Assembly: GCA_963743485.1 (NCBI GenBank)
Contig: CAVUPQ010000004.1
Coordinates: forward strand, 279,292 to 343,291
Source of the DNA: an uncultured Actinomycetota bacterium
GTDB taxonomy: Bacteria; Actinomycetota; Actinomycetes; Actinomycetales; Demequinaceae
DNA length: 64,000 nucleotides
Direction: 5' to 3'
The translations under genes were made by a program, and so were the position numbers. This document shows positions 1 through 64,000 of the stretch, piece by piece (within the stretch, counting starts at the first letter, position 1; every line of letters starts with the position of its first letter). The notes beneath the pieces are model-generated. The model was given only the letters and a program-made list of their open reading frames with translations, was not told the DNA's origin and made no database searches.

Positions 1-558
1 GATCACGTCGCCCGGCTCGACCCCGGCGTCCGCGGCGGGCGACCCGTCGTTGACCGACGCGATCGTCACGCCCCCGGCATCGGCGCTGATGGGACGCTCG
101 GGAATGGCTCCGAGGTACGGGTGCTCCTCGGGTCCCGGCCGCTCGGCCTGGGACTCGAGCTGCACGCGCAGGGACTGCTCGGAACCGTCGCGAGAGATGA
201 CGACGGCAACGGTGTCACCCGGCTCGACCCCGTCCATCGCCTCGCGCAACGAACCGCGATGATCGATCGCGACCCCGTGGATCGAGATCACCTGGTCCCG
301 GGCCTCGATGCCGGCCGTCGCGGCGGGTCCGTCGGCCGTGACCGCGACGACGATCGCGTGGTCGCGAAGGATCCTCAGCCGCCAGCCGAAGAACGGCACC
401 GTCGACGGATCGGGTCGCGAGACTTGGGTGCCCGCGCCCGGGGACGTGTCCGCCGCGGACGCCGCGGATGTTCCCGCGACGAGTCCCCCGACGGCGAGGG
501 CTGCTGTGAGGCCGACGGTCGTCGGCCATGCGGCGAGCCGCCTCTTCGTGTGTGCCAT
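1..558 (-). CDS. PDZ domain-containing secreted/membrane-anchored protein (N-terminal part; gene continues beyond window start)
   Basis: Runs off the window edge, so it is absent from the ORF track. Reverse-strand ATG at 556-558 with GGAGG 7 nt upstream (566-570). Translation starts MAHTKRRLAAWPTTVGLTAALAVGGLVAG (signal/TM anchor). PDZ-like stretches follow: GIEARDQVISIHGVAIDHRGSLREAMDGVEPGDTVAVVISRDG and GGVTIASVNDGSPAADAGVEPGDVI. Confidence 0.6.
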   Translation of the reverse strand, partial: MAHTKRRLAAWPTTVGLTAALAVGGLVAGTSAASAADTSPGAGTQVSRPDPSTVPFFGWRLRILRDHAIVVAVTADGPAATAGIEARDQVISIHGVAIDHRGSLREAMDGVEPGDTVAVVISRDGSEQSLRVQLESQAERPGPEEHPYLGAIPERPISADAGGVTIASVNDGSPAADAGVEPGDVI

Positions 559-596
559 GAGTGTGCCTCCTTGGTCGTGATCCAACACGACCCATA

Positions 597-2103
597 TCAG
601 CAAGCGCTCCTTGCGAGAGGCTGGGGTGCGCCTGGGAAATCGCTGAGACCTCTCGCTACGACGCGCCGATCACGGGGCCGAATCCGGCCTCTCCCGCGCG
701 AGCGTGCAAGCGTGTAGACGGGCTCGCCGTCGAACGCGTCGTGCGCCCGAATCGCGTCGGCGCCGTAGCCAGCGGGAAGCCGCGCGGCGCGATCGCCCGA
801 GCACAGCAGGAGACTCCCCGACCACGCGATCGACGCGGGCGTCGGCTCCGTCGACGGCAGGCGCCACGCCTCGTCGCCCACGATCGAGTACACGACGTTC
901 CCCACGGCAACGCGGGTGGCGTCCGGCTTGACGGAGAAGTACGGGTCGCTCGACGTCGTCGGGAAGATCGCGGCCCTCACGAACGTGCTGGTCCTCGGCG
1001 ACACCGTGTAGAGGGCGGTCGACCCGTCGGCGCGCGGGCACGCGTCGAGGAGTTGCCTCGACGGCGCCCAGCTCACGGGCCGGCACTGCACCGCCTCCGG
1101 CGGCGCGCCGAGGTCCATCCGGTCGGTGTCGGCGTCGCCCGTCGGAACCTGGGCGTAGGTCACCGTGTTCCAGTACTGCTCGACGTAGTCCTGCCACTCG
1201 AGCTGGTCGTCGAGCCAGCGCTGCAGGGTGACGCTCACGGTCTCGCCCGCGACATACCAGGTGCCCCCTGGATCCTCGATGAAGGAACTGGACGTCACCG
1301 GCGGAATCGCCTGCGCGATCGCCCGGCCATCGAGAGAGAGCCGAATCCACTGACGGACGTCCTCGCCGTCCGTCACGAGGATCGCGTCGCGGCTCGCCGC
1401 GAGCCGCACCTCGCCTCCCGTCCACACGGGCGACGTGTCCGGCACGAAGGTCGAGGGCGACGGCTGCGCGTCGGGACTCGCGCTCGGCTGCGCCACGTTT
1501 GGGGCGAAGGGGGGCGCCATGCCAGGGCCGTCGAAGGCTCCGGAGAGCGCGCCCGTGACGATGTCGAGCGTGGCGAGAACGACCCGATCGGATCCCACCC
1601 ACTCGGGCTGAGCCACGATCGCCTTGCGTCCTCCCGGGAGCCAGAGCCGAATGTCGAGATGGCGCGCCGGATCGAGCTCCGCGCCCTCGTACACGGTCCC
1701 GACCTGATCGACGACGTACACGCGACGCGTTCCCGGATGGTCCCAGGTGCTGGACCTGCGCCGACTGGCCAGCGGCCCCGGGGGTCGCGCTGGGGCCCAG
1801 GGCGCGTTCGGCGCTCGTCAGGTAGCGGCCGGAACTCGAATCGTAGGTCGTGAGAATCCACCCCGGCCCTACGGCCTGCAGGACGTCGGCGGTCAGCGGA
1901 AGCGCCGCGTCGGGCGCCGCGACCGGTTCGCCGGGACCGTCCGATGCCGTCGGGCTCGGGGAGGCGCTCGCGGTGACGGTCGCCACGGGCGCCGCGCCGG
2001 CACCCCTTCCCCACGACATGAGGACGGTCACGCCCGCGACGAAGGCGAGCGCGAGCGCGACGGTGAGGCCGCCCCACCACCGTGAACTGCGAATCTGCGC
2101 CAC
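597..2103 (-). pseudogene. membrane-anchored secreted protein of unknown function, frameshifted
   Basis: The N-terminus lies in ORF 670..2103: MAQIRSSRWWGGLTVALALAFVAGVTVLM (TM anchor), a Ser/Pro linker, then GPGWILTTYDSSSGRYL. The body continues in another frame (ORF 597..1721: YVVDQVGTVYEGAELDPARHLDIRLWLPGG...). There is at least one frame change near 1720-1760. The 3' end is uncertain and no family was recognised. Confidence 0.55.
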
Positions 2104-2178
2104 GACACCTCTCCCGTCGCCGGTGCGTCCCTGGTCCAGGCTAACCGGCGTCGCCTGGGAGCGAGAAGTTCCCGAACC

Positions 2179-3791
2179 TCAGGTCAGCGCCGCCTCGACG
2201 ACCTCGATGCCGACGGGGGGATCCGCGAGGCTCGCCCGGAGCGCGTCGACGTCCCCCACTCGCACGTGCGTCGCTCCGAATGCCCGGGAGATCGCCCCGA
2301 TGTCCGCGCCCTGCGGCGTCGTGAAGACCCGCGCGAACGCCGCGGGGTCGGCGTCGGAGTGCTCGAGCGAGCCGAAGATCGCGCCGCCGTCGTCGTTCAC
2401 GACGACGATGCGCAGGTCCGGCCGCCTCTCGAGGCTCCCCGTGAGGAGCCCTCCCGCGTCGTGGAGGAACGTCAGGTCGCCCGACGAGGGCGGTGCACGG
2501 GCGCGCCGAGGCCGAGCGCCACTCCGGCGGCCGTGGACAGCGTGCCGTCGATCCCCGCGAGCCCCCGATTCGCGACCACGACGCGCGGGTCGGCCCCCGT
2601 CCCCGCGGGAAGGACGGCGTCGAGCGCCCGGATGGCGCGACTCGAGCCGACGAAGAGAGGGCCGCTGCCCGACGCCTCCGCGACCGTCGATGCGATGGCC
2701 TCCACTCCCCACGGCTCAAGCGCCTGCTCGGGAGCGGCGTCGAGCCAGCGCGACAGCCAGGCGCGATCGTCCGTCGGAGGGGCACGCGAACCGGATCCAG
2801 TCGAAGGGGATGTCCTGGACCACGACCTCCGCGTGCACGGGCGCCTCCCTCCAGGGCCCGCCGTACCGCGCGACCCAGAGGATCGGCGCCCGATCCACGA
2901 GCGCCCTGACTCCTCGCGACAGGGTCGCGCGCCCAACCGCGAGCACGAACTCCGCCTCGGCGATGAGCGCCTCGCCCTCGGGCCCGGCCAGCAGCGCCGC
3001 GTAGCGGGGGACGCACACGTCGCCGATCCGGGCGCCCGACGTCGGCTCGGCGAGCAGCGGCCATCCGCGCGCGGCCGCGATCGTCGCGGCGGCGGGCCCG
3101 GCGCGATCGCCCGCGACGACGACGCCCCGCTCGACGAGGGGCAGGGGCGGGGCCGACGCCTCTGACGTCGAAGGTCGCCTCCGCGGGCGACGCGTCGGGC
3201 CACGGCCCGCGATCGGGACCGAGGGGATCAGCGAACTGGACGTTGAGGTGCACGGGGCCCGCCCCGAGCCCCGGCGACGAAGGACCGGCCCCCGCCCCGC
3301 GCGTCACGGCGCTCCCGACGACGACGGCCGCCTCGCGCTCGACGTCCCGCCCGGGACCCGGCGCCACGACGTCGAGGGCCAGCCGGACGAAGGGCGCGAA
3401 GATCGCGCGCTGGTCCGTGGTCTGGTTCGCGCCCGTCGCCCTCAGATCGAAGGGGCGATCGGCCGTGATCGCGATGAGGCGGACGCCCGCGTGGTGCGCC
3501 TCCATCACGGCGGGAAGGAGGTTGCCAGCGGCGGTTCCCGAGGTGGTGACGACGGCGGCCGCGCCGCGCGCGATGGCGAGCCCGAGAGCGAGGAAGCCCG
3601 CGGACCTCTCGTCGACGCGAACGTGGAGCCGAATGTCCGGGCGCGCCGGGGGTCGCCCCGCCCGCCGCCTCGGCGAGCGCGTGCGCGAGCGGGCCCGAGC
3701 GAGAGCCGGGGCACAACACGATGTCGCGAACGTCGTTCGCGGCGAGGTTCGCCACGAGCGCTCGCGCGAAGGCCATCGCGGGGTGCGGCAT
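2179..3791 (-). pseudogene. menD: 2-succinyl-5-enolpyruvyl-6-hydroxy-3-cyclohexene-1-carboxylate synthase (MenD), multiple frameshifts
   Basis: Recognisable MenD segments lie in different frames, giving at least 4 frame changes. N-terminus MPHPAMAFARALVANLAANDVRDIVLCPGSRSGPLAHALAEA is in ORF 3228..3791. The core MEAHHAGVRLIAITADRPFDLRATGANQTTDQRAIF is in 2141..3508. The middle GWPLLAEPTSGARIGD / VCVPRYAALLAGPEGE is in 2472..3203 and 2716..3018. The ThDP-motif C-terminus GDLTFLHDAGGLL...RIVVVNDDGGAIF is in 2179..2712. The gene is directly downstream of menC. Confidence 0.85.
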
Positions 3792-4684
3792 CAGACGGTC
3801 ACCTCCGAGCTCTCGGCGACCAGGATCCCGCCCCGCGGGACGAGCGGGCGCGACACGACGTCATCGACGAGCAGGGTTCCCGTTCCCAGTCCGCAGGCGT
3901 AGGGCAACTCGGGAAGCGCGAGCGCGAGCGCGAGGCCCGCGGCGAGCCCGACGGACGTCTCCATCGCGCTCGATACGACGACGGGGAGGCCGGCCTCCTC
4001 GGCGATCGCGAGGCACGCGCGGACCCCGCCGAGCGGCGCGACCTTGAGGACCAGGATGTCCGCCGCACCCGCGCGGGCCACGGCAAGCGGGTCCGTCGGG
4101 ACGCGAACCGACTCGTCGGCCGCGATCGGCACGTCGACGCGGCGCCGGACCTCGGCGAGATCGGCGACCGACGCGCACGGCTGCTCGACGTACTCCAGCC
4201 CGTCGAGCCCCGCCGCTCGCGCCGCGCTCTCGAGTTCTCGGATCGCCGCGACCGCCCGATCGACATCCCACGCGCCGTTCGCGTCGATCCGCACCCGCGC
4301 GTCGGCTCCCCCGAGGTCGCGCACCGCCCCGGCGGCGGCCTCGACCCTCGCTCGATCGTCGGCGAAGGAGGAGCCGCGGCCGCCCACCTTGACCTTCGCG
4401 ACGATGCATCCACCGGCGACGGCGAGGCGAGCGGCGTCGGCGGGGCCGACCTCCGGCACGATGCTGTTGACGCGAATCGAGCCGCGCACCGGCGCCGGCC
4501 ACTCGCCGCGCGCGGCCTCCATCGCCGCGGCCCACCACCGGGAGGCGCGCTCGCCGTCGTAGTCCGGAAACGGCGAGTACTCGCCCCAGGCGTCGGCCCC
4601 CGCCCCGCGAACGAGCACCCCGCTGCGTTCGGTCAGCCCGCGAAATCTCGTGGTGAGGCGGACGCGGAACGGGCGGAACTCCAT
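3791..4684 (-). CDS. menC: o-succinylbenzoate synthase (MenC, enolase superfamily)
   Basis: Single intact 297-aa ORF with enolase-superfamily/OSBS hallmarks: AKVKVGG, RIDANGAWD, LEYVEQP, PIAADES, LVLKVAPLGG. Its stop overlaps the menD start by 1 nt. Confidence 0.9.
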   Translation of the reverse strand: MEFRPFRVRLTTRFRGLTERSGVLVRGAGADAWGEYSPFPDYDGERASRWWAAAMEAARGEWPAPVRGSIRVNSIVPEVGPADAARLAVAGGCIVAKVKVGGRGSSFADDRARVEAAAGAVRDLGGADARVRIDANGAWDVDRAVAAIRELESAARAAGLDGLEYVEQPCASVADLAEVRRRVDVPIAADESVRVPTDPLAVARAGAADILVLKVAPLGGVRACLAIAEEAGLPVVVSSAMETSVGLAAGLALALALPELPYACGLGTGTLLVDDVVSRPLVPRGGILVAESSEVTV

Positions 4685-4712
4685 GGCGCCAGGCTACGGC
4701 CTGCCCGCCACC

Positions 4713-6033
4713 CTACGGATGCAGCAGGGCTCGGTAGCCCTCTGTGCCGACGACGTGCAAGGTCGGTGCGGCCTGGGACGGGTCCGTCTGGGAGGGTTCC
4801 GCGCCGTCGGGAGCCTGCCCGGGAAGCAACTCGATCGTCGTCGTCCGGTCGCGAGGTCGGTGAGCCAGAGGAGCCCGTCGCCGCTCACGAGCGCCGTGGT
4901 GCCCGAGGCGCCGAGGCAGTGGCGGAACGGGTGCCCCGTCACGCCGATCGGCACGAGCGAGCCGTCCTTGAGGACGCCGAGCCGGGACGGTCCCCACGTG
5001 ACCTCGACGACGCGCAGGGGGCTGTCGGCGCAGTACCCGGACACGAAGTAGTCCGAGGGGCCGGGAACGCCGAACGTCACCCTCAGTGCCTCCAGGTCGG
5101 CGGAGGGAATGACGTCGGTCGGGGCGGAGCCGTCCACCGGGAACTCCCACACGTCGAGGGCCCCCTTCTCCGTGTAGCAGTACGCGACGAAGGTCTCCCC
5201 GTAGCCCTTGCCGATCATGTAGCAGTCGTCGGTCGCCGACGACGGGATGACCGCCTCGGTTCCGTCGGGGTAGAAGGCCGTGAACCGCGACTCGGGCGGC
5301 GTCTCGAATTCGCTCTGTACCTGGACGTCGCCGACGTCGAAGACCGTGAAGCCGAAGCCCTTGCCGACGATCGACGCGTCGAGCTCGGCGCCGTCGTCCG
5401 TGTACAGCCCGTCGATTCCCTCGCCGTCGCACGAACCCCGCAGCAGCCACGCGCCGTCGCGCGCCGACCCGCGAACGTAGCCCTCGTTGTCGCAGAAGGA
5501 CCAGGTCGCGTCGAGTTCGCCCGTCACGAAGTTGACGACCTTCACGTTCGAGAGGTTGTCGACCAGCGAGCGCCTTGCTCCTGCCGCGTGTCCCACGCGA
5601 CGAGGTCCGGGGTCCCCATTCCGAGCGTGTCGAGGTTCGCCAGCTCGTAGCGGATGCCGTCGGGAGAGATGAGGTAGAGGACGCGCGGTCCAGGCGATTC
5701 GACGCCGGCGTCGTCGATGGCCGTCGCGTCGTAGATCGCGACGACCCACCCCGTCCCACCGACGCGAGCACGTCCTCCGTGAGGAGCTCGCGCGTCCGGC
5801 ACGTGGGGCGCGACCGTGACCTGCCGCTCGACGAAGGCCGGGGGCGGCGTGGGCGACGGGTTCGGCGAACTCGTGGACGAAGGGGTCGGGGACGGCGACG
5901 GGGCGACGGCCTCCCGGGCGAACGGCCCCCACCCGGCGAACCAGGCACCGGCGACGAGCGCCACGACGGCGGCGCCCGCGGCGAGAGCCGCGATCACCTT
6001 CCCGCCCAGCTTCGCCATGTCCCGCTCCTCCAT
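4713..6033 (-). pseudogene. membrane-anchored secreted protein of unknown function, frameshifted
   Basis: The N-terminus MEERDMAKLGGKVIAALAAGAAVVALVAG (TM) plus a Pro/Ser linker and GWVVAIYDAT...RVLYLISPDGIRYELANL lies in ORF 5542..6033. The body VKVVNFVTGELDATWSFCDNEGYVRG...YCYTEKGALDVWEFPVDG...LVSGDGLLWLTDLATG lies in the frame of 4694..6058. The likely C-terminus TTTIELLPGQAPDGAE...GYRALLHP lies in the frame of 4713..5948. At least 2 frame changes. Confidence 0.55.
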
Positions 6034-6089
6034 CGACCGAGCCCCGGCGCATCCTCACGTCGCACGCGGCGAAGGCTAGGCTCGTGGAC

Positions 6090-7022
6090 GTGAGCGACGT
6101 TCCCGCCCAGGTCTCCGACCTTCGATCCCGCGCAGTGGCGCGCCATCGACGGCTTCCCTGATGGTGACATCACCTACCACCGGTGGGTTGAGCGCGCAGG
6201 GCGCGACGGCGAGCGCGACCTTCCCGCGGTGCGCATCGCCTTCAACCGGCCCGAGGTGCGCAACGCCTTCCGGCCCCAGACCGTCGACGAGCTCTACCGG
6301 GCCCTCGACCACGCCCGCATGACCGCCGACGTCGCCGCCATCATCCTCACCGGCAACGGCCCGTCCGACGACGGCGTGCACGCGTTCTGCTCGGGCGGCG
6401 ACCAGCGCATCAGGGGCCGGGACGGCTACCTCTACGAGGGCGACGCCTCCGCGGCGCCCGCGCCACGGCGGGCGCCTCCACATCCTCGAGGTCCAGCGGC
6501 TCATGCGCACGTCCCCCAAGGTCATCATCGCCGCCGTCAACGGCTGGGCGGCGGGCGGGGGCCACAGCCTCCACGTCGTCGCCGACCTCTCGATCGCGAG
6601 CCGCGAGCACGCGCGCTTCAAGCAGACCGACGCCAACGTCGGCTCCTTCGACGCGGGCTACGGGAGCGCGCTGCTCGCGCGCCAGGTGGGCGACAAGCGC
6701 GCCCGCGAGATCTTCTTCCTGGCCCGCGAGTACTCGGCCGACGACGCCGAGCGCTGGGGCGCCGTCAACGAGGCCGTCGACCACGACCGAGCTGGAGGAC
6801 CGCGCGCTCGGAGTACGCGGCATCGTCGCGACCAAGTCGCCCCAGGCGATCCGCATGCTGAAGTTCGCCTTCAACCTCGCCGACGACGGCCTCGCGGGCC
6901 AGCAGGTGTTCGCGGGCGAGGCCACGCGCATGGCCTACATGACCGACGAGGCCCAGGAGGGGCGGGACGCGTTCCTCGAGCGGCGCGAACCCGACTGGAC
7001 GCGCTTCCCCTACGCGTTCTGA
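6090..7022 (+). pseudogene. menB: 1,4-dihydroxy-2-naphthoyl-CoA synthase (MenB), frameshifted
   Basis: The GTG at 6090 (VSDVPAQVSD) is out of frame with FDPAQWRAIDGFPDGDITYHRWVERAG...VRIAFNRPEVRNAFRPQTVDELYRALDHAR...FCSGGDQRIRG (ORF 6229..6861 frame). The sequence continues with KVIIAAVNGWAAGGGHSLHVVADLSIAS...FKQTDANVGSFDAGYGSALLARQVG (6503..7075 frame). It ends with SPQAIRMLKFAFNLADDG...REPDWTRFPYAF in a further frame. Crotonase-fold MenB signature; at least 3 frame changes. Confidence 0.88.
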
Positions 7023-7029
7023 GCCCGAA

Positions 7030-8167
7030 CTACCGGCCGGTCGTGATCACGTTGGAGTCGAAGCTCAGGACCTGAGACTCGCCCGTCCCCGACGCCGGCA
7101 GGAGCTCCACCCACGTGTTGCCCGGCACGAGGGACACGGGCGCGCCGCTCGATCGTCTCGAGGTGGAACGTGTCCCGAGCGATCCGCCTTCGACCACCGG
7201 ATCTCCGAGGTAGTTCCCGCCCGCCGCGACGTAGCCGGTGCCGTGATCGGTGCCGGCGAGCAGGGTCTCGGGGTCGTCGTGGAACTTGTATCGGACGCCC
7301 GCGCGGAGGACGACGATGTTCGTCGCCGAGATCTGTTGCCCGTCCTGCTGCATGTGGGCGTCGGAGCCCTGGAACCGGAGCCACCGCTGCCGACGCGGCG
7401 TCCCACGTCCAGTGTTGGGTCTGCGTGCGCGAGAACTTCAGGCTGATTTGCGCGACGGGCGTGCCACCGAGGTGATCGCGGTCGCCGTCGAGTCCGGGTA
7501 CGCGTAGGTGAACTGCTCCGGAGCGGGCGAGGCCCCTCGCGCGAGCCCGCACTTCGTCCGCCTCGTGCAGGTTGACGTAGGTCGAGTACGGGCGATGCTT
7601 GCCCTTGCGCTGATAGAACGCGGGCCGGCAGTTGAGCAGGTCCTCCGCGACGTAGATCTGGTCGGTCAGCTTGAGCGCGTCCTTGAGGGTCGGCGAAGCC
7701 GCGCCGGAGAAGACGAGCGTCCCGTAGAACGAGCCGAAGATGTACGGGTCCATGGGCCGCAAGGACCGGGTGTTGCCGACGACTTCCGGGTAGTTCGAGT
7801 GGAAGACCGCGACGAAGCGCGTCCAGCCGCCCTTCGCCATGTACTCCTCGAACACGATGTCCGCGTGCTGAAGGCCCGCCTGCGGGATCGCCTTGTTCGT
7901 GCCCGTGCTGTTGTCGATCTTGACGGCGATGCGCCTGGCGCTGAAGATCCGCCTCGGTGGCGTCCGTCGCGTCGAGGCCCGTGAGGGGCCACACGACGGC
8001 GGGCTTGGGGTCCGGCGGCGGCGTGGGCAACTGCGACCCTGTTCTCGAATGGGCACGAGGGTGTTCGTCACCGCTGGCGGCGTGACCACCACGGGCGCGC
8101 ACGCGGCGAGCGCCGCCACCGCAAGCACGGCAGACGCCGCGGCGAGGCGGCTGGCTGTGCGGGTCAT
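7030..8167 (-). pseudogene. DUF3048 domain-containing lipoprotein, frameshifted
   Basis: Starts MTRTASRLAAASAVLAVAALAAC (lipobox). It contains IAVKIDNSTGTNKAIPQAGLQHADIVFEEYMAKGGWTRFVAVFHS...RSLRPMDPYIF, which is typical of DUF3048 (frame of ORF 7010..8518). The C-terminal part QQDGQQISATNIVVLRAGVRYKFHDD...NVITTGR lies in ORF 7030..7353. Several frame changes. Confidence 0.7.
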
Positions 8168-8200
8168 AGCGGACAGTCTAGGCACCCCTAGGCTGGGACG

Positions 8201-9274
8201 GTGACGTATGCCAGGCTCGCCGATGGCCCGGACGCCGCCATCGCGGCGGCGCTCGCGGGCGACGTCGCCGGGATCGCCGTGGCCACCTCCGGCTCCTCGG
8301 GCGACCCTCGGATCGCGCACGTCGGCGTCGCCGCCCTTCGCGCGTCGGCGAGCGCCACGCACGAGCGCCTCGGCGGGCCGGGCCGATGGTTCCTCGCCCT
8401 TCCCCCCGACCGGATCGCCGGCGCCCAGGTCATCGTCCGCTCGACGCTCGCGGGTCACCGTCCCTACCGGCTCGCTGCGGAGCGCTTCGAATCGGGAGCC
8501 TTCGCGCGGGCGGCCCACGCGGCTCGGGACGAGACCCCGTCCGGCACGCCGCTGTACGCCTCGCTCGTTCCGACGCAGCTCGCCCGAGTCTTGCGGGACC
8601 CGCTCGCCGCGACCGCGCTCGACGCCTTCGACGCAATTCTCGTGGGCGGGGCGGCGCTTGGTTCCGAGAAGCCGCGACCCAACGTGGTCGAGACCTACGG
8701 TTCGACGGAGACGTCCGGCGGCTGCGTCTACGACGGGGTTCCCCTCCCCGGCGTCCAGGTGCGCCTCGGCGCCGACGGGCGGGTCGAAGTGGCGGGCCCC
8801 ACCCTGTTCGACGGGTACGAGGACGGCGAGGACGACGGCACCACCACGAGGGACGGCGTGCGATGGCTCCGCGATGCCGGACGTCGGCGCAGCTTGAGGG
8901 CGGACGGCTGACGGTGTTCGGGCGCGCGGACGACGTCATCGTCACCGGGGCGCACAAGGTGCACCCGGCCGTTGTCGAGCGCGCGCTGGTCGCCCTTCCT
9001 TCGATCGCGGACGCCGTCGTGGTCGCGTCGCCGGACGAGGAGTGGGGCGAGACGGTCGTCGCCGTGGTGGTGGCGGCTCTGCCCGCATCGCCTCCGACGG
9101 CGGGCGCGATCCGCGAGGCCCTCCGGGCGTCACTGCCGCCTCTACGCCCTTCCTCGAGAGGTCGTCATCGTTGGGTCTTTGCCCGTCCTCGACTCTGGCA
9201 AGATCGACCGGAGGGCCGCCAGGGTCCTTGCCCAGGAGACGACGGGAGGCCCGCGTGCCCGCGACGACGCGTGA
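8201..9274 (+). pseudogene. menE: o-succinylbenzoate-CoA ligase (MenE), frameshifted
   Basis: ORF 8201..8911 carries VATSGSSGDPRI (AMP-binding motif), LVPTQL and ETYGSTETSGG. It continues in other frames with RLTVFGRADDVIVTGAHKVHPAVVERAL...VVVASPDEEWGETVVAVVV (8386..9417) and YALPREVVIVGSLPVLDSGKIDRRA (8972..9274). Located between menB and menA. Confidence 0.85.
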
Positions 9275-10131
9275 CTGGATTCGCGGCGCACGCCCCAAGA
9301 CCCTCGCCTCGGCGATCGCTCCCGTCGCCGTCGGCTCGGCGTCGGCGTCGGCCCTCGGCGCGTTCCGTCCGGGAATCGCGGCGCTCGCCCTCGGCGTCGC
9401 TCTCGCGCTCCAGGTAGCGGTCAACTACGCGAACGACTACTCGGACGGCGTCCGCGGGACCGATGCCAACCGCGTCGGGCCGGAGCGCCTCGTCGCCTCG
9501 GGGAAGGCGCGGCCGTCGCGCGTGAAGGCGGCGGCGTTCGCCGCGTTCGCCGTCGGCTCGCTCCTGGGTCTCGCCATGACGGTGCTGTCGCACCAGTGGT
9601 GGCTGCTCGCCGTCGGCGCCGCGGCCATCGCCGCCGCGTGGACCTATACCGGCTCGTCGCGCCCCTACGGCTACCGTGGCTGGGGCGAAGTGAGCGTCTT
9701 CGTCTTCTTCGGCCTCGTCGCGACGCTCGGGACGATGGCCGCGCAGGCGTCCCGCGTCACGTGGTGGGGCGTGCTCGGCGCGGTGGGGGTCGGCCTGTAC
9801 TCCGTCGCGATGCTCCTGGTGAACAACATCCGCGACCTCGAGTCCGACCGAGCCACCGGCAAGCGAACGCTCGCCGTCCGCGTCGGTCCCGGCGCCGCGC
9901 GCCGAATCTTCGCCGCCACCGTTGTCGTTGCCGCTCCTCGCGGGGGTCGGCATCGCCCTCGCGCGACCGTGGGCCCTGCTGGTGCTGATTCTCGCTGCGC
10001 CCGCCGTCATGGTGGCCGTGGCGATGGGCGTCAGCCGCTCGGCGCGACCCCTCTCGGGCGTCTTCGCAGCGGCGAGTGCGCTTGGGCTCGCGTACGGTCT
10101 GCTTCTCGCCCTCGGGATCTGGATCGGCTAG
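9255..10131 (+). pseudogene. menA: 1,4-dihydroxy-2-naphthoate polyprenyltransferase (MenA), frameshifted near the 3' end
   Basis: The GTG at 9255 is in the frame of shadow ORF 9042..11978: VPATTRDWIRGARPKTLASAIAPV...LQVAVNYANDYSDGVRGTD (UbiA-family NxxxDxxxD)...NNIRDLESDRATGKRTLAVR. The last TM helices are in ORF 9922..10131 (LPLLAGVGIALARPWALLVLILAAP...). Confidence 0.85.
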
Positions 10132-10463
10132 GCCGAGCGTCCCGACGAGCTCGCGCGCTTGCCGGAGCGGGATCCGCTCGTGGCGGCGGTCTTCGGCTTG
10201 CGGGTCGCGGACGCGGCGCGCTCCACCTCGGCGTCCTCCGCCCGTTCGTCGTTCCCCGCGCCCGCCTGCCTGGCGCCGAGCCAACTCTCCATCTGCTTGG
10301 CCGCGGCGTCATGCATGGAGCCGAACATCGCGTACGAGATGAGCCACGCCATGAGCGCCGCCACCGCGACGGCGACCCAACTTCGGATGCCGAAGCCCCA
10401 CAGGACCACGGTGACGGCGAACATCAGCGCGATCCGCGCGAGCCAATAGATGAGGACGTGCAC
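10128..10463 (-). CDS. DUF4229 domain-containing small membrane protein
   Basis: Intact 111-aa ORF with two TM helices (LIYWLARIALMFAVTVVLWGFG / WVAVAVAALMAWLISYAMF) and a basic tail. This small protein typically sits next to menA in actinobacteria. Confidence 0.7.
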   Translation of the reverse strand: MHVLIYWLARIALMFAVTVVLWGFGIRSWVAVAVAALMAWLISYAMFGSMHDAAAKQMESWLGARQAGAGNDERAEDAEVERAASATRKPKTAATSGSRSGKRASSSGRSA

Positions 10464-10497
10464 AGCGCAACTCTATCGCGCGCGCTACGCTCGATCC

Positions 10498-10779
10498 GTG
10501 AGATTCGCGCTGACCCTCATCCTCTACGTCGCCCCCGCCGCGTACTGCATCGCCGACGCGCTGCAGCATCGCGATCACGAGCCGTACGGGCTTCCCAAGC
10601 CGGTGTGGGTGATCATCATCCTGCTCTTCCCCCTCGTCGGCGCTGGGGCGTGGATCGTCCTGACCGTGAGGAGCAGGCAGCCGTCGCAACCCCCGCCACG
10701 AGACCGCGCTCCGGACGACGATCCGGACTACCTGTTGTGGCTTCGAGAACAGGAGCGTCGGCGCAAGCAGGGCGGCTAA
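10498..10779 (+). CDS. PLD nuclease N-terminal (PLDc_N) domain membrane protein
   Basis: Within ORF 10450..10779; the likely start is the in-frame GTG at 10498 (VRFALTLILYVAPAAYCIADAL...PKPVWVIIILLFPLVGAGAWIV). Small two-TM protein with a charged tail. Confidence 0.65.
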   Translation: MRFALTLILYVAPAAYCIADALQHRDHEPYGLPKPVWVIIILLFPLVGAGAWIVLTVRSRQPSQPPPRDRAPDDDPDYLLWLREQERRRKQGG

Positions 10780-11921
10780 CCCGGATCCGTACCCCGATAC
10801 AGCGCCTCGATTCGGGGACCGACGGCCGTGATGTCGAACTCCCGCACACGCTCGGACTGCGCCGCCCTGATCTCGACGCGAAGCGCCTCGTCGTCGATCA
10901 GGCGAGCGAGCTTCGAGGCGAAGCCGGCCGTGTCCCGCGGATCGACGAGCGTCTCGGGACGGTCGCCAAGGACGCTGCGATAGCCGGGATTGTCGCCTCC
11001 CACGACGACGCCGGCGCCGCTCGCCATCGCTTCGGTGAGGACGATTCCGAAGCTCTCGCCTCCGGAGGCGGGGAAGACGGCAATGTCAGCGGCTCCGTAG
11101 AACGCGGCCTTCTCTTCTTCGGGCACGAAGCCCGACATCGTCGACCACTCCGCCGAGCCCGTGCGCATCGATCAGGCGCTCGACCTCCGCGGCCAGCGGC
11201 CCGCGCCCCCCGACCGTCACTCGGATTCGGGCACGGACCTCCGGGGCGAGGGCTCCGACCGCCTCGACGAGCTCGACGGCGCCCTTGCGCTGCACGAGGC
11301 GCCCCAGGAAGGCGAGGCTGCACGACGTCGTCGGCGCCGCGCGCGCGGACGGACGCGGCGCCCGCGGCCGCCAGGGCGGCGACATCGATCGGATTGCCGA
11401 TGACGGTCGATTCGATGCGAAACGACCCGGCGAGCGAAGTCCGCGGCCGGCGCCGACACCGCGCAGAAGCGGTCAAACGCCCCGAGGTTCCTGCGCAGCA
11501 GGAGCCCGAGGAGCCGGGTGGCGACCGCCGCGACGCGGCCGACCGGGAGGATGTGGAAGGTCCCGACGATCGCTACGGCGCCGCCCTGGACGCGGCGCGC
11601 CTGACGCACGAGCCGCGCCGAGAAGAGCGGCGAGTGGGGCATCTGGACGTGGATGACGTCAAAGCGTTCGCGCGCGATGAACTCTCGCAAGAGTCGGCGC
11701 GACGCGATCCGCGGAATCCTCAGACCATTGCCGTTGAAGGTGACGGGAATGTTGTCGACGAGCGAGTGGAGCGTCCCCGCCAGGTCGGTGCGGCTCGCGT
11801 CGGAGCAGACGTAGTGAACGTCGTGGCCCGCCGACGCGAGGTAGGCGCCGACGCCGATGACGTATTGCTGAACGCCGTCGGGGCGGTCGAGGCTGTCGTC
11901 GATGACGAGCGCGACCTTCAT
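10776..11921 (-). pseudogene. glycosyltransferase family 4 (GT-B, PimA/MgtA-like), frameshifted
   Basis: The N-terminus MKVALVIDDSLDRPDGVQQYVIGVGAYLASAGHDVHYV lies in ORF 11217..11921. The middle part (VQRKGAVELVEAV...) lies in 11086..11385. The C-terminus FPASGGESFGIVLTEAMASGAGVVVGGDNPGY (E-x7-E region) lies in 10776..11168. At least 2 frame changes. Confidence 0.8.
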
Positions 11922-11925
11922 CCGC

Positions 11926-12816
11926 CTAGACCCCCGCGTACGAGTGAAGGCCCTGGAAGACCAGGTTCACGAGCGTGAAGTTGAGGATGATCGCGCCGAA
12001 TCCCACGAGCGCGAGCGTCGAGGCCCTGCGGCCCTGCCAGCCCTGCGTCGTCCTCGCGTGCAGGTACGCCGCGTAGATGACCCAGACGACGAAGGACCAG
12101 ATTTCCTTGGGGTCCCAGCCCCAGTAGCGACCCCACGCGTGCTCCGCCCAGATCGCGCCCGCCATCACGGTGAAGGTCCACAGGATGAAACCGACGGCGT
12201 TGAGTCGGAACGCGAGCGCCTCGAGCGCTCGGGGCTCCGGCGTGGTGTCGAGGCGTCGCCAGGCCCTACGCGAGAAGAATGGGGAGCCCCCGTCGCGCGC
12301 CGCCCGGGCGAGCTGGATGAGCGTCGCGAGGAAGCCGACGGAGAAGATCCCCGTCGCGATGGTCGCGACGGAGACGTGGATCGCGAGCCAGGCGCTCTGG
12401 AGCGCGGGCTGCAGGGTGGTCGCCTCGCGGTACAGCACCGCGAGCGCGAGGCCGAGCGCGATCGTCGCCATTCCGGTGACGGCGGGGCCGAGCCACGCGA
12501 CGTCCCGCACCCGCTGCACGATGACGAACGCCACCACCGCCGCGAACGAGAAGGTGATCGTGAACTCGTACATCGTCGACCACGGCACGTGGCCAGCGTC
12601 GATCCCTCGCGCCACGAGGCCGACGGCGTGGAGCCCCAGTCCGACGGTGGTGCTTGAGCGGGCGATCCCGGCCGCGCGATCGCTCACGGGAGCCGGGGAC
12701 CCCGCGGCCTTCGCGTCGGCGACCCTGGCGAGGCGCACGGAGGACGCGACGAGCGCAATCGCGTAGAGGGCGGCGGCGCCGTAGAGCGCGGCGACGCTGA
12801 CGTTCTGTGGATCCAC
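11926..12816 (-). CDS. ccsB: c-type cytochrome biogenesis protein CcsB (ResC)
   Basis: Intact 296-aa polytopic ORF with the Trp-rich heme-handling motif WGRYWGWDPKEIWSFVVW. Directly downstream of resB. Confidence 0.92.
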   Translation of the reverse strand: MDPQNVSVAALYGAAALYAIALVASSVRLARVADAKAAGSPAPVSDRAAGIARSSTTVGLGLHAVGLVARGIDAGHVPWSTMYEFTITFSFAAVVAFVIVQRVRDVAWLGPAVTGMATIALGLALAVLYREATTLQPALQSAWLAIHVSVATIATGIFSVGFLATLIQLARAARDGGSPFFSRRAWRRLDTTPEPRALEALAFRLNAVGFILWTFTVMAGAIWAEHAWGRYWGWDPKEIWSFVVWVIYAAYLHARTTQGWQGRRASTLALVGFGAIILNFTLVNLVFQGLHSYAGV

Positions 12817-12825
12817 GCGCCCTCC

Positions 12826-14415
12826 CTAGTGCCCTGCCGCGGCGATGACGCGATCGACGACGGCGCGCAGCCCCTCGTCCTGGGGCGGTCCGACGGCTGC
12901 CGCGGTCACCACTGTAGTTCCGTCGGCTTGCGACGCCACAACCCAGACGCGACGCTGACCGGAGAAGAGCGACCCCGCGAGGCCGAGGAGGGCGAGGATG
13001 GCGGACGCGAGGAGCCACGGAAGCGTGGGGTCGGACCGGAGGTCGAACGCCGCGAAGCGCGGGAGCGCATCCCACGTCACGGTGCCGAGGCCCCCGGGAA
13101 GTTCGACCGTCTGGCCGGGCGTGATCACGAAGACCTCGGGCTGGCCGTCGGGGCCGCGCACGGGCGACAGATGCGTGTCGTCGAGGACGTAGACGTTCTG
13201 AGGAATCCCCTCGTCGAGACCCAGGTCGCCGGTCCACGCCTGGAAGACGATGACGGGGTTGAGCGGCTCGGGAGAGAGCGACACGGGCGAGTCTCCCGCG
13301 AGCGAAGCCGTGGGGAGCAGCGTCGCGCGGATCCCGATCTGGGGTCCCGCGGCGACGTCCGGCACCTTCAGCACTCCCGTGGACGTGTAGGCCGAGTCTT
13401 GGGGAAGGAACGGGACTGGCCCCGAAAGCGCGACCGCTCCCGTCGAGTCTCGGACGGTGAGAGCGGGGGCGTAGCCGTTGCCCTGGAGGTAGACGTTCGC
13501 GCCGGCGACGCCGAGGGGCTCGTTGACCCTGACGGTCACGTCGCGAGGCGCCCGACCGGGCTCGGCGAGGGTCACGTCCGCGCGGAAGTCCGTCGCGCGC
13601 CCGTCGGCGGCGAACTCCGCGTGGAAGGCATCGAGCGTCAACGTGAACGGCTCGAGGCTCTCGGCGCGGAACCCGCGCCCCGACGAGAACGAGTCGTACG
13701 AGACGACGGCGTTGGTGAAGGAGCGCCCCTCGACGAGGATCGCCTGGCCCCTGTACGTCAGGAACGAGCCGAGCGCGACGCACGCGAGGATCCCGACGAG
13801 GGCGAGGTGAAACGCCAGATTCCCCCACTCCCGCAATCGACCCGACTCGGCCGCGAGCGCGAGCTCGGCGCGCCCGCGAACCTCGCGCTCGTCCACGCGC
13901 ACGCGATACCCAGCGACGGAGGCGAAGGCTCCTCGCCACCCGGCGGGGGCAAGCGCCGACCGCGCGCGCGCGATCGCCGCCGTGGCGTCGCTCGCGGACG
14001 TGCTGGCGCGGACGTCGTAGCGCGCGAGGGACCGCGGGGCGGCCGACGGCGGGGCGCCGAGCGTGCGCGCGTGGGCGATGGTGCGAGGAACGATGCAGCC
14101 GATGAGCGAGGCGAAGAGGAGGAGGTAGATCGCGGTGAACCACGCGGAGCCGAAGACGTCGAACAGCCCAAGCCGGTCGAGGACGCCCGAGACGGAGCCG
14201 TGGTCCTCGACGTAGGCGGCGACCGCCGCCGGGTTCCGAGGGCGCTGCGGCAGGACGGAGGCGGGAATGGCTCCGACTCCCAAGAGGAGGAGCAGGATCA
14301 GCGCGACCCTCATCGACGTGACCTGGCGCCACGACCACCGGAGCCAGCCGCGCGGGCCGAGCCTCGGCGCGTCGGCGACGGCGTAGTTGTCCAGTTTCAA
14401 CCGGCGCGGCGTCAT
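12826..14415 (-). CDS. resB: cytochrome c biogenesis protein ResB (CcsA partner)
   Basis: ORF 12826..14472. The start at 14415 (MTPRRLKLDNYAV...) abuts the ccdA stop. N-terminal TM helices plus a large extracytoplasmic domain, with typical ResB N-terminus WLRWSWRQVTSMRVALILLLLLG. Intact. Confidence 0.9.
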   Translation of the reverse strand: MTPRRLKLDNYAVADAPRLGPRGWLRWSWRQVTSMRVALILLLLLGVGAIPASVLPQRPRNPAAVAAYVEDHGSVSGVLDRLGLFDVFGSAWFTAIYLLLFASLIGCIVPRTIAHARTLGAPPSAAPRSLARYDVRASTSASDATAAIARARSALAPAGWRGAFASVAGYRVRVDEREVRGRAELALAAESGRLREWGNLAFHLALVGILACVALGSFLTYRGQAILVEGRSFTNAVVSYDSFSSGRGFRAESLEPFTLTLDAFHAEFAADGRATDFRADVTLAEPGRAPRDVTVRVNEPLGVAGANVYLQGNGYAPALTVRDSTGAVALSGPVPFLPQDSAYTSTGVLKVPDVAAGPQIGIRATLLPTASLAGDSPVSLSPEPLNPVIVFQAWTGDLGLDEGIPQNVYVLDDTHLSPVRGPDGQPEVFVITPGQTVELPGGLGTVTWDALPRFAAFDLRSDPTLPWLLASAILALLGLAGSLFSGQRRVWVVASQADGTTVVTAAAVGPPQDEGLRAVVDRVIAAAGH

Positions 14416-15179
14416 AGGGCGACCCACGACCCGTCGATCCACCCCTGGATCGCGTTCGCGATGCTCTGCCACGCGCCCGTGACGAGCAGCGCGCCGAGCA
14501 GCACGAGGAGCGCTCCCCCCACCCTCATCAGGGCGACGCGGTGCCGGCGGAGCGCGGCGAGGAGGGCGGCGGACCGCCCCATGAGGAGGGCGACAAGGAC
14601 GAACGGGAGCCCAAGTCCGAGCGAGTAGGCGACCGCAAGCGTGGCCCCCCGCGCGACGGTCGCGTCATCGAGCGCGAGGGCCGCGACGGCGCCGAGCGTC
14701 GGGCCGATGCATGGCGTCCACCCGAACCCGAAGGCCGCTCCCAGCAGCGGCGCCCCCGCGAGCCCCGCCCTGGGTCGCAGCCGAATGCGCGCCTCGCCGT
14801 CGAGAAACGGCACGGCGCCCATGAAGACTAGGCCCATGACGATCACGACGCCGCCGAGGACGCGCACGAGCACGTCGGAGCGGGAGGCGAGTGCCGCGCC
14901 CGCGAACGAGAGCCCGGTGAGAAGCGCGACGAAGACGGCGGTGAACCCGAGGACGAAGAGCACCGCGCCAAGCACGAGGCGCGGCCGCGTCGCTTCCCTC
15001 CCGTCCGAGTCCGCCCCCGCCATCCCCGTGACGTAGGCGAGGAAGCTCGGCACGAGGGGCACGACGCACGGCGACGCGAACGACACAAGCCCGGCGAGGA
15101 ACGCGACGGCGACGGCGGCGACAAGCGAGCCGCTCAGGGCGGTCGAGGCGAACGACTCGGCGACGCGCGCGTCGGTCAC
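14412..15179 (-). CDS. ccdA: cytochrome c biogenesis thiol-disulfide transporter CcdA
   Basis: Within ORF 14412..15503; GTG start at 15179 (VTDARVAESF...). Conserved Cys motifs FASPCVVPLVP and GWTPCIGPTLG. Intact, with a 4-nt overlap with the upstream gene. Confidence 0.9.
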   Translation of the reverse strand: MTDARVAESFASTALSGSLVAAVAVAFLAGLVSFASPCVVPLVPSFLAYVTGMAGADSDGREATRPRLVLGAVLFVLGFTAVFVALLTGLSFAGAALASRSDVLVRVLGGVVIVMGLVFMGAVPFLDGEARIRLRPRAGLAGAPLLGAAFGFGWTPCIGPTLGAVAALALDDATVARGATLAVAYSLGLGLPFVLVALLMGRSAALLAALRRHRVALMRVGGALLVLLGALLVTGAWQSIANAIQGWIDGSWVAL

Positions 15180-15727
15180 GACGAACCCGCCACCTCGTCG
15201 ATGAGCGCCGAGAGCGTCGAGGGATCCGCGCGCCCGATGACGCGGGCGGCGACGCGCCCCTCGGGGTCGAGCACGAGCGTCGTCGGCACAGCGTTGAGCG
15301 CGACGAGCCCTTGGAGGGCGGCGATCGCGCGGCCGTCCTCGTCGTTGACCGTCGGGTAGTCGATCGAGAACGTCCGCTCGAATGCGAGCGCGGTTCCCTC
15401 GTCGTCCCTGCCGTTCACGCCCACGACCTGGACGTCGGGACGGGCGTCGACCGCCGCGAGGTCCGGGGCCTCCGCGCGACACGGCGGGCATGCGGCGTAC
15501 CACGTGTTGAGCACGACCACCTGCCCCCGGAACGAGGCGAGGTCGACGCTCGAGCCGCCGAAGGCGGTCCCCGACAGCGCGACGGGCTCCCCACGCTCGT
15601 CGGGCGACCAGGTCGTCACCGTCCCGTCGCCGGAGACGTAGCCGGTGTCCACGCTCCCCGTCCCGCTCACGCAGGCAGTGAGGGCGAGGACCGCCGCGAT
15701 CATCGCGGCGGCGAGGAGGCGCCTCAC
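15176..15727 (-). CDS. TlpA/ResA-like thioredoxin-fold lipoprotein (thiol-disulfide oxidoreductase)
   Basis: Within ORF 15176..16006; GTG start at 15727 (VRRLLAAAMIAAVLALTAC, lipobox). CxxC active site WYAACPPCRAEAP. First gene of the cytochrome c maturation operon, with a GTGA overlap with the upstream histidine phosphatase. Confidence 0.85.
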   Translation of the reverse strand: MRRLLAAAMIAAVLALTACVSGTGSVDTGYVSGDGTVTTWSPDERGEPVALSGTAFGGSSVDLASFRGQVVVLNTWYAACPPCRAEAPDLAAVDARPDVQVVGVNGRDDEGTALAFERTFSIDYPTVNDEDGRAIAALQGLVALNAVPTTLVLDPEGRVAARVIGRADPSTLSALIDEVAGSS

Positions 15728-16344
15728 CGCGGCACCTTGATGTCGGCGGCAGGCTCCGCGTACTCGACCCCCACGATCGCGCCGTCGTCGACCGTCAGGC
15801 TCGTGACGGACGCAAGGGAGCATTGCCTCGCGGACGGGTGGTGGGCGAGGCCGCGGCCCTCCGCCGCGAGCCTCGTCACCCAGATCGGAAGCTGGTGGCT
15901 CACCATCACGGTGTCGCGCGACGGCTCGGCCGCGGCGGCATCCATGACGGCGGCGGTGACCCGGGCCCGCTGATCGTCGTAGGGCTCGCCCCACGACGGG
16001 CGCCACGGGTTGCGCACGCGCCAGAGGGTCCGCGGGTCGAGCGCAAGCCTCCAGATCGGGTGAATGCGCCGGCCCTCCCAGACGTTGGCCGATTCGATGA
16101 TCCGCTCGTCGGTGTCGACGTCGCGCCCGAGGGCACGGGCGATCGCCTCCGCGGTCTGCTGCGCCCGCAGCAACGGGGAGGCGACGACGCGCGCGATGTC
16201 CCAGCCGGACGTCGCCAAGAAATCCGCGGTCGCCTCCGCCATACGCTCGCCGGTGTCGGAGAGGCGGAAGCCCGGCAGTCGCCCATACAGGACGCCCTCG
16301 GGGTTGTGGACGTGGCCGTGGCGAACCAGGTGGACAACGGGCAT
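15724..16344 (-). CDS. histidine phosphatase family protein (phosphoglycerate mutase-like)
   Basis: Intact 206-aa ORF with the RHG motif VHLVRHGHV and SPLLRAQQTA. Confidence 0.85.
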   Translation of the reverse strand: MPVVHLVRHGHVHNPEGVLYGRLPGFRLSDTGERMAEATADFLATSGWDIARVVASPLLRAQQTAEAIARALGRDVDTDERIIESANVWEGRRIHPIWRLALDPRTLWRVRNPWRPSWGEPYDDQRARVTAAVMDAAAAEPSRDTVMVSHQLPIWVTRLAAEGRGLAHHPSARQCSLASVTSLTVDDGAIVGVEYAEPAADIKVPR

Positions 16345-16377
16345 GGCCCTAGTCTCCCAAACCCGCGGGCCGCGCGC

Positions 16378-16626
16378 TTACGCGAGCGCGGCGGCGAGCC
16401 GATCGCGGTCGATCACCCAGAATCCTCGCCTCACGCCGTCGACGACCACGACCGGGACGAAGTCCCCGTGTTCGGCGCGGGCCGCGGCGTCGTGGTCGAC
16501 GTCGACCTCGTCGAACGCGAGGCCCGCCTCGGAGCACACCGACGCGACGAGGTCGCGCGCCTCGTCGCACAAGTGGCAACCGCCGCGCGTGTAGAGAACG
16601 ACGCGCGCGGGGGCAACGGAGGACAT
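16378..16626 (-). CDS. glutaredoxin family protein
   Basis: Intact 82-aa ORF with the CxxC motif YTRGGCHLCDEA and a thioredoxin-fold length. Confidence 0.85.
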   Translation of the reverse strand: MSSVAPARVVLYTRGGCHLCDEARDLVASVCSEAGLAFDEVDVDHDAAARAEHGDFVPVVVVDGVRRGFWVIDRDRLAAALA

Positions 16627-16677
16627 GACGCGACCCTACGTCAAGGCCGCCGCCACCCCATAGGTAGGGTGGGACCC

Positions 16678-17727
16678 GTGACGCCGACGGACACCAGCCG
16701 GGCGAAGGATGGCCACGCGAGCATCGCCGCCTTCTTCGACGTCGACAACACGATCATCCGCGGCGCGAGCGCGTATCACATCGCTCGCGGACTGCGCCGC
16801 CGCGGGTTCTTCACCCGCCGCGACGTCATCGGCTTCGCGTGGGAGCAACTCAAGTACCTCGTATTCGGCGAGACCAAGCAGCAGATGAACGACTTGCGCG
16901 AGGAGGCGCTCTCGATCATCAAGGGGTGGAGCGTCGCGGAAATGACGTCCATCGCGGAAGACGTCTACGACGAGGTCCTCGCGCTGCGCATCTTTCCCGG
17001 GACCAAGAAGATCCTTGACGGCCACCTGCAGCAAGGCCACGAGGTGTGGCTGGTCACCGCGTCCCCGGTCGAGGTCGGGAGGATGATCGCCCGGCGCCTC
17101 GGCGCCACCGGCGCCCTCGGCACGGTCGCCGAGCACAAGCGCGGCTACTACACGGGGGCCCTCGTCGGCGACCTCATGCATGGGGAGAACAAGGCACACG
17201 CGGCGCGGCAACTCGCGAGGGAGCGTGACATCAGCCTCGCGCACTCGTACGGCTACGGCGACTCGCTCAACGACGTCCCGCTGCTCGAGACCGTCGGGAA
17301 TCCGTGCGCCATCAATCCCGACTTGCGCCTACGCCGATACGCCAAGCATCGGGGATGGGACCTTCGCGACTTCCGGGGACGCAAGGGCAACGGCAGGCGA
17401 AGCATCGCTGCGCGGACGACGGCGGGTGCCCTGTGGGCGTTCCTCGCGGTGCTCCGCGTGCTCAAGCGCACGATCGTCGGCGCCATTCGCGGGAGTCTGG
17501 CGGGGGCTCCTCCGCCGTCGCTAGGGGTACGACGAACGGGCGCGGTTCCCTACTTCTTGTTGCGGCGCTGGTGGCGCGTCTTCCGAAGGAGCTTGCGGTG
17601 CTTCTTCTTCGACATGCGCTTGCGACGCTTCTTAATGACGGAACCCACGAGACCTCATTCTTCGGGCTGGACGTATCTGGCGTTCCTCGCGGCGGCGTTC
17701 GACCAGGTCCGCGAGACGGCTCCCTAG
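16678..17727 (+). CDS. HAD-IB family hydrolase (SerB-like); 3' end probably read-through
   Basis: The GTG at 16678 is in frame within shadow ORF 15823..17727. HAD motifs [15 protein letters not shown]...[10 protein letters not shown]. The frame stays open to 17727, running antisense across the bS22 gene. The last 200 nt or so look non-genuine (a true stop or frame change is likely near 17520). Confidence 0.75.
17550..17648 (-). CDS. 30S ribosomal protein bS22 (32 aa)
   Basis: Not in the ORF track because it is too short. The reverse strand reads (V)[31 protein letters not shown] then stop. This is the highly conserved actinobacterial bS22 microprotein, with its usual neighbour, an HTH gene, immediately upstream. 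Confidence 0.85.
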
Positions 17728-17964
17728 CCTACCGCGCCAGCGGAGCGCCCGTCGTCCTCTGCCGGGAAGTCCGCCCACGAGGGCGGCGTTCTCCATGAAC
17801 AGATCCACGGCCTGCTGCGGTACGCGGAACGAGCGGCCGAAGCGAACGGCGGGAAGGTCGCCCGCGTGCACCCAGCGGTAGACGGTCATCCGCGAGACGC
17901 GCAACATGTCCGCGACCTCAGCGACCGTGAGGAAGGTCATGCGGGGCGCGGGGCCGTCTGCCAT
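17632..17964 (-). CDS. helix-turn-helix (excisionase/MerR-like) DNA-binding protein
   Basis: The ATG at 17964 lies inside ORF 17632..18330: [53 protein letters not shown]. The tail after about residue 65 is Arg-rich and overlaps the bS22 start. The true stop may be earlier (a TAG in another frame near 17725). Confidence 0.75.
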
Positions 17965-18144
17965 GTCTGGTTCACATCCTTTGACGTCATTCACCGTGGC
18001 TATCGGCGCAACGTGTTCCCCACTGTAGGGGCTGTTGTGACGGATGTGAAGGGCGAGCAACGGCGGCGGGGTGGTGCACATCACGCGCGGCGCGCGGTGG
18101 CACAGTAGAACCGTTGAGGCGCGTCGGCGCCGCGAGGGAGTTGC

Positions 18145-19534
18145 ATGGACAGGCTTCGCCGGGCGCGCGCGGTCCTCCGCGAGCGGTTCGACGCGGTCGC
18201 GCTGCGATCGCCCGCGCGCCTCGCCATCGCCGCGTTCGCGTCGGTCGTGTGGGCGACGACGGCCCTCCTCGAGCTTCCCGTCGCCACCTCGGCCGGGATC
18301 AGGGCGCCCATTCGTCGACGCGCTCTTCACCGCGACATCGGCCGTGTGCGTGACGGGCCTCGACGACCGTCAACACAGGGACGTACTGGTCGCCAACCGG
18401 CCAGGCCGTCATCATCGTCGCGATCGCGATCGGCGGCCTCGGCATCATGACGATCGCGTCGCATGCTCGGCCTCGCGGCGTCTCGCGCAGGCTGGGGCTC
18501 ACTCAACGCATGCTCGCGGCCGAGGAGAGCCGCGCCTCAGGCCTCGGCGACGTGCGCTCCATGCTCCGCACCATCCTCGTCGTCTCCGCGATCGTCGAGG
18601 TCGGGAATCGCCTGCGGTCCTCTTTTCCCGCCTCCTCGCTACCACGGCTTCAGCGTGCCGCCACGCGGCGTGGCACTCGATCTTCTACGGCGTCTCGGCG
18701 TTCAACAACGCCGGATTCGTGCCCACGGAGGACGGCCTCGCCCCGTTCGCCGCGCGACGTCTGGGTCCGCGCGCCCATCGCCCTTGGGGTCTTCATTGGC
18801 GCGCTCGGCTTCCCGGTGTACCTCAACCTGATCCGGCGCTGGCGCCGCCCCCGCGACTGGTCGCTCCACACCAAACTCACCCTCGTCATGGTGTTCGTGC
18901 TGACGGGGATCTCGACGCTCTCCATCGCGCTTCTCGAGTGGAACAACCCCGCGACGCTCGGGCAGCACTCGGTGCTCGACGCGCCTGTCGGAGATCTTCT
19001 TCATCGGGATCAACCAGACGATCGGGCGGGTTCGCCGCGGTCTCGACCACGCCGGGATGCACGAGCACACGTGGCTCGTCGAGGACGTCCTGATGTTCAT
19101 CGGCGGAGGCTCGGGCGGCACCGCGGGCGGGATTCGGGTGACGACCTTCGCCGTGCTGCATCCTCGCGCTCGTCGCCGAGGTTCGGGGTCGACGCGACGT
19201 CGAGGCGTTCGGCAAGCGCATCGGCACCGAGGTCGTGCGTGTGGCCGTCTCGGTGACGCTCATCAGCCTGTTCATCGTCCTGCTCGGCGCGGGAATGGTC
19301 ACGGCGCAGACGGGGCTCAGGCTCGATCAGGTGCTGTTCGAGGTGGTCTCCGCGTACGCGACGTGCGGCCTGTCCACCGGGATCACCCCGTTCCTTCCCG
19401 CGTCCGCGAAGGTCACCATCACTATCCTGATGTTTGTCGGTCGCCTCGGGAGCGTCACCCTCGCCGCGGCCCTCGCGCTGAACCGTCAGCGGCGCGTCAT
19501 TCGGTACCCGTCAGAAAGGCCGATCATTGGCTAA
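18145..19534 (+). pseudogene. trkH: TrkH-family potassium uptake membrane protein, multiple frameshifts
   Basis: Fragments lie in three frames. N-terminus: MDRLRRARAVLRERFDAVALRSPARLAIAAFASVVWATTALLELPVATS. Then: FVDALFTATSAVCVTGL, AVIIVAIAIGGLGIMTIAS, APIALGVFIGALGFPVYLNLIRRW...HTKLTLVMVFVLTGISTLSIALLEWNN. C-terminus (ORF 19235..19534): FEVVSAYATCGLSTGIT...ILMFVGRLGSVTLAAAL. Confidence 0.85.
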
Positions 19535-20157
19535 CAAGGACACCGCAAACAGCGTCCTCGTCATCGGGCTCGGACGCTTCGGCTCGGCGCTCGCCGACAC
19601 CCTCGACAACCTCGACATCGAGGTACTCGCCGTCGAACGCGACCCCGACCTCGTCGAACGGTGGTCGAAGAGGCTTCCCGTCGTCGAGGCGGACGCCTCC
19701 GACCCCCGCGCGCTCGACCAGCTCGGCGCGAGCGACTTCTCCGCCGCCGTCGTGGGGGTCGGGACATCGCTCGAGGCGTCCGTCCTCATCACGGGCAACC
19801 TGGTCGACATCGGCATCCCCGAGATCTGGACCAAGGCCATCAGCACGGAGCACGCGCGCATCCTCGACGCGCATCGGCGCCCACCACATCGTCCTCCCGG
19901 AGACCGAGTCCGGGCGCAGGGTCGCGCACATCGTCGGCGGGCGGATGCTCGACTACATCGAGATCGAGGACGGGTTCACCGTCGTGAAGATGCGCCCGCC
20001 GCAGGAGACGCACGGCTTCACGCTCGACGAGCTCGCGCTCCAGGACAAGTACGGCGTCCACGTCATCGGCGTCAAGTCGCCCGGCGTCGAATTCGAGTAC
20101 GCGACGCCTCAGACGCGCATCCACAAGGACGACCTGCTCGTGCTCGCGGGCGACTAG
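19527..20157 (+). pseudogene. trkA: Trk system potassium uptake protein TrkA (RCK/NAD-binding), frameshifted
   Basis: ORF 19527..20354 starts MANKDTANSVLVIGLGRFGSALADTL (Rossmann fold). The frame is lost near 19870. The C-terminus RIGAHHIVLPETESGRRVAHIVGG...GVHVIGVKSPG...DDLLVLAGD is in the frame that ends at 20157. Overlaps the trkH stop by 8 nt. Confidence 0.85.
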
Positions 20158-20187
20158 CGAGCTCCTCGACCGCTTCGCGCAGCGCCC

Positions 20188-20956
20188 CTAGCCGGCTTTC
20201 GCGTACGGCCGGCCGAAGCCCGCCGCCCACCACCTCACGGGCACGAGCCGCGCCGCCTTCATCAAGGCCGCCATCGGCCACGGGAAGACGATCTCGAGGC
20301 GTCCGCGCTCCATGCCCCGGACGATCGCCCGGGCCGCGTCGCCCGTGTCGATGAGGAACGGCATGGGGAACTCATTCACCGCCGTCAGTTCGGTCCGCAC
20401 GAAACCCGGCGCGACCGTCGTCACCCGCACGCCGCGCGTCCACAGCGACGCCCTGAGCGACTCGAGAAGCGCAATCAGCGCCGCCTTCGTGGAGCCGTAG
20501 CCTTCGGCGCCCGGGAATCCCCGGAAGCCGGCGACCGACGCGACGCCGACCACGTGCCCGCGCCCGCCGCTCCACCATCGCGGGCAAGGTCGCGGCTAGG
20601 ACGTTGTTGAATCCCAGCAGGTTGACCTCGTAGTGGCGCGCGAAGGCCCCGGCGTCCCAGTCGCTCGCGTCGCTCTGCTTCCAGTAGGCGGCGCACCACA
20701 CCACGGTGTCGATGCCGCCGAGCTCCTGCGCAACCCGCGCGGCGGCGCTCGCGACCGCCGACGCGTCCGTGACGTCAACGGGCGCGACGACCATGCGCCC
20801 CTCCGAGACGCCGTCGAGGAGCTCGCGCCGCCTCCCGCTGATCGCGACGCTGGCCCCCCGGTCAGCAAGGAGCCGCGCGGTAGCCGCGCCGATGCCGCTC
20901 GACGCGCCGACGAACCAAATCCGCTGACCTTTCAGGTCGCGGGTCCAGGACTTCAC
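20188..20956 (-). pseudogene. SDR family oxidoreductase, frameshifted (last gene of 4-gene operon)
   Basis: GTG at 20956: VKSWTRDLKGQRIWFVGASSGIGAATARLLADRG (TGxxxGxG), in the frame of ORF 20372..22078. The frame changes near 20565. The rest is in ORF 20188..20553 (VGVASVAGFRGFPGAEGYGSTKAAL, YxxxK). GTGA overlap with the upstream gene. Confidence 0.8.
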
Positions 20957-22196
20957 GCCGCGCCCGCCTTCTCGAACCGGAACTGGGCCACGTCCAGGTA
21001 GTCCGTCTCGAATCCCGCCTCGCTGTAGGCCAGGTAGAACTCCCAGATGCGCCGGAAGCGCTCGTCGAACCCCAGGGGCTCGATGGCCGCCCAGTTCTGC
21101 GTTGAACGTCGAGCGCCAGCGGCGGAGCGTCTCGGCGTAGTGGTGCCCGAAGTGGAACTGCTCCGTGATCCGCATCGAGGTCCTCGCCGTGCACTCCTCG
21201 ATCGCGCGCACCGACGGGATGAGGCCGCCGGGGAAGATGTGTTTCTGGATCCAGCTCAGCGCGCGACGCGTCACCCGGTACCGCTCGTGGGACATGAGGA
21301 TGGCCTGGACGACGGCGACGCCGCCGGGAGCGAGGAGGCGATCGATCGCGTCGAAGTAGGTCTGCCAGTACTCCTCGCCCACCGCCTCGATCATCTCGAT
21401 GCTCACCACGGCGTCGTACTCGCCGGTGACCTCGCGGTAGTCCTGAATCCGGATGTCGATCCGATCCGAGACCCCGGCGGCCTTCGCGCGGGCCCGAGCG
21501 AGTTCCGCCTGCTCCACGGACAGGGTCACCGTCGTGACGACGGCGCCGCGCTTCGCCGCGCGGATCGCGAGCGTCCCCCACCCGGTTCCGATTTCCAGGA
21601 GCCGCGTACCCTTCCCGACGCGGGCACGATCGAGCGCGGCGTCTACCTTGCGCTCTTGCGCCTCCTGGAGGGTCTGCTCCGCCCATGGCCGCGCGTCATC
21701 GAACATCGCGGAGCTGTACGTGAGCGTGGGGTCGAGGAACTGCGCGAACAGGTCGTTGCTGAGGTCGTAGTGCGCCTCGATGTTCTTCTTGGACCCCTCG
21801 ATCGAATTCCGCATGGACCGCGGGATGCGCTGCTCGGCGAGCGAGCTGATGCGCTGTACCCACATCGGCACGGCGTCGTCGATCACGCGCGCGAACGGAT
21901 ACATCGCGACGGCGAGGTCCGTGCCCTCGCTCGGCCTCCAGTCGCCCTCGACGTAGGCGTCGCCGAAGCCGATCTTGGGCTCGTGGCCGACGCGCCGGAA
22001 GAAGGCGCTCGAGTCGACGACGTCGATGCTCGGCGCTCTCGGACCCCCGCCGCCGAGGATCGTGCCGTCGTCGAGCACGATCCGCGCGTCGACCTTCGGG
22101 AGGACGATCCCGGCGACCTTCCTGGCGACGTAGCCGTGAAGGCAGGGGCGGCGGGTGCTCGCCGCGCATGCATCGGGGGTGGTTCGTGGCGCTCAT
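20953..22196 (-). pseudogene. cyclopropane-fatty-acyl-phospholipid synthase family SAM-dependent methyltransferase, frameshifted at both ends
   Basis: The core in ORF 20372..22078 carries NIEAHYDLSNDLFAQFLDPTLTYSSAMF, LLEIGTGWGTLAIRAA (SAM motif I) and IEMIEAVGEEYW. The N-terminus MSATNHP starts at 22196 in another frame. The C-terminus ...EFYLAYSEAGFETDYLDVAQFRFEKAGAA is read in a third frame ending at 20953. Confidence 0.85.
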
Positions 22197-22950
22197 CGGA
22201 CTGCCTCCTGGGTGTGCGGTGCGCGAGGGTAGACGGGGAGTCGTCGCGCCCACAGCGCGAGGGCGTGGACGCGGATGAGAAGGGTGGTGACGTGCGGCAT
22301 GAGGCCGTGGCGTCGCAATGACTGCGGCGATGGCGCGCGGAGTCGCGGGGCGAGCGGCACCGCCGACGGTCGCGTCGACGACGCGCGCGCCGTCGCGCTC
22401 GAGCCGGACGCCGACCAGAACGTCCCGGGGCGTGACCTTGAGCCGCATCTCGTAGGAGCCTCGCATGTCATTGAAGGGCGAGACGTAGAAGCCCTTCTCC
22501 ACGGTAGCGCGGGCGGCCTCGTCGGGCGAGAGCAGGTACGCGTGGCGCTCGCGGTAGGTGTTATGGACCTCGACAAGCGCCGCGCGAAGTGTGTGGTCCG
22601 CGCGGACGATCCAGAAGGCGGAGAGGGAGTCGAACGCGTATCCGAACATGCGCGCGTGGGCGAGCATCAGCACTCGGTCCGTTGCGTCCATCTGGACGCC
22701 CCGGCGAGCGAGGAACCGCTGCCACGTCGCCGCGGATGCCGCCCCCGCGCCTCCCCCGGTCCAGGTGGTCCTTCGCGTCGAACCTCGCGATCCAGCGCAG
22801 GCCGCGCGGGAGTTGCGGCAGGGCGTCGACGTCCACGAGCCAGTGGTAGTGGCGGTACTTGAACGAGTGGACCGCGGGGCGGTGGCGCGTGTGCGCCACG
22901 TGCCCCACGATCAGCGCGGGGAGGGCGGGAGCCTCGAAGGCGACGGTCAC
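22193..22950 (-). pseudogene. DUF1365 domain-containing protein, frameshifted
   Basis: GTG at 22950: VTVAFEAPALPALIVGHVAHTRHRPAVHSFKYRHYHWLVDVDALP (DUF1365-like start), in the frame of 22561..23328. The middle MLAHARMFGYAFDSLSAFWIV...FYVSPFNDMRGSYEMRL lies in 21696..22691. The end lies in 22193..22576. ATGA/GTGA overlaps with both neighbours. Confidence 0.75.
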
Positions 22951-24265
22951 CGCGTCGCCCCCGCCGGAACCCTCTCCGTGGCGACCTCGCGTCCCTGGAC
23001 GCCCCAGGTCGCCCCGAGGCGCGCGGCGGCCTCGATGCCCGACCGGCAGCCGTCCTCGTGGAAGCCCCAGCCCAGGTGCGCGCCCGCGAAGGCGAGCGTC
23101 GGGCCGCCGGCCTCGCGCAGGCGGGACGCGGCCGCGACCGCCTCGTGGGTGAAGATCGGGTGGCGGTACGTCATCCTCGCGATCACCGAGTCCTCGTCGA
23201 CCTGGTCGCCCGGGTTGAGGGTGACGGCCAGGGTATCGGGAACGTCGACGCGGTGGAGGTGATTCATCCAGTACGTCACCAGCACGCGATCGGCGGGCGA
23301 GTCGCACCCGCGCATGCGGTAGTTCCACGATCCGCGCGCCGCGGGGATCTCGGGCAGAACGGAGTCATCGCGGTGGAGGTACGTGAGGTTCTCGGAGTAG
23401 CCCACCGCCGCGAGGTCGGCGCGCTCGGCGTCCGTGGCGTCCGTGAGGATCGCGAGCGTGTCATCCGCGTGGGTGGCGATGACGGCCTGGTCGTACGCCG
23501 CGACGGTGCCGTCGGCCGCCGTCACCTCGACGCCATCAGGCGTCCGTCGCACGGCGGTGACGGCGCTGTTCGCGCGGACGTCTCCGAGCGCGGCGAGCAG
23601 CTTCTCGACATAGACGCGCGAGCCGCCCACGACCGTGCGCCACTGGGGCGCCCCGAGGAGGCGCAGCAGCCCATGGTGGTCGAGGAAGGCGAACAGGTGG
23701 CGCGCCGGGTAGTTGCGGGTGTCCTCGTCGCCCGAGGACCACACGCACGAGACGAGCGGTACGGCGAAGTGGTCGATGAAGTACCGGGAGAATCCGCCCT
23801 CGTCCAGGAACTCTCCCCAGGTCTGGCGGTTCTCGCCCTCCGCCAGGACGCGCCGGGCCCGGCGGTGGAAACGCGGGACCTCGGCGAGCATCCGGAGGAA
23901 CCGCAGGTCGAAGGCCCGGCGGGGCTGCGGCGAAGATTCCGCGGATGCCGCGCGAGCCGACGTACGACAGCCCGCACCCCTCGCACGTGACGCTCATGCT
24001 CATCTCGGTGTCCTGCGTCGGGAACGTCGAGTTCGCGGAAGATGCGCAGAAGGTTCGGGTACGTCCGCTCGTTGTGGACGATGAATCCGCTGTCGATCGG
24101 CACCTCGGTCCCGTCAGAGAGCAGGACGTCGTGCGTGTGCGCGTGGCCGCCGAAGCGCCGGTCCGCCTCGTAAAGGGTCACGCGGTGGCTGTCCCGCATC
24201 GCGTAGGCGGCCGCGAGGCCGGAGATGCCGGATCCAATGACGGCGACGCTCGGCTTGGTGCTCAT
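22947..24265 (-). pseudogene. NAD(P)/FAD-dependent oxidoreductase (amine-oxidase-like), frameshifted (first gene of operon)
   Basis: ORF 23522..24265 starts MSTKPSVAVIGSGISGLAAAYAM (GxGxxG)...DSGFIVHNERTYPNLLRIF. The frame is lost near 24000. The remainder is in ORF 22947..23891 (RYFIDHFAVPLVSCVWS...GAHLGWGFHEDGCRSG). Confidence 0.8.
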
Positions 24266-24295
24266 CGAACTCTCCCTGCTAGGTGGAACAAACGT

Positions 24296-24345
24296 TAGAC
24301 AGGAACATTAGACATTCCCTAGACATCTTGTCAAGGGTTTGTCTA
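24296..24345. promoter_or_regulatory. candidate CarH/LitR-type operator: three direct TAGACA repeats plus one inverted copy
   Basis: TAGACA occurs at 24296-24301, 24309-24314 and 24320-24325 (spacing 13 and 11 bp). An inverted TGTCTA occurs at 24340-24345. All lie in the 145-bp divergent spacer next to a B12-binding MerR regulator. An AT-rich hexamer repeated four times in 50 bp of about 70% GC DNA is very unlikely by chance. Confidence 0.6.
24305..24334 (-). promoter_or_regulatory. putative sigma-70-type promoter of the oxidoreductase-DUF1365-CFAS-SDR operon
   Basis: On the reverse strand there is a perfect -35 TTGACA (24334..24329), an 18-nt spacer and a -10 TAATGT (24310..24305), about 40 nt upstream of the ATG at 24265. 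The TAGACA repeats overlap the spacer and the -10. Confidence 0.45.
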
Positions 24346-24410
24346 AGATGAGGTCGTTCACTACTGTTCGACCAAGGCCCCCACGACGGGCCCACGACAG
24401 AGAGCTCAGG

Positions 24411-24845
24411 ATGATCCTCGACATTCATGTCCCGACCACCGCGAACCCGAAGGCCGTCTTCGACTACCTCGCCGACTTCACGACGACGACCGAGTGGGAC
24501 CCGGGCACGGTCCAGACGACCCTCGCCTCGGGCCACGGCGGCGTCGGCACCACCTACCTCAACCGGTCCCGCTTCGCCGGGCGCGTGAGCGAGCTCACCT
24601 ACACGGTGATCGAATACGACGCGCCGCGCCTGATCCGGCTCCGCGGCGCGAACGCCTCCGTGACCGCGATCGACACCATCTCCATCGAGACCAAAGGGTC
24701 GTCCTCCGTCGTGACCTACGAGGCGGCCTTCACCTTCCGCGGGATCGCGAAGCTTGCGAGCCCCTTCATGGGTCGCGCGTTCGCCAAGCTGCGGGACGAG
24801 GCCGAGCGCGGCCTGCGCGAGGCGCTCGATGCGCTCGAGGGCTAG
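24411..24845 (+). CDS. SRPBCC family (polyketide cyclase/START-like) protein
   Basis: Inside ORF 24339..24845; the ATG at 24411 gives 144 aa (MILDIHVPTTANPKAVFDYLADFTTTTEWDPG...), the usual SRPBCC size and N-terminus. Alternative starts are 24339 and 24348. Confidence 0.7.
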   Translation: MILDIHVPTTANPKAVFDYLADFTTTTEWDPGTVQTTLASGHGGVGTTYLNRSRFAGRVSELTYTVIEYDAPRLIRLRGANASVTAIDTISIETKGSSSVVTYEAAFTFRGIAKLASPFMGRAFAKLRDEAERGLREALDALEG

Positions 24846-24857
24846 GCGCCGCGACCC

Positions 24858-25845
24858 ATGTACACGATCAAGCACGCGGCCGAGTTGACGGGGGTTCCCG
24901 TCGCGACGCTGCGCGCCTGGGAGAAGCGCTACGGGATCGTCAGCCCTACCCGCTCCGACAACGGCTACCGCGTGTACAGCGACGCGGACGTCGACGCGCT
25001 ACGCAGCATGGACGCGCTCGTCCGCGATGGCTGGACGCCGGCGCAGGCCGCGGCGAAGGTGACCCGGGACGGTGCGCCGTCACGTACCGCCGCAGCCAGC
25101 GCCTCCGCCCCGACTCCCGTGGACCCGGTCTCCCCGGACGACGTTCCTCCCGCCCCGGACGTCCCGCGGCCGCCGGTCGAACGCCTCCCGGCGGACCCGG
25201 GCCACCGCGCCCCCGCCGTCCTGCCCGCGGACATTGAGGAGTTCCTCGACGCCGCGGAGCACATGGACGCCGAGAGGCTCGCGGCCATCCTGAACGACCG
25301 CTTCATGCGGGCGCCGTTCGAGACGACGCTCGACGAGTGGCTCCTGCCCGCGCTGCGGTCGCTCCTCGAGGCGTCGAGCCGTGGACGGATCTCCGCGATG
25401 GCGGAGAACCTCGCCACCCACACCGTCATGCGGCGCGTCGCGATGGCGTTTGAGAGCACGGCACACCCCGAGAATGGGCCGCGGATCGTGGTGGGTCTCG
25501 CTCCTGGGTCGCGCCACGAGCTCGGTTCGCTCTCCATTGCAACGGCCGCGCGGCGGGCCGGGCTCTCCGTCACGTACCTCGGCCGAGACCTCACATATGC
25601 CAGCTGGATCGAGGCCGTCGACGCTCGAAAGCCTGCGGCCGTCGTCGTCATGGTGGTCGAGTCCAAGGACGCCCCGGCCGTCACGGAGGTGCTCGCCGAA
25701 CTGCGGCGCGCGCACGCTGAGCTGCGCACCATCGTCGCCGGCCGCTTCACGCACCTGGTCCCCGATCCGGTCGAGCGCTTCGGACCCAAACTGGGCGCGC
25801 GACACCAAGGCCCTCGCGGCGGAACTCCTCGCCGCGGAGCGCTAG
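24858..25845 (+). pseudogene. MerR family regulator with C-terminal cobalamin-binding domain (CarH/LitR-like), frameshift near the 3' end
   Basis: MerR HTH: YTIKHAAELTGVPVATLRAWEKRYGIVSPTRSDNGYRVYSDADVDAL. After a Pro-rich linker there is a helical-bundle motif W-x9-E (WLLPALRSLLE) and a Rossmann-like B12 domain RIVVGLAPGSRHELGS (HxxG). ORF 24858..26066 loses sense after about 25795. The C-terminus DTKALAAELLAAER is in the frame ending at 25845. Confidence 0.7.
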
Positions 25846-25944
25846 TTCCTGCTCCTCACGGATCCCCTCCCGCAGGAGAGCACGCCTCACGGTCGGGCCT
25901 CACCACGCGTCCCTCACCTATGAACGCCGTGAGCCCGCACGGCC

Positions 25945-26487
25945 CTAGGGCGCCAAGACCTCCCGCGGCGTTCCCTCGCATGGGACCCCGCGCGAGAGGT
26001 TCGCGCTCGAAGACCCGGAGACGATCTCAAGGCAGTAGCCGCCGTTGCCGTCAACGTAGAAGTTGATCGTCGGGTTATCGGACTCGGCCTTGATGATCTG
26101 GTCGCCCACGTAGAAGTTCTCACCGTCAAACACAATGTTGGCGATCACGAGGTCGTCGTGAGCATCCTGGAACTCGCTGATCGCCCTGTCAACGTTGGCG
26201 ACATCCTTGCCGGAACTCCCCGCCCACTCAACAACGACCCTGCCGTCGTCCCAGTTGGCCGCCGTCCAGACTCCCACGCCGACGGTGATCGCCAGCCACA
26301 CGGTGCTCCACACGACCGCGAAGAGGGACATGCCCCGGTTGGTCGCCTGCCCGCGCTTGGCGGCACCGAGGCCAAGGATTCCGAAGATGAGACCGATCAC
26401 TTGGGTTCCGCACAGGAGCGCCGTGATCAGCCCGACGACTCCCATCCAGTTCTTGGACTTGTCCGTGGTGGTGTCCGGCGTTGTCAT
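25945..26487 (-). CDS. DUF4190-like membrane protein with C-terminal extracytoplasmic domain
   Basis: Intact 180-aa ORF with two TM helices (NWMGVVGLITALLCGTQVIGLIFGILGLGAAKRG; MSLFAVVWSTVWLAITVGVGVW). Confidence 0.7.
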   Translation of the reverse strand: MTTPDTTTDKSKNWMGVVGLITALLCGTQVIGLIFGILGLGAAKRGQATNRGMSLFAVVWSTVWLAITVGVGVWTAANWDDGRVVVEWAGSSGKDVANVDRAISEFQDAHDDLVIANIVFDGENFYVGDQIIKAESDNPTINFYVDGNGGYCLEIVSGSSSANLSRGVPCEGTPREVLAP

Positions 26488-26617
26488 CGCTACTTCCTCT
26501 CATTGATGCTTTCCACGGTAGCGAAACTCACGGGCGCCCGCCCGGCCAGTCACGCGGCGGCCACGGAGTGGTAACGGTTGCGCCCAACGATCGCGGCTCG
26601 CCAAGCGTCTCCCTACT

Positions 26618-27607
26618 ATGAACATCATGAGCACACGCACCCTTGCCGCCCCGCGCCGCGCCGGCCGCGGCGCCTTCGTCGCCTCACTCGTCGCCCTTGG
26701 CGCCTTGCTGGCCGGATGCTCTTCCTCGGCCGACGGCGGCACCCTCGCGGGGTACGGCGGCGACGCGGGCTACGCCAACGACGAGCTCGCCAATGCCCCG
26801 GTCGCCCAGACCGACAGGTCCTCGGCAGCCGAGGCCCCACAGGCCACGGCCGCGGACCGGTCCGTGATCATCACGGGCACCATGTACATGACGGTCGAGG
26901 ACCCCATCGCGGCGGCCGACCGGGCCGCCAGCATCGTTCAGAACGCGGGCGGCCGCATCGACGCGCGCAACGAGACCGCGCCCGACGAGCACTACGGCGG
27001 CTCGGCCTCGCTGACGCTGCGGATCCCCGTCGAACCACCTCGACGCGGTGGTCGAGGACCTGCGCACGCTGGGAACGGTGGACCAGTTCAGCACCGACTC
27101 CTACGACGTCACGACCCAGGTAACGGACCTGGAGGCTCAGATCTCGACGCTGCGCGCCTCGACCGGGCGCATCGAGGCCCTGCTCGGCCAGGCCAAGGAC
27201 ATCTCCGACATCATCACGCTCGAGAACGAGTTGGACCGCCGCCAGGCGCAGCTCGAGAGCCTCGAGGCGCAGCAGCGCGGCCTCGACGACCAGGTGTCGA
27301 TGTCGACATCGACCTGTCGCTCACCACCGAGCCGGTCGTCATCGTCGAGGATGACGGCCCCACAGTCCTTCTGGGATGGCCTGGTGTCCGGCTGGGACGG
27401 CGCTCGTGGCCTTCCTCTCGGGCGCGGCGATCGTCGTCGGCGTGATGCTGCCGTGGCTCGTGCCTGATCGCGTCCATCATCGCGGTGCCGGTGGTGCTCG
27501 TCGTGGCCGCGCGCGACGCGAAGTCCGCGCGCCGCGACGCCGAGCCGACGCTGCCCAGCGCGCCAGGCGTCGCGACGCACGACGTGCAGCCCGGGCGGCC
27601 GGCCTAG
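26618..27607 (+). pseudogene. DUF4349 domain-containing lipoprotein, multiple frameshifts
   Basis: ORF 26618..27445 starts MNIMSTRTLAAP...LVALGALLAGCSS (lipobox)...SVIITGTMYMTVEDPIAAADRAASIVQNAGGRIDAR. The coiled-coil part VTDLEAQISTLRASTGRIEALLGQAKDISDIITLENELDRRQAQLESLEAQQRGLDDQV is in ORF 27048..27467. The C-terminal TM segments are in other frames, and the stop is at 27605-27607. Confidence 0.7.
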
Positions 27608-30046
27608 ACCGTCGCAGTCACCTGGACCGTCGCGCCGGCGGGCGCGTAGGGGACGGTGTTGCCCTCGATCGCCTGCCGTCGACCGTGAGCTTCGCGCCCT
27701 TGCCGCCGGAGTTCTTCACGGAGATCACGTAGGTCGCACCGCGGACCTTGCGGGTGCACCGTGAACTCGGCGATCTCCTTGCCGATGCAGGGATCGACGA
27801 CGAGGCCGTCCTAGTCGGCGCGCACGCCGAGGAGGTACTGGGAGACGGTGACGAAGTTCCAGGACGCCGTGCCCGTGAGCCACGAGTTCTTGGCCTCGCC
27901 GTGGCGCGAGGCGTCCTTGCCCGCGATCATCTGCGCGTAGACGTAGGGCTCGAGGCGGTGGACCTCGGAGATCTCCTCGCGGTACGCCGGGGTGATCTGC
28001 TTGTAGTACTCCCACGCGTGCTCGGCGCGGCCGACGATGGTCTCGGCGATGATGACCCACGGGTTGTTGTGGCAGAAGATGCCGGCGTTCTCCTTGTAGC
28101 CCGGGGGGTACGTGGAGACCTCGCCCAGACTCGATGTGGTACTCGGTGTACGCCGGGTTGCTGCAGCACGATGCCGTGGGGAGTGTTGAGGCGCTCCCGC
28201 GCCGAGTCGAGCGCCTTGATCGCCTTGCCGTCGTCGACGCCGATGCCGCCCATGACGCAGAAGCCCTGGGGCTCGATCCAGATCTGGCCCTCGTCGTTCT
28301 CGTTGCGAGCCGACCTTGTTGCCGAAGAAGTCGTAGGCGCGCAGGAACCACTCGCCGTCCCAGCCGTGTGCTCGACGACGGCTCCGTCATGTCCGCGACC
28401 GCCTTCTCGGCGCGCGTCCGCCTCCGCCTCGTCTCCGCGTCGTCGGGCGAGCGCCGCGTAGTCGGGGCCGATCGCGCAGAACATGCCCGCGATGAAGACG
28501 GACTCCGCCACGCCGCCCGCCTGGTTCTCCGTGGTCTGGAAGGACTCGCCAGGGGTCGAGGAGAAGCAGTTGAGGTTGAGGCAGTCGTTCCAGTCCGCGC
28601 GGCCGATGAGCGGCAGCCCGTGCGGCCCAGCGTTGTCGAGCGGGTGGTCGAAGGAGCGCTTGAGGTGCTCCATGAGCGTCTGCGCGCGCGACTCGTCGTT
28701 GTCGAACGGCACCATCTCGTCGAGGATCGCGAAGTCGCCCGTCTCCTTGACGTAGGCGGCGACGCCCGAGGATCAGCCACAGCGGGTCGTCGTTGAAGCC
28801 GCGAGCCGAGCGCGTTGTTCCCGCGCTTGGTGAGCGGCTGGTACTGGTGGTACGCGCTGCCGTCCTCGAACTGCGTCGAGGCGATGTCGATGATGCGCTC
28901 GCGGGCGCGCTCGGGGACCAGGTGCACGAAGCCCGAGCAGGTCCTGGTTCGAGTCGCGGAAGCCCATGCCGCGGCCGATGCCCGGTCTCGAAGTACGAGG
29001 CGCGAGCGCGACATGTTGAAGGTCACCATGCACTGGTACTGGTTCCAGATGTTGACCATGCGGTTGAGCTTGTCGTCGCCCGACTCCACCGTGTACGAGC
29101 CGAGCAGCTCGTCCCAGTACGCGTTGAGCTTGGCGAACTCGGCGTCGGTCGCCTCGCGTCGTGGCGAAGCGGCGTCAGCAGCGCCTTGGCGCCCTTCTTG
29201 TTGATGACGCCCGGGGCCTCCCACTTGTCGTCCTCGGCGTTCTCGAGGTAGCCGAGCACGAAGATGAAGCTCTTGGTCTCGCCCGGGGCGAGCTCCACCT
29301 CGAGCTGGTGCGAGGCGCACGGGTACCAGCCCGATGCGATCGAGTTGCGCGGCCTTGCCCGCGTGCGGCACGGCGGGCTCGTCGAAGCCGTTGCCGTAGC
29401 CGAGGAAGGTGTCGCGGTCCGTGTCGAAGCCCGCGACGGGCGCGTTGACGCCGTAGACCGCGTAGTGGTTGCGCCGCTCGCGGTATTCGGTCTTGTGGTA
29501 GATCGCGCCGTCCTCGACCTCGACCTCGCCGATCGAGAGGTTGCGCTGGTAGTTCGTCTGGTCGTCCTCGGCGTTCCACAGGCAGAACTCGACGAAGCTG
29601 AACAGCGAGAACGTCTTGGCGCGCGTCTGACGTGTTCGTCGAGCGTGACCTGGTGGACCTCCGCGTTGACGTCGACCGGGCACGAAGAACAGGACGCGAC
29701 GCGCGCAGCCCGCCGCGCTCGCCCGTGATCCGCGTGTAGCCCATGCCGTGGCGGCACTCGTAGAAGTCGAGTTCCGTCTTGTACGGGCGGTACGACGGGC
29801 TCCACACGTCGCCGCCGTCGTTGATCGAGAAGATAGCGGCCGCCGTCGTCGACCGGGGCGTTGTTGTAGCGGTAGCGCGTCAGCCGGCGCATCTTGGCGT
29901 CGCGGTAGAAGCAGTACCCGCCGCCCGTGTGCGAGACGAGCCCGAAGAACTCCTGGGAGCCCAGGTAGTTGATCCACGGGATACGGGGTGTGCGGGGTCG
30001 CGATGACGTACTCGCGGGCTTCGTCGTCGAAGTGTCCGAACTTCAT
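27604..30046 (-). pseudogene. GH94 cellobiose (or chitobiose) phosphorylase, many frameshifts
   Basis: N-terminus: MKFGHFDDEAREYVIATPHTPYP (ORF 27725..30046). Further recognisable GH94 segments are scattered over all three reverse frames. They include RYRYNNAPVDDGGRY, WSPSYRPYKTELDFYECRHGMGYTRI, FSLFSFVEFCLWNAEDDQTNYQRNLSIGEVEVEDGAIYHKTEYRERRNHYAVYG, VNIWNQYQCMVTFNMSRS, CLNLNCFS...GESFQTTENQAGGVAESVFIAGMF and GHDGAVVEH...[14 protein letters not shown]. The protein ends ...VQVTATV. Confidence 0.85.
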
Positions 30047-30103
30047 TTTCGGGGGGCGCCTTCCGTCTGGTGCCGACTTTCTGGGGTCAGCCTACTTGAA
30101 CCG

Positions 30104-30117
30104 TGGGAGCGCTTCCA
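30104..30117. promoter_or_regulatory. CebR/CelR-type LacI-family operator (cellobiose regulon box)
   Basis: TGGGAGCGCTTCCA matches 13 of 14 positions of the actinobacterial palindrome TGGGAGCGCTCCCA. It lies 58-71 nt upstream of the GH94 start codon (30046, reverse strand). Confidence 0.7.
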
Positions 30118-30259
30118 CGGCCTGGCCGGAAATGCGCCTTTTGCCCGCAATGTGAGGTCTTCCGCCGCGCTGACGGGCGGACGCGCGTTAGTCATGGATG
30201 GAGCCTTCGAGGGGCCGCGCGAGCCATGGAAGACAGCGGGCGTGGCGCCTCGCGCGCAG

Positions 30260-31180
30260 TCACGCAGTCGTCGTGCGTGCCGTCCGTCGTACGAGGCGCG
30301 ACACCAAGCGCAAGGGAGCGGTGATACGCCAACTCGTCGAGGCCTGGATGGCGCGCTTCTCCTCGTCAAAGCTGGCTTCCAGCGCCCGTGCTGCGTCGGC
30401 CGCCTGCTGCAGCTGGAGGGGAGCAGAAAGCGCCAGTCCCAGCCGCGAATATGCGCTGCGAATCTGACCCGCGAGGGCGGGAACGCTCTCCGCCGCGCAC
30501 AGGTCCAGGACGACCTGGGGTGCCGAAGACCCAACGGCCACAACCCCAAGGCCATGCCCATGGTCGAACTCGAACATCGGATATGCCTCCCGCAGTTCCG
30601 CCATCAGGCGGTAGACCCCGAATCCGCGTTCGACAACCTTGGTGTCGTGGAAGAGGACCACCCCCCGCTCCGAGAGCTTGGGCAGCCACGTTTCGAAGTC
30701 GACCTTGACGTCCTCGTAGCCGTGTCTCCCATCGATGTGGAGGAGGTCGACCGTGCCGTCCTCGACTTCGCGACGCGCATCGTCGAACGTGGCACGAATG
30801 AGTCGCGAGAAACTCGAATAGTGCTCGTCATTGTGGGCACGAACCCGTTCGTACACCTCGTTGCCGTAGAGGCCCGCGTGATCATCGCCCATCCAGTGGT
30901 CGACCGCGTAGCACCGCGTCGGCAGTCCGCCCGACGTGACGGCTCGACAGAAGACGAAGTACGAGTAGCCGCCGTGAGTACCCAGCTCGACGATCGACGC
31001 CGGGCGCGTGTTCGCGACAAGCCACGACGCGAATGGTGCGTGTTCGATCCATGCAGATTCGACATCGACGTAGTCGGGCACCGCGAAACAACTCTCGTCG
31101 ATGTAGCGGGCGAGACTCTCCCCGGGAGGCGCATCCGCGGGTCCCTTGCGAGCCATTCTGCCTCCTCTGTCGTGCCCCAC
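30260..31180 (-). CDS. class I SAM-dependent methyltransferase (Methyltransf_24-like) with coiled-coil C-terminal tail
   Basis: Intact 306-aa ORF (an alternative start MARKG is 8 codons in). Contains IVELGTHGGYSYFVF and LLHIDGRHGYEDV. The C-terminal 70 aa or so are helical (LQLQQAADAARALEASFDEEKRAIQAS) and end with TSWRITAPLRLVSRLVRR. Confidence 0.75.
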   Translation of the reverse strand: MGHDRGGRMARKGPADAPPGESLARYIDESCFAVPDYVDVESAWIEHAPFASWLVANTRPASIVELGTHGGYSYFVFCRAVTSGGLPTRCYAVDHWMGDDHAGLYGNEVYERVRAHNDEHYSSFSRLIRATFDDARREVEDGTVDLLHIDGRHGYEDVKVDFETWLPKLSERGVVLFHDTKVVERGFGVYRLMAELREAYPMFEFDHGHGLGVVAVGSSAPQVVLDLCAAESVPALAGQIRSAYSRLGLALSAPLQLQQAADAARALEASFDEEKRAIQASTSWRITAPLRLVSRLVRRTARTTTA

Positions 31181-31276
31181 CGCAGTCTAGCCTCGGTTCC
31201 CCGGTGGCTTGCGGCGAATCCCGGACGTGGTGGGTGCGGTCGGTGCCGCCGCGCGCTCACCGAGTAACCTAGGCCC

Positions 31277-31858
31277 ATGCTCCTCAGCGACCACGACATC
31301 CGCGCCGCGATTGAATCCGGACGCGTCGTCCTGACGCCCTACGACCCCGGCATGATCCAGCCGTCGTCGATCGACGTCCGGCTCGACAAGTTCTTCCGCG
31401 TCTTCGACAACCACAAGTACGCCGCGATCGACCCTGCTGTGGAGCAGGAGGAGCTCACGCGGCTCGTCGAGGTCTCCGGGGACGACCCGTTCGTCCTCCA
31501 CCCTGGGGAGTTTGTCCTCGCGTCGTCGTACGAAACGGTATCTCTGCCCGACGACATCGCGGCTCGCCTCGAGGGCAAGTCCTCGCTGGGTCGGCTTGGG
31601 CTCATGACGCACTCGACTGCGGGGTTCATCGACCCAGGCTTCGAGGGAAACGTCACGCTTGAACTCTCGAACGTCGCGACCCTGCCGATCAACCTCTGGC
31701 CAGGGATGAAGATCGGACAGATGTGTTTCTTCCGGCTGTCGTCCGCAGCCGAGGAGCCCTACGGTTCGGGCAAGTACGGCTCGCGGTACCGGGGCCAGCG
31801 CGGCCCGACGGCGTCAAAGTCGTGGATGAACTTTCACCGGAGCGATCTCGGCTCTTAG
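31277..31858 (+). CDS. dcd: dCTP deaminase
   Basis: Intact 193-aa ORF: [24 protein letters not shown]...PSSIDVRLD...[21 protein letters not shown]. Confidence 0.93.
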
Positions 31859-33789
31859 GTCGACGATCCCTCCAGGGGCGCCGGACGATAGTCCACGGTG
31901 ATGTGCTGCTCGGGGCACGTCTCATTGAGCGAGGCCTGGAGCCACGGATCGCCCGTAACGATGTGCATGGGCTTCGCCGAGAGTTCGGCAACCAGGCACA
32001 CGTGAGCGTCCGTGGTCATGAGGGCCCCCATGATGAAGAGTTGCCCCTTGTCATGGTTCGGTCGCCCCTCGCCTGCGAGCTGGATGAGCCAGTTGTTCAC
32101 CACGTGCTCGTTCTTCTCGCCCGATCTCCAACGAATGTAGAGGCCGGCGTCGTGCGTGTTCGCCAAGATCTCGTCTGAGACCTGGTCGCCTTGGATGTAA
32201 TACGAGCCGTTCAGCATGAGCGGCAGCGGCACCGCAGAGAATCTCTCGAAACTATCCTGCGGTATCACCACCAGAGGTCCGAAGAGCAGGGTGATGGAGA
32301 ACACCATCCCCCCAAGCAGCCAACCCCGCGCCCGGCGCGACGGCACCGCCTTCGACCAGCGCGCGACGAGGCCGATGCCGACGACAATGAGCAGCGCGGC
32401 AACGAACCAGGCGTACTTGTGCGGGTAGTACGACCACACGCCGAAGAAATCGTTGTGCGCGTACCCGATGACCGCGCCCAGCCCCAGCGTTCCGACAACG
32501 GCCGTGGCAATGATGCCCCGCCGCTCAACGGAGCCCGGCGCCGGGTACGCCTTCCTCGCGAGCCAGACGACCGCAATGGCGAAGCTCGGAAGCATCCACT
32601 TGGGAAACCCCGCGAGGCCGCCGACCTGGCCGAGGCTCGACCGCGAAGTCAAGAACAGGGGCGCCTCGACCACTACCGAATACGCGATGAGTTGCGCGAG
32701 GCTCGCAAGCAGCATCACTCGCGACACCCCGCGGACGGCGCGAAGCCTTCCGCGGTAGCGCCACGCGACCACCGCCGCGAGAGTCAGCGGGAGGAAGATG
32801 AGCGGACTCCACACGGCGAGGATCAACGTACCCGCGACGGTCTGTGAGGCGAGGGCGAGCGCGGGACGACGCTCCGCGCCGAGTGCGGCCATCACCGACG
32901 CGAACAGAATCGGAAAGACGAGCTGCGCGTTGACGAAGCCGAATTCGATCGGATACCCGCTGAAGTACCACGTGACGGGCAGCGCCGATCCGCACAGCGC
33001 CGCGAGCGCCCCGGTCCCCCGCCAGCCCGACTTCGCCCTCCCCGCAACCATGGCCGCGAGCGCGCCTGAAAGCAGGCACGTGAGCGCGAGGAGCACGATC
33101 CACGTCGTGGCAAACGCATGGAGGTCCCGGTGCAGCAGAGTGGCGCGCGCGACCTCGTTGTCATACGGAGCCATCGCGACCGCGAACAGCGCGTGTCCCA
33201 ACGGCACCGGGTCGTCTGCCATGTCGCTGAGCCGAATTCCGCCCGCGTACACGATGCCGCGCGCATACATGAAGTGGGGTGCCGCGTCGTTGCGAAGCGC
33301 CCAGTCGATCGTCGTCGCCCCCGGCACGACGAAGCAGAGCGCGTACGTGACGAGCCACGCAATCGCGCCCGCTGCCGCGGCGAGCGCGACGCCAAACCGT
33401 GTGGCCAGGATGGTGGGCACAGCCGCGCGGGTTCGGTAGAAGGCGGTAACTCCCGCGGCGCCCGCCAGGGACCACAGGATCGTCGCCACGCCCTCGAAAC
33501 TGAGCGGCACGACGGGGGACAGAAACACGGTCGCCAGCACGACGAGGAAGGCGGCCAGCGTCGTGGTGCCAGCGGCGAGGGACGCGCCAAGTCGGGGCCA
33601 CAACGCGACGAACCACACCCCACACGCGACGCCAAAGAGCGGCCAGATCGGCCCGCCCGCGGCCGCGGCGATCGCGGCCCACCCCGCCGAGACGGCCATG
33701 CCGACGGTGATCGCGACCCGCGCGACGGCTAGCCTCCGCGACGAAAGAGCAACGCGCACCACAGCCCACCGCCGTTCACTCGGACTCAC
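31855..33789 (-). CDS. large polytopic membrane protein (644 aa), putative glycan polymerase or GT-C-type transferase
   Basis: Intact ORF with more than 12 predicted TM helices by eye and a C-terminal soluble domain of about 150 aa ([32 protein letters not shown]...). No family assigned. Located in the glycopolymer locus. Confidence 0.7.
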
Positions 33790-33822
33790 CTACAGGACGA
33801 GGCCGCTAGGCGGCCCGCCCCA

Positions 33823-35517
33823 TTATGGCACCGCGCCGTGCGCGTCCATCCGATCCGGGCTCTCCTCGCCCAGCCGCACGAGGACATGCGCCGCAGCAAG
33901 AATCACGATCCCAGCGAGGAGCGTCGCGAGGCCCAACGGTCGCACGGGAGCCGGATCCCAGGGCGGGCTCAGGAAGTGGAACGCCATCCATCCCTGAAGC
34001 CCCACGACCGCCCATCCCGCCCACTCAACATGAAGCGCCATCCAGGAAAGAGGAACGGCGAGCAACAGGATGATCCAGACATGGCTTCCTTGGTGAACCA
34101 CAGTCGTGCCGGGCCCGAACATGATGAGGGCCCAGGCGGCGAGGGACGGGAGCGTCGCCGCGCAGATGAGCGCGAGTCGGCGATCCGTGTCACCGAGGCG
34201 CTGGCCTCGTAGCCGCGTCACGAGCGCATGAACGAGCATCGCGGCGAGGATGAGCACGGCGAGTCCGAGGGCGTTGGACGTGAAGATGAATTCCGCGCTA
34301 TTGCGCGACGCCCGTGACGCCGCCCCAGGGGGGAAGAGGCCGCGGAGGAGATTCGGGTCGAAGATCTCCTTGACATTCGCCCACTTGTTGGCGACCACCT
34401 CGCCGAAGCTGAGCGACGAGTACGCGCGGGCGAAGACGGTGGAGAACGACTCGTCTGTCACCGGGATGACCCCCGCGAGGTGCCACTTCAGGAGTCGATC
34501 GCCAGGGGGGTCGACGAGACGTTGGTACAAGAGCCAAGGGACGTAGAGCACGGCCAGTGCGACGGCCCCCCACGCCGCGTTCGTGGCGAGGGCCCGGATG
34601 CCGTGCTTTCGCAATCGCCACCAGGCGATTAACACAAGGATCGGAACGGCGAAAGCGGTGCCCCCGTGGGCGAGGAGGCCGAGCGTGCCCGCCGCCACCG
34701 CGGCTATGAATAGCCAGCGCGTCTTGGTGGCGGCGATGTCGACTGACAGAAGCAGCGCGATCGCGGCAAGGACCATAGCGGCGGCGAGGAGTTTTGGCCA
34801 CGTGAAGACCGCGTTGATCACCATGGTGGTCGTGAGGGCCGCGAACGTTATCGCCATGAAGGAGATGCGCGCGGGTACGCGGAGGGCCCGGAGGGCCGCG
34901 TGGGTGGCCGGGACCCAGAGCGCCTGGGCGACGACGCTCGCGGCCGCGGCGCCGGTCGCGGCCTCGCGCAGCACCACGGCAGGGCCGGCCAGAAGGAGGA
35001 TGAAGCCAGCTTGGAGCGGCGGCCGGTCGCTTCCGTTCCAGTCGCCCGCGAGCGGGTGCGTCGATTCGCCGAGTCCGATCTTTTCTGCCAGCTGCGCGGG
35101 GAGGGTGTTGTCCGACGGCAGGTGATCCGCCACGAATCGGATCTCCGAGAGTTTCCAGAAGCCAACGTCCGATTGCCAGAGGTAGAGGAGCCCCAAATGT
35201 ATGAAGATGATCGCCGCGGTCAGCAAGAACAGCGCCGTCGCTTCGCGCGGCACGCGCCACGCCCTCGTCTTCACGAAGTAGGCCGCCGTCGCGAGCCATC
35301 CCATGCCAATGGCGTAACGGCCGACACTCGGCGAGGCGAACGTGATCACGATGGTCACGTAGCTCGCCAGCGCGACCCCCACCACCGCGAGGGAAACGCT
35401 CGTGGCCAGGTTGCCTCGGTGGATGCGCCGGGTGGCACGTATCGCGACGCACATCATCATCCACGTTGCGAACGAAACGTAGGCGACTGTCGCGGCCGAC
35501 ACCAGCGCGTGAGGCAT
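33823..35517 (-). CDS. polytopic membrane protein (564 aa), GT-C-like; paralog of 39378..41093
   Basis: Intact ORF. It shares long collinear similarity with the 571-aa protein at 39378..41093 (GDWNGSDRPPLQAGF, VVAQA.W.PA, TWPK.L.AA.V.AA, LLAHG..AFA.P, DPPGDRL.KWHLAGVIP). Function inferred from topology and context only. Confidence 0.7.
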   Translation of the reverse strand: MPHALVSAATVAYVSFATWMMMCVAIRATRRIHRGNLATSVSLAVVGVALASYVTIVITFASPSVGRYAIGMGWLATAAYFVKTRAWRVPREATALFLLTAAIIFIHLGLLYLWQSDVGFWKLSEIRFVADHLPSDNTLPAQLAEKIGLGESTHPLAGDWNGSDRPPLQAGFILLLAGPAVVLREAATGAAAASVVAQALWVPATHAALRALRVPARISFMAITFAALTTTMVINAVFTWPKLLAAAMVLAAIALLLSVDIAATKTRWLFIAAVAAGTLGLLAHGGTAFAVPILVLIAWWRLRKHGIRALATNAAWGAVALAVLYVPWLLYQRLVDPPGDRLLKWHLAGVIPVTDESFSTVFARAYSSLSFGEVVANKWANVKEIFDPNLLRGLFPPGAASRASRNSAEFIFTSNALGLAVLILAAMLVHALVTRLRGQRLGDTDRRLALICAATLPSLAAWALIMFGPGTTVVHQGSHVWIILLLAVPLSWMALHVEWAGWAVVGLQGWMAFHFLSPPWDPAPVRPLGLATLLAGIVILAAAHVLVRLGEESPDRMDAHGAVP

Positions 35518-35651
35518 CCCGCTACCCTAGCGCCGGGGAGCGCCCTCTGACGCAAGCTTGGGCTGGTGGTATCGACGCCTCGAAGGTCCGGCCGGCCGCA
35601 GGGCCAGGGTCCGGACGCGAGCCACCAGGACTCAGACGCCCCGGCGCGGTC

Positions 35652-36167
35652 CTAGACCGCGCCCGAAGGATTCCGCTCGCGCATCGCGCCGGCTCCGGCC
35701 ACAACCTTGCCTGTCCGGTGGTCGCCGTACACCCACATCCGGTACATCACGAACCGGAACGACGTGGCGAGCGCGAGCCCCACGACGTTGGCCGCGACGT
35801 TATCCGCGAGCAGGCTGTCGAAGCCGAGAACCGAGTGTGAGAACCACAGGCAGAAAAGCGCGATTCCCATCCCGACAACCGCGATCGCGGTGAACTCAAG
35901 CAGCTCCAGGATGAAGTTGGTTCGGCGATGTTCTCGGAAGGTCCAGTAGCGATTCCCGAACCATGACACGAGCGTGGCGATCGCGACCGAGATGGTCTTC
36001 GCAGCGAACGAACTCGCCAGGATGGGGCCATCGCCGTGCAAGTCGAGGCGAAGCGCGTTGAAGATGCCCACGTCAACGCCGTAGGCGATGACGCCGACGA
36101 CGCCGAACTTCATGACGTAGCGCGTGACAAGGGCGTTGAATGAACGCCAGGAAGTGCGGACACTCAC
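35652..36167 (-). CDS. GtrA family protein (polyprenyl-phosphate-sugar translocation-associated)
   Basis: Intact 171-aa, 4-TM ORF: YVMKFGVVGVIAYGVDVGIFNAL...VSWFGNRYWTFRE...SFRFVMYRMWVY, the typical GtrA pattern. Confidence 0.85.
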   Translation of the reverse strand: MSVRTSWRSFNALVTRYVMKFGVVGVIAYGVDVGIFNALRLDLHGDGPILASSFAAKTISVAIATLVSWFGNRYWTFREHRRTNFILELLEFTAIAVVGMGIALFCLWFSHSVLGFDSLLADNVAANVVGLALATSFRFVMYRMWVYGDHRTGKVVAGAGAMRERNPSGAV

Positions 36168-36316
36168 GGGTGGGCTCTTCCCATCTGATCAGGGGAGTGT
36201 GGCGGACCAGCGTGCCTATCGTAGCCCGGACACGCTGGCCGCCCGATCGCGGCCCGGCACGAAGTCCCAGATGCGCGTTGTCCGCTTGCCATTAGGATGA
36301 TGGTGCTTCTTCGACG

Positions 36317-37572
36317 GTGGCCGCGAGGTCGCCCCTAGCGAACAGGACCGGAACGGTGGCAGCAGACTTCCCGAACGACGTTGTGGTGATCGGCGGCGGC
36401 GGTCACGTCGGCCTTCCCTTGGCGATCGCGCTCGCGGATCGCGGCTCCAAGGTCGCGGTCTACGACATCAACGCGTCCACCGTCGAGACGGTGATGAAGG
36501 GCGTCGTGCCGTTCTCGGAGCCCGGAGCCGAGCCTGTCCTCAAGAAGGCCATCGCCGACGGCCGCTTCATCGCGACGACGGAACCCGCCGTCGTGGGAAC
36601 CGCGCAGCACGTCATCGTCGTCATCGGCACGCCCGTCGACGAGCACCTCAACCCCGACCCGAACGCCATCCCCGCTCGCCCTTGCCGCAACGAGCGAGCA
36701 CTTCCGCGATGGCCAGGACGTTGATTCTCCGCAGCACGGTCTACCCCGGCGTCACCGCCCTCGTCGAGCGCATGGTCGCCGAGCCTCGGCCTCGACATCG
36801 ACGTCGCGTTCTGCCCCGAGCGCATCGCCGAGCACAAGGCCATGGAGGAGCTGTTCTCGCTGCCCCAGATCGTCTCGTCCCGCAGCGCCCGCGGCCGCGA
36901 GCGCGCCGCGGCGCTGTTCTCGACCCTCACCGACGAGATCGTCCACCTCGAGCCCGAGGAGGCGGAGCTCGCCAAGCTCTTCACCAACACGTGGCGCTAC
37001 ATCAAGTTCGCGGCGGCCAACCAGTTCTACATGATGGCCAACGAGCGCGGGCTCGACTTCGAGCGCATTCGCGAGGGGCTGAGCCGCAACTACCCCCGCG
37101 CCAAGGACATCCCCGGAGCGGGCTTCGCCGCGGGGCCGTGCCTGTTCAAGGACACGATGCAGCTCGCCGCGTTCAGCGGACAACAAATTCGCGCTCGGCC
37201 ACTCGGCGATGCTCGTGAACGAGGGCCTGCCCCTGTACGTGGTGACGCAGCTCGAGAAGAGGTTCGACCTCGCGACAGCTGACCGTCGGCATCCTCGGCA
37301 TGGCGTTCAAGGGCGGCTCCGACGACATCCGGTTCGAGCCTGTCCTACAAGCTGCGCCGGGTGCTGAAGTTCAAGGCCAAGGCCGTCGTTGTGCACGGAC
37401 CCGCACGTCACCGAGGAGACCGACGACACGCTCATTCCCGCTCGAGGACGGTGCTCGCGAAGGCCGACATCCTGATCATCGCGACGCCGCACGCCGAGTA
37501 CCGCGGCCTCGCGATCGGACAAGCCCGTCGCCGACGTGTGGAACCTGCTCGGCAACGGGCGTGGTGGTGTGA
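36317..37572 (+). pseudogene. nucleotide-sugar dehydrogenase (UDP-glucose/GDP-mannose dehydrogenase family), multiple frameshifts
   Basis: N-terminus VVVIGGGGHVGLPLAIALADRGSKVAVYD lies in ORF 36317..36724. LILRSTVYPGVTALVERM lies in 36682 onward. CPERIAEHKAMEELFSLPQIV...AELAKLFTNTWRYIKFAAANQF...GAGFAAGPCLFKDT (catalytic Cys) lies in 36842..37282. GILGMAFKGGSDDIR lies in 37300 onward. The stop is at 37570-37572. At least 5 frame changes. Confidence 0.8.
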
Positions 37573-38351
37573 CGCTCGCTCAGCCCCCGCGTCACGCATC
37601 GTCATCCCCGCGTACAACGAGGGCGAGAACATCGTCGCCGGGCTCGACCGCATCGTCGACGGCCGTTGCGCCTCGAGCTTCGAGTTGCTCGTCGTCGTTG
37701 ACACCGCGGACGACACGACGATTCCGGTCGGTCGAGGCGTACTCCGACAAGCGAGCCTCAGGTGCGGATCGTGATCAGACGACTATGGTCGCGGACCGGC
37801 CAACGCGATTCGCTACGGCATCGACTCACGCTCGGCGCCGACGACGGTCGTCACGATGGCCGACGGCTGCGACGACCCGCAGCAGATCGACGAGCTCGCG
37901 CGCCTGGTCGAGCGGGGCGTCGTCGTGGCCGCCGCGTCGCGCTACATGGCGGGCGGCCAACAGGTCGGTGGGCCCGCGTTTCAAGCGCTTCCTGTCGCGC
38001 ACGGCGGGGCGGTCCCTCTACTGGTTCGCGGGCGTGGGCACGCGTGACGCGACCAACTCGTACAAGGCGTACCACACCGACTTCGTGCGCCGCGGTCGGG
38101 ATCGAGAGTCAGCGACGGCTTCGAGATCGGGCTCGAGCTCACGGCCAAGGCGCGGCAGCCACCGGCAGCCCGTCGCCGAGATCCCGACGATCTGGCTCGA
38201 CCGGGCGTTCGGCCAATCGAATTTCCAGATGTCCAAGTGGATACCGAAGTACCTTCGTTGGTACCTCTACGCCTACGGGGGCTCCAAGCCCCTGCCCGAG
38301 GCGCCGGCGTCCCCCGACATCACCAATGCGAAGGGAAACAACCATGGCTAA
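37569..38351 (+). pseudogene. GT2 polyprenyl-phosphate-sugar synthase (Dpm1/ArnC/GtrB-like), multiple frameshifts
   Basis: The GTG at 37569 overlaps the upstream stop (GTGA). RIVIPAYNEGENIVAGLDRIV and FELLVVVDTADDTT lie in the frame of 37361..37774. VVTMADGCDDPQQIDELARLVERGVVVAAASRYMAGG lies in 37856..38047. AEIPTIWLDRAFGQSNFQMSKWIPKYLRWYLYAY lies in the frame ending at 38351. Confidence 0.8.
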
Positions 38352-39381
38352 GGTGCTCGTCACCGGGTCGGCCGGCTTCATCGGCGGCTACATCGTCGAG
38401 GAACTGCTTCACGGGCGGCCACGAGGTCGTCGGCGTCGACAACTACTCCAAGTACGGCCCCGTCAAGAAGTCCTACGACGACCACCCCAACTACAAGCTC
38501 TACGTCGACGACGTCGAGAAGGTCGACCTCATGGCCGAGCTCTGCTTCGGACGTGGACCACCTCATCGCGGGCGCCGCGCTCATCGGCGGGATCTCCTAC
38601 TTCCACACCTACGCCTACGACCTGCTCGCGCAGAACGAGCGCATCATCGCCTCCACGTGCGACGCCGCCATCAAGGCGCACGACGGCGGCAAGGGGCGGC
38701 TCCAGAAGGTCACCTACATGTCGTCCTCGATGGTCTTCGAGTCAGCGACTCACTGGCCCTCGAAGGAGGGCGACGAGCGCGAGATCCCGCCGCCGCTGTC
38801 GTCCTACGGCTTCCAGAAGCTCGCCGTCGAGTACTTCGCCCGCGCCGCGTGGGACCAGTACAAGCTGCCCGTACACGATCCTGCGCCCGTTCAACTGCGT
38901 CGGCATCGGCGAGTCCCGCGCCCTCGGCGACGTCGAGATCGACTCCGGCAACGTCAAGCTCGCGATGAGCCACGTCGTGCCCGACCTCGTCCAGAAGGTC
39001 TTCAAGGGCCAGGACCCGCTGCACATCCTCGGCTCGGGCGAGCAGATCCGCCACTACACCTACGGCGGCGACCTTGCCCGCGGCATCGTCATGAGCCTCG
39101 AGCCACCCCGACGCGATCAACAACGACTTCAACCTCTCGACGCCGAACGGTCACTCCGTGATGGAGCTGGCCGAGATGATCTGGCGCAAGATCAAGGGCC
39201 CCGACGCCCCTCTGACCTCTGGCGCACGACGAGGGCTTCGAGTACGACGTGCAGCGTCGGGTCCCCGACACCAGAAGGCCAGGGACGTGCTCGGCTTCGA
39301 GGCGACGACCACCAGCTCGAGGACATGCTCGACGAGGTCATCCCGTGGATCGAGGCCGCGATGGCCGACGGACGAATCTAG
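38344..39381 (+). pseudogene. NAD-dependent epimerase/dehydratase (extended SDR), multiple frameshifts
   Basis: Starts MAKVLVTGSAGFIGGYIVEEL at 38344. GHEVVGVDNYSKYGPVKKSY lies in 38237..38968. DHLIAGAALIGGISYF...YMSSSMVFE...SSYGFQKLAVEYF (YxxxK) lies in 38553..39161. TILRPFNCVGIGE...HILGSGEQIRHYTYGGDLARG lies in the frame of 37762..39381. The protein ends ...LEDMLDEVIPWIEAAMADGRI at 39381. Confidence 0.8.
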
Positions 39382-41093
39382 CGCGCCCGATGCCCGGTCG
39401 GTTCCCCAACGAGTGACGTCGGTTGGGGCCCGTCGTCCGCGACGGGAGTCGCGCGCAGCCGAATGCCCGCGACGCCGACGGCCGCACCGGAGATCATCAC
39501 GAGTGCGGCCCACGCGCTGAAGCGGTGGCCGTCGTTCCCCGGGGCGTAGACCACCAGCGTCGCGAGGGCCTGGAACCCTACGATCCCCCACACCCACGCC
39601 CCGGCGCGGCGTTCGAGCCAGACCGCGGCGGCGCCAGCGAGCAGCAGCAGCCACACCTGGGATCCCTGGTGAACGAGGGTCGAGCCGGGGATGAACATCG
39701 CGAGGCACCACAGCGCGATAGACGCCAGGCTCAACCAGACGACACTCAGAAGCAGCCGATCCTCTCCGCGAAGCGCCCGTCGCCTGAGCCTGCGAACGAG
39801 CACCGCGACCATCGCGACGACCACGAGCGGGTAGACGACGCCGAGCGCCGTCGTCGTCGTGAAGAACTCCGCCGACTGGCGTGTGCCCAACGCGTCTGAG
39901 CACCAGCACCTGACGCCCGCCGTGGGATCCAGGTTGAATGCGGTCGTGAGGTTGGTCCAACGCCCCGCGACCCAGTCAGTGAACGTGAGGTCCCGATAGG
40001 AGTCCACGAGCGCGCGCAGAAAGGAGCGAGGGTCATCCGCGGGGATCACGCCGGCCAAGTGCCACTTGACGAGCCGGTCGCCGGGGGGATCAGCGAACCG
40101 CGCGTATAGCAGCCAAGGAGCGTAGGTCAGGAGGGCGGCGACGCCAGCCCACCCAATCGTGGCCGCTACCGCACGACGCTCGCCCCGCTTGCCGCGCATC
40201 GCCGCGATTGCCAGCGCGACAATCAGCGGTGCGGCAAACGCCGCAGCCCCGTGGGCGAGCAGCGCCAGCGCGACGCTGATGCTGGCGAGGACCACGCCGG
40301 GCCTGAAGAACGCACGATCCCGCCTCGCCTCGATCAAGAAGACGCAGGCCGCAATGACAAGTGCGGCCGAGAGCATCTTCGGCCAGGTGTAGATCGTGTT
40401 GACGAGGCTCGTTCCCATCGTCGCGGCGAGAAGAACTCCGGCGGTCGATGCCCGCGTGGACGCTCGCACTGCGCGCAGGAGCGCGTAGAGGGCGGGGATC
40501 CACATCGCTTGCGCGACGACGCTCCCACCGAAGGCTCCGGCGTCCGCTCCAGCGAGGGGCGCCGCGAACGCCCGAACCAGCAGGAGGAACCCCGCTTGCA
40601 GCGGCGGACGATCGCTCCCATTCCAGTCCCCGATCAGCCCGTGCGTGGATCGACCCGAGGCGATCGCATCCTCAAGCAGATGGGGAATCGCGTTGTCGGG
40701 TGGGAGCATTCCGTCGGTGAAGCGGGCCTCCGCGAGCGTGAAGGCCCCGGTCTCTCCGTGCCAGAGGTACGTCAGGCCCACATACACGACGACGATCCCG
40801 ACGACGAGTCCGAGGACCGGGGCGGCCGATCGCCAATAGCGCCATGCGCGGGCACGCGCTGCGACGAGAACCGCCGCGGCGACGAGGGCGACGCTCGCGA
40901 GCGTGCCGAGGACGGGATGGACCCACCACGCGAGGAACGCGACCCAGGACGCTCCCGCCCACGACGCGATGCCGAACGCCATGCCGAGGTGCTCGCGCCC
41001 GACCCACACGCGCGCCGTGGCGCTCATGCCGCCGACCACCAGCACCACTGCAATCCCGCCAGCGAACACCACCGACAGAAGCGCGAGAGCCAT
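39378..41093 (-). CDS. polytopic membrane protein (571 aa), GT-C-like; paralog of 33823..35517
   Basis: Intact ORF, collinear with 33823..35517 (see that entry). 4-nt overlap with the end of the frameshifted epimerase gene on the opposite strand. Confidence 0.7.
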   Translation of the reverse strand: MALALLSVVFAGGIAVVLVVGGMSATARVWVGREHLGMAFGIASWAGASWVAFLAWWVHPVLGTLASVALVAAAVLVAARARAWRYWRSAAPVLGLVVGIVVVYVGLTYLWHGETGAFTLAEARFTDGMLPPDNAIPHLLEDAIASGRSTHGLIGDWNGSDRPPLQAGFLLLVRAFAAPLAGADAGAFGGSVVAQAMWIPALYALLRAVRASTRASTAGVLLAATMGTSLVNTIYTWPKMLSAALVIAACVFLIEARRDRAFFRPGVVLASISVALALLAHGAAAFAAPLIVALAIAAMRGKRGERRAVAATIGWAGVAALLTYAPWLLYARFADPPGDRLVKWHLAGVIPADDPRSFLRALVDSYRDLTFTDWVAGRWTNLTTAFNLDPTAGVRCWCSDALGTRQSAEFFTTTTALGVVYPLVVVAMVAVLVRRLRRRALRGEDRLLLSVVWLSLASIALWCLAMFIPGSTLVHQGSQVWLLLLAGAAAVWLERRAGAWVWGIVGFQALATLVVYAPGNDGHRFSAWAALVMISGAAVGVAGIRLRATPVADDGPQPTSLVGEPTGHRAR

Positions 41094-41216
41094 GGCCCCA
41101 CCCTAGCGGCGACCCGGTATGCTCACGGGCGGGGCGCTCGTGCGGGCACCCGCCTACGGCAGTTTCGCCGGTCTGCGGCTCGCGCCGTCGCGGCGGGGAG
41201 GGATGACGCGAGCTCC

Positions 41217-42566
41217 ATGACCACCACTCAGGGCCCCCGCGAGCGCGTCCAGCGCTTCGTGTCGTCTCCGTACGCCTGGCACTACACGTCGCTGATCGTC
41301 GGCTTCGCGGTCATCGCGTGGCTCCAGCGGAGCCAGTGGTTCTTCTTTGACGAGTGGGCGTTTCTCGAACCGACCAGTCCCGGGCTGCTCGCGCCCCACG
41401 TCGGACACTGGAGCACGTCGCCGCTCCTCCTCTTCCACGGCTTCCGAGACTGGTTTGGCCTCGACAGCTATTTCCCGTTCGCCATGGCCGTCACGGTCGC
41501 GCACCTCGCGGTCGCCCACGTCATCTGGCGGATCGTCCGCCGCGCTGGCGCCGATCCCTGGATCGCCACCGCAGGCGTTTCCGTTCTCATCGTTCTTGGA
41601 ACGGGATCCGAGAACATTCTCTGGGCGTTCCAGGTCGGATTCCTCGGCGGGCTTGCGCTCGGCCTCACCTCGTTTCTTCTGGCGCTCCAGGATGATTGGT
41701 CGCGCCGCCGCTTCGTGGGCGCGATCCTGGTGTCCCTCTTCGCGCTCACGTGGTCGGGAACCGCGATACCGCTCGTTGTCGCGAGCGCCGCCGTGTGGTG
41801 GCGCAAGCGCGGATTCCGCACCGCCGCCGTGTACTCCGCGATCGCAGGCGGCGTGTATCTCACTTGGTACGCGGCCTTCGCCCTCGGCAACCCGAACAAC
41901 CCGGACACGGGCGGGTGGGGAGCGGAGAAGCTCCTGGTCAAGGTCCCTGAGTTCGTGGGCGTCATGCTCATCTATGGGTTCCAGGACATCTTCCCCGTAT
42001 TCGGTATCGGAGCCATCGTCCTCGTCGCGCTCCTCGCTTGGCTCGTCGTCCTCCGAGTCCGGAGGGCCAGCGTTCCGGGGCTCTCGACCGCGCTCATCCT
42101 CACGGCGGCGGCGGTCCTGTTCTCGCTCCTCACGGCCTTCAGCCGCGCGAGCTTCTCCATCGGCGGCGGGCGCTCGTCGCGGTACGTCTACGTCCTCGTG
42201 GTGTTGCTTCTCCCGTTAGCGTGCGTCGCTCTCACCCGGGCGGCCGCGCGCGTTCGTCTCGGCAGGACCGCAGTCGTCGCGCTTCTCCTCGTCCTCGGCG
42301 GGTACCAGGGACACCTGCTTCTGGTCCACGCTAGCGCGGAGGCCGAACGCGAAGCCGGGTCAGACAGGGTTCTGTCGGCGGCGTTGTCCCTGTACCTCGA
42401 GGATCCGTCTCAGGTCGACCTCGCGGCGCAGCCCGAGGGTGTCTGGGCTCCCGATCTGGTCCTCGCCGACTTGGTGGACCTGTACACCTCGGGCCGGTTC
42501 CCGATCGACCCCTTCACGCCGGAGGATCTCGCACAGGCGCGCGAGAACGTCGGGGTCTCGCCCTAG
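41217..42566 (+). CDS. polytopic membrane protein (449 aa), GT-C-like; paralog of 52199..53851
   Basis: The ATG at 41217 is in frame in shadow ORF 40251..42566 (MTTTQGPRERVQRF...). It has an acidic motif after TM1 (FFFDEWAF), then APHVGHWSTSP, FGLDSYFPFA and GTGSENILWAFQVGFLGG. All of these are shared with the protein at 52199..53851. Confidence 0.7.
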   Translation: MTTTQGPRERVQRFVSSPYAWHYTSLIVGFAVIAWLQRSQWFFFDEWAFLEPTSPGLLAPHVGHWSTSPLLLFHGFRDWFGLDSYFPFAMAVTVAHLAVAHVIWRIVRRAGADPWIATAGVSVLIVLGTGSENILWAFQVGFLGGLALGLTSFLLALQDDWSRRRFVGAILVSLFALTWSGTAIPLVVASAAVWWRKRGFRTAAVYSAIAGGVYLTWYAAFALGNPNNPDTGGWGAEKLLVKVPEFVGVMLIYGFQDIFPVFGIGAIVLVALLAWLVVLRVRRASVPGLSTALILTAAAVLFSLLTAFSRASFSIGGGRSSRYVYVLVVLLLPLACVALTRAAARVRLGRTAVVALLLVLGGYQGHLLLVHASAEAEREAGSDRVLSAALSLYLEDPSQVDLAAQPEGVWAPDLVLADLVDLYTSGRFPIDPFTPEDLAQARENVGVSP

Positions 42567-42580
42567 CCGCCCGTCCGACG

Positions 42581-45106
42581 TCAGGGGGCAGAGGACGCCC
42601 GTGCCGCCGCCTCGCGCTTCCTCTCGCGGCGAGCCCGCAGGCGGTCGACGACCGCGCCCGGGCCCCCGTTGCGCAGGTAGTACCCGACCCGATCGAGATC
42701 GCGTCGCCACCCGGAGTAGTTCCTGCTCCGCTTTCGCCTTGACGCGCTGGCAAGGGTGGTGGACGGGCGCGGGTCATCGACGTTCGTGGGATCCCTGTCC
42801 GCGGCGCGCACCGGGTTCCTGCAGAACTCGACGAGCACCTTCATGGTCCGCTCCCACGTGAATTCCTGCGCGACCTTGCGAACGTTTGCGGCCGCGCGCC
42901 GACTCGCGGCGTCGTCGAACAGCATGAGTTCGAGCGCCGCCGCCAGCGCAGCCTCGTCGCGCTCGGGCACCGCGACGCCCAGGTCCTCCTCCGCCACGAG
43001 GTCGCCGAACGAGTCGCCTCGGGTCGAGACGATGGGCAGCCCGGCCCAGAGGTAGTCGAGGATGCGCGTGCGGAAGGAGAAAGTCGTCTCGACGTGCTCG
43101 AAGTGCGTGGACACGCCGACATCCGCTTCGAGGAGATAGTTCTGGCGCTCCTCGTACGGAACCCACGTTTCGTTGAAGAACACGTGCTCCGCGAGGCCGA
43201 GGCGCGTGACGAGTGCGCGGACGCGCGAGACGACCTCCATCTCCGGCACGTGCGGGCTCGGGTGCTTGACCCCCATGAACAGCAGGCGCACATTCGGGCG
43301 CTTCTTGGCGAGAACGCCAATGGCGCGGACCAGGGTCTCGGGATCGAACCAGTTGTAGATTCCGCCCGCCCAGATGACGACCTTGTCGCGCTTGCCAATC
43401 CCGGGAATCACGCCCCGGATCGCTGGCCGCGTTGCCACGGGGGGCTCAGACGGGAGCCCGAACGGGGCGACCGCGATCAGGGTGTCGAGGCCCCGGTCCC
43501 TCGAATAGGTGAAGCCGTTGACCCGGCCGAGAGCGGCGAGTTGTCCCAACCAGAAACTCTTCTGGCGATCGCTCGCGCACAGGAAGAAGTCGCCTCGAAC
43601 CATCTGGTGGTTGAGCGCCTCGTTCGAGTCCGCAATCTGATCGTTCCAGCGCCCCATGGGCTTGTCCTTCGCCTGCTCGAGCTGCTCGAGGTGAAGGGGG
43701 TCGTAGACGTCGACGACCAGCACCTTGGTCGTGGACTCGAGGGACGGGAAGTACTGCAACGCGTGTCCCTGGACCACCACGACGTCCGCCCATTCCTCGT
43801 GGGTGGCCATCGCCTTCGGCTTCCCCGACGGAACGACGAGCACCTCGAAGTCGTCGCTCGCGACCGACGCGGCTGACGTGCTGATGAGCCGGACGTCGTT
43901 CTCCTTCGACAGGACTCGCGCGATGTTCCATGCGCGGATCGCTGGCCCTGCCATGCGCTCGGCGATCGGATCTCCCGTGACAATGACGACTCTGCGGCGG
44001 TCGGCAATCGCCAGGGTCCCGAGCGTGTCCGCGATCTTCTCGTATCCCCGCAGGTAGCTCTCGATCGGCGTCGCCGGCTCGTCGGTGACCCCGAACTTCT
44101 CCTTCAGGGCGCGGTCGGGCACGACGCGCGTCGCCTGGATCGCGATGCGCGCATCGAGGAGTTCTGGCAGGTGCTCGACGAACTGGTCGAGCGCGAAGAG
44201 CCCGGCCATCGTCGACTTGTCGACGTCCATCCCTCGTACCGCCTCGTCCCCGGGTACGCGCAGGTCGAGGCTTGCGGAATCAAGGCCGCCGCGGGCCACC
44301 GCGCGCCGAACGGCCAAGAGCAGGGCGCCGGGAAGGACCTGGGCGAGCGCTTCGTCGCCCAGGTTCTTGAACGCCGTGTACAGGGCATTGCGCTCCAGCA
44401 GGTACTGCTCCCTGAAGGCGCCGAACTTCTCGATCGACGCATGGTGCTTGTGGTACACCAGCGAGCGTGGCTGAAAACGGAAGCGCAAGCCAGCGAGGTT
44501 CAGGCGCCATCCGAAATCAACGTCTTCGTAGAACATGAAGTAGCGCTCGTCGAAGCCACCGAGCTCCTCAAACGCCCGCGAACGCACGAACATCGCGGCA
44601 CCGGTCCCGAAGAGAACGTCGCGCTCGTCGTCCCACGTGCCGCGGTCCGCCTCGCCTGCGTGCGGCTTGTAGCCCATGCCGTACCAGGTCACCGCGGCGT
44701 CGACGAAGTCGACGCGCTTCCCCGACCAGTCCAGAACCTTGCTCGCGACGGCGGCGATGTCCCGTCCGCCCTTGAAGGTCTCGATGGCCTCGACGATCCA
44801 ACGCGGATCGGGCTTCGCGTCATTGTTGAGGAACGCGATGTACTCGCCGGACGCCTTCTTGGCCCCGAGGTTGCAGCCTCCGGCGAAGCCAAGGTTCTCC
44901 TTCGACGCGACGATTCGCACTTTCCCCGGGATGGCCTTGAGTATGTCGAGACTTCCGTCACCGGAGGCGTTGTCGACGATCACGATCTCGAGCAGGTGCT
45001 CCGGCCACTCGCACTCCCGGAGCGCGGCGACTGCCGCCGCAGTGTCGGCCGCGCCGCGGAAGTTCACCAGGACGACCGAGACGAGATCGGGGATGAGAGT
45101 CGACAC
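42581..45106 (-). CDS. bifunctional glycosyltransferase, N-terminal GT2 fused to C-terminal GT4/GT-B domain (841 aa)
   Basis: Intact ORF. GT2 part: VSVVLVNFRGAADT, IVDNASGDGS, ENLGFAGGCNLG, FLNNDA, FMFYEDVDFGWRL. C-terminal GT-B part: VVIWAGGIYNWFDPETLVRAI...EADVGVSTHFEHVETTFSFRTRILDYLWAGLPIVSTRGDSFGDLV. Basic tail. Confidence 0.85.
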   Translation of the reverse strand: MSTLIPDLVSVVLVNFRGAADTAAAVAALRECEWPEHLLEIVIVDNASGDGSLDILKAIPGKVRIVASKENLGFAGGCNLGAKKASGEYIAFLNNDAKPDPRWIVEAIETFKGGRDIAAVASKVLDWSGKRVDFVDAAVTWYGMGYKPHAGEADRGTWDDERDVLFGTGAAMFVRSRAFEELGGFDERYFMFYEDVDFGWRLNLAGLRFRFQPRSLVYHKHHASIEKFGAFREQYLLERNALYTAFKNLGDEALAQVLPGALLLAVRRAVARGGLDSASLDLRVPGDEAVRGMDVDKSTMAGLFALDQFVEHLPELLDARIAIQATRVVPDRALKEKFGVTDEPATPIESYLRGYEKIADTLGTLAIADRRRVVIVTGDPIAERMAGPAIRAWNIARVLSKENDVRLISTSAASVASDDFEVLVVPSGKPKAMATHEEWADVVVVQGHALQYFPSLESTTKVLVVDVYDPLHLEQLEQAKDKPMGRWNDQIADSNEALNHQMVRGDFFLCASDRQKSFWLGQLAALGRVNGFTYSRDRGLDTLIAVAPFGLPSEPPVATRPAIRGVIPGIGKRDKVVIWAGGIYNWFDPETLVRAIGVLAKKRPNVRLLFMGVKHPSPHVPEMEVVSRVRALVTRLGLAEHVFFNETWVPYEERQNYLLEADVGVSTHFEHVETTFSFRTRILDYLWAGLPIVSTRGDSFGDLVAEEDLGVAVPERDEAALAAALELMLFDDAASRRAAANVRKVAQEFTWERTMKVLVEFCRNPVRAADRDPTNVDDPRPSTTLASASRRKRSRNYSGWRRDLDRVGYYLRNGGPGAVVDRLRARRERKREAAARASSAP

Positions 45107-45183
45107 GCGTGCCCCTCCGTTCGTGTTTCTCCGTCGCGAGGGAGTCTATCGGTCGGGGACCTGCCGCTACCCGCGCGAGGGAC

Positions 45184-46749
45184 CTAGTTTGCCGGTTCGC
45201 GAGAGTAGACGACGGTCGGATCGCTCGGCCACAGCGGGCTGTCCCAGAGCAGGTGCTCCCAACGGTTCCACAACGCGTCTATCTCGGACTTCCCTACCCT
45301 GGGATCGCGGGACCGCGACTCGTAGTGATACAGCTCGGCGAAGGGAGTCCAGTAGTTCTGATAGCCGAGCGACGCGACCTTGAGACAGAAGTCGACGTCA
45401 TTGAAGCTGCCGGGCAACAGCGTCGACAGTCCCCCGGCTTCGACGAACACCGCTCTGCTGACCATGGCGCAGGCCGCGGTCACCCCTGCCACCTCACGCT
45501 CCACGAGGAACGCGCCCTGCGGCCCCGACGAGCCACGCTCCGAGTGCAGGCCCACGTGCGTCACGTTGAAGTTCTGGTACGCGTGGCCAGCGTGCTGAAT
45601 CGTGTCGTCCTCGAAGTACAGCATCGCGCCAACCACCCCCGCTCGCGGCCGCTGGGCGAGCGCGAGCATCCTCTCCAGCCAGTGGGGAGTGATGACCTCG
45701 ACGTCGTCGTTCAGCATCACGACGAAGTCGCCGCTCGAATGGAGGACGCCGGCGTTGATCTTCTCCGAAAAGCTGAACGGGCGCGTCCAGTCGACGATCG
45801 TGAGGCGGTCGCCGGCGACGCGCTCAAGGTCGCGACGAACGCCGTCGTCGGCCGCCGAATCCACGACGACGACGATCTCGACGTCCGGGTACGTCGACCT
45901 CTCCACCACCGACGCCACGGCCTCCACGACGAGGCACCGCTCGACGCCTCGCACCTGGGCGCGGTCGCCGCGCGTCGGGATGACGATCGACACGAGGGGC
46001 GCGCCTTGCACGAGTCTCCGCGTCGCGAACCCGCCCGTGCCCGCCGCCGGGACAACGTCGCCCCCGCCCGTCGCGTCGAGGTGTTCGCTCAACGCGCGCT
46101 CGGCGGACGCCGACGCGACACGCCCGGCCACCCCCCACGCCTCCTCAAGGCTTAGAGGTCCAGGCCTGACAGCGGCAACGGGAACGTGCGCGACCCGGAC
46201 CCCCGGGTTCCGGCTCGCCCGCAGGACGAGATCGTAGATCTCCGCGCCGGGAAGCCCGCTTCGCACTCCACCGACCTCGGCCACAAGCGAGCGCCGAATC
46301 GCCGTCAGGCTTCCGAAATAGAACTGCCCTCGGAGTCGCTCGGGAGAGTAGGCGGGCTTCGCGACGATCTCGCGGCCGTTGATCTCATCGGAGTAGAGGA
46401 TGTCGGCATCCGCGAGCCCGCCGCCCAAGAGAGCCTGCAGCCCCGATGGTTCGACGCTGTCGCCCGCTGAGAGGAAGGCGACAAACTCGGCGCGGGACGC
46501 GTCCAGGCCGGCCGCGAGCGCGTCCGACAGGTCCGCGTCAGCCCCCACGCCGATCACGGTCACCCTGCCGTCCCGACGCGACTGCGCTCCGCCACCGCGC
46601 GAGACGATGACCGCCTCCCACTCCGCGAACGTTTGAGCGATCAGCGATCTCTCCGCCACGGACGGTGTCCCGGCTCCCTCCGGCCCAGCAACGACAACAA
46701 GACAGATCCCGGGCACCCGCCGGATGTCGGGCGCCTTGGCCCTCGGCAC
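45184..46749 (-). CDS. glycosyltransferase with tandem GT2-like domains (521 aa)
   Basis: Intact ORF. The second domain is clear: VSIVIPTRG, IVVVVDSAADD, VVMLNDDVEV, FNDVDFCLK, ELYHYES. The first domain is more degenerate (FLSAGDSVEP, ILYSDE). Its GTG start overlaps the TAG of the upstream small ORF (TAGTG at 46747-46751). Confidence 0.8.
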   Translation of the reverse strand: MPRAKAPDIRRVPGICLVVVAGPEGAGTPSVAERSLIAQTFAEWEAVIVSRGGGAQSRRDGRVTVIGVGADADLSDALAAGLDASRAEFVAFLSAGDSVEPSGLQALLGGGLADADILYSDEINGREIVAKPAYSPERLRGQFYFGSLTAIRRSLVAEVGGVRSGLPGAEIYDLVLRASRNPGVRVAHVPVAAVRPGPLSLEEAWGVAGRVASASAERALSEHLDATGGGDVVPAAGTGGFATRRLVQGAPLVSIVIPTRGDRAQVRGVERCLVVEAVASVVERSTYPDVEIVVVVDSAADDGVRRDLERVAGDRLTIVDWTRPFSFSEKINAGVLHSSGDFVVMLNDDVEVITPHWLERMLALAQRPRAGVVGAMLYFEDDTIQHAGHAYQNFNVTHVGLHSERGSSGPQGAFLVEREVAGVTAACAMVSRAVFVEAGGLSTLLPGSFNDVDFCLKVASLGYQNYWTPFAELYHYESRSRDPRVGKSEIDALWNRWEHLLWDSPLWPSDPTVVYSREPAN

Positions 46750-47075
46750 TAGCCGCGCCCCTTCCGGCGACGGGCCCTGATGAAGCGCATCGTTGCCGCA
46801 TTGAAGGACCGAAAGGGCGAACTCTCTGCTGCCCTGAGTTCCGCCTTCAAGCGCTCAATCTCGTCGCGGACACCGAGCGGGGCCGACGACGCGGCCCTCA
46901 GCCTCGCGACTTCCGCCTCAAGGCCCAGAATTCGATCGACGAGTTGGAGTTGACGAGTCTCCCACTCGATCTCCCTCGCGGTCTTCCCGGAGTTGCGCTT
47001 GCTCGTCGCCACGCCCGCCAGCCTAGCAAGGGCGGCAGCGGTCGCTCGCGACGCCGCCGGTCGCGAACCCGGCAT
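46749..47075 (-). CDS. small coiled-coil protein (108 aa), unknown function
   Basis: ORF lying between the ABC ATPase and the tandem-GT2 gene, translationally coupled to the latter. Heptad-like helical stretch REIEWETRQLQLVDRILGLEAEVARLRAA...RDEIERLKAELRAAE and a basic C-terminus. No family recognised; coding status is supported mainly by position and coupling. Confidence 0.5.
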   Translation of the reverse strand: MPGSRPAASRATAAALARLAGVATSKRNSGKTAREIEWETRQLQLVDRILGLEAEVARLRAASSAPLGVRDEIERLKAELRAAESSPFRSFNAATMRFIRARRRKGRG

Positions 47076-47097
47076 CGGCCGAACCTTGCCGAGGCGA

Positions 47098-47841
47098 TCA
47101 GGCGTTGTCGTGCGGGAGGGACTTCAGGTACTTGTCCACCGTGGACTTGGTCTTCCCGACCGTAATCAGCTTCCCGTGGCTGAGCCAGGCGGCGTGATCG
47201 CACATCTTGCGCACGGCGGGCATCGAGTGGCTCACAAGAATCACGGTCTTGCCCGCCGCGTGAAAGTCGTCGAACTTCTGGAAGCACTTCTCCTGGAACT
47301 CGGCGTCGCCCACCGCGAGCACCTCATCAACCACGAGGATGTCGGGGTCGACGTTGATCGCGATGGCGAAGCCCAGCCGCACGTACATGCCGGACGAATA
47401 GTTCTTCACGGGTTGGTCAATGAACTGCTCGACGCCCGAAAACTCGACGATCTCGTCAAACTTTGCCGAGACCTCCTTCTTGGACATTCCCAGAATCGAG
47501 CCGTTGAGGAAGATGTTCTCGCGCCCCGAGAGCTCGCTGTGGAATCCCGAGCCCACCTCAAGCATCGCCGCGACCCGACCCCGGTGCGAAATGGTTCCGC
47601 CATCGGGATAGTAGATGTTCGCCAGGCACTTGAGCAGGGTCGACTTGCCTGACCCGTTGCTACCGATGAGCGCGAAGGTCGAGCCCTCCGGGACATCGAA
47701 CGTGACATCCTCCAGCGCCCAGAAGTCCCGATGCACGGACCGACGGCCCCGCATGATCGCGGCCTTCAACGTCTGGTTGCGCTCCGCATACATGCGGAAG
47801 CGCTTGCTCACGTGGTCCACGCTGACGGCTGTCTCGCTCAT
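47098..47841 (-). CDS. polysaccharide/teichoic-acid-type ABC transporter ATP-binding protein (Wzt/TagH-like, no C-terminal glycan-binding domain)
   Basis: The ATG at 47841 (MSETAVSVDHVSKRF) lies inside ORF 47098..47949 and makes an ATGA overlap with the permease stop. Walker A GSNGSGKST, signature YSSGMYVRL, Walker B ILVVDEVLAVGD. Confidence 0.9.
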   Translation of the reverse strand: MSETAVSVDHVSKRFRMYAERNQTLKAAIMRGRRSVHRDFWALEDVTFDVPEGSTFALIGSNGSGKSTLLKCLANIYYPDGGTISHRGRVAAMLEVGSGFHSELSGRENIFLNGSILGMSKKEVSAKFDEIVEFSGVEQFIDQPVKNYSSGMYVRLGFAIAINVDPDILVVDEVLAVGDAEFQEKCFQKFDDFHAAGKTVILVSHSMPAVRKMCDHAAWLSHGKLITVGKTKSTVDKYLKSLPHDNA

Positions 47842-48674
47842 AGCGCCTCCGCGAGCTTCTTCTCGTTCCGGCGGAAGATCGCTGTTCCGATCACCAGCGA
47901 CACGATCGCCGCGCCAACGCACCACACCCATTCGGCGGGGTCGGGCCACCGGTTGTCGTAGAGCAGTTGACGGAAGATTGTCGCGAAGTGCTTCAGGGGG
48001 TTGAGATTGTAGAGCTCCGAGATGGTGATCGGCGTGCCGAGCAGGCCGCCGACCTTATCCGACTGTTCGTCGACGATGGATGCCGGGTAGATGATCGGCG
48101 TCATGTACATCCACATCTGCAGCGCGATGGTCACGAAGTACTGGGTATCGCGGAAGTAGACGTTGAAGATGGAGAACATCAGCGCGAGGCCCGCCGCGAA
48201 CGCCACGAGGAGCAGCATCGCGACCAGCACGAGGGGGATCCACGGAAGGATCATCGCGCCCGCGATGACGAGGACGACGGCGAGGAGCGCCATCTCGAAG
48301 AGCCAGTTGTATCCCACCGCGCCGACCTGCGACAACGGGAGGACGACGCGATTGAACGACACCTTCTGAATGAGGTTGGCGTTCTCGACAAGGGTGGTGA
48401 GACCGCGGTTGATCGAGTTCGACACGAACGTGTAGGGCAGCAGGCCGCACAGGAGCCAGACGGCGAAGAAGTCGAGCCCGCTCGGGTCTCCCGGCGCGGG
48501 CTTGACGCGGAAGATGAAGGAGAAGACGAACGTGTAGATGAGCATCAAGGCAAGGGGGTTCGCGAGAGACCACAGCTGGCCAAGAACCGTCCGCTTGTAC
48601 TTCCCGCGGATCTCGCGCATCGTGAGGTTTGCAAGGAGTTCGCGAGCCGCGAATAGGTCCTTGATGTAGCGCAT
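47838..48674 (-). CDS. ABC-2 type polysaccharide export permease (Wzm/TagG-like)
   Basis: The ATG at 48674 (MRYIKDLFAARELLANLTMREIRGKYKRTVLGQLWSLANP) lies inside shadow ORF 47838..49334. 278 aa, 6 TM, typical ABC-2 N-terminal motif. Confidence 0.9.
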   Translation of the reverse strand: MRYIKDLFAARELLANLTMREIRGKYKRTVLGQLWSLANPLALMLIYTFVFSFIFRVKPAPGDPSGLDFFAVWLLCGLLPYTFVSNSINRGLTTLVENANLIQKVSFNRVVLPLSQVGAVGYNWLFEMALLAVVLVIAGAMILPWIPLVLVAMLLLVAFAAGLALMFSIFNVYFRDTQYFVTIALQMWMYMTPIIYPASIVDEQSDKVGGLLGTPITISELYNLNPLKHFATIFRQLLYDNRWPDPAEWVWCVGAAIVSLVIGTAIFRRNEKKLAEAL

Positions 48675-48807
48675 GGGTCCCCACAGACGAGTGATTGCTT
48701 CGAGGATGCAGTCTAGCGGCACTCCGACGCCATCCCTGATGACGTCGGAGCGCGCCGCTCGGGGCAGGGTCGAGGGCCTGAGAGAGGCCAGATGAGAGAG
48801 TGTATCC

Positions 48808-49782
48808 ATGACCGTCTCGGTGGCCCTGTGCACCTTCAATGGCGACCGGTTCCTCCCCGAACAAATCGCGAGCATCCACGCCCAGACGGTCCTTCCTGAT
48901 GAGGTGGTCTTCAGCGACGACGGCTCAAGCGACGCAACGCTCGCGCTGATCCGGAGCAGCGGCCTCGAGGCGCGAGGAGTCGACGTGGCGATCCTCGTGA
49001 ACGAAGCTCCGCTCGGCGTGACGAAGAACTTCGAGCAGGCCATCCGCGCTACCACCGGTGACATCGTTGTTCTCTCGGACCAGGACGATGTGTGGAACCC
49101 GGATCGCATCGCGCGCCTCGTCGCCGCGTTCGAGGATGACCACCACCTACTCTTCGTGCACACCGACGCCGAGCTCATCGACGCCGCTTCGCGGTCGACA
49201 GGGCGCACGCTGCTGGGGTCGCTCGGCGTGACGCGACGCGAGCGTCGCGCCCTTCGACGCCGGCGCGCCTTCGACACGTACCTTCGGCGAAACCTCGCGA
49301 CCGGAGCCACCACCGCGTTTCGTCGGTCGCTCATCGAGGCCGCGGAACCGTTCCCCGACCTCTGGGTTCACGACGAGTGGCTCGCCATCGTCGCCTCGGC
49401 GACGGGCCAAGCGACGCTTCTTGACTATCCGACCATCAGGTATCGCCAACACGACAACAATCAGATCGGGGTCGCCGAACGGAGCCTCGGATACAAAGTG
49501 CGCCGCGCGCTGTTTCCCGATCGAGCGCGCAACGCGACACTTGCCGCTCGTGCGGACGCCCTCGCTTCGCGCCTCCAGGACCTCGGCGTCGAACCCACCG
49601 TTCTGGAGCGAGCGCGGCGCAAGGCGGCGTTCGAGCGGGCGAGGGCGGACCTCCCACGGTCGCGCGTGGCTCGGGTTCCGCGGATCGTCGACGCCGCGAT
49701 GCGTGGGCAGTACCGACGTTTCGCAAGCCAGGGACTGCTCGACGTGATTCGCGACCTCGCACGGGGACGAGACCTGGATTGA
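48808..49782 (+). CDS. glycosyltransferase family 2
   Basis: Intact 324-aa ORF: VSVALCTFNGDRFLPEQIASIHAQT, VFSDDGSSD, VVLSDQDDVW. Confidence 0.85.
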   Translation: MTVSVALCTFNGDRFLPEQIASIHAQTVLPDEVVFSDDGSSDATLALIRSSGLEARGVDVAILVNEAPLGVTKNFEQAIRATTGDIVVLSDQDDVWNPDRIARLVAAFEDDHHLLFVHTDAELIDAASRSTGRTLLGSLGVTRRERRALRRRRAFDTYLRRNLATGATTAFRRSLIEAAEPFPDLWVHDEWLAIVASATGQATLLDYPTIRYRQHDNNQIGVAERSLGYKVRRALFPDRARNATLAARADALASRLQDLGVEPTVLERARRKAAFERARADLPRSRVARVPRIVDAAMRGQYRRFASQGLLDVIRDLARGRDLD

Positions 49783-49844
49783 GGCACGTCGCGTGCCGCG
49801 GCGCCCTGCAGAGGCGGCACCCCTCGCGGGGCGCCTGTGCCGAC

Positions 49845-50819
49845 CTACGGGCGGCGGCTTCTCCACCCTTGCCACGCCGATTCGACCATCTCGCGTAGAC
49901 CCAGTTGCGCCCGCCAGCCCAAGGTCTCGCGGATTCGGGAAGCGTCTGCGACGACCGCCGCGGGATCGCCGGAACGACGGTCGAGGATCTCTGCCGGCAA
50001 GGCGACACCCGTCACGCGCGCGATCTCGTCGACGACCTCGCGGACCGACACACCACGGCCGGTGCCGACGTTGAAGACGCCATGGGGCACGGTGTCGCGC
50101 GCATCGAGGTCGTCGAGCACGGCGAGATGGGCGTCGGCGAGGTCCTTCACGTGGACGAAGTCACGGACGCATGTTCCGTCCGCTGTGGGATAGTCGTCGC
50201 CGAAGATCCTGGGCGGAAGCCCCGCGTCGATGCGCTCGAAGACCATCGGGATCAGATTCAGGACGGCCCGATCCGCCAAGACGTTCGACGCCGCGCCTGC
50301 GACGTTGAAGTACCGAAGGCTCCGGACCTTGAGTCCCTGCGAAACGACCGCATCCTTCACCAACCACTCGCCGACGAGTTTCGTCTCGCCGTAGGGGTTG
50401 ACGGGCGAGGTCGGGCTCGACTCGGTCACGCGATCCCCGGAAGACTCGCCGTAGACCGCGGCCGACGAGGAGAAGACCAGGTTCGTCACCGCGGCGGTGT
50501 GCATGGCTTGGAGCACGTTCACCAGGCCGTCCACGTTCTGGCGGTAGTAGTAGGTGGGCCGCTCGATGGACTCATCGACGCGCTTGCGCGCCGCGAGATG
50601 AATGACGCGGTCGACGTCGTATCGGGACATCACATCCGCCACGGCGTCCGCGCTCGCGGCGCTCGCGAGATCGACGACCTCGAGGGGAACCGATGCCGTG
50701 CGCTCCGCTACCCCCGTCGACAGGTCGTCAACGACGACAACCGACTTTCCGCGCTCGATGAGTGCCGCGACGATATGCGCGCCAATGTAGCCGGCCCCGC
50801 CCGTGACGAGAACGGTCAC
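49845..50819 (-). CDS. galE: UDP-glucose (or UDP-GlcNAc) 4-epimerase GalE
   Basis: The GTG at 50819 lies inside ORF 49845..51122: VTVLVTGGAGYIGAH, SSSAAVYG, YGETKLVGE (YxxxK), RYFNVAGA. GTGA overlap with the upstream DUF2304 gene. Confidence 0.88.
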   Translation of the reverse strand: MTVLVTGGAGYIGAHIVAALIERGKSVVVVDDLSTGVAERTASVPLEVVDLASAASADAVADVMSRYDVDRVIHLAARKRVDESIERPTYYYRQNVDGLVNVLQAMHTAAVTNLVFSSSAAVYGESSGDRVTESSPTSPVNPYGETKLVGEWLVKDAVVSQGLKVRSLRYFNVAGAASNVLADRAVLNLIPMVFERIDAGLPPRIFGDDYPTADGTCVRDFVHVKDLADAHLAVLDDLDARDTVPHGVFNVGTGRGVSVREVVDEIARVTGVALPAEILDRRSGDPAAVVADASRIRETLGWRAQLGLREMVESAWQGWRSRRP

Positions 50820-51190
50820 CGACGCGTCGCTCGCTTCGGCGGTGTCGCGGTGGGCTTGGGTGCGCGGGCGATCGCCTCGGCGCGGGCGATCAAGAGGATT
50901 TGCCGATGGACGTGCGCGCGTTCCCGCCGATCGGAGATGGCATAGAGGCCGAAACTCACCGCCAGCCCGTAGAGGAGTAGATCGGCGCCCCGACCGATCC
51001 CGACAGCATTGGCGACTCGATCGGAGAGCTCGGGCGAGATGATCGCCGCAACCGCGGCACACACGACGAGGAGCACTCCGAGGCGCCGAATGGCCATCCT
51101 TCGAGCTCCGCGTCCGGGCCACGCGATTCCGAGCGCGACGACCACGACCGCGAGCGAAAGGACGACCTTGATGACGAGTTGAGACTCCAT
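50816..51190 (-). CDS. DUF2304 domain-containing small membrane protein
   Basis: Intact 124-aa ORF with 3-4 TM helices and GIGRGADLLLYGLAVSF. It is the characteristic partner immediately downstream of a GT2 polyprenyl-phosphate-sugar synthase. Confidence 0.8.
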   Translation of the reverse strand: MESQLVIKVVLSLAVVVVALGIAWPGRGARRMAIRRLGVLLVVCAAVAAIISPELSDRVANAVGIGRGADLLLYGLAVSFGLYAISDRRERAHVHRQILLIARAEAIARAPKPTATPPKRATRR

Positions 51191-51196
51191 GGCGAC

Positions 51197-51868
51197 CTAC
51201 TTGAACACTAGTTCGGAGAGGATGTTGATCGAATTCCAGAGCGACTGGCCCTTGGAGCGCGAGTACTCGGTATAGAGGATCTGCACGGGATGCTCGGCGT
51301 AGCGCAGTCGCGAGGCGCCGATCTGGGCGACGAGCTCCGAGGCGTGAGCCATGCGGCTCTGGGTGATCTCCGTCTTATCGAGCGCCTCGCGGGTCAGGGC
51401 ACGCAGCCCGTTGTGGGCGTCCGTAAGGTGAACACCCGTCGTGAGGTTTCCAAAGACCGCGGCCACGCGGAGCACGAGCCGCTTGAGCCAGCCGATTTCG
51501 GTTCGACGGTCGAGGAATCGCGATCCCAAGACCACATCAAGGTCGCCTTCGCGCAAGCGGGCGACCATGGCCTCGGCGTCGGCGACTTGGTGCTGACCGT
51601 CGGAATCGAAGGTGACCACGTATCGCATCGCAGGGTCCTGGCGTACGTAGTCGAACCCCGTCTGTAGCGCCGCCCCTTGACCGAAGTTGATCGGGTGGCG
51701 GACGACGCGAGCTCCGGCATGTTCGGCGATGGCGGCGGAGTCGTCAGAACTCCCGTCGTCGATGCACGCGATGTTGGGGAAGACTCGGAGGGCGTCACGC
51801 ACCACCGCATCGATCACGGGCGCCTCGTTGTACAACGGAATGACGAGCCACGTGTCCAGGTTGTCCAC
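51197..51868 (-). CDS. GT2 polyprenyl-phosphate hexose/hexosamine synthase (PpgS/GtrB-like)
   Basis: Intact 223-aa ORF: LVIPLYNEAPVI, CIDDGSSDDS, TFDSDGQH. It has no TM tail and is followed by DUF2304 and galE, the same order as M. tuberculosis ppgS(Rv3631)-Rv3632...galE1 as I recall it. Confidence 0.8.
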   Translation of the reverse strand: MDNLDTWLVIPLYNEAPVIDAVVRDALRVFPNIACIDDGSSDDSAAIAEHAGARVVRHPINFGQGAALQTGFDYVRQDPAMRYVVTFDSDGQHQVADAEAMVARLREGDLDVVLGSRFLDRRTEIGWLKRLVLRVAAVFGNLTTGVHLTDAHNGLRALTREALDKTEITQSRMAHASELVAQIGASRLRYAEHPVQILYTEYSRSKGQSLWNSINILSELVFK

Positions 51869-52198
51869 TCGACGGTCCCCTCGTTCGCTCCGGGTGACGG
51901 TGCCCGCCGGTCGTCACCGTCCTCCACGCTCCGTCCCGCGGGGGTGGCTTCACGCCAACCCAAGGGGCCAATGACGGGCGGCGGTCGTCGAGAACAGGTC
52001 CCAGCATACGGGACGGCGCGCAGATCGCAGTGCTCCCGCGAGACCCGCCTCGCGGCGCGGTCACGCGTGTGGTGCCAGGACATGGAGGCGACATCGAGCT
52101 CGCACGGTGAGTCGGTGCGGAGCCTCGAGAAACTCATAGACTAGGCGGACGCATCTGCCAGATGACCAAGGAGATGCACGTGGGATAGGACCACCCGT

Positions 52199-53851
52199 GT
52201 GAACAGCACGAACCGCTCGCGGCGGAAGTCGCCCTCCGTCTCGACCTCCGCGCCGTCGGCGCTCGGCGACATCGCACGCCGGGGATACGGGCGTGCAGCG
52301 GGGCTCCTGACGACCAGAGTCGCCGTCATCGTGCACGTCGCGGTCCTCATCACGGGGACGGCATTTCAGGCAGGCTACATTCACAGGCTGTGGCTCTTCC
52401 GGGACGACTGGTCGTTCATTGACGCGGGCGCGGGGGACGCCTTCGCGCCGCATGTCGGCCACTGGAGCACGGTCCCCCGCCTCCTGTTCCTCGCGCTCCG
52501 AAACGTGTGGGGGATCGACAGCTTCCTCCCGTACGCGATCCCCATCGTGATCGCGCACGGGCTCGTGGTGCACCTGGTCTGGCGAGTCGGCATGCGCTCT
52601 CACGTGGCGCCGTGGATCATGACGGCGCTCTCTGCGCTACTCATGTTCCACGGCAAGGGGAGCGAGAACATCCTCTTTGCCTTCCAGATCGGTTTCGTCG
52701 GGGCGATGGTTCTGGGACTGGTCGCGCTCATGACCCTGGACTCCGACAGGCGAACCCCCGCCCGGTGGGTCCTCGCCGTCGGGCTGCTGACCGTGGCTCT
52801 GGCGTTTGCCGGCACGGCCATCCCCTTCGTGGTGGCCGCCGGCTTCGTGGGATGGCGGCAAGGAGGGTGGCGTCGCGCGGCGGGCCTTGTCGCCGTCCCC
52901 TCCGTCGTCTATGCCGCGTGGTACCTATCAATCGGCCGAGAGTGGCCGACCGCCAGCGGCACGGACGGTCTGGCACACCTCGCTACGGGCGTCCCTGAAT
53001 ATGCGAGCAACATGGTGTTGTTCGGAGTCGGCTCGTGGATGCCGTGGTGGAGTCTCGCGGCGGCGTTCACGGGAGTGCTGTTGGCGTGGGCGCTGGTCTC
53101 CGGAGTCTGGAAGGTCCCGGCAGGACTGCTCCCGACCACGCTCTTGGTGGCGATCGTGGTCTTCGCACTCTCGGCTGGATACTCGCGCCTCGAGCTCGGC
53201 GTCGAGACCGCCCTGAACTCGCGATACCTCTACTTCGTTGTCGCGCTCGCCGCCCCGCTCACCGGGCTCGGGCTCACCGCGCTTGCACGACGGTGGCGTC
53301 GGCTCGTGGGCCCCGTCGCGGGTGCGATATTCGTCGTCGCCGGGATCCAGGGCGTCGGCCTCGCCGCGGCCTTCGACGAACGAGCGGCGGCGACGGGCGA
53401 AACGCGAGAGGTGTTCTCGGCCACTCTCGACTACCTGCACCGATACCCCGATCACTTCGACGTGGCTCAGCGACCGTTCGGCCACGCCGCGCCCGACATG
53501 TCCATCGCATCGCTTGAGTGGATCGAAAACGAGGGTTGGTTCACGCGCGGGGAGTTCCGTCGACCGGTCGAGCTCTCGGCGCTGCTGGCCATGGACCTCT
53601 CCGCGACGACGGAGCCCGGCCCCGCCGTAGGCTGTGCGCCGTGGGACGGCCGCGAACGGCCGCTGGGGGTTCAGCCGTTCGCCGTCGACGTGCCCGAGTC
53701 CGGAAGCCTCGACTTCGTTCTGACCGACGGGAAGACCACCACGCCCGTCCGGACCGTCGACGTCGGCCCCGGCGTCGTCCGCTTCGACGAGCGGGTCGCG
53801 TTCGATCTTCACCTCGTGGGAGCGACAGGCGACGTTTCAATCTGTGCTTAG
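52199..53851 (+). CDS. polytopic membrane protein (550 aa), GT-C-like; paralog of 41217..42566 with extra C-terminal domain
   Basis: Intact ORF (GTG start; the exact start is uncertain). LFRDDWSF after TM1, then APHVGHWSTVP, WGIDSFLPYA and GKGSENILFAFQIGFVGA. The C-terminal 150 aa or so are soluble. Divergent from the PpgS-like module. Confidence 0.7.
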   Translation: MNSTNRSRRKSPSVSTSAPSALGDIARRGYGRAAGLLTTRVAVIVHVAVLITGTAFQAGYIHRLWLFRDDWSFIDAGAGDAFAPHVGHWSTVPRLLFLALRNVWGIDSFLPYAIPIVIAHGLVVHLVWRVGMRSHVAPWIMTALSALLMFHGKGSENILFAFQIGFVGAMVLGLVALMTLDSDRRTPARWVLAVGLLTVALAFAGTAIPFVVAAGFVGWRQGGWRRAAGLVAVPSVVYAAWYLSIGREWPTASGTDGLAHLATGVPEYASNMVLFGVGSWMPWWSLAAAFTGVLLAWALVSGVWKVPAGLLPTTLLVAIVVFALSAGYSRLELGVETALNSRYLYFVVALAAPLTGLGLTALARRWRRLVGPVAGAIFVVAGIQGVGLAAAFDERAAATGETREVFSATLDYLHRYPDHFDVAQRPFGHAAPDMSIASLEWIENEGWFTRGEFRRPVELSALLAMDLSATTEPGPAVGCAPWDGRERPLGVQPFAVDVPESGSLDFVLTDGKTTTPVRTVDVGPGVVRFDERVAFDLHLVGATGDVSICA

Positions 53852-53928
53852 TGCAGCGGGCGCCAACGGCGCGGCGCCTAGAATGAAGACCGCCACGATC
53901 GACGTGCACGAGGGGGCTCAGGGCCACG

Positions 53929-54882
53929 ATGGTTCGCTCGACGCCGGATGCCGCTCCCGCTGCATCGCTCAGCATCCTCATCCCGTTCTTCGGGCGGGAG
54001 GACTTCCTTCGCGAGGCGGTCGGGTCGGTGATGAACCAGTCCGATCCACGCTGGTCGCTCACCGTTGTCGACGACGCCAATCCCGACGTCGGGGCGAGCT
54101 CATGGGTGGCCGAGATCGGCGACCCGCGCGTGACCCTCATTCGGAACTCCGCTAATCGCGGCGTGAGCGGAAACTTCAACCGCTGCGTTGAGCTCGCGTC
54201 GACGACGTGGGTGGTCTTCCTCGGATCCGACGACCGCCTGCTCCCCGACTACGTCGCCGTGCTGCTCGACGCTATAGCCGAGCACCCCGAATCGGACCTC
54301 CTCATACCGCAATCGGCGGTCATTGATCACGACGGCGAACCGGTGATGCCCCTCATCGACCGCGTCAAGCGCCGCCGGCGCGCCCGCCTCGACCGCTCCC
54401 GACCGCTGAGCGGCGAGGCGGCCGCGGCGAGCATCGTGGGAGGCAACTGGGTGTATTTTCCGTCCGTGTGCTGGAAGGTTGACACGATCCGCCGCTACCG
54501 GTTCGACGCGGACTTCTCGACGGTCCAAGACCTCAAACTCATGCTCGACATCTTCCTCGCGGGAGGCGTGGCCACGCTCGTGGATGCCGAGGTCTTCGAG
54601 TACAGGCGGCACGACGCCAGCGTCTCGTCCCGACTCGCATCCACAGGGGACCGATTCGAGCAGGAGGCCACCGTCTTCGCGCTCGCGCGCGCGGCATTCG
54701 CGCGCCTGGGATGGAGGCGAGCGGCCCGGTCCGCCTCCGCGCACCTGACGTCCCGTCTGCACGCGGCTACAGCGCTCGGCGCCCGGCTCGCTCGCTTCCG
54801 CTTCTCGGGGTCGGGCGCGCTCCTGCGCCACGCACTCGGGTCGACGGCGTCGTTGCCCCCTCGGCCGCAGGAGCGGCCGTGA
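53929..54882 (+). CDS. glycosyltransferase family 2
   Basis: Intact 317-aa ORF: LSILIPFFGREDFLREAVGSVMNQS, VVDDANPD, FLGSDDRL. Confidence 0.85.
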   Translation: MVRSTPDAAPAASLSILIPFFGREDFLREAVGSVMNQSDPRWSLTVVDDANPDVGASSWVAEIGDPRVTLIRNSANRGVSGNFNRCVELASTTWVVFLGSDDRLLPDYVAVLLDAIAEHPESDLLIPQSAVIDHDGEPVMPLIDRVKRRRRARLDRSRPLSGEAAAASIVGGNWVYFPSVCWKVDTIRRYRFDADFSTVQDLKLMLDIFLAGGVATLVDAEVFEYRRHDASVSSRLASTGDRFEQEATVFALARAAFARLGWRRAARSASAHLTSRLHAATALGARLARFRFSGSGALLRHALGSTASLPPRPQERP

Positions 54883-56147
54883 CGGGCGCCAAACCAGAGG
54901 CGAGCGGCGCGCGGCGCCTGCTGGTCGCCACCGTCGTGTCGGGCGGATTGGGCTACCTCACGCTGGCGTTCGCCACACACCAGCTCTCGGCCGGGAGCTA
55001 CGCCGCCTTCGCAACGTTCTGGTCCGGGCTGTACCTTGTCGTCGGGAGCGTCAATGGCGTTCAGCAGGAGGTGTCTCGCTCCTCCACGTCCGCGCTCAGG
55101 ACCCCCGTCGAACGGGGGCCGCACACCGCGCTGCGACTCTTCCTCGCCGTCGCCGTCGCGCTCGCGGCTCTAGGCGTGATCGGGGCGCCGTGGGCACACG
55201 ACCTCTTCGGTTCCCACACGTCGGTGAAGATGGTGGTGCTCGTCGCCGGAGCCGTCGCATACTCGGCCCTCGCCGTGTCCGTCGGCCTCCTTTATGCGGC
55301 CGAGTCGTGGCGACTCGTCGCGTGGGCGATCATCGCCGACGGGGCGCTCCGCATCGCTCTCGTGGGCGCCGCCCTGGCCCTCGGCCTCTCGGACATCCTC
55401 GTCGCCCTGTGCGTGGTTGCGCCCTTCCTGATTGTCCATCTCGTCGTCCTTCAGCGACGGGGATGGACCCTGTGGGGCGAAGCCGTCTTCGACGCCCACG
55501 GTTCCCGACTCCTGCGCAACACCGCGAGCGCCGTCCTTGCCGGTGCGGGGATCGCAGCGCTCGTCAGCGGGCTCCCCCTCATACTGGCGTGGGGCATTCC
55601 CGAGGTGGACGACGCGGTCTTGGCGCCGATCATCGTCGCGATTACGCTCGTGCGCGCCCCCCTGGTGATTCCGACCCTCGCCCTCCAGGGCTTCCTCGTG
55701 GTTCGCTACGTGAACCTGGGACGACGGGCGAGCGCCGACGCGACGCGCACCATCGCGGTCGTCGCCGTCGCCGTCGCCCTCGCGACCGTAGGCGCCGCGA
55801 CCGTTGGCGCAGGCCTCGTCGCGTCGGTGTTCGGCGCGGACTATCAGATCGATGCCGGACTACTCGCGTGGATTGTCGCCAGCTCGGGCGCCGTCGCCAC
55901 GCTCACGATCACGGGTGCGCTCGCCCTCGCGCGATCACTCCACCGAACGTACTCCGCGGGCTGGCTCGTGGCGGCGGCTAGTACTGTCGTCCTTGTGATG
56001 ACCCGTGTCGAGTTCCACCACAGGGTCGTGCTCGCCCTCGCCGTGCCGCCGACGATCGGCGTCGCCGTTCACGTCGCTGGCCTGGTCGCGGCGCGTCGCG
56101 CCGAGGATCGGGCGGGGTTTGGTCGCCCGACGCGGGAGCGATCGTGA
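54879..56147 (+). CDS. polysaccharide biosynthesis/flippase-like polytopic protein (Wzx/MOP-superfamily-like by topology)
   Basis: The GTG at 54879 overlaps the upstream stop (GTGA) and is in frame in ORF 54711..56147. About 420 aa, hydrophobic throughout (12 or more TM by eye). Assignment rests on topology and context only. Confidence 0.6.
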   Translation: MTGAKPEASGARRLLVATVVSGGLGYLTLAFATHQLSAGSYAAFATFWSGLYLVVGSVNGVQQEVSRSSTSALRTPVERGPHTALRLFLAVAVALAALGVIGAPWAHDLFGSHTSVKMVVLVAGAVAYSALAVSVGLLYAAESWRLVAWAIIADGALRIALVGAALALGLSDILVALCVVAPFLIVHLVVLQRRGWTLWGEAVFDAHGSRLLRNTASAVLAGAGIAALVSGLPLILAWGIPEVDDAVLAPIIVAITLVRAPLVIPTLALQGFLVVRYVNLGRRASADATRTIAVVAVAVALATVGAATVGAGLVASVFGADYQIDAGLLAWIVASSGAVATLTITGALALARSLHRTYSAGWLVAAASTVVLVMTRVEFHHRVVLALAVPPTIGVAVHVAGLVAARRAEDRAGFGRPTRERS

Positions 56148-57058
56148 AGGTCCTCGTCACCGGAGCAGCAGGAATGCTGGGGGGCGCCATCGCGAGGCAC
56201 CTCGCGACCATTCACGGAGACGACGCCGTCGTGCGGCCCCGGGCCGCGGAGCTGGACCTGCGCGACGGGGAGCGCGTGCGTGCCTTCGTCGACGACAACC
56301 CGGTCGACGCCGTGGTCCACGCCGCGGCGAAGGTGGGGGGCATTCAAGACCGGATCGACCACCCCACGTCCTACCTCCTCGAGAATCTTCAGATCGACAC
56401 GAGCCTGCTGGCAGCATGTGTCGACGCGGGAATCCCGAACGTCTTGTACATCAGCTCTGCAGCGATCTACCCTGCCGCGGCGAGCCAGCCCATTGGCGAG
56501 TCGGCCCTCCTCACCGGGACGCTCGAGGGGCCCCTTGAGTCGTACGCCATCGCGAAGATCGCCGGGACGCGCTTCTGCCAATACGCCTCGGAAGAGTTTG
56601 GCCTCAACTATCGCGTCGCCGTGCCGTCGAACATGTACGGCCCCGGCGAACACCTCGAGCCCGGCCGATCCCACCTCGCCGCCTCGGCGCTCCTCAAGTG
56701 CCACGCTGCGAAGACCGCCGGCGAAACGTCCGTCGAGGTGTGGGGCGACGGAACCGCACGCAGGGAGCTGACGTACGTCGATGACGTTTCCGCCTGGCTC
56801 GCGAGCCAGCTCACCAACCTCGACGGGTGGCCGGCGCTGGTGAATGTCGGCAGGGGCTCGGACAACACGGTGAGGGAGATCTACGAGCAGGCGGCGATCA
56901 CGACGGGGTTCGACGGGGACCTCGTCTTCGACGCGACGAAGCCCGTTGGCGTCGCCCAACGCCTCCTCGACTCGGCCCGGGCACAGTCCCTGGGGTGGAG
57001 TCCGACGACCGACCTGGCTGATGGCATGGCGCGCGCCTACGCGGCCATGTACCCCTGA
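56144..57058 (+). CDS. fcl: GDP-L-fucose synthase (GDP-4-keto-6-deoxy-D-mannose 3,5-epimerase/4-reductase)
   Basis: Intact 304-aa ORF collinear with Fcl/WcaG as I recall it: VLVTGAAGMLGGAI, AAAKVGGI, SSAAIYP, LESYAIAKIAG, VPSNMYGP, VWGDGTARRELTYVDD, DATKPVGVAQRLLD. gmd lies nearby. Confidence 0.8.
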   Translation: MKVLVTGAAGMLGGAIARHLATIHGDDAVVRPRAAELDLRDGERVRAFVDDNPVDAVVHAAAKVGGIQDRIDHPTSYLLENLQIDTSLLAACVDAGIPNVLYISSAAIYPAAASQPIGESALLTGTLEGPLESYAIAKIAGTRFCQYASEEFGLNYRVAVPSNMYGPGEHLEPGRSHLAASALLKCHAAKTAGETSVEVWGDGTARRELTYVDDVSAWLASQLTNLDGWPALVNVGRGSDNTVREIYEQAAITTGFDGDLVFDATKPVGVAQRLLDSARAQSLGWSPTTDLADGMARAYAAMYP

Positions 57059-57115
57059 GTCGATCGGGACGCTCGGGCCAAGCGACGGTCGACGGGCCTC
57101 GGCCGGCCCCCGCGG

Positions 57116-58213
57116 CTAGGCGAGGCCCCTCGCCTTGTCGAAGACGGCAAGCGTCTCGCGGGCGGTCCTCTCCCAGGTGAAGAGCTTGGTCTGCACGAGG
57201 CCCTTGGCTGACAGGGACGCGAGCCACTCGGGCTCGGCCATCGCCCGCTCGAGAGTCGCGGCGATCGAGGCCGGATCCTTGGGGTCGAAGTACCCAGCGG
57301 CGTCGCCCGCGATCTCGCGGAACTCCGAGATGTCAGACATCAGGACCGGCAACCCCAGGTACATGGCCTCAAGCGCGGGAAGGCTCGTGCCGTCGTGGAG
57401 CCCGGGAATTACGAGCGCCGTCGCGTGTTCCAGAAGCCACGCAACCTCGTCGTCCGGAACCCACGACCGGAGGTCTACCCACTCCTGAAGCCCAAGGTCG
57501 GCGATGATCGGCGCGAGCGGATCGGGTCCGCGCGCTCCCGTGATCACGACCTTCGGGCGCCGACTCTCATCGATATGGACGAGCGAGCGCACGAGCCCGG
57601 CCCAGTTCTTGTGTCCGATCCTCTGACCCATGGCGAGGAAGAGCGCCTGCTCCCGGTCCTTCGTCGCGACGCGACGCGCCGTCGGCGGCGTCCCCGCAAG
57701 GCTGACGACGTCAATGCGTTCAGCGGGAAACTTGAGGTACGTCACGATGTCCTCGAGCGACGCCTGACTGTCCGTGATGATCCGCGCGGCGTTGCGAGAC
57801 GCGACCTTCTCCATCCACTGGACGGGCTTGTTGTACATCGGCGTGACCATCAACTCCGGCAGAGCGAAATAGAGGAGGTCGTGCATCGTGTACACCGCCG
57901 GCATCGCGGTCTTGCGGGGCCCGAGCGTGAGCGGGCAGTGAAGCAGATCCGCGCCAACCCTCGCCGCGGCGGGGCCGGCGCGGAAGAGTTCTCCCCACGC
58001 CCAGATGAAGCGATTCTCACCCGTGATTCCGCTGTTGATGACCTCGCCCGGGAACCACGGCGCTCCCATGGCGGCAAGCTCCTTGCTCGCCCACGCGACG
58101 AAGGTGTGACCCGTGTCAAGGGCGCCGATCGAGGCGTAGAGCTCGCGGACATACTTCTCCATGCCGCCTTTGAGTCCCGTGTAGGAAAGCAGATCAACGA
58201 AGATCTTTGCCAA
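57116..58213 (-). CDS. glycosyltransferase family 4 (GT-B)
   Basis: The TTG at 58213 is preceded by GGAGGAG and lies inside ORF 57116..58573: LAKIFVDLLSYTGLKGGMEKYVRELY. C-terminal GT-B motif: IPGLHDGTSLPALEAMYLGLPVLMSDISEFREIAGDAA. Confidence 0.8.
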   Translation of the reverse strand: MAKIFVDLLSYTGLKGGMEKYVRELYASIGALDTGHTFVAWASKELAAMGAPWFPGEVINSGITGENRFIWAWGELFRAGPAAARVGADLLHCPLTLGPRKTAMPAVYTMHDLLYFALPELMVTPMYNKPVQWMEKVASRNAARIITDSQASLEDIVTYLKFPAERIDVVSLAGTPPTARRVATKDREQALFLAMGQRIGHKNWAGLVRSLVHIDESRRPKVVITGARGPDPLAPIIADLGLQEWVDLRSWVPDDEVAWLLEHATALVIPGLHDGTSLPALEAMYLGLPVLMSDISEFREIAGDAAGYFDPKDPASIAATLERAMAEPEWLASLSAKGLVQTKLFTWERTARETLAVFDKARGLA

Positions 58214-58724
58214 GGGGTGCTCCTCCGTGCGTCGGCCAAGCAACGGTTGTCTGCGGTCCTCGGCGGTGGCGGGCGCGTGCTCTCGAATTCTGGACCATGC
58301 TACCGTCCGCGCGAGGGGCCGACCGCTCCCTGGGGAGTCCGCGGCGCCGGCCCGCAACGTCGCCGAACCCTTGGGGCACGGGCACGTCACTGCCCGGGCG
58401 TCTCCTCCACGATGCGCAGAAGCTCGCGGAGACCCGGGGACCTCGACGGGGCGAAAGCCGGCGGGCAGGTAGGGAGCCGCGTCGATCGTCGGGTTGCATG
58501 TCGCGACGAACGCGTAGTCGCTTGCTTGGTTCTCCGTCCAGAAGTCCGCCGGTCCTGCGTCCCTGAACATCACCCCGGCCCGGTCGATCCCTTGGTCCGA
58601 CTCCCCGGACCCCGCGACCCACGGGCGGCTGGGAGGATGCGGCGCCCGCCGCTCGCCGTGAGCCTCGTGCTCTCCCGCTAGAGTGGCGCAGTACGATTTT
58701 TCGGCGAGTCTCGGAGGCGTTCAG

Positions 58725-59750
58725 ATGTCCACGAAAGACGGCAAACGGGCCCTGATCACCGGCATCACCGGCCAGGATGGAAGTTACCTCGCGGAGCTGC
58801 TCTTGTCGAAGGGCTACGAGGTTCACGGATTCATTCGCCGCGCGTCGACCTTCAACACGTCCCGCATCGACCACATCTACCAAGTGCCGCACACCGCGCA
58901 TCAGCGCCTCTTCCTGCACTACGCCGATCTCGCCGAAGGCTCGCGCCTCGCGCCGCTTCTACGGGAGGTCAACCCGCACGAGGTGTACAACCTCGCGGCG
59001 CAGTCTCACGTGCGCGTGAGCTTCGACGAGCCCGAATACACCGGCGATGTCACGGGCCTCGGGACAACGAGGTTGCTCGAGGCCATCCGCAACACCGAGC
59101 TGGACTGCCGGTTCTACCAGGCGTCGAGCTCGGAGATGTTCGGCGCCACACCCCCACCGCAGAATGAGGAGACGCCCCTCCACCCGCGCTCGCCGTACGG
59201 GGTCGCGAAGGTCTACTCGTACTGGATCACACGAAACTACCGCGAGGCCTACGACCTGTTTGCGGTGAACGGGATCCTCTTCAATCACGAGTCGCCCCGT
59301 CGCGGCGGAACCTTCGTCACGCGCAAGATCACGCGCGCCGTCGCGCGCATCGCCGCCGGCGAGCAGAAGGACCTGTGGCTTGGCAACCTCGACGCGGTGA
59401 GGGACTGGGGATACGCCCCGGAGTACGTCGAGGCGATGTGGCGCATGCTCCAGCACGACGCGCCCGAGGACTATGTCGTCGCAACCGGCACGGCATACAC
59501 GGTCAAGGATTTCGTGCGATTCGCGTTCGAGCGCGTGGGTCTCGACTGGGAGAAGCACGTCAAGTTCGACGAGCGCTACTTGCGGCCCTCGGAGGTCGAT
59601 GCCCTGATCGGCGACGCCTCGAAGGCCGAACGCGTCCTCGGCTGGAAGGCCAAGGTCCACACACCGCGCCTCGCGGAGATCATGGTCGATGCGGACATCG
59701 CCGAACTCGAGGTCGCGGGCAAGCCGTACGTCGATACCGTCGAGCAGTAG
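58725..59750 (+). CDS. gmd: GDP-mannose 4,6-dehydratase
   Basis: ATG at 58725 with GGAGG at 58713-58717, inside ORF 58683..59750. [42 protein letters not shown]. Intact. Confidence 0.93.
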
Positions 59751-59790
59751 TCGCCCGACGCTCCTGGGTTCCGGTAGTCTTTTCAGGCAA

Positions 59791-59895
59791 CGACAGGGGA
59801 GCGCCTCCGTTCAGATTGAACGGGCCAGGGCGCTGAGAGTGCGGACAGCCGCAGACCCTCGAACCTGATCCGGCTAGCACCGGCGTAGGGAGTCG
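59791..59895 (+). promoter_or_regulatory. TPP (THI-box) riboswitch
   Basis: P1 CGAC...GUCG encloses GGGGAGCGCC...GGCGCUGAGAG...ACCCUCGAACCUGAUCCGGCUAGCACCGGCGUAGGGA, which matches the conserved THI element core (CUGAGA, ACCUGAUC.GG..A..CC.GCGUAGGGA). It is followed by a hairpin CCUCC(59906-59910)/GGAGG(59917-59921) that can sequester the SD of the ATG at 59929. Confidence 0.85.
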
Positions 59896-59928
59896 AGACT
59901 CGTCCCCTCCTTACGAGGAGGATTCACC

Positions 59929-60983
59929 ATGCGCATGACACGAGCAACGTCATCACCACCGCCGCGCTCGCGGCGGCCCTCGCCGCCACGTCCCTCGCGG
60001 GCTGCTCGGCAGCGGCCGATGACCCGCACGCCGTCACCGTCGTCACCCACGACAGCTTCGCCGTGCCCGACGACGTCCTTGCCGCCTTCGAAAGGTCGAG
60101 CGGCCTCACGGTCACCTTCGTCGCGCCGGGCGACGCCGGGACGCTCGTCAACCAGCTCATCCTCACCAAGGACGCGCCGCTCGGCGACGTCGTGTACGGC
60201 ATCGACAACACGTTCGCCTCCCGCGCGATCGACGAGGGCATCTTCGCCGACTACGCGAGCGCGGCCCCCGCCGCCGCCGACGCGGCCGGCTACGCGATAC
60301 CCGGGAGCGACGCGCTCACGGCGATCGACTACTCCGACGTGTGCATCAACGTTGACCACCGCTACTTCGCCTCGCGCGGACTCGCCGAGCCGGTGACGCT
60401 CGACGACCTCACCAATCCCGCGTACCGGGGCCTCCTGAGCGTCACGAATCCCGCGACGTCGTCCCCCGGCCTCGCGTTCCTCCTCGCCACGGTCGCCGCG
60501 TACGGCGACGCGCTGGCCCGACTACTGGGCGAGGCTGCGCGACAACGACGTTCGCGTCGACGCGTCGTGGACGGACGCCTACTACTCGGACTTCTCCGGG
60601 CCCTCGTCGGGCGGCGCGTACCCGCTCGTCCTCAGCTACGCGTCGTCGCCGCCGTACGAGGTGGGCGACGACGGCGTCGCTCCCACGGGCGCGCTGCTCG
60701 ACACGTGCTTCCGCCAGGTGGAGTACGCGGGCGTGCTCGCGGGCGCGAAGAACCCCGACGGCGGCGGCAAGCAGTCATCGACTGGATGCTCTCGGACGCG
60801 TTCCAGGCGGCGCTCCCCGAGAACATGTACGTCTACCCCGTCTCGGCCTCGGTTGCGGTGCCGCCCGACGTGGGCCGACGCACGCACCGCTCAGCCCCCA
60901 CCCCTACACCCTCGACCCCGCGACCATCGCCGAGAACCGGGACGACGTACATCCGCACGTGGACGTCCGTCGTGATCGGCTAG
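59929..60983 (+). pseudogene. ABC transporter substrate-binding lipoprotein (thiamine/TPP-type, inferred from riboswitch), frameshifted
   Basis: ATG at 59929. The signal/lipobox ITTAALAAALAATSLAGCS is already in a different frame. The main body is in ORF 60063..60983 (VTVVTHDSFAVPDDVLAAFERSSGLTVTFV...[22 protein letters not shown]). Later parts ([18 protein letters not shown]...[14 protein letters not shown]; [22 protein letters not shown]) are in other frames. Confidence 0.75.
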
Positions 60984-60995
60984 CGCGGACCGCTC

Positions 60996-62646
60996 GTGCG
61001 GCGTCACCCCAGCGACGCTCCCCGCGCCCCGCGCGGCGCGGTGGGCCCTGCTCGCGGTCCCGCTCGCATTCCTCGGCCTGGTGTTCGTGTGGCCGACGGT
61101 CGCGCTCCTGTGGCGCGGCCTCGCCGGGTCGGGCGAGGCATGGTGCTCGGGGACGGCACGGACGTGGCGCGCCGTGGGCGACGACGCTCGGGCTCGCGTC
61201 GGGCGGAACGGCGCTCGCCGTCGCGCTCGGGCATTCCGGCCGCGTGGGCGCTGTTCCGGCTGCGGTGGCGCGGGCCAGGCCGTGGCGCGCGCGGCCGTCA
61301 GCGTGCCGTTCGTCCTCCCGACCGTCGTGGTCGCGACGGCGTTCTCTGCGCTCTTCGGCCCGGCCGGGCTCCTGGGCTTCCTCGGCGCGGACCAGTCGCC
61401 CGCGGCCATCGTCGCCGCGCTGGCCTTCTTCAACGTCGCGATCGTGGCGCGCGTGGTCGGGGGAACCTGGGCGGGCCTCGATCCCCGCGCGACGCGTCGC
61501 CGCCCGCACGCTCGGCGCGAGCCCGCGGCAGGCCTTCGCCCGCGTCACCGCTCCCCTCGCTCGTGCCCGTCGATCGCCGCCGCGGCGTCGATCGTCTTCC
61601 TGTTCTGCGCGTCGTCGTTCGCGATCGTGCTCGTGCTCGGCGGGACGCGAGTCAACTCCGTCGAGACGGAAATCTGGATCCAGGTCAACCAGTTCCTCGA
61701 CCTGCGGGCCGCGTCGCTCCTCGCGCTGCTCCAGGTGGCGATCGTCGCGCTCGCGCTCGGCGCCGCGGAGTGGGCGCGGGCTCGCACGCGAGCGCAGTCG
61801 GCACCGGAGGGCGTCGACGGCACCCGGCCGCGGCGCGGAGCGGCCGACGCCCCGCGCATCGCGGCCGCGCTCGCGGGGCCCGCGCTCCTGCTCGGGCTCC
61901 CCATGGCGGGACTCGTCGAGCGCTCGCTGCGCACCCGCGACGGCTGGGGCCTCGACCACTACGCCGCGCTCGCTCGGCCAGCCCGCGCGCGGCATCCTGC
62001 CCGGTGCCGCTGTGGCGCGCGGCCGCTCAACTCGCTCGAGGCCGCGACCTGGGGCGCGGCGATCGCCATGGTCGCCGGCCTCGCGCTCGCGTACGCGCTC
62101 GCACGGTCGCGCCGCGTCCGTGGGCGGGCGCCTGGCGATGCTGCCCCTCGGCGTCTCGGCGGTGATCGTCGGCCTCGGCGTACTCCTGACGCTCGCCCGA
62201 GCCCCTGCCGTGGGGCTGGGCACGCCGCGAGCCCGGCCCTCCTCATCCCGCTCGCCCAGGCCGTCGTCGCGTTTCCCCTCGTGGTGCAGAAGCCTGGTGC
62301 CCGCGCTCACCGCGATCCCGCCCGACGTGCGCGCCTCCGCCGCGATCCTCGGGCGCGTCGCCGTGGCGGCTGTGGCGCGCCGTCGAGTGGCCGCTCGTCC
62401 GACGCCCCGTCGGCCTCGCGCTCGGCCTCGCCTTCGCGGTGTCGCTCGGCGAGTTCGGCGCGACGAACTTCCTCGCGCGGCCCGACCATCCCACGCTCCC
62501 GACCGCGATCTTCCGCTTCCTCGGCCGGCCCGGCGTCGACAACGTCGGCGTCGCGTTCGCCGCGTCGGTCGTGCTCGCGGCGATGACGGGGGCTGTCATG
62601 ATGGCGGCGGAACGACTGCGCGACCCGGACGGACGGGGAACTGTGA
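60996..62646 (+). pseudogene. ABC transporter permease, two-domain (ThiP-like), multiple frameshifts
   Basis: GTG at 60996. [71 protein letters not shown] and [28 protein letters not shown] are in ORF 61081..62586. Second-half segments ([25 protein letters not shown]; [15 protein letters not shown]; [24 protein letters not shown]) are in other frames. Confidence 0.75.
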
Positions 62647-63304
62647 ACGGGCTCGAGCTGCGCGACGTCTCGGTGACCTACCCTGGGCCGCCCGCCGGTG
62701 CGCGCCGTCCGCGACGTGTCGCTCGCCGTCCGGCCGGGCGAGATCGTCGCGCTCGACCGGCCCGTCGGGCTGCGGGAAGTCCTCGCTCCTCGGCGCGATC
62801 GCCGGCAGTCGTCGAGTGCACCGGCATGGTGGCGTGGGACGGGGAGGACGTCACGCAGGTCCCCGTGCACCGGCGCGGATTCGGGCTCGTGTTCCAGGAC
62901 GGCGCGCTGTTCCCGCATCGGACCGTCGCGGGCAACGTCGGCTTCGGGCTCGAGATGGCCTCGCGTGCCCCGCGCCGAACGCGACGGCGCGGGTCGAGGA
63001 GCTGCTGGAACTCGTTCGGCTGCCCGGGTTCGGCGACCGGCGCGTCGACGAACTCTCGGGCGGCGAGCGCCAACGGGTCGCGCTCGCGCGCTCGCTCGCC
63101 CCGCGGCCCGCGGCTCCTGCTTCTGGACGAGCCGCTCAGCTCGCTCGACCCGGAACTACGCGAGCGCTCGCCTGCGGACGTGCGCGACATCCTTCTCGCG
63201 ACGGGCACCACGGCAATCGTCGTCACCCATGATCGCGCGGAGGCCGCCGCCCTGGGGGACAGGACCGTCGCCATGCGCGACGGCGACTCATCGCACGGCG
63301 CTAG
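62643..63304 (+). pseudogene. ABC transporter ATP-binding protein (ThiQ-like), frameshifted
   Basis: The GTG at 62643 overlaps a TGA (GTGA). [10 protein letters not shown] and [23 protein letters not shown] lie in ORF 62439..63398. [15 protein letters not shown] lies in the frame of 60959..63232. [11 protein letters not shown] and [10 protein letters not shown] lie in 62439..63398. The stop TAG at 63302-63304 is read in another frame. Confidence 0.75.
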
Positions 63305-63423
63305 TCCCTGCACACCGGCGCCGGATCGAGGGTGGATCGGCACGGCGGTCGCCACCGCGCGAGTCTCGATTCACCGCGCACCGTTCATCTCCCCGTAGGC
63401 TGGGTCTGACGATAAGGACGGCC

Positions 63424-64000
63424 GTGGACCCTTCCCCCGCGACCTGGAATCCCGACCCGGATCCAGCCGGGGCAGGAACGTACTGGGCCCCGCCGCCCGA
63501 GGTGGGCCACGTGGACGCAGCCGGCCCCTCCGTCGCCCCCGAGCCGCCGCACCCCGCCGCCGCGCCCGCCGTGGCCGACGCGGCACCCTGGGACCCTGGG
63601 GCCTCGGTTCCGCCGACGCCGCGGTCGCTCCGGCGCCAGGAGCGCTCGGGGCTTCCGGTTCGGGACACGGTCTGGAGTCCCCGTACGCGCCCATCGCCCA
63701 CGCTCCACCAAGAAAGCCGGGCGTCATGGCCCGTTGGCCTGACGCTTGGCATCACCGCCGCGATCCTGCTCACGGCCATCGTCGGCGTCGCGGTGTACAA
63801 GGCGGTTCTCACGAGGCCGAGCCGCACCACGTCGGTCGAGGATGTCGTCGCGCCTCGCGGCTGGGAGGTTCACACGTCCCGCACGGGCGCCGTCGCGTTC
63901 GCGTACGACCCTGCCTGGGTCGAACGCCGAGACCGCGACAACCGGGCAGGAGTACGTCGACGCCTTGGGCGCGCACCTGAGGTATGCGCTCGAGTACGCC
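63424..64000 (+). pseudogene. Pro-rich, single-TM membrane-anchored protein of unknown function (partial; apparent frameshift near 63925)
   Basis: GTG at 63424 with AAGGA 6 nt upstream. VDPSPATWNPDPDPAGAGTYWAPPPEV... is a Pro-rich cytoplasmic head, followed by the TM segment WPVGLTLGITAAILLTAIVGVAVY. The last 70 nt read more sensibly in another frame (...QEYVDALGAHLRYALEYA). Runs off the window. Confidence 0.4.

Follow-up and report, generated by a model that had tools for sequence, protein, structure and literature searches.

Heterogeneous consensus quality as the probable source of alternating broken and intact gene blocks in a Demequinaceae metagenome-assembled contig

In the 64,000-nucleotide stretch of an uncultured Demequinaceae genome that was analysed here (hereafter the window), groups of adjacent genes disrupted by numerous frame changes alternate with groups of genes that are perfectly intact. 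The first-pass annotation, which described this mosaic, proposed two explanations, namely real, module-wise pseudogenisation and heterogeneous consensus quality, with unpolished segments or a patchwork assembly. The question raised by this locus is whether the organism itself carries the broken genes.

Distribution of frame changes along the window

The G+C content is ~70% across the window (composition count), so long spurious open reading frames (ORFs) are frequent; an open frame of 773 aa that spans the broken gene of the GH94 family in the ORF listing is one such spurious ORF. The census of frames therefore relied on two other methods, namely Viterbi segmentation on codon usage and a frameshift-aware protein-to-DNA dynamic-programming aligner, by which frame changes were counted with orthologues from related contigs (L001-L003, L074, L075 and L078) as queries. 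Reference ORFs taken from stop to stop gave shadow-frame and read-through artefacts, which were filtered by codon-position G+C. Reference-free sorting of the Viterbi junctions by nearby stop codons proved too noisy, because it produced false positives where gene ends overlap in the clean blocks and fused events that lie close together; it was replaced by homology alignment. Events at alignment ends (4673, 24263, 59948 and 60951) were left out of the count; the event at 1743 is detected by Viterbi segmentation only, 2509 being the first with homology support.

Both methods recover the alternating blocks of the first-pass annotation. Frameshift-aware alignment yields ~120 frame changes in the window, every one of which falls within ~2.5-11.4, 17.5-24.0 (plus one near 25.8), 27.0-30.0, 36.7-39.3 or 60.5-63.1+ kb. 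Alignment, Pfam searches and contig matches reveal none in 11.4-17.5, 30.0-36.7 and 39.3-60.5 kb, and the blocks initially called intact are indeed free of a comparable indel density. At the pooled rate of ~2.1 events per kb, a uniform model gives a probability of ~1e-19 to 2e-19 for zero events in 20.4 kb, which bears out the incompatibility of a 20-kb intact block with a uniform indel rate, and of ~1e-6 for each of the two other clean blocks (~6 kb). Among the error-rich genes, the rate varies ~sixfold, from 1.5 to 8.7 events per kb.

The first error-rich stretch (1743..11423; stretches carry no strand unless one is given) contains ~29 frame changes (Viterbi plus homology), of which 26 are insertions, in a region that encompasses a hypothetical gene, menD, a second hypothetical gene (4719-6173), menB, a third (7033-8323), menE, menA and a GT4 glycosyltransferase gene. 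By homology alignment, menD has 4 frame changes, in agreement with the earlier minimum of four, and the genes from 4719-6173 to GT4 have 7, 3, 8, 4, 1 and 3, respectively; menC and two small ORFs are unaffected inside this stretch. The following clean stretch (11424..17502; 0 frame changes in alignment to L001 orthologues over >1,900 residues) comprises the 5′ part of GT4, ccsB, resB, ccdA, a tlpA-like gene, a histidine phosphatase gene and hemL. The claim that this whole block is intact holds for ccsB, resB, ccdA/tlpA and the phosphatase gene (0 over 1,543 aligned residues) but not for the last codons of hemL, where homology alignment places a single event (17503). This event opens the second error-rich stretch (17503..24019; ~23 frame changes, essentially all insertions), which includes the hemL 3′ end and the genes for TrkH (13 events), TrkA (at least 1), an SDR protein (1), CFA synthase (3), DUF1365 (1-2) and an amine oxidase (2). 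The sub-block at 24.3-26.6 kb is quiet apart from an isolated event near 25795 in a MerR/B12-binding gene.

The third error-rich stretch (27029..29977) affects the DUF4349 gene (26616-27604), with at least 4 frame changes by Viterbi segmentation and a full-length Pfam match that crosses the junctions, and the GH94 cellobiose phosphorylase gene, which was noted to be broken many times and has 21. It is followed by a clean stretch (29978..36673) that is covered by matches to contigs L073 and L071 and shows 0 events in alignment to L074 orthologues; it contains genes for a methyltransferase, dCTP deaminase (DCD), a 635-aa protein, a 564-aa protein and GtrA, and extends ~310 nt into the gene for UDP-glucose dehydrogenase; homology alignment gives 0 frame changes in DCD, a 560-aa protein and GtrA. 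On the plus strand, the fourth error-rich stretch (36674..39318; insertions except for one event) hits three adjacent genes, each several times as originally described: UDP-glucose dehydrogenase (9), GT2 (at least 4) and an epimerase (7). The longest clean stretch (39319..60515; 0 frame changes by Pfam, contig L155 and alignment to L078 orthologues) harbours a cell-wall polysaccharide cluster of ~17 genes, which are single ORFs with full-length Pfam matches, a TPP riboswitch and the first ~590 nt of a solute-binding-protein gene. The fifth error-rich stretch, also on the plus strand (60516..63357, its 3′ end lying at least there), covers a thiamine-type ABC transporter operon with almost exclusively insertions (solute-binding protein 5, permease ~15, ATPase at least 7, by homology alignment).

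At nucleotide resolution the edges do not coincide with operon boundaries, as had been proposed, but lie within the UDP-glucose dehydrogenase, GT4, solute-binding-protein and hemL genes: the first event of the fourth stretch (36674) is ~310 nt inside its gene, and GT4 and the solute-binding-protein gene are event-free for their first ~500 and ~590 nt, respectively. G+C content was rejected as the basis of the blocks: the first clean stretch (0.71-0.74) is as GC-rich as the first error-rich one, and the fourth error-rich stretch (0.67) is as GC-poor as the longest clean one.

Spectrum and context of the lesions

Approximately 113 of the ~120 homology-supported events (~94%) are insertions of +1 or +2 and ~7 are deletions, an insertion to deletion ratio of ~16:1. 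Natural small indels, by comparison, are generally driven by slippage and biased towards deletions. Against ~120 frameshifts stands a single candidate in-frame stop codon (27811, within GH94), so the impression that conserved segments contain no nonsense codon has to be amended. Larger deletions and insertion sequences are absent, and the frameshift sites of the window are absent from the aligned orthologues in L001-L003, L074 and L075.

Among 42 cleanly placed inserted bases, only 9 extend a homopolymer and 33 stand alone, compared to ~50% extension expected under random insertion, and homopolymer slippage, whether biological or technical, was rejected on this count. The inserted bases have a genome-like composition (C16, G13, T7, A6) and occupy all three codon slots (8/18/13; not significantly non-uniform). 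The GCGCG-type context reported for a few disruptions is not general among the placed insertions. Tandem retention of both strain alleles at third codon positions ('SNP doubling') was considered but not supported, as 8 of 39 insertions fall in the slot separating the first from the second codon position and the slot distribution does not depart significantly from uniformity. Programmed frameshifting or insertional-deletional editing is contradicted by up to 21 sites per gene in diverse flanking contexts, none of which dominates. The residual errors usually reported for polished Nanopore assemblies are mostly homopolymer deletions, a profile from which the near-pure, homopolymer-avoiding insertion spectrum differs.

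The GH94 gene carries 20 insertions and one deletion, 21 frameshifts in 2.4 kb, in addition to the candidate in-frame stop. When the frame is corrected, 807 of 807 residues align without codon gaps, with 90% identity to the best homologue. Across 311 alignment columns that show no variation among 117 homologues, the corrected protein has 0 private changes, the homologues themselves having 0-2. No intact GH94 of the same species is among the best 120 matches listed; GH94 and all three genes of the fourth error-rich stretch are intact in the JGI relative L074.

Independent contigs and related genomes

An independent assembly of the public run ERR11594398 is represented by the Logan contigs L071, L073 and L155. 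Together they align to 13.0 kb of the clean blocks, and this alignment includes 2 mismatches but 0 gaps: L073 equals 30094-31429 (100%), L071 equals 31405-36514 (1 mismatch, no gaps) and L155 equals 47497-54097, which is 6.6 kb of the longest clean stretch (1 mismatch, 0 gaps). L071 continues for 536 nt into the fourth error-rich stretch, where it has none of the bases inserted in the window at 36674, 36720 and 36780 and retains an open ORF of 230 aa; these three are the events, out of ~120, that were checked directly against DNA of the same population, and the same bases are also missing from L074. In this tail, 23 substitutions, mostly at third codon positions, separate L071 from the window, so L071 represents a slightly different strain here. 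The two sequences diverge increasingly from 36514, with 15 differences of synonymous type in 36832-37012, so that the sole inspected boundary (36.5-36.8 kb) falls where synonymous differences from an independently assembled strain begin. Exact Logan matches, among the contigs found, are limited to clean blocks. Independent coverage is patchy, because the exact products of four genes from clean or broken blocks are missing from the Logan contigs. The exact products of the resB, ccsB and Gmd genes and of those for the 571-aa, 402-aa, 206-aa and 109-aa proteins are on none of the contigs retrieved.

The gene calls of the deposited 411,770-bp contig (NCBI/ENA) include a truncated 314-aa product from 22947-23891, so the frameshifts are present in the deposited record. 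A Nanopore-only Microflora Danica metagenome-assembled genome (MAG), L003, has clusters of its own, with 5 deletions inside hemL, spaced over less than 500 nt, and ~12 events in trkH; in the window and in L001 and L002, these genes are either intact or affected in another way. The closest relatives of the window are Nanopore-only MFD MAGs produced with Flye and Medaka, and the respective catalogue/pipeline paper describes Nanopore-associated errors in MAGs of lower coverage (PMC12313526).

Origin of the error-rich stretches

The broken and intact blocks very probably reflect heterogeneous consensus quality in the deposited MAG contig, the genes being intact in the organism. We prefer this reading of the sequence because the spectrum is dominated by insertions, conserved sites lack extra substitutions, the frame is restored at the three testable sites, the edges lie inside genes and sister MAGs have clusters elsewhere. 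Of the two original explanations, heterogeneous consensus quality or patchwork assembly thus stands, whereas module-wise pseudogenisation fails on each of these points.

Real block-wise pseudogenisation, in which some operons would be inactivated by frameshifts and neighbouring operons would remain under selection, could account for the existence of frameshifts in the deposited sequence and for the involvement of entire operons (menaquinone, trkHA, thiamine transporter, three sugar-nucleotide genes); the operon-level look, with adjacent genes disrupted and their neighbours intact, resembles the reductive decay of Mycobacterium leprae and other recently host-restricted bacteria. In true decay, nonsense mutations, deletions, insertion sequences and raised non-synonymous change occur together. 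The window, unlike decaying genomes, combines one stop and ~120 frameshifts with full-length genes that are devoid of larger deletions and insertion sequences, and the 21 indels of GH94 are accompanied by no change at invariant residues, where a 1:1 ratio of substitutions to indels would predict ~6. Insertions strongly outnumber deletions with no preference for homopolymers, essential-pathway genes are struck at up to 8.7 events per kb, the edges are intragenic, and a contig from the same population (L071) has the intact frame at the three testable sites. Pseudogenisation is accordingly very unlikely. Still less credible is that the insertions are real and belong to a living or recently dead sub-population with kb-scale tracts of non-templated insertions, too recent for substitutions to have accrued; error-prone repair or a gap-filling polymerase acting on long patches could be an example of their source. 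Corruption after assembly and independent of read support (faulty polishing, formatting or merging, or deliberate perturbation) would fit near-pure insertions of genome-like composition in roughly even codon slots, with no accompanying substitutions at conserved sites. However, the public contig already has truncated products among its gene calls, so any corruption would be older than deposition; the event rate varies ~sixfold among error-rich genes, the inserted bases avoid homopolymers beyond what a random generator would produce, and the related MAG L003 has comparable clusters of a different spectrum, all of which makes this origin improbable. A further subtype of artefact, a chimeric or patchwork contig whose clean blocks derive from the abundant Logan strain and whose error-rich blocks derive from a less abundant, divergent strain or species with very few supporting reads, is suggested by the end of L071 identity at 36514, with third-position differences growing where insertions begin, and by the restriction of exact Logan matches to clean blocks. 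These observations concern a single examined boundary, and the frame-corrected genes are as similar to their orthologues in L001-L003 and L074 as the clean genes are, with no evident foreign origin; the clean-block products of ccsB, Gmd and the 206-aa phosphatase gene are, moreover, missing in exact form from the Logan contigs. A chimera is therefore a possibility that we entertain tentatively.

If heterogeneous consensus quality is the explanation, five stretches of ~3-10 kb would have acquired spurious single-base insertions roughly every 120-300 nt but hardly any deletions or substitutions, and the consensus between them would be essentially perfect. The source was probably a long-read assembly, because the closest relatives are Nanopore-only Flye and Medaka MAGs. 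The most likely cause of the patches is read support, the effective level of which may change stepwise at the scale of read length in such an assembly. Support might be weakened by low local depth or, alternatively, by divergent co-occurring strains that leave few reads of the assembled strain behind the consensus, and insertions in these few reads would then persist through consensus and polishing. The coincidence of the 36.5-36.8 kb boundary with synonymous divergence favours the version in which support would be partitioned by strain.

Indel errors in long-read consensus sequences (Nanopore or PacBio, low-coverage or unpolished) split ORFs and are usually detected by IDEEL-type tests of ORF length or by low coding density. 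The window resembles such cases in its 1-nt frame changes in conserved genes, which disappear in the independent assembly, and in that sister long-read MAGs are affected at other loci. Unlike the usual errors, mostly deletions that alter homopolymer length, its lesions are nearly exclusively insertions that avoid homopolymers and are confined to kb-scale patches, the rest of the contig being essentially free of errors. As in a strain-collapsed or chimeric consensus, the inspected boundary marks the start of synonymous divergence from a co-occurring strain, but strain mixing alone would be expected to produce mosaic SNPs rather than hundreds of single-base insertions. The near insertion-only, homopolymer-avoiding signature and the sharp edges may help identify the responsible consensus or polishing step.

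The deposited MAG contig contains kb-scale patches with ~0.3-0.9% spurious insertions, by which at least 25 genes are fragmented; the resulting truncated or shadow ORFs have already entered public protein collections. Although the contig is accurate for the most part, pseudogene counts, coding density, protein clusters and pathway calls derived from such MAGs would be locally wrong, the calls at risk here being those for menaquinone, potassium uptake, thiamine transport and cellobiose phosphorylase. In the organism, the genes are almost certainly intact, and the block pattern is therefore without biological significance.

Distribution of the frame changes

Codon-usage Viterbi segmentation of the window, with six coding frames and a non-coding state, returned many same-strand frame switches at 0.7-11.9, 18.2-30.0, 36.4-39.3 and 59.9-63.3 kb, and outside these four regions each gene was a single frame. 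Individual frame changes (events) were located with a frameshift-aware protein-to-DNA aligner, for which the references were orthologues from related contigs: L001-L003 (Microflora Danica MAGs) and others for 2-24.5 kb, 117 full-length homologues for the GH94 gene, a JGI contig (L074), syntenic there, from GH94 through the block v genes, and three further contigs (L075, L078, L082) for the thiamine-type ABC transporter. The aligner positions lie within 7 nt of three insertions seen directly in the DNA, and Pfam matches on frame-stitched translations bridge the junctions in block v, in DUF4349 and in the solute-binding protein.

Approximately 120 homology-supported events fall in ~24 kb of aligned coding sequence of the error-rich stretches and none in ~33 kb of the clean ones, which bears out the alternation of broken (i, iii, v, vii) and intact (ii, iv, vi) blocks described in the first-pass annotation. 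In block i, there are 4 events in menD, 7 in the hypothetical gene 4719-6173, 3 in menB, 8 in the hypothetical gene 7033-8323, 4 in menE, 1 in menA and 3 in the GT4 gene. Block iii holds 13 in trkH, at least 1 in trkA, 1 in the SDR gene, 3 in the CFA synthase gene, 1-2 in DUF1365, an isolated one near 25795 in the MerR/B12-binding gene, 2 in the amine oxidase and 21 in GH94; block v, 9 in UDP-glucose dehydrogenase, at least 4 in the GT2 gene and 7 in the epimerase; and block vii, 5 in the solute-binding protein, ~15 in the permease and at least 7 in the ATPase. Homology alignment detected no events in ccsB, resB, ccdA/tlpA and the phosphatase of block ii, where hemL has one in its final codons, or in DCD, the 560-aa protein and GtrA of block iv; 15 genes of block vi are each a single ORF with a full-length domain match. 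At the pooled rate of ~2.1 events per kb, the chance of none in a 20.4-kb block is ~2e-19, and therefore the block pattern is real and far exceeds chance.

ORF length alone is uninformative here because, at the ~70% G+C of the window, non-coding frames hold long open frames. A 773-aa ATG-initiated ORF (27725-30046, minus strand) is open over the entire GH94 gene, of which the true frame shifts 21 times; its exact product is absent among the deposited gene calls.

Single-base insertions and block edges

The homology-supported events comprise ~103 single-base insertions, ~10 two-base insertions (alternatively, pairs of neighbouring single insertions) and ~7 apparent deletions, some of which might be double insertions; there is one in-frame stop, at 27811. 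Nucleotide alignment to the L074 orthologues (83-88% identical) placed 42 insertions cleanly (16 C, 13 G, 7 T and 6 A), spread over all three codon slots (8/18/13), with 33 isolated, flanked by two unlike bases. Nearly all of the lesions are random insertions of one base. Homopolymer slippage is ruled out, given that just 9 of the 42 extend a run, and the GCGCG context previously noted is no general property of this cleanly placed set. An effect of G+C, tested against window composition, was rejected, and 'SNP doubling' found no support in the codon-slot distribution.

The block edges had been equated with operon edges, a correspondence that does not hold because they fall inside genes: block v sets in ~310 nt into its first gene, the 5' 500 nt of the GT4 gene and the first 590 nt of the solute-binding-protein gene are event-free, and hemL is hit at its final codons only. 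A complete TPP riboswitch (59785-59908, plus strand; Rfam RF00059, 64.7 bits, model positions 1-105 of 105) lies intact in the clean part, immediately 5' of the operon for solute-binding protein, permease and ATPase, which it marks as a predicted thiamine-type ABC importer.

Gene integrity and independent sequence

Real, module-wise pseudogenisation was one of the two explanations offered in the first-pass annotation. If the 21 indels of GH94 were genuine, many substitutions would be due as well, even a 1:1 ratio predicting ~6 at invariant columns. The frame-corrected protein aligns over 807 of 807 residues, with no codon gaps and 90% identity to its best homologue, and shows private changes at 0 of 311 invariant columns in the alignment with the 117 homologues, which themselves have 0-2; its nearest relatives among the matches listed are Demequina-type proteins. 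The frame-corrected broken genes are 0.74-0.90 identical to L001-L003 and L074, not lower than the clean genes (0.63-0.93). The affected genes show no evolutionary decay, and with edges inside genes and the frame restored independently at the three testable sites, pseudogenisation fails its defining tests. Programmed recoding and insertional-deletional editing were likewise rejected on the tests that define them.

Independent sequence comes from three Logan contigs of public run ERR11594398 that encode exact products of window genes. L073 agrees 100% with 30094-31429, L155 matches 47497-54097 with 1 mismatch and no gap, and L071, covering 31405-37050, has 1 mismatch as far as 36514 and is divergent beyond; against clean sequence this amounts to 13.0 kb with 2 mismatches and no indels. 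L073 and L071 share 25 nt at 31405-31429 and are otherwise contiguous, which suggests a branch point (variant or repeat) in the assembly graph of that run, inside an otherwise identical stretch. The only comparable error-rich DNA is 536 nt of L071 (36515-37050), where 23 substitutions separate the two sequences and the window has three additional bases (36674 G, 36720 G, 36780 C). These insertions are absent from L071, in which the UDP-glucose dehydrogenase frame is open to the contig end, and from L074, in which GH94 and all three block v genes are intact. Thus, independent sequence restores the frame where this is testable.

Because 18 of the 23 substitutions are at third codon positions and they are clustered in 36832-37012, L071 appears to be a slightly different strain in this tail. 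That stretch (36832-37012, L071:39-219) contains 15 differences in its 180 nt, 14 of them at third codon positions, with the window base G or C nearly throughout; 5.1 kb of identity adjoins. Judging from sequence comparison, these differences would indicate co-occurring strains or a recombination breakpoint at the clean/error-rich boundary.

A large gene cluster for cell-wall polysaccharide or exopolysaccharide spans 30.2-59.8 kb and encodes several GT2/GT4 glycosyltransferases, an ABC-2 exporter pair, GtrA, DUF2304, Gmd, four NAD-dependent epimerases/dehydratases and a number of large membrane proteins that lack annotation. With a G+C of 0.63-0.69, the cluster lies below its flanks, and it is partially syntenic with L074 (Ga0395911_000282).

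Origin of the error-rich stretches

The best matches of the window are uncultured Actinomycetota, and the resB neighbourhood shows 74-78% protein identity to the three Microflora Danica MAGs. All-against-all frameshift alignment among the related contigs found L001 and L002 mostly clean. L003, a Nanopore-only Flye+Medaka MAG (PMC12313526), carries clusters at L003:5235-7592 and L003:19309-20375, with five deletions in a 500-nt stretch of hemL (backed by three independent references), ~12 mixed events in trkH and several frameshifts in the menC/menD region; the neighbouring genes are clean, and the window's own hemL is intact. The patchiness of L003 resembles that of the window, although its spectrum is richer in deletions. 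For MAGs of lower coverage, the authors of the catalogue themselves note errors associated with Nanopore sequencing (PMC12313526). A technical cause would account for frameshift patches that affect different genes in the MAGs of related species.

In the protein collection, the window's intact ORFs are represented as gene products of one NCBI/ENA contig of 411,770 bp. The lesions belong to the deposited record and are no later addition, since the gene calls on that contig already include a truncated 314-aa product from 22947-23891.

The insertion spectrum, the undecayed genes, the independently open frame and edges that ignore genes all favour the other explanation in the first-pass annotation, heterogeneous consensus quality. 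The block pattern is almost certainly an artefact of sequence quality in a public MAG rather than a biological feature. The patches would be stretches where the consensus rests on very few or conflicting reads; their sizes (3-10 kb) and those of the clean runs (6-21 kb) are comparable to long-read lengths. At the one boundary that could be inspected, strain divergence and insertions begin at the same point, which suggests that reads of co-occurring strains, identical in the clean stretches, may pool there, and that reads of a rarer strain alone may apply in the error-rich ones. An insertion-only residue could arise if the consensus step keeps any base present in one of ~2 reads and fills deletions. 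The artefact is of use as a caution in annotation and as a signature for diagnosis.

Follow-up and report, generated by a model that had tools for sequence, protein, structure and literature searches.

A CarH-family regulator with a degenerate adenosyl-cap signature, predicted to repress a UfaD/UfaO-like operon in an uncultured actinomycete

The window, a 64-kb stretch of DNA from an uncultured Actinomycetota bacterium of the Demequinaceae, contains a four-gene operon and, on the opposite strand, an SRPBCC gene followed by a gene for a CarH/LitR-type regulator. We propose that this regulator is an operator-occluding repressor of a UfaD/UfaO-like operon, is no longer an AdoCbl photoreceptor, and is functionally similar to CarA of Myxococcus xanthus. 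Judging from sequence and from the analogy with CarA, we give this reading a probability of about 0.55. The protein lacks the residues by which the light-sensitive portion of B12 is held, so it probably senses something else. The layout of the locus, its conservation and the motif loss are seen in the sequences themselves, whereas repression, independence from B12 and the kind of signal are inferred.

Sequence and fold of the regulator

The plus-strand genes and the sensor motifs are as follows.

24411..24845, plus strand: SRPBCC (Polyketide_cyc2) gene, 144 aa (Pfam, E 2.1e-16)
24858..25845, plus strand: CarH-family regulator gene, about 329 aa after frame correction (Pfam, PDB alignments, AF2, Foldseek)
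25374..25409, plus strand: degenerate cap motif S173-x9-E183-N184, equivalent to CarH W131-x9-E141-H142 (phmmer to 5C8D/3WHP, MAFFT)
25515..25517, plus strand: His220 in GSRHELG, equivalent to TtCarH His177, the lower axial cobalt ligand

The original prediction described the spacer upstream of the oxidoreductase operon as divergent from the regulator. The SRPBCC gene lies in between, with its end 12 nt short of the regulator gene, and about 70 of 80 related loci have it in this place. The prediction also placed the regulator's stop at 25845. As written, the ORF extends to 26066; one extra base at 25797-25800 has to be removed for it to stop at 25845. Two members of its clade with intact genes, P0003 and P0004, have 322 aa.

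The corrected protein consists of a MerR wHTH (residues 1-71), a Pro-rich disordered linker (72-122), a four-helix bundle (123-200) and a Rossmann domain (206-312). The predicted combination of MerR and B12-binding domains was recovered by profile search, with MerR_1 at E 1.2e-16 and PF02310 at 33.3 bits against a cut-off of 32.1, whereas PF02607 (19.8 bits) fell under its cut-off of 23. The NCBIfam CarH equivalog scored 113 bits against a cut-off of 400; this model appears too narrow to inform membership. The AF2 model (pLDDT 89.5) showed four helices followed by a beta-alpha Rossmann domain. All of the top 50 Foldseek matches were CarH/LitR or CtMerR cobalamin-binding domains, led by TtCarH, and the closest PDB entries (5C8D/5C8E/3WHP) gave a TM-score of about 0.8 over the cobalamin-binding domain. 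Sequence matches and the modeled fold agree with each other and support the predicted assignment to the CarH/LitR family.

The recognition helix (RAWEKRY) belongs to the RxWERRY type, and LRAWEKRYG shows one conservative R-to-K change compared with 76 of 78 relatives. The HxxG motif of the B12-binding domain was correctly identified in the original prediction: His220 aligns to TtCarH His177 and is invariant in 78 canonical and 4 variant sequences, as is Gly223. The Ser before R-H had been regarded as a variant feature, which it is not, because Ser is the commonest residue of the family at that position, where Ser or Ala dominate. The later GG element of the B12-binding motif reads AG. Equivalents of R176 and D201 (the R-D dimer pair) and of the interface Gly, G192, are retained.

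Loss of the adenosyl-cap signature

The Wx9EH motif and the B12-binding motif together define CarH homologues (PMC8156234, PMC9304148), and GxxW, EH, GxxH and GxxxP form the SignatureFinder light-response signature (PMC11796333). The cap residues are described as critical for AdoCbl binding, oligomerization and DNA binding (PMC8156234, PMC9304148, PMC11796333). In the regulator, the light-response signature reads LxxS/EN/GxxH/GxxxT, with three of its four elements broken. L170 (25365-25367) stands in place of G128, the equivalent of P203 is Thr246, and Met181 occupies the A139 position (Thermus numbering for G128, P203 and A139). WLLPALRSLLE (W161-E171) had been taken for the Wx9E motif. In four independent alignments, it aligned to TtCarH L119-E129 and the real motif lay 12 residues downstream; W161 is another Trp, invariant throughout the family.

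All 78 syntenic relatives keep W-x9-E-H and the G128 and P203 equivalents. Among the nearest 150 50%-identity representatives, W and H were both missing in only two, and the variant clade makes up one 50%-identity cluster among 1.84 billion representatives. An NJ tree, built without bootstrap values, nested the variant clade within actinobacterial canonical CarH-like proteins, on a long stem and as sister to the proteins of loci L007, L008 and L010. The four-helix bundle had changes at 6 of its 13 near-invariant columns and the Rossmann domain at 5 of 17, compared with 1 of 25 for the DNA-binding domain. Within the variant clade, dN/dS was 0.06-0.14 in both sensor subdomains, indicating purifying selection. 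Judged from these sequences, the cap loss is derived and functional in this clade. A distinct photochemistry or a light-independent sensor had been suggested earlier. The suggestion gains from the finding that the cap residues are replaced only in the variant clade, but the motif argument originally given for it is not supported.

Operator repeats and candidate face-to-face promoters

The features of the spacer are listed below.

24290..24303, plus strand: repeat R1, AAACGTTAGACAGG, core TAGACA 24296-24301, at about +1 of P_ox
24303..24316, plus strand: repeat R2, GAACATTAGACATT, core TAGACA 24309-24314, overlapping the P_ox -10
24314..24327, plus strand: repeat R3, ATTCCCTAGACATC, core TAGACA 24320-24325
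24327..24340, minus strand: repeat R3', AAACCCTTGACAAG, core TTGACA 24334..24329, which is the P_ox -35
24338..24351, minus strand: repeat R4, TCATCTTAGACAAA, core TAGACA 24345..24340
24305..24334, minus strand: P_ox, -35 TTGACA 24334..24329, 18-nt spacer, -10 TAATGT 24310..24305
24320..24349, plus strand: candidate SRPBCC-regulator promoter, -35 TAGACA 24320-24325, 18-nt spacer, -10 TAAGAT 24344-24349
24339..24367, plus strand: alternative promoter candidate, TTGTCT 24339-24344, N17, TACTGT 24362-24367
24356..24372, plus strand: conserved block GTTCACTAnnGTnCGAC, downstream of the last repeat and inside the conserved core

The three plus-strand TAGACA copies and their 13-bp and 11-bp spacings are correct as originally predicted, so that R2 is placed 13 bp past R1 and R3 11 bp past R2. 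The hexamer occurs four times in the 64-kb window on both strands, always inside 24296-24345. Because 4.7 copies are expected over the whole window and all four lie within 50 bp, this clustering is far beyond chance. TTGACA of R3' is a fifth copy of the TAGACA-type repeat, and R4 lies 11 bp from it. The five repeats are of the 11-bp type, with the orientation + + + - - and the consensus AAACnTTnGACA. An 18-nt inverted repeat (24308-24325 and 24329-24346) makes up a 39-bp palindrome, 24308-24346, as the operator core.

A weight matrix was trained on about 64 distant canonical relatives, with the variant clade left out. It gave 10 matches of at least 8 bits in 64 kb, and five of them, including the two best, were the operator repeats. 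R3' was the top match of the window (18.2 bits) and R1 the second best (17.2 bits), followed among the repeats by R2 (12.9 bits), R4 (10.8 bits) and R3 (9.8 bits). R1 and R3' are invariant across the four variant loci, and TTGACA at the R3' position is conserved family-wide; the R3 core reads TGGACA in two of the loci compared (L004 and L006). A second operator in the window was considered and rejected, since no other match forms a cluster: the 58802/58846 pair sits in a GDP-mannose-dehydratase-like CDS, and 19597, 29012 and 37141 are isolated singles.

Conservation of the repeats in orthologous spacers was also found. In 64 distinct canonical spacers, 72 TGTnnA pairs had a distance of exactly 11 bp, where 0.12 would be expected. 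Across about 1 Mb of related loci, tandem repeat clusters almost always adjoin the regulator gene, even where oxidase or SRPBCC genes are missing. Among the four variant loci, whose synonymous divergence is about 50%, the conserved core of the spacer averages 89% identity and the remaining spacer 36%. Published CarH operators have a -35 embedded in a direct repeat, the half-site TnnACA and an 11-bp period (PMC9304148). These observations suggest that the TnnACA repeats are the family operator and overlap the promoter of the oxidoreductase operon, as the original prediction held.

The reverse-strand promoter elements are present as originally described. The P_ox -10 ends 39 nt ahead of the oxidase start codon and remains TAnnnT in every variant locus. 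On the operon strand, TTGACA-N16-19-TAnnnT was found in 63 of 68 distinct related spacers, against 0.00 expected. TTGACA is a conserved promoter element and, besides being a -35, an operator repeat.

For the SRPBCC and regulator genes, we infer a plus-strand promoter from the spacer sequence. The candidate is mirror-symmetric to P_ox about 24327, the position about which R4 mirrors R2, and is the sole sigma-70-like match in 24000-26200 (0.1 expected). R3, which also lies within the P_ox spacer, would be its -35, and R4 overlaps its -10. Both hexamers are conserved in the variant loci, and TGTCTAAGGT with a TAAGGT -10 is present in the nearest canonical relatives. The conserved block GTTCACTAnnGTnCGAC could mark the start of a leader, serve as an alternative -10 or be a sixth pseudo-repeat. 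No terminator was found in a scan of 24000-26200. On balance, 24286-24372 is probably the operator and double promoter of the CarH-family repressor encoded just downstream.

A classical MerR activator, with a dimer on a palindrome and a promoter spacer of 19-20 bp, was also considered and rejected. The operator extends over about 60 bp, both spacers are 18 bp, and in the AF2 model the C-terminus of the regulator is a CarH-type cobalamin-binding domain, not a MerR coiled coil.

The target operon and its neighborhood

The genes of the operon were assigned by Pfam and delimited by tblastn against the intact genes of locus L001 (438, 251, 413 and 251 aa).

20188..24265, minus strand: target operon, four genes (Pfam and tblastn)
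about 22953-24265, minus strand: FAD amine-oxidase/UfaD-like (Pfam Amino_oxidase/NAD_binding_8)
about 22311-22950, minus strand: DUF1365/UfaO-like (Pfam DUF1365)
about 21095-22177, minus strand: CFA-synthase-like methyltransferase (Pfam CMAS)
about 20209-20956, minus strand: SDR (Pfam adh_short)

The gene order is conserved in about 70 of 80 related loci. UfaD and UfaO (DUF1365) make furan fatty acids, and RSP1091-1087 belongs to the singlet-oxygen regulon of Rhodobacter (PMC7380195). Pfam domains and gene content showed the UfaD/UfaO-type features, namely adjacent FAD oxidoreductase and DUF1365 genes plus a CFA-synthase-like methyltransferase. This suggests a UfaD/UfaO-like operon for fatty acid modification and lipid protection.

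Rfam and tRNA scans turned up a TPP riboswitch but no cobalamin riboswitch, and no other feature relevant to B12 use. A second MerR-B12 gene and crt genes are absent at the locus. Long minus-strand antisense ORFs occur at 24279-24875 and 24965-25789; they are probably high-GC artifacts, because the plus-strand ORFs have clear family matches.

Proposed mechanism and alternatives

The repressor would be encoded at 24858-25845 and co-transcribed with the SRPBCC gene. Its oligomers would bind the five repeats and exclude RNA polymerase from both face-to-face promoters. Because the repeats carry the -35 and -10 hexamers of both divergent promoters, both transcription units would be shut off at once: the oxidase, DUF1365, CFA-synthase-like and SDR genes on one side and the repressor's own operon on the other. 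The binding stoichiometry is a guess, since the + + + - - orientation has no characterized CarH precedent. In most relatives, the same module would be run by a canonical AdoCbl photoreceptor. In the variant clade, the sensor would have been remodeled by the replacement of G128, W131, H142 and P203 with L, S, N and T, but would have kept the lower-ligand His together with the contacts of dimer and tetramer. The variant protein would then oligomerize and bind DNA without the adenosyl group, as Myxococcus CarA does, and would be released by some different input. It may still bind cobalamin, with a response to light or B12 possible, because the lower-ligand His, GxxH and the Rossmann fold are kept under purifying selection. 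These retained features do not discriminate between the readings, as CarA keeps them too.

The original prediction had proposed promoter occlusion in the dark state. Occlusion is consistent with the geometry, which fits published CarH operators, but relief of dark-state repression by AdoCbl photolysis is the least likely part, because all four cap residues (equivalents of G128, W131, H142 and P203) have been replaced, which is seen in this clade alone. In an ordinary AdoCbl photoreceptor (class I LitR/CarH), the AdoCbl-bound oligomer is a dark-state repressor, and cleavage of the Co-C bond by light releases it. In favor of such a mechanism, the regulator combines the CarH fold with His220, an equivalent of E141, the salt-bridge pair of the dimer and an operator of the family type, and proteins at the same locus of 78 relatives carry the complete signature. 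However, those relatives show 100% conservation of four residues that are replaced here, namely Trp and His in Wx9EH, Gly in GxxW and Pro in GxxxP, and the bulkier Leu (G128) and Met (A139) point into the upper-face region, so we regard this mechanism as improbable. Somewhat less doubtful, although still unlikely, is that His220 binds a cobalamin whose upper ligand is small (MeCbl, OHCbl or CNCbl), so that the protein would be either a sensor of B12 availability or a photoreceptor with a different photochemistry. The cap loss removes adenosyl contacts specifically and spares the corrin scaffold (PMC11796333), and His220, GxxH, the Gly of HxxG and the Rossmann fold are kept at dN/dS of 0.06-0.12. 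Yet the GG element has become AG, five of the 17 near-invariant Rossmann columns are changed, and a Leu in place of Gly128 may collide with the corrin. Sensing of B12 status would also have no obvious logic for a photo-oxidative lipid operon, and CarA shows that a kept motif need not mean cofactor use (PMC8156234).

The other two alternatives concern the locus rather than the ligand. All four target genes and the regulator gene are frameshifted in the window (oxidase, DUF1365, SDR, CMAS-SDR and regulator), as would be seen if they were pseudogenes and the repeats a relic. The unrelated neighbors, TrkA and the large ORF at 27725-30046, are equally broken, suggesting that the frameshifts are assembly indels. 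In close relatives known from long-read MAGs, all genes of the locus are intact, the clade is under strong purifying selection and the operator is conserved, which leaves decay of the locus quite improbable. Assignment of the operator to the CarH-like protein is itself predicted from sequence, and another regulator might bind the repeats while the CarH-like protein acts elsewhere. This is highly improbable, given that the repeat clusters follow the regulator gene, that the TnnACA half-site and 11-bp period are those of characterized CarH operators (PMC9304148), and that the recognition helix is of the family type.

The preferred reading, a CarA-like repressor released by another input, can be carried one step further, to a version that we offer as speculative and rather unlikely. 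An actinobacterial lineage would have turned an AdoCbl photoreceptor independently into a new sensor: G to L and A to M would have filled the adenosyl pocket again, or W to S, H to N and P to T would have adjusted it, and the operator would have gone from a tandem array to a palindrome silencing both face-to-face promoters. Another ligand occupying the former B12 site might be the new input, or a signal might arrive via the SRPBCC lipid-binding protein, which on this view is invariably co-transcribed. If true, lipid photo-oxidation would be coupled directly to the protective synthesis of furan-type fatty acids, without CarS or B12.

Significance

CarH founded the class of B12 photoreceptors and is in wide use as an optogenetic part. 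The abandonment of AdoCbl by CarA needed a suite of extra factors. Under the preferred reading, the present locus would be a second, independent natural experiment in which a member of the CarH family left AdoCbl. The DNA-binding domain, half-site, regulon and synteny are constant with respect to the 78 canonical relatives, so the sensor-domain changes are directly testable by residue swaps. Canonical CarH-type regulators adjoin the UfaD/UfaO/CFA-synthase/SDR operon and the SRPBCC gene, not carotenoid genes, in many Actinomycetes, among them Terrabacter, Intrasporangium, Janibacter, Humibacillus, Nocardioides and Actinotalea. Furan or methylated fatty acid synthesis is predicted to be controlled by B12 and light in these bacteria. 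A literature search on CarH with cyclopropane, photolyase and genomic context returned nothing.

Comparison with known systems

With CarH and class I LitR of Thermus thermophilus, Bacillus megaterium and Myxococcus xanthus, the regulator has the two-domain architecture and the fold in common. It keeps the lower-ligand His, both members of the R-D dimer pair and the Gly of the interface, the operator has 11-bp TnnACA repeats with the -35 hexamer inside a repeat, the targets are photo-oxidative protection genes, and the regulator is apparently autoregulated, as predicted from the promoter layout. Unlike in CarH, Wx9EH has become Sx9EN, GxxW LxxS and GxxxP GxxxT. CarH operators have three or four tandem repeats, whereas five repeats of mixed orientation form a palindrome here. 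The target is a UfaD/UfaO-like lipid operon instead of carotenoid genes, and an SRPBCC gene accompanies the regulator, with co-transcription predicted.

To our knowledge, CarA is the only characterized CarH-like protein to abandon AdoCbl. As in CarA of Myxococcus xanthus, the cap Trp is lost and the classic B12-binding motif is kept (for CarA, PMC9304148). CarA occludes its promoter through a large multi-repeat operator, and the same is proposed here. In contrast to CarA, the variant cap region preserves its length, with the E kept and the H lost. CarA forms a monophyletic clade restricted to Cystobacterineae, lies in tandem with carH in the carB operon, and needs the CarS antirepressor, homologues of which have been reported only in myxobacteria (PMC8156234). 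The variant protein arose separately from CarA, inside an actinobacterial CarH-like clade. No candidate for an antirepressor of the variant protein came to light, and it is not known to have a CarS-like partner.

Burkholderia class III LitR reportedly controls cfa-type lipid genes and a photolyase. Class II and III LitR of Pseudomonas and Burkholderia are LitR-family proteins that work without AdoCbl, as proposed here, and control light-inducible genes including ufaM (PMC9758184). Class II has only the four-helix bundle and a LOV partner (PMC9758184), and class III has an unrelated C-terminus, whereas the variant protein has a complete bundle and Rossmann domain. Class V LitR of Micrococcales, compared by description, has no B12-binding domain (PMC9758184), and the variant protein has one.

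The target operon resembles RSP1091-RSP1087 of Rhodobacter sphaeroides, where genes for an FAD oxidoreductase, a DUF1365 protein and proteins of about 400 and 250 aa are found in the same order; orthology was judged by Pfam domains, gene order and gene sizes. RSP1091-RSP1087 is controlled by sigma-E/ChrR, an ECF sigma/anti-sigma pair, whereas a CarH-type repressor is predicted here. A link to photo-oxidative stress is common to both (PMC7380195).

Regulator and its locus

The region, part of a high-GC actinobacterial window, had the following layout:

ending at 24265, − strand: FAD amine-oxidase-type gene, DUF1365 gene, CFA-synthase-like methyltransferase (CMAS) and SDR (Pfam)
24266-24410: spacer, 145 bp, preceding the SRPBCC gene on the + strand
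24411-24845, + strand: SRPBCC (Polyketide_cyc2) gene, 144 aa
from 24858, + strand: MerR/B12 regulator gene, 12 nt past the SRPBCC gene

The divergent spacer had the predicted position and length, but it was not next to the regulator gene, as the SRPBCC gene intervened. As predicted, the regulator contained MerR_1 and B12-binding domains (Pfam). Its best PDB sequence matches were Thermus LitR/CarH (3WHP and 5C8D, E about 4e-23). In an AlphaFold model (108 input sequences, pLDDT 89.5), residues 1-71 formed a winged helix and a disordered Pro-rich linker led to four helices (123-200), followed by a Rossmann domain; its top Foldseek matches were all CarH or CarH-like cobalamin-binding domains (TM-score ~0.8, rmsd 2.6 Å). 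Sequence and predicted fold concordantly indicated that the regulator is a CarH-type protein. The reading frame as written ran to 26066. An extra base was present at 25797-25800 compared with three relatives, and deleting one base gave the conserved C-terminus and a stop at 25845.

The Pro/Ala-rich linker (residues ~72-122, 25069-25223), disordered in the model, joins the DNA-binding and sensor domains. By eye in the alignment, it seemed longer than in most canonical relatives (78 syntenic actinobacterial CarH-like regulators with an intact cap motif). It was the fastest-evolving part of the regulator, yet constrained (dN/dS 0.17-0.35).

Only three close relatives (~81% identity, 322-332 aa) were found among 5.8 billion proteins; with the window regulator they form the variant clade. 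Their contigs had an identical layout with every gene intact: one strand carried SDR, CMAS, DUF1365 and oxidase, and the spacer, SRPBCC and regulator came next. Among 80 related loci from a scan (one genome per species), ~70 had the six-gene arrangement of the window, in Terrabacter, Intrasporangium, Humibacillus, Janibacter, Nocardioides, Nostocoides, Actinotalea and many MAGs. The six-gene module is widespread in actinobacteria, and the window contains a peripheral example of it. The SRPBCC gene was co-oriented and directly 5' of the CarH-like regulator in ~70/80 loci (L007-L084); its product may be a pathway component, a lipid carrier or a signalling partner. Elsewhere in the window, a TPP riboswitch (RF00059) at 59785-59908 (+) scored 64.7 bits, above the gathering score of 54.3.

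Loss of the adenosyl-cap motif

WLLPALRSLLE had been taken for the CarH Wx9EH motif. It aligned instead to L119-E129 of Thermus CarH, and its first residue, W161, was near-invariant in the family (15/15 aligned sequences). The true cap motif, W131-x9-E141-H142, aligned to S173-x9-E183-N184 of the window regulator. W-x9-E-H was present in 78/78 more distant syntenic regulators and missing only from the window regulator and its close relatives. Among positions where at least 97% of the canonical sequences (n = 78) agreed, changes shared by every variant sequence included, in Thermus numbering, G128L, W131S, A139M, H142N, L152V and P203T; GG had also become AG, and LGH had become FGP.

The light-response signature of the cobalamin-binding domain is GxxW, EH, GxxH and GxxxP, and the adenosyl group is contacted by the signature Trp, Glu/His, and Pro from the neighbouring monomer (PMC11796333). 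The variant clade read LxxS, EN, GxxH and GxxxT. The Elías-Arnanz/Padmanabhan group defined CarH homologues by Wx9EH and the B12-binding motif together, and B12-independence of CarA was ascribed largely to its missing Wx9EH (PMC8156234, PMC9304148). By these published criteria, the window regulator is not strictly a CarH. The Ser before R-H, previously named as a variant feature, was the commonest residue there. The motif argument first made for the protein was mistaken in its details, but the view that the regulator is unusual for its family stood, on stronger grounds than those first offered.

A Thermus-rooted neighbour-joining tree, which carried no bootstrap values, recovered the variant clade as monophyletic with a long stem; the clade lay inside the actinobacterial family, and its sister was the group of loci L007/L008/L010. 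Near-invariant columns were changed at 6/13 positions in the helical bundle, 5/17 in the Rossmann domain and 1/25 in the DNA-binding domain. Variant-canonical identity was 0.38 (bundle) and 0.39 (Rossmann), whereas canonical pairs at equal DNA-binding-domain divergence gave 0.54 ± 0.07 and 0.48 ± 0.05. By these sequence measures, sensor domain divergence is out of proportion to that of the DNA-binding domain. Within the clade, dN/dS was 0.06-0.14 in both sensor subdomains (dS 0.5-1.3), indicating that selection maintains the remodelled sensor domain.

When 1.84 billion representatives clustered at 50% identity were searched exhaustively with HMMER, the variant came back as a single cluster (E 1.5e-103), and the next matches reached only 41% identity. 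Both W and H were absent in two of the best 150 representatives, the variant clade and the regulator P0250 (GCANGHGP), which lies divergent to a carotenoid operon and has an operator of tandem 11-bp repeats. Cap loss is thus rare but recurrent.

P0250 (loci L085-L087; L086 and L087: GCA_030161535.1; regulator at 5001-5879) is a second, unrelated CarH-like lineage without the cap, GxxC and AN replacing GxxW and EH. Its recognition helix reads WEKRY, as in the window regulator. The idi/crtE-crtI-crtB operon is divergent, a DUF2505 gene follows the regulator, and the spacer holds TGTCGA/TGTCTA 11 bp apart.

Operator and promoters

All four TAGACA copies of the 64-kb window lay within 50 bp where predicted, and the TTGACA (24334..24329) and TAATGT (24310..24305) hexamers were in place with 18 nt between them. 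A repeat finder added an 18-nt inverted repeat absent from the original prediction (24308-24325 / 24329-24346, TTAGACAttcccTAGACA tct TGTCAAgggttTGTCTAA), so the 'perfect −35' TTGACA is a repeat copy on the opposite strand. Across the four variant loci, mean identity was 89% in the spacer core (24286-24372) and 36%, with indels, in the remaining spacer. Because ~50% of synonymous sites differed in the adjacent regulator gene, the core is a genuine footprint. The block GTTCACTAnnGTnCGAC (24356-24372), past the last repeat, was kept in 4/4 variant spacers.

In 64 distinct spacers of distant relatives, TGTnnA pairs exactly 11 bp apart numbered 72 versus 0.12 in shuffles, with additional peaks at 31 and 42 bp. 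The expected 11-bp TnnACA-type repeats were thereby recovered from orthologous spacers. A 14-nt weight matrix (consensus AAACCTTTGACAGA) was built from distant relatives only; its T and ACA positions were set by site selection, and the AAACC flank is independent information. Ten matches of at least 8 bits occurred in the entire window, and five, including the two best, were these spacer sites:

24290-24303, + strand: operator repeat
24303-24316, + strand: operator repeat
24314-24327, + strand: operator repeat
24327-24340, − strand: operator repeat
24338-24351, − strand: operator repeat

The matches at 58802 and 58846 were rejected as an operator, being chance matches inside a coding sequence (58726-58960, +) that we take, by eye only, to resemble GDP-mannose 4,6-dehydratase.

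Only the variant clade has the + + + − − palindrome; the nearest canonical relatives have two tandem repeat pairs in a single orientation, 41-43 bp apart. A second tandem 11-bp cluster lay ~450 bp past the regulator stop in L059, L064, L066, L069, L076, L081 and L082, shortly ahead of a DUF6454 gene (in L066, for example, cluster 8420-8444 and gene 8575-9645). In Knoellia/Intrasporangium-type genomes, the canonical regulators probably use this cluster as a second operator.

On the oxidase strand, TTGACA-N16-19-TAnnnT was found in 63/68 distinct spacers versus 0.00 expected. The −10 hexamers of the variant loci (TAATGT, TAATGT, TAATCT and TAAGGT) ended 38-39 nt ahead of the start codon. The predicted oxidase promoter, P_ox, is therefore well supported. 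A sigma-70-like promoter scan of 24000-26200 gave a single match, on the + strand: TAGACA (24320-24325), N18, TAAGAT (24344-24349), which is a candidate promoter; TTGTCT-N17-TACTGT (24339-24367) is an alternative candidate. P_ox and the first of these candidates are mirror images about 24327: the −35 of one falls within the spacer of the other, and both −10 hexamers lie in flanks of outer repeats. A protein on the palindromic core would keep RNA polymerase off both promoters.

Proposed mechanism and alternatives

Very probably, the regulator occupies the five-repeat operator and represses both divergent promoters. For this together with independence of the AdoCbl adenosyl group, unlike its relatives, and CarA-like release by a different input, we give a probability of about 0.55. 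The regulator retained His220 (= H177), Gly223, the R176/D201 pair, G192 and E141, and the cap positions W131 and H142 were replaced. Binding of a cobalamin whose upper ligand is small is a less likely alternative, and a persisting AdoCbl photoreceptor is a still less likely one. That the repeats belong to another regulator is very improbable. Tandem clusters outside the spacer, in ~1 Mb of related loci, lay nearly all either directly upstream of the regulator gene or ~450 bp past its end, also in loci lacking the oxidase and SRPBCC genes, so the repeats travel with the regulator. The predicted operator and promoter were borne out.

A decaying locus could be read from frameshifts, which occurred about once per kb across 19057-30046, judged against intact relatives, for example in:

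19527-20354 and 19057-20157: TrkA ORFs
20209-20562 / 20510-20956: SDR
22311-22721 / 22759-22950: DUF1365
22953-23927 / 24020-24265: oxidase
27725-30046: broken ORF

Since unrelated neighbours (TrkA and the 27725-30046 ORF) were also hit and the close relatives are long-read MAGs, the frameshifts were attributed to assembly indels. Such a pattern typifies long-read assemblies left unpolished, rather than pseudogenes, and we regard decay as improbable.

Comparison with known systems

Characterised CarH operators read nnnnTnnACAn and have a −35 inside a repeat, the Thermus operator having three repeats and that of Bacillus four; the window repeats share their half-site and 11-bp period (PMC9304148). 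In Rhodobacter, UfaD (FAD oxidoreductase, RSP1091) and UfaO (DUF1365, RSP1090) convert methylated fatty acids to furan fatty acids, which scavenge singlet oxygen; they lead a five-gene operon of the singlet-oxygen regulon, whose other products have 402, 186 and 245 aa (PMC7380195). The operon studied here agrees with it in the order of domains and in protein sizes (intact relatives: 438, 251, 413 and 251 aa), and we infer orthology from domains and gene order alone. The ufaM gene is also controlled by class II LitRs of Pseudomonas (PMC9758184), a precedent for a light-stress regulator acting on a protective lipid pathway.

Follow-up and report, generated by a model that had tools for sequence, protein, structure and literature searches.

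The locus described here raises the question of whether a contiguous set of glycosyltransferase, transporter and membrane protein genes builds one envelope glycopolymer, and by which route. The preliminary description of the window (the whole 64,000-nucleotide stretch of DNA analyzed) had proposed a backbone made in the cytoplasm, exported, and then decorated outside the cell from lipid-linked sugars, with a 6-deoxyhexose among its components. It had listed four classes of machinery, namely an ABC-transporter-dependent set, a Wzx-like flippase set, two polyprenyl-phosphate-sugar donor modules and five large polytopic proteins. Profile searches and gene calls placed all four classes where they had been described (Table 1), and the building scheme was supported by sequence, structure prediction and synteny. 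We give a probability of about 0.7 to the composite-decoration reading as a whole, according to which the product would be a cell-wall polysaccharide associated with the peptidoglycan of a high-GC actinobacterium.

Extent of the locus and its export core

Both ends of the locus (30260-59750, approximately 29 kb) coincide with gene ends. At 67.3%, its GC content is lower than that of the flanks (71.3% and 74.6%), a difference to be expected of an exchangeable glycan locus, and the coding strand switches at least nine times within it. The nearest relatives are found among Microbacteriaceae, e.g., Cryobacterium and Leifsonia. Comparison with related loci (numbered with the prefix L) revealed a mosaic of independently mobile modules and not one conserved operon. 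The accessory modules recur elsewhere beside the core or beside one another, but they also travel independently. The dcd gene is a housekeeping gene that serves as a conserved anchor and lies outside the pathway; its copies in the relatives L001, L003 and L087 are 92-93% identical and are flanked by different glycan genes. At the left end, the Methyltransf_24 protein has a homologue (46% identical) adjoining the Wzm/Wzt core in Leifsonia sp. TF02-11 (L006) and is a candidate glycan O-methyltransferase or chain modifier. Neither an initiating phosphoglycosyl transferase nor an LCP ligase was found within the window.

Table 1. Features of the glycan locus, with window coordinates and basis of assignment
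Feature	Coordinates	Strand	Basis
Methyltransf_24 methyltransferase, 306 aa, helical C-terminal tail	30260..31180	-	Pfam PF13578, 97.8 bits
dcd (dCTP deaminase)	31277..31858	+	Pfam DCD, 162.8 bits
Protein A, 635-644 aa, ~10-12 TM helices and ~130-aa C-terminal domain	31855..33789	-	Synteny
B1, GT-C-fold glycosyltransferase candidate, 564 aa	33823..35517	-	AF2 + Foldseek
GtrA-family small membrane protein	35652..36167	-	Pfam GtrA_DPMS_TM, 80.9 bits
Nucleotide-sugar dehydrogenase (Ugd/WecC-like), frameshifted	36356..37560	+	Three Pfam UDPG_MGDP_dh domains in three different frames
Dpm1/GtrB-like GT2, ~243 aa, frameshifted	37586..38279	+	tblastn with intact L001 gene
Extended-SDR epimerase/decarboxylase, ~343 aa, frameshifted	38344..39381	+	In-frame segments <=92% identical to L001
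B2, B1 paralogue, GT-C candidate, 571 aa	39378..41093	-	blastp vs B1: 40% identity, E 7e-80
C1, C2 paralogue, GT-C candidate, 449 aa	41217..42566	+	blastp vs C2: 36% identity, E 3e-68
Bifunctional glycosyltransferase, GT2 (N-terminal) + GT4 (C-terminal), 841 aa	42581..45106	-	Pfam
Tandem GT2, 521 aa	45184..46749	-	Pfam GT2 at residues 256-435
ORF of uncertain reality, coiled-coil-like sequence, 108 aa	46749..47075	-	GC3 0.77
Wzt, ABC transporter ATPase, 247 aa	47098..47841	-	Pfam ABC_tran, 77.5 bits
Wzm, ABC-2 permease, 278 aa	47838..48674	-	Pfam ABC2_membrane, 46.8 bits
GT2 glycosyltransferase (GT2_324), 324 aa	48808..49782	+	Pfam PF00535, 83.5 bits
GalE, UDP-hexose (or UDP-HexNAc) 4-epimerase	49845..50819	-	TIGR01179, 337 bits vs 262
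DUF2304 small membrane protein (GacJ/WpsB/Rv3632 type)	50816..51190	-	Pfam PF10066, 50.7 bits vs 25.5
PpgS/GacI/WpsA-like GT2	51197..51868	-	NF058614 PpgS, 281.9 bits (E 3e-84), under equivalog cut-off 370
C2, GT-C-fold transferase with C-terminal beta-sandwich (CBM-like) domain, 550 aa	52199..53851	+	AF2 + Foldseek
GT2 glycosyltransferase (GT2_317), 317 aa	53929..54882	+	Pfam
F, divergent Wzx/PST-type flippase candidate, ~422 aa, ~12 TM	54879..56147	+	Topology, context
Fcl-family GDP-4-keto-6-deoxymannose epimerase/reductase	56144..57058	+	NCBIfam GDPFucSynFcl
GT4 glycosyltransferase, start uncertain	57116..58213	-	Pfam Glycos_transf_1, Glyco_transf_4
Gmd, GDP-mannose 4,6-dehydratase	58725..59750	+	TIGR01472, 499.9 bits vs 415

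Relatives of the GT2-GT4 enzyme, a candidate backbone polymerase, were confirmed by tblastn in GTDB genomes in 131 cases, and 80 Actinomycetota loci (47-74% identity) were kept. Wzt is encoded near this gene in 66 of the 80 and Wzm in 65, and the three genes form the conserved core, all remaining genes being variable. The Wzm sequence is similar to those of structurally solved ABC permeases for O-antigen and teichoic acid: its best PDB sequence match is Aquifex Wzm (6m96, E 1.5e-18), followed by TarG (E 2e-9) and a mycobacterial O-antigen-type permease (E 5e-6). Wzt, which has no C-terminal carbohydrate-binding domain, is 70-78% identical to the copies in Cryobacterium, Leifsonia and Plantibacter loci. 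The two halves of the 521-aa protein align with each other (hhalign 98%, E 1e-13), indicating a true tandem GT2, and in 13 loci a homologue comes after the core. Its N-terminal domain is degenerate in the window copy, which reads 'VSRGGG' and 'SAGD' where relatives carry VDD/DHDD. The neighboring 108-aa ORF had no family match in the profile search and no homologue in related loci. The preliminary ABC set was confirmed. An additional GT2, GT2_324, is encoded on the + strand between Wzm and GalE, and its homologues (45-51%) occur in Leifsonia, Gryllotalpicola and A-family loci.

Polytopic membrane proteins

The five polytopic proteins had been described as not assignable by eye to a named family and as possible GT-C transferases or polymerases on the outer face of the membrane. 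None gave a Pfam or NCBIfam match above threshold (B2 matched DUF6541 weakly, its 22.3 bits falling below the gathering score of 29), but blastp resolved them into three families, A alone and the paralogue pairs B1/B2 and C1/C2. The AF2 models of B1 (pLDDT 90, pTM 0.93) and C2 (pLDDT 91.7, pTM 0.91) were compared with the PDB using Foldseek. Nine of the 11 top matches of B1 were GT-C enzymes (ALG12, Pmt4, ArnT, ALG9, ALG3, EmbB, and PimE; probability 0.97-1.0), and the efflux pumps interleaved among them scored 0.16-0.21. The top match of C2 was ArnT (E 4e-4, TM 0.45), and its other top matches were Pmt4, AftA, AftB, AglB, STT3, DPY19 and AftD; its leading GT-C matches, like those of B1, had probabilities of 0.97-1.0. 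GT-C matches reached TM-scores of only 0.4-0.5 with E-values of ~1e-3 to 1e-4, and the non-GT-C matches of both proteins scored at most 0.41 with TM ~0.1. Judged from these models, families B and C, four of the five proteins, are GT-C-fold enzymes (B1 and C2 as modeled, B2 and C1 by paralogy), and none looks transporter-like. Protein A has no fold assignment.

The two families are remotely related to each other (hhalign 91%, E 1e-6). Family B has invariant residues D136 and D164-R-P-P, and some of its homologues are named protein mannosyltransferases in UniRef. At E<=1e-3, family C numbers 6,347 cluster representatives, and no Pfam model covers it; C1, the ATG start of which was checked, shares the motifs WFFxDEW, PHxGHWS, AFQIGF and SRYxY with C2 and lacks its C-terminal beta domain. 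The conserved acidic residues (D136 and D164 in B, D69 in C) lie in a loop after a TM helix, and the preceding loop is K/R-rich, so that by the positive-inside rule they are predicted to face outward.

Protein A had no match in Pfam, NCBIfam or PDB sequences, and no relation to B, C or Wzy_C was detected by hhalign. Its invariant residues are W154, D159, R168, D213, Y446-P447-x-K449, C589 and C616. D159, R168 and D213 fall in a conserved loop of ~60 residues predicted to face outside, and the two cysteines belong to a C-terminal domain that is presumably also external. Homologues of A adjoin those of F in L043, L089, L094, L102 and L104, and cluster with GT2_317, the PpgS-like GT2, GT4, gmd and fcl in five to six loci (L092, L095, L098, L107 and L108 among them). 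A is a candidate transferase or ligase that would act outside the membrane, with F as its partner.

The number of transferase candidates had been called unusually high, which holds only to a mild degree. Within 10 kb on either side of the GT2-GT4 gene, the window has four polytopic proteins (a rough gene caller counted three, missing B2), while the mode among 55 comparable loci was three, and four or more were found in 4 of the 55.

Lipid-linked sugars and a model of assembly

The Wzx-like set and the PpgS/DUF2304/GalE set had been treated as distinct. The genes of each are present, but both sets probably belong to a single pathway of the kind formed by GacI/J/K/L or WpsA/B/G/J, as the PpgS-like GT2, GT2_317, F, A, GT4, gmd and fcl recur as a group. 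In the PpgS-like GT2, the sequence 'FDSDGQH' represents the DxDxQ motif described for polyprenyl-phosphate glycosyl synthases (PMC10821137); this enzyme is a candidate polyprenyl-phosphate HexNAc synthase. GT2_317, a conserved neighbor of this enzyme and F, has homologues (37-50%) in the same neighborhood in L010, L043, L098, L104 and L108, and in L091-L096 and L107 the GT4 has homologues next to A and gmd. F has twelve hydrophobic segments, and every other loop is rich in K/R, which fits an N-in/C-in topology. The window protein had no Pfam, NCBIfam or PDB match, and one of eight homologues (29-34% identical) matched PF01943 Polysacc_synt (E 2e-6). Topology, context and this single transitive match make F a candidate divergent Wzx-type flippase. 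Gmd passes its model, but the Fcl-like enzyme scored 274.6 bits with GDPFucSynFcl, its best model (next GalE, 81 bits), under the cut-off of 500; it is probably a GDP-L-fucose synthase, and because of this sub-equivalog score the 6-deoxyhexose need not be fucose.

The other donor module had been described as GtrA with a Dpm1-like GT2, a dehydrogenase and an epimerase. All four genes are present, but the last three are not intact ORFs: approximately 26 insertions, almost all of them single-base, disrupt the reading frame again and again between 36356 and 39381 (tblastn, MAFFT). GtrA, a candidate polyprenyl-phosphate-sugar flippase, is conserved beside B1 in L001-L003. The intact 401-aa dehydrogenase orthologue in L001 passes TIGR03026 (272 bits vs 189.8). 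The L001 orthologue of the GT2 had dolichyl-P-hexose transferase, AglJ, PpgS and ArnC as top NCBIfam models, all below cut-off; with its hydrophobic C-terminal tail, this GT2 is a candidate polyprenyl-phosphate glycosyl synthase. PDB sequence matches of the SDR orthologue include UDP-Glc 4-epimerases, UDP-GlcA decarboxylase and the UDP-GlcA 4-epimerases 6zl6 and MoeE5. The module adjoins B1 and GtrA in L001 and L003; in L084 and L045 its neighbors are two C paralogues, and in L101 an A-like gene.

In the following model, we infer which sugars serve as donors, how enzymes pair with partners, what the acceptor is and in which order the steps occur. The GT2-GT4 enzyme, with the tandem GT2 and probably GT2_324, would polymerize the backbone on a polyprenyl carrier inside the cell, and Wzm/Wzt would export it; methylation or capping of the chain may fall to the Methyltransf_24 enzyme. 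In a four-component pathway resembling GacIJKL / WpsAB-G-J, GalE would supply an epimer of UDP-HexNAc or UDP-hexose, and the PpgS-like GT2 with its DUF2304 partner would form HexNAc-P-polyprenol. GT2_317 and GT4 may lengthen this primer by drawing on a GDP-6-deoxyhexose, probably L-fucose, that Gmd and the Fcl-like enzyme would provide, F would flip the lipid-linked unit, and A (by synteny), possibly with C2, would move it onto the exported backbone. In a three-component pathway, the dehydrogenase and the SDR enzyme would yield either a UDP-uronic acid or a sugar that derives from it, the Dpm1/GtrB-like GT2 would load it on polyprenyl phosphate, GtrA would flip it, and B1, B2, C1 and perhaps C2 would attach it at different acceptor positions.

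Alternative readings and known systems

The genes could instead be neighbors serving at least two separate products, such as an ABC-exported wall polysaccharide, a Wzx-dependent fucose glycan, and lipoglycans or secreted proteins modified by PMT-like GT-Cs. The number of strand changes suggests many transcription units, and the UniRef labels of some B homologues fit protein mannosylation. The close relatives L001 and L003 carry the B1/GtrA/donor module with no Wzm/Wzt core within 10 kb, so its acceptor could be a different glycoconjugate, and in L086 and L109 an A/F/gmd module occurs with Bac_transf and Wzy_C genes and no ABC transporter. On the other hand, accessory modules directly adjoin the GT2GT4/Wzm/Wzt core in L043, L084, L045, L104, L106 and L010, A lies at 31.9 kb with the rest of its module at 51-59.7 kb, which ties both ends of the locus together, and characterized systems with the same parts yield one composite polymer (PMC10821137). 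We regard separate products as unlikely and retain a single composite polymer.

Two further alternatives concern parts of the scheme. If the donor-module frameshifts were real, the uronic-acid donor pathway would be dead, leaving GtrA, B1, B2 and C1 without a donor. A second frame-broken patch with approximately 20 insertions at a nearby GH94 gene, and several other upstream window genes that look truncated, would suit such partial decay. Mutational decay, however, leaves insertions and deletions plus substitutions. Here, the changes are almost all +1 insertions at a spacing of ~110-120 bp, restricted to sharp-edged patches; GC3 stays high, neighboring genes have in-frame indels only, in-frame segments retain up to 92% protein identity to relatives, and those relatives carry the three genes intact. 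This pattern is the signature of unpolished long-read or gap-filled sequence, so assembly error is most likely and true pseudogenes are very improbable. Somewhat less remote, while still doubtful, is the reading that A is not a glycosyltransferase but some other membrane protein, e.g., one acting in polymerization (polymerase or co-polymerase), in export or as a scaffold, or one that transfers acyl or other substituents, which would leave four outer transferases and not five. Its lack of similarity to known families and its company with Wzy_C proteins in L086 and L109 point that way, but in several loci (e.g., L043, L098, L108) A lies near F as the only other polytopic protein of the window families in a tblastn screen. 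Its acidic/Arg loop predicted to face outside, Y-P-x-K motif and two-Cys C-terminal domain also argue for a transferase, as such a layout is typical of enzymes that use lipid-phosphate sugars.

For the preferred reading, that of one composite polymer, the analysis demonstrates which domains are present, a GT-C fold for B1 and C2, the paralogy within B and C, the conservation of the core and the recurrence of modules in other genomes. Several of the membrane enzymes belong to unnamed families, and the moderate interest of the locus lies chiefly in two of these, A and C. A cytoplasmic backbone that is exported and decorated outside from lipid-linked sugars is already known from lactococci, streptococci and mycobacteria. 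ABC, Wzx and GtrA routes are documented together in lactococcal Rha-CWPS, and mycobacterial arabinogalactan combines ABC export with a GtrA-like protein and several GT-Cs. Since direct precedents exist for the export-then-decorate design (PMC10821137, PMC11127046, PMC7168186), with the same logic also documented in PMC13649706, the locus is less unusual than first suggested.

Gene content and the conserved core

The reading of this locus as machinery for an envelope glycopolymer whose backbone is exported and then decorated outside the cell was supported, with refinements, by a conserved core, by the predicted GT-C folds of two families of polytopic proteins (B and C), and by modules that recur in other loci. 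The window has a GC content of ~69% and its ORF lists are crowded with spurious frames; genes were called by GC3 and GC2 bias and then checked with Pfam and NCBIfam. The gene inventory of the preliminary description was borne out, and both ends of the ~29 kb locus are gene ends. The flanks are unrelated to it, with menaquinone and cytochrome-c biogenesis genes and a GH94 gene upstream and a solute-binding protein downstream, and neither a WecA-type initiator nor an LCP ligase was found within the window. The GC content of the locus averages 67.3% and drops to a minimum of ~63% around Wzm (47-49 kb), against 71.3% in the upstream and 74.6% in the downstream flank, as would be consistent with horizontally exchanged glycan genes.

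Features of the glycopolymer locus, in gene order, and of associated stretches (window positions)
Feature	Position	Strand
Whole locus	30260-59750	
1 Methyltransf_24 enzyme	30260-31180	
2 dcd		
3 Polytopic A	31855-33789	-
4 Polytopic B1		
5 GtrA		
6 Nucleotide-sugar dehydrogenase (donor module)	within 36356-39381	
7 Small Dpm1-like GT2, 243 aa (donor module)	within 36356-39381	
8 SDR epimerase (donor module)	within 36356-39381	
9 Polytopic B2		
10 Polytopic C1		
11 GT2-GT4 fusion, 841 aa	42581-45106	
12 Tandem GT2, 521 aa	45184-46749	
13 Doubtful ORF, 108 aa	46749-47075	
14 Wzt		
15 Wzm		
16 GT2, 324 aa (GT2_324)	48808-49782	+
17 GalE		
18 DUF2304		
19 PpgS-like GT2		
20 Polytopic C2	52199-53851	+
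21 GT2, 317 aa (GT2_317)	53929-54882	
22 12-TM protein F	54879-56147	+
23 Fcl-like enzyme		
24 GT4		
25 Gmd		
CGCTAGGGT string before B1	35518-35535	-
CGCTAGGGT string before B2	41094-41111	-
Frameshifted patch, donor module	36670-39313	
Frameshifted patch, GH94 gene	27607-30046	
Truncated or fused upstream ORFs	8201-8911, 11217-11921, 19235-19534, 20372-22078, 22947-23891, 27048-27467	

One genome per GTDB species was scanned with the GT2-GT4 fusion. A total of 131 relatives were confirmed and 80 loci were kept, from Microbacteriaceae, Pseudonocardiales, Acidimicrobiia, and others (designated by L numbers, as are loci on metagenome contigs). Among Microbacteriaceae, relatives of the enzyme occur in Cryobacterium and Leifsonia (63-65%), and also in Plantibacter, Curtobacterium, Gryllotalpicola, and Herbiconiux. 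According to a tblastn matrix, the core of GT2-GT4 fusion, Wzt, and Wzm is present in 66 of the 80 loci and the tandem GT2 in 13, all else being sporadic. Wzm and Wzt carry ABC2_membrane and ABC_tran domains, and their genes overlap by 4 nt. The PDB matches of Wzm include Aquifex Wzm (E 1.5e-18) and TarG (E 2e-9), and this Wzm/TarG-related ABC-2 permease with its ATPase in one operon has the make-up of an O-antigen/teichoic-acid ABC exporter. Wzt is a 247-aa protein consisting of the NBD only, without the C-terminal carbohydrate-binding domain of the terminator-dependent subtype.

The gene order of the core in relatives is Wzm-Wzt-GT2GT4-GT2x2, versus Wzm-Wzt-(ORF)-GT2x2-GT2GT4 in the window. 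The interposed 108-aa ORF, located between Wzt and the tandem GT2, has a weak coding signal, lacks homologues in all related loci, and could be the scar of a rearrangement. Within the tandem GT2, the N-terminal domain (residues 1-245) reads 'VSRGGG' and 'SAGD' at places where the consensus of relatives has acidic DD- and DHDD-type motifs; judging from these residues, the domain may be catalytically dead in this organism. In two loci (L084:4363-6666 and L045:2557-4860), the full-length fusion is preceded by separate genes that match only the GT4 part (residues 372-770) or only the GT2 part (residues 9-263) of the 841-aa enzyme, a hint that the polymerase was duplicated and underwent fission or fusion. 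The C-terminal ~60 residues of the Methyltransf_24 protein form a long helical, coiled-coil-like tail that recalls the WbdD-type chain terminators of ABC-dependent O-antigen systems, and a homologue (46%) adjoins the core in Leifsonia (L006).

Polytopic proteins and the candidate flippase

The five large polytopic proteins are all present but represent three families only, namely B1/B2 (40% identical, E 7e-80), C1/C2 (36%, E 3e-68), and A alone. Queried against Pfam and NCBIfam at permissive thresholds, these five proteins and F yielded sub-threshold noise only (B2 with DUF6541, a few C members with DUF6057). Likewise, profiles of B, C, A, and F had no meaningful match among PDB sequences, and a GT-C relationship was revealed by fold comparison only.

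Family B comprises 431 homologues detected by word-indexed search, mostly from Microbacteriaceae and metagenomes, a few of which bear PMT-like or RgtA-D-like UniRef labels (one reads 'RgtA/B/C/D-like'). Since B2 scores 22.3 bits against the DUF6541 (PF20176) gathering threshold of 29, B1 has no match, and only a few distant B homologues carry PF20176, we consider family B a related but unmodelled branch beside DUF6541, for which a literature search returned nothing relevant. The AlphaFold (AF2) model of B1 (pLDDT 90, pTM 0.93) was compared with the PDB using Foldseek. The best matches were ALG12, Pmt4, ArnT, ALG9, ALG3, EmbB, and PimE (probability 0.97-1.0, TM 0.3-0.5), with non-GT-C matches, i.e., transporters, interleaved or below at probabilities of at most 0.21 and TM ~0.12. 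Invariant residues of the family are D136, D164-R-P-P, W-P-K, and H284, of which D136 and D164 are unchanged in 36 homologues. In B1 these two sit in a loop (113-166) that follows helix 91-112; the loop before that helix is K/R-rich and, by the positive-inside rule, the D136/D164 loop is predicted to face outward. Thus, B1 has both a multi-pass domain superimposable on solved GT-C structures and a conserved acidic residue in a putatively extracytoplasmic loop after a TM helix, and B2 is included by paralogy. GtrA and the Dpm1-like GT2 adjoin B1 in the window and in L001 and L003, a context in which a polyprenyl-phosphate-linked sugar would be the putative donor of B1 and B2. Both B genes keep the string CGCTAGGGT a few bases before the ATG, and their upstream regions do not align beyond it; it is probably a ribosome-binding region retained from the B1/B2 duplication.

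Family C gave 16 matches by word-indexed search, and a full HMM scan of 1.84 billion representatives recovered 6,347 clusters at E<=1e-3, of which 2,468 reached E<=1e-30, i.e., a large family without a Pfam model. Foldseek matches of the C2 AF2 model (pLDDT 91.7) were ArnT 5f15 (E 4e-4, TM 0.45), Pmt4, AftA, AftB, AglB, STT3, DPY19, and AftD. A C-terminal beta-sandwich domain (residues 469-549) is present in C2 and absent from C1. The family has a K/R-rich N-terminus and a D69, invariant in 59 sequences, within a WFFxDEW motif directly after TM1. C2 therefore combines fold similarity with a conserved Asp after TM1, and C1 follows by paralogy (36%). Families B and C are remotely homologous to each other (hhalign 91%, E 1e-6).

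Foldseek support for B and C is modest (TM-scores of 0.4-0.5 and modest E-values), with leading matches that are consistently GT-C. Because of this consistency, and of the conserved acidic residues in loops predicted to lie outside the membrane, we conclude from the models that four of the five polytopic proteins (B1, B2, C1, and C2) are predicted GT-C-fold transferases. The alternative raised in the preliminary description, that the polytopic proteins are transporters or belong to unrelated families, was rejected for these four, since transporter matches reached TM ~0.1 at low probability. The fifth protein, A, showed no profile relation to B or C and is a candidate extracytoplasmic transferase or ligase by synteny. 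The number of polytopic proteins, previously called unusually high, is mildly so: the window has 4 within +/-10 kb of the core gene, versus a mode of 3 among 55 comparable loci, of which 4 have at least four. The polytopic density is high, not exceptional.

Homologues of A are few (4 by word search, 22 loci in a metagenome scan). None of 15 members has a Pfam match, no PDB sequence was matched, and hhalign comparison with B, C, and neighbouring Wzy_C proteins yielded nothing significant; the best match, at 9.9% probability, paired 'EFGF' of A with 'FQIGF' of C. Members share a loop, probably on the outer side, that contains D159, R168, and D213, along with a Y-P-x-K motif; in the C-terminal domain, two cysteines are invariant. 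Distant A homologues (27-29% identical) adjoin one or two Wzy_C proteins (L086:3202-5822 and L109:1126-2451), in L086 additionally beside a Bac_transf phosphoglycosyl transferase. On account of these neighbours, A-type proteins also occur in Wzy-type loci without a nearby ABC transporter.

Protein F from the window matched no Pfam flippase model (to E 10), no NCBIfam model (to E 0.1), and no PDB entry. Among eight homologues (29-34% identical), one matches Pfam Polysacc_synt (PF01943) at E 2e-6. About twelve hydrophobic segments can be counted in the family alignment, and the loops at 56-88, 192-220, 271-288, and 346-361 as well as both termini are rich in K/R, a pattern that agrees with the ~12 TM helices and two cytoplasmic termini of Wzx/PST proteins. 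A test for an internal 6+6 TM repeat was negative. The best reading of these sequences is that F would be a divergent Wzx/PST-type flippase.

Accessory modules and frameshifted patches

Genes of the locus recur elsewhere in recognizable modules. Specifically, A directly adjoins F in L043, L089, L094, L102, and L104, and is clustered with GT2_317, the PpgS-like GT2, GT4, gmd, and fcl in L043, L092, L095, L098, L107, and L108; this A-F module lies next to GT2-GT4 or Wzm/Wzt in L043, L104, and L106. Plantibacter flavus VKM Ac-2504 (L010) carries the core together with a PpgS-like GT2, GT2_317, and F. The donor module occurs with B1 and GtrA in L001 and L003, beside the core with two C paralogues in L084 and L045, and with an A-like gene in L101. 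Close relatives have a hypervariable slot between dcd and the B1 orthologue, occupied by A in the window, L085, and L087, by a PMT_2-like 519-aa protein in L001 (11710-13269), and by an epimerase and a GT in L003 (11893-14150). Since one slot thus holds different genes in close relatives, the accessory modules are clearly mobile. In the window the A-F module is divided between the locus ends, with A at 31.9 kb and the rest at 51-59.7 kb, and because of this split we argue that the whole 29 kb works together.

Among the sugar-donor genes, GtrA belongs to its Pfam family (GtrA_DPMS_TM, 80.9 bits vs 26.1). The PpgS-like GT2 has NF058614 as its best match (281.9 bits over its full length, under the cut-off of 370) and is a close relative of PpgS, not an equivalog. 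Its translation contains 'FDSDGQH', an instance of the DxDxQ motif defined in PMC10821137. The adjoining DUF2304 gene (50.7 bits vs 25.5) overlaps the next one in the same operon, and the DxDxQ GT2 and adjacent DUF2304 of a synthase-activator pair are both present. GalE passes its equivalog model. The proposed 6-deoxyhexose supply through GDP-fucose synthesis held for Gmd (499.9 bits, cut-off 415) and less firmly for the Fcl-like protein, which scores 274.6 against a cut-off of 500 with Fcl by far its best model. Based on these scores Gmd is secure and fucose as the product sugar is probable rather than certain. The dehydrogenase passes an NDP-sugar dehydrogenase model, and the nearest solved relatives of the SDR enzyme include UDP-Glc 4-epimerases, a UDP-GlcA decarboxylase, and UDP-GlcA 4-epimerases.

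The domains of the dehydrogenase, small GT2, and epimerase jump between frames, a feature unmentioned in the preliminary description; the genes of this module are present but not intact. Two metagenome contigs with the same B1-GtrA neighbourhood, L001 and L003, carry intact orthologues, with which the window genes were compared. This comparison revealed ~26 insertions over 3 kb in the donor-module patch, nearly all of one base, and 3 deletions only; the patch in the GH94 gene has the same pattern (20 insertions and 2 deletions), and insertions are spaced by ~110-120 bp in both. Against the same relatives, B1, GtrA, and dcd have zero single-base indels (B1 and dcd have in-frame indels only), and within frames the protein identity of the patches to relatives reaches 92%. 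Such broken frames could denote true pseudogenes, a reading that we consider improbable and rejected as the main one, since the changes are +1 insertions in one direction and limited to patches. Because they also recur every ~110-120 bp, the patches resemble long-read or gap-fill sequence left unpolished more than they resemble decay, and we treat the donor-module genes as functional in the organism. Several ORFs upstream of the locus show partial Pfam domain coverage or fusions of unrelated domains (e.g., fragments of AMP-binding, amine-oxidase, and DUF4349 domains, the N-terminal half only of a GT4, a 99-aa C-terminal piece of TrkH, and a fusion of CMAS with an SDR), which suggests that more frameshift patches exist elsewhere in the assembly.

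Proposed pathway and comparison with known systems

The machinery sets formerly listed as separate are present, but two of them probably merge into one pathway. In the scheme we propose, the GT2-GT4 enzyme, together with the tandem GT2 and possibly GT2_324, would build the backbone on a polyprenyl carrier, and Wzm/Wzt would export it. In a four-component pathway, to which GalE is assigned as well, the PpgS-like GT2 and DUF2304 would prime HexNAc-P-polyprenol, which GT2_317 and GT4 may lengthen with GDP-6-deoxyhexose; F would flip the lipid-linked unit and A, perhaps also C2, would transfer it. In a three-component pathway, the dehydrogenase and SDR enzyme would produce a uronic acid or derivative, which the 243-aa GT2 would load on polyprenyl phosphate, GtrA would flip, and B1, B2, and C1 would attach at different positions. 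Finally, the Methyltransf_24 enzyme may cap or modify the chain.

The overall logic of the locus is not new; it is of use for annotation and enzyme discovery and does not introduce a new concept. The main interest resides in the unnamed GT-C families B and C and in the unexplained recurrent A-F pair. We give roughly one chance in four to the bolder proposal that A and the divergent 12-TM F form an uncharacterised recurrent flippase and transferase (or ligase) pair for polyprenyl-monophosphate-linked, 6-deoxyhexose-containing oligosaccharides in Actinomycetota, that A founds a new extracytoplasmic glycosyltransferase family and possibly even a new fold class, and that the unnamed C (at least 6,347 clusters at 50% identity) is a new GT-C CAZy family. 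Microbacteriaceae include plant pathogens and abundant soil and cold-environment taxa, and a literature search on the genetics of their wall glycopolymers found nothing relevant; as far as that shows, these genetics are essentially uncharacterised. The locus offers a concrete parts list: an Actinomycetota-wide ABC-dependent core, GT-C families missed by current HMM libraries, and the recurrent A-F pair. Assigning these families would better annotate thousands of 'hypothetical membrane proteins' and could explain side-chain diversity bearing on phage and host recognition.

The Arn (L-Ara4N) and Rhizobium Rgt (GalA) systems are lipid-A/core modification pathways. They share with the donor module and its putative partners a Ugd-type dehydrogenase, an SDR enzyme acting on UDP-uronic acid, a GT2 that loads polyprenyl-P, a small-protein flippase, and an ArnT/RgtA-like GT-C, ArnT being among the top structural matches of B1 and C2. 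The window differs in its Gram-positive wall-polymer context, in having no aminotransferase, formyltransferase, or deformylase, and in an acceptor other than lipid A. Three-component periplasmic systems (Gtr and the pentofuranose GT136 system, PMC11127046) similarly combine a lipid-P-sugar synthase, a flippase, and a GT-C, with auxiliary epimerases that diversify the donor. The GT136 enzyme C. youngae ORF12 has catalytic D31/E34, H106, and R349/Y350 and a C-terminal CBM (PMC11127046). C2 resembles it in architecture only: TM1 is followed by a small domain whose Asp looks essential, an R-Y pair is present (R342-Y343), and the protein ends in a beta-rich domain of CBM-like type. Unlike the GT136 system, the window has no PRPP-dependent UbiA-type synthase, and the flippase candidate of its donor module is GtrA rather than a MATE-family protein.

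About six GT-C enzymes and a GtrA-like protein are encoded in the mycobacterial arabinogalactan region; at another place in the genome, PpgS lies next to a DUF2304 protein and GalE1, and PpgS (Rv3631), Rv3632, and Rv3779 are responsible for galactosamine modification. This region is the actinobacterial analogue of the window locus. Common to both is a single region that combines Wzm/Wzt, as exporter of a polymer made in the cytoplasm, with a bifunctional polymerase, several GT-C enzymes, a GtrA-like protein, and sugar donors of the lipid-phosphate type, and the PpgS, DUF2304, and GalE arrangement is likewise shared. The cluster spans rv3779-rv3809c (PMC7168186), and its WzmWzt is Rv3783/Rv3781 (PMC13649706). 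In contrast to it, the window has no homologues by sequence of Glf/GlfT, the UbiA-type DPPR synthase, DprE1/E2, Emb, or Aft; its donors would come from nucleotide sugars via GT2 synthases, and a Wzx-type candidate and GDP-6-deoxyhexose genes are present.

The streptococcal GacIJKL side-chain system of the S. pyogenes group A carbohydrate (PMC10821137) is the minimal version of this design: the counterpart of GacI would be the PpgS-like GT2, that of GacJ would be DUF2304, that of the Wzx-type GacK would be F, and that of GacL a large polytopic transferase, and each set accompanies an ABC-exported backbone. However, the extra cytoplasmic GTs and gmd/fcl of the window suggest an oligosaccharide instead of a single GlcNAc, its transferase partner (A and/or C2) cannot be recognised as a homologue of GacL, and among NCBIfam models that of mycobacterial PpgS fits its GT2 best (282 bits).

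The closest precedent is the lactococcal Rha-CWPS (rhamnan and PSP). The lactococcal system belongs to another phylum, and the window has no rml genes, rhamnan GTs, or recognised WpsH/WpsI-type polymerisation proteins; it has instead GDP-6-deoxyhexose synthesis, a GT2-GT4 fusion conserved across Actinomycetota as its putative backbone polymerase, and proteins B, C, and A without detectable sequence similarity to named families. In Lactococcus, an ABC-exported rhamnan is accompanied by WpsA/WpsB (GacI/GacJ homologues) that prime on C55-P, by cytoplasmic elongation, and by the Wzx-type WpsG, the GT-C WpsJ, and separate three-component glucosylation systems (PMC10821137). The window likewise has an ABC-transporter-dependent backbone, a GT2 and DUF2304-type pair that would prime a polyprenyl-monophosphate-linked unit, cytoplasmic GTs able to extend it, and additional three-component decoration systems alongside. 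Since the lactococcal Rha-CWPS combines the same parts, the three transport routes of this locus have a close precedent in the wall polysaccharide of a single organism.
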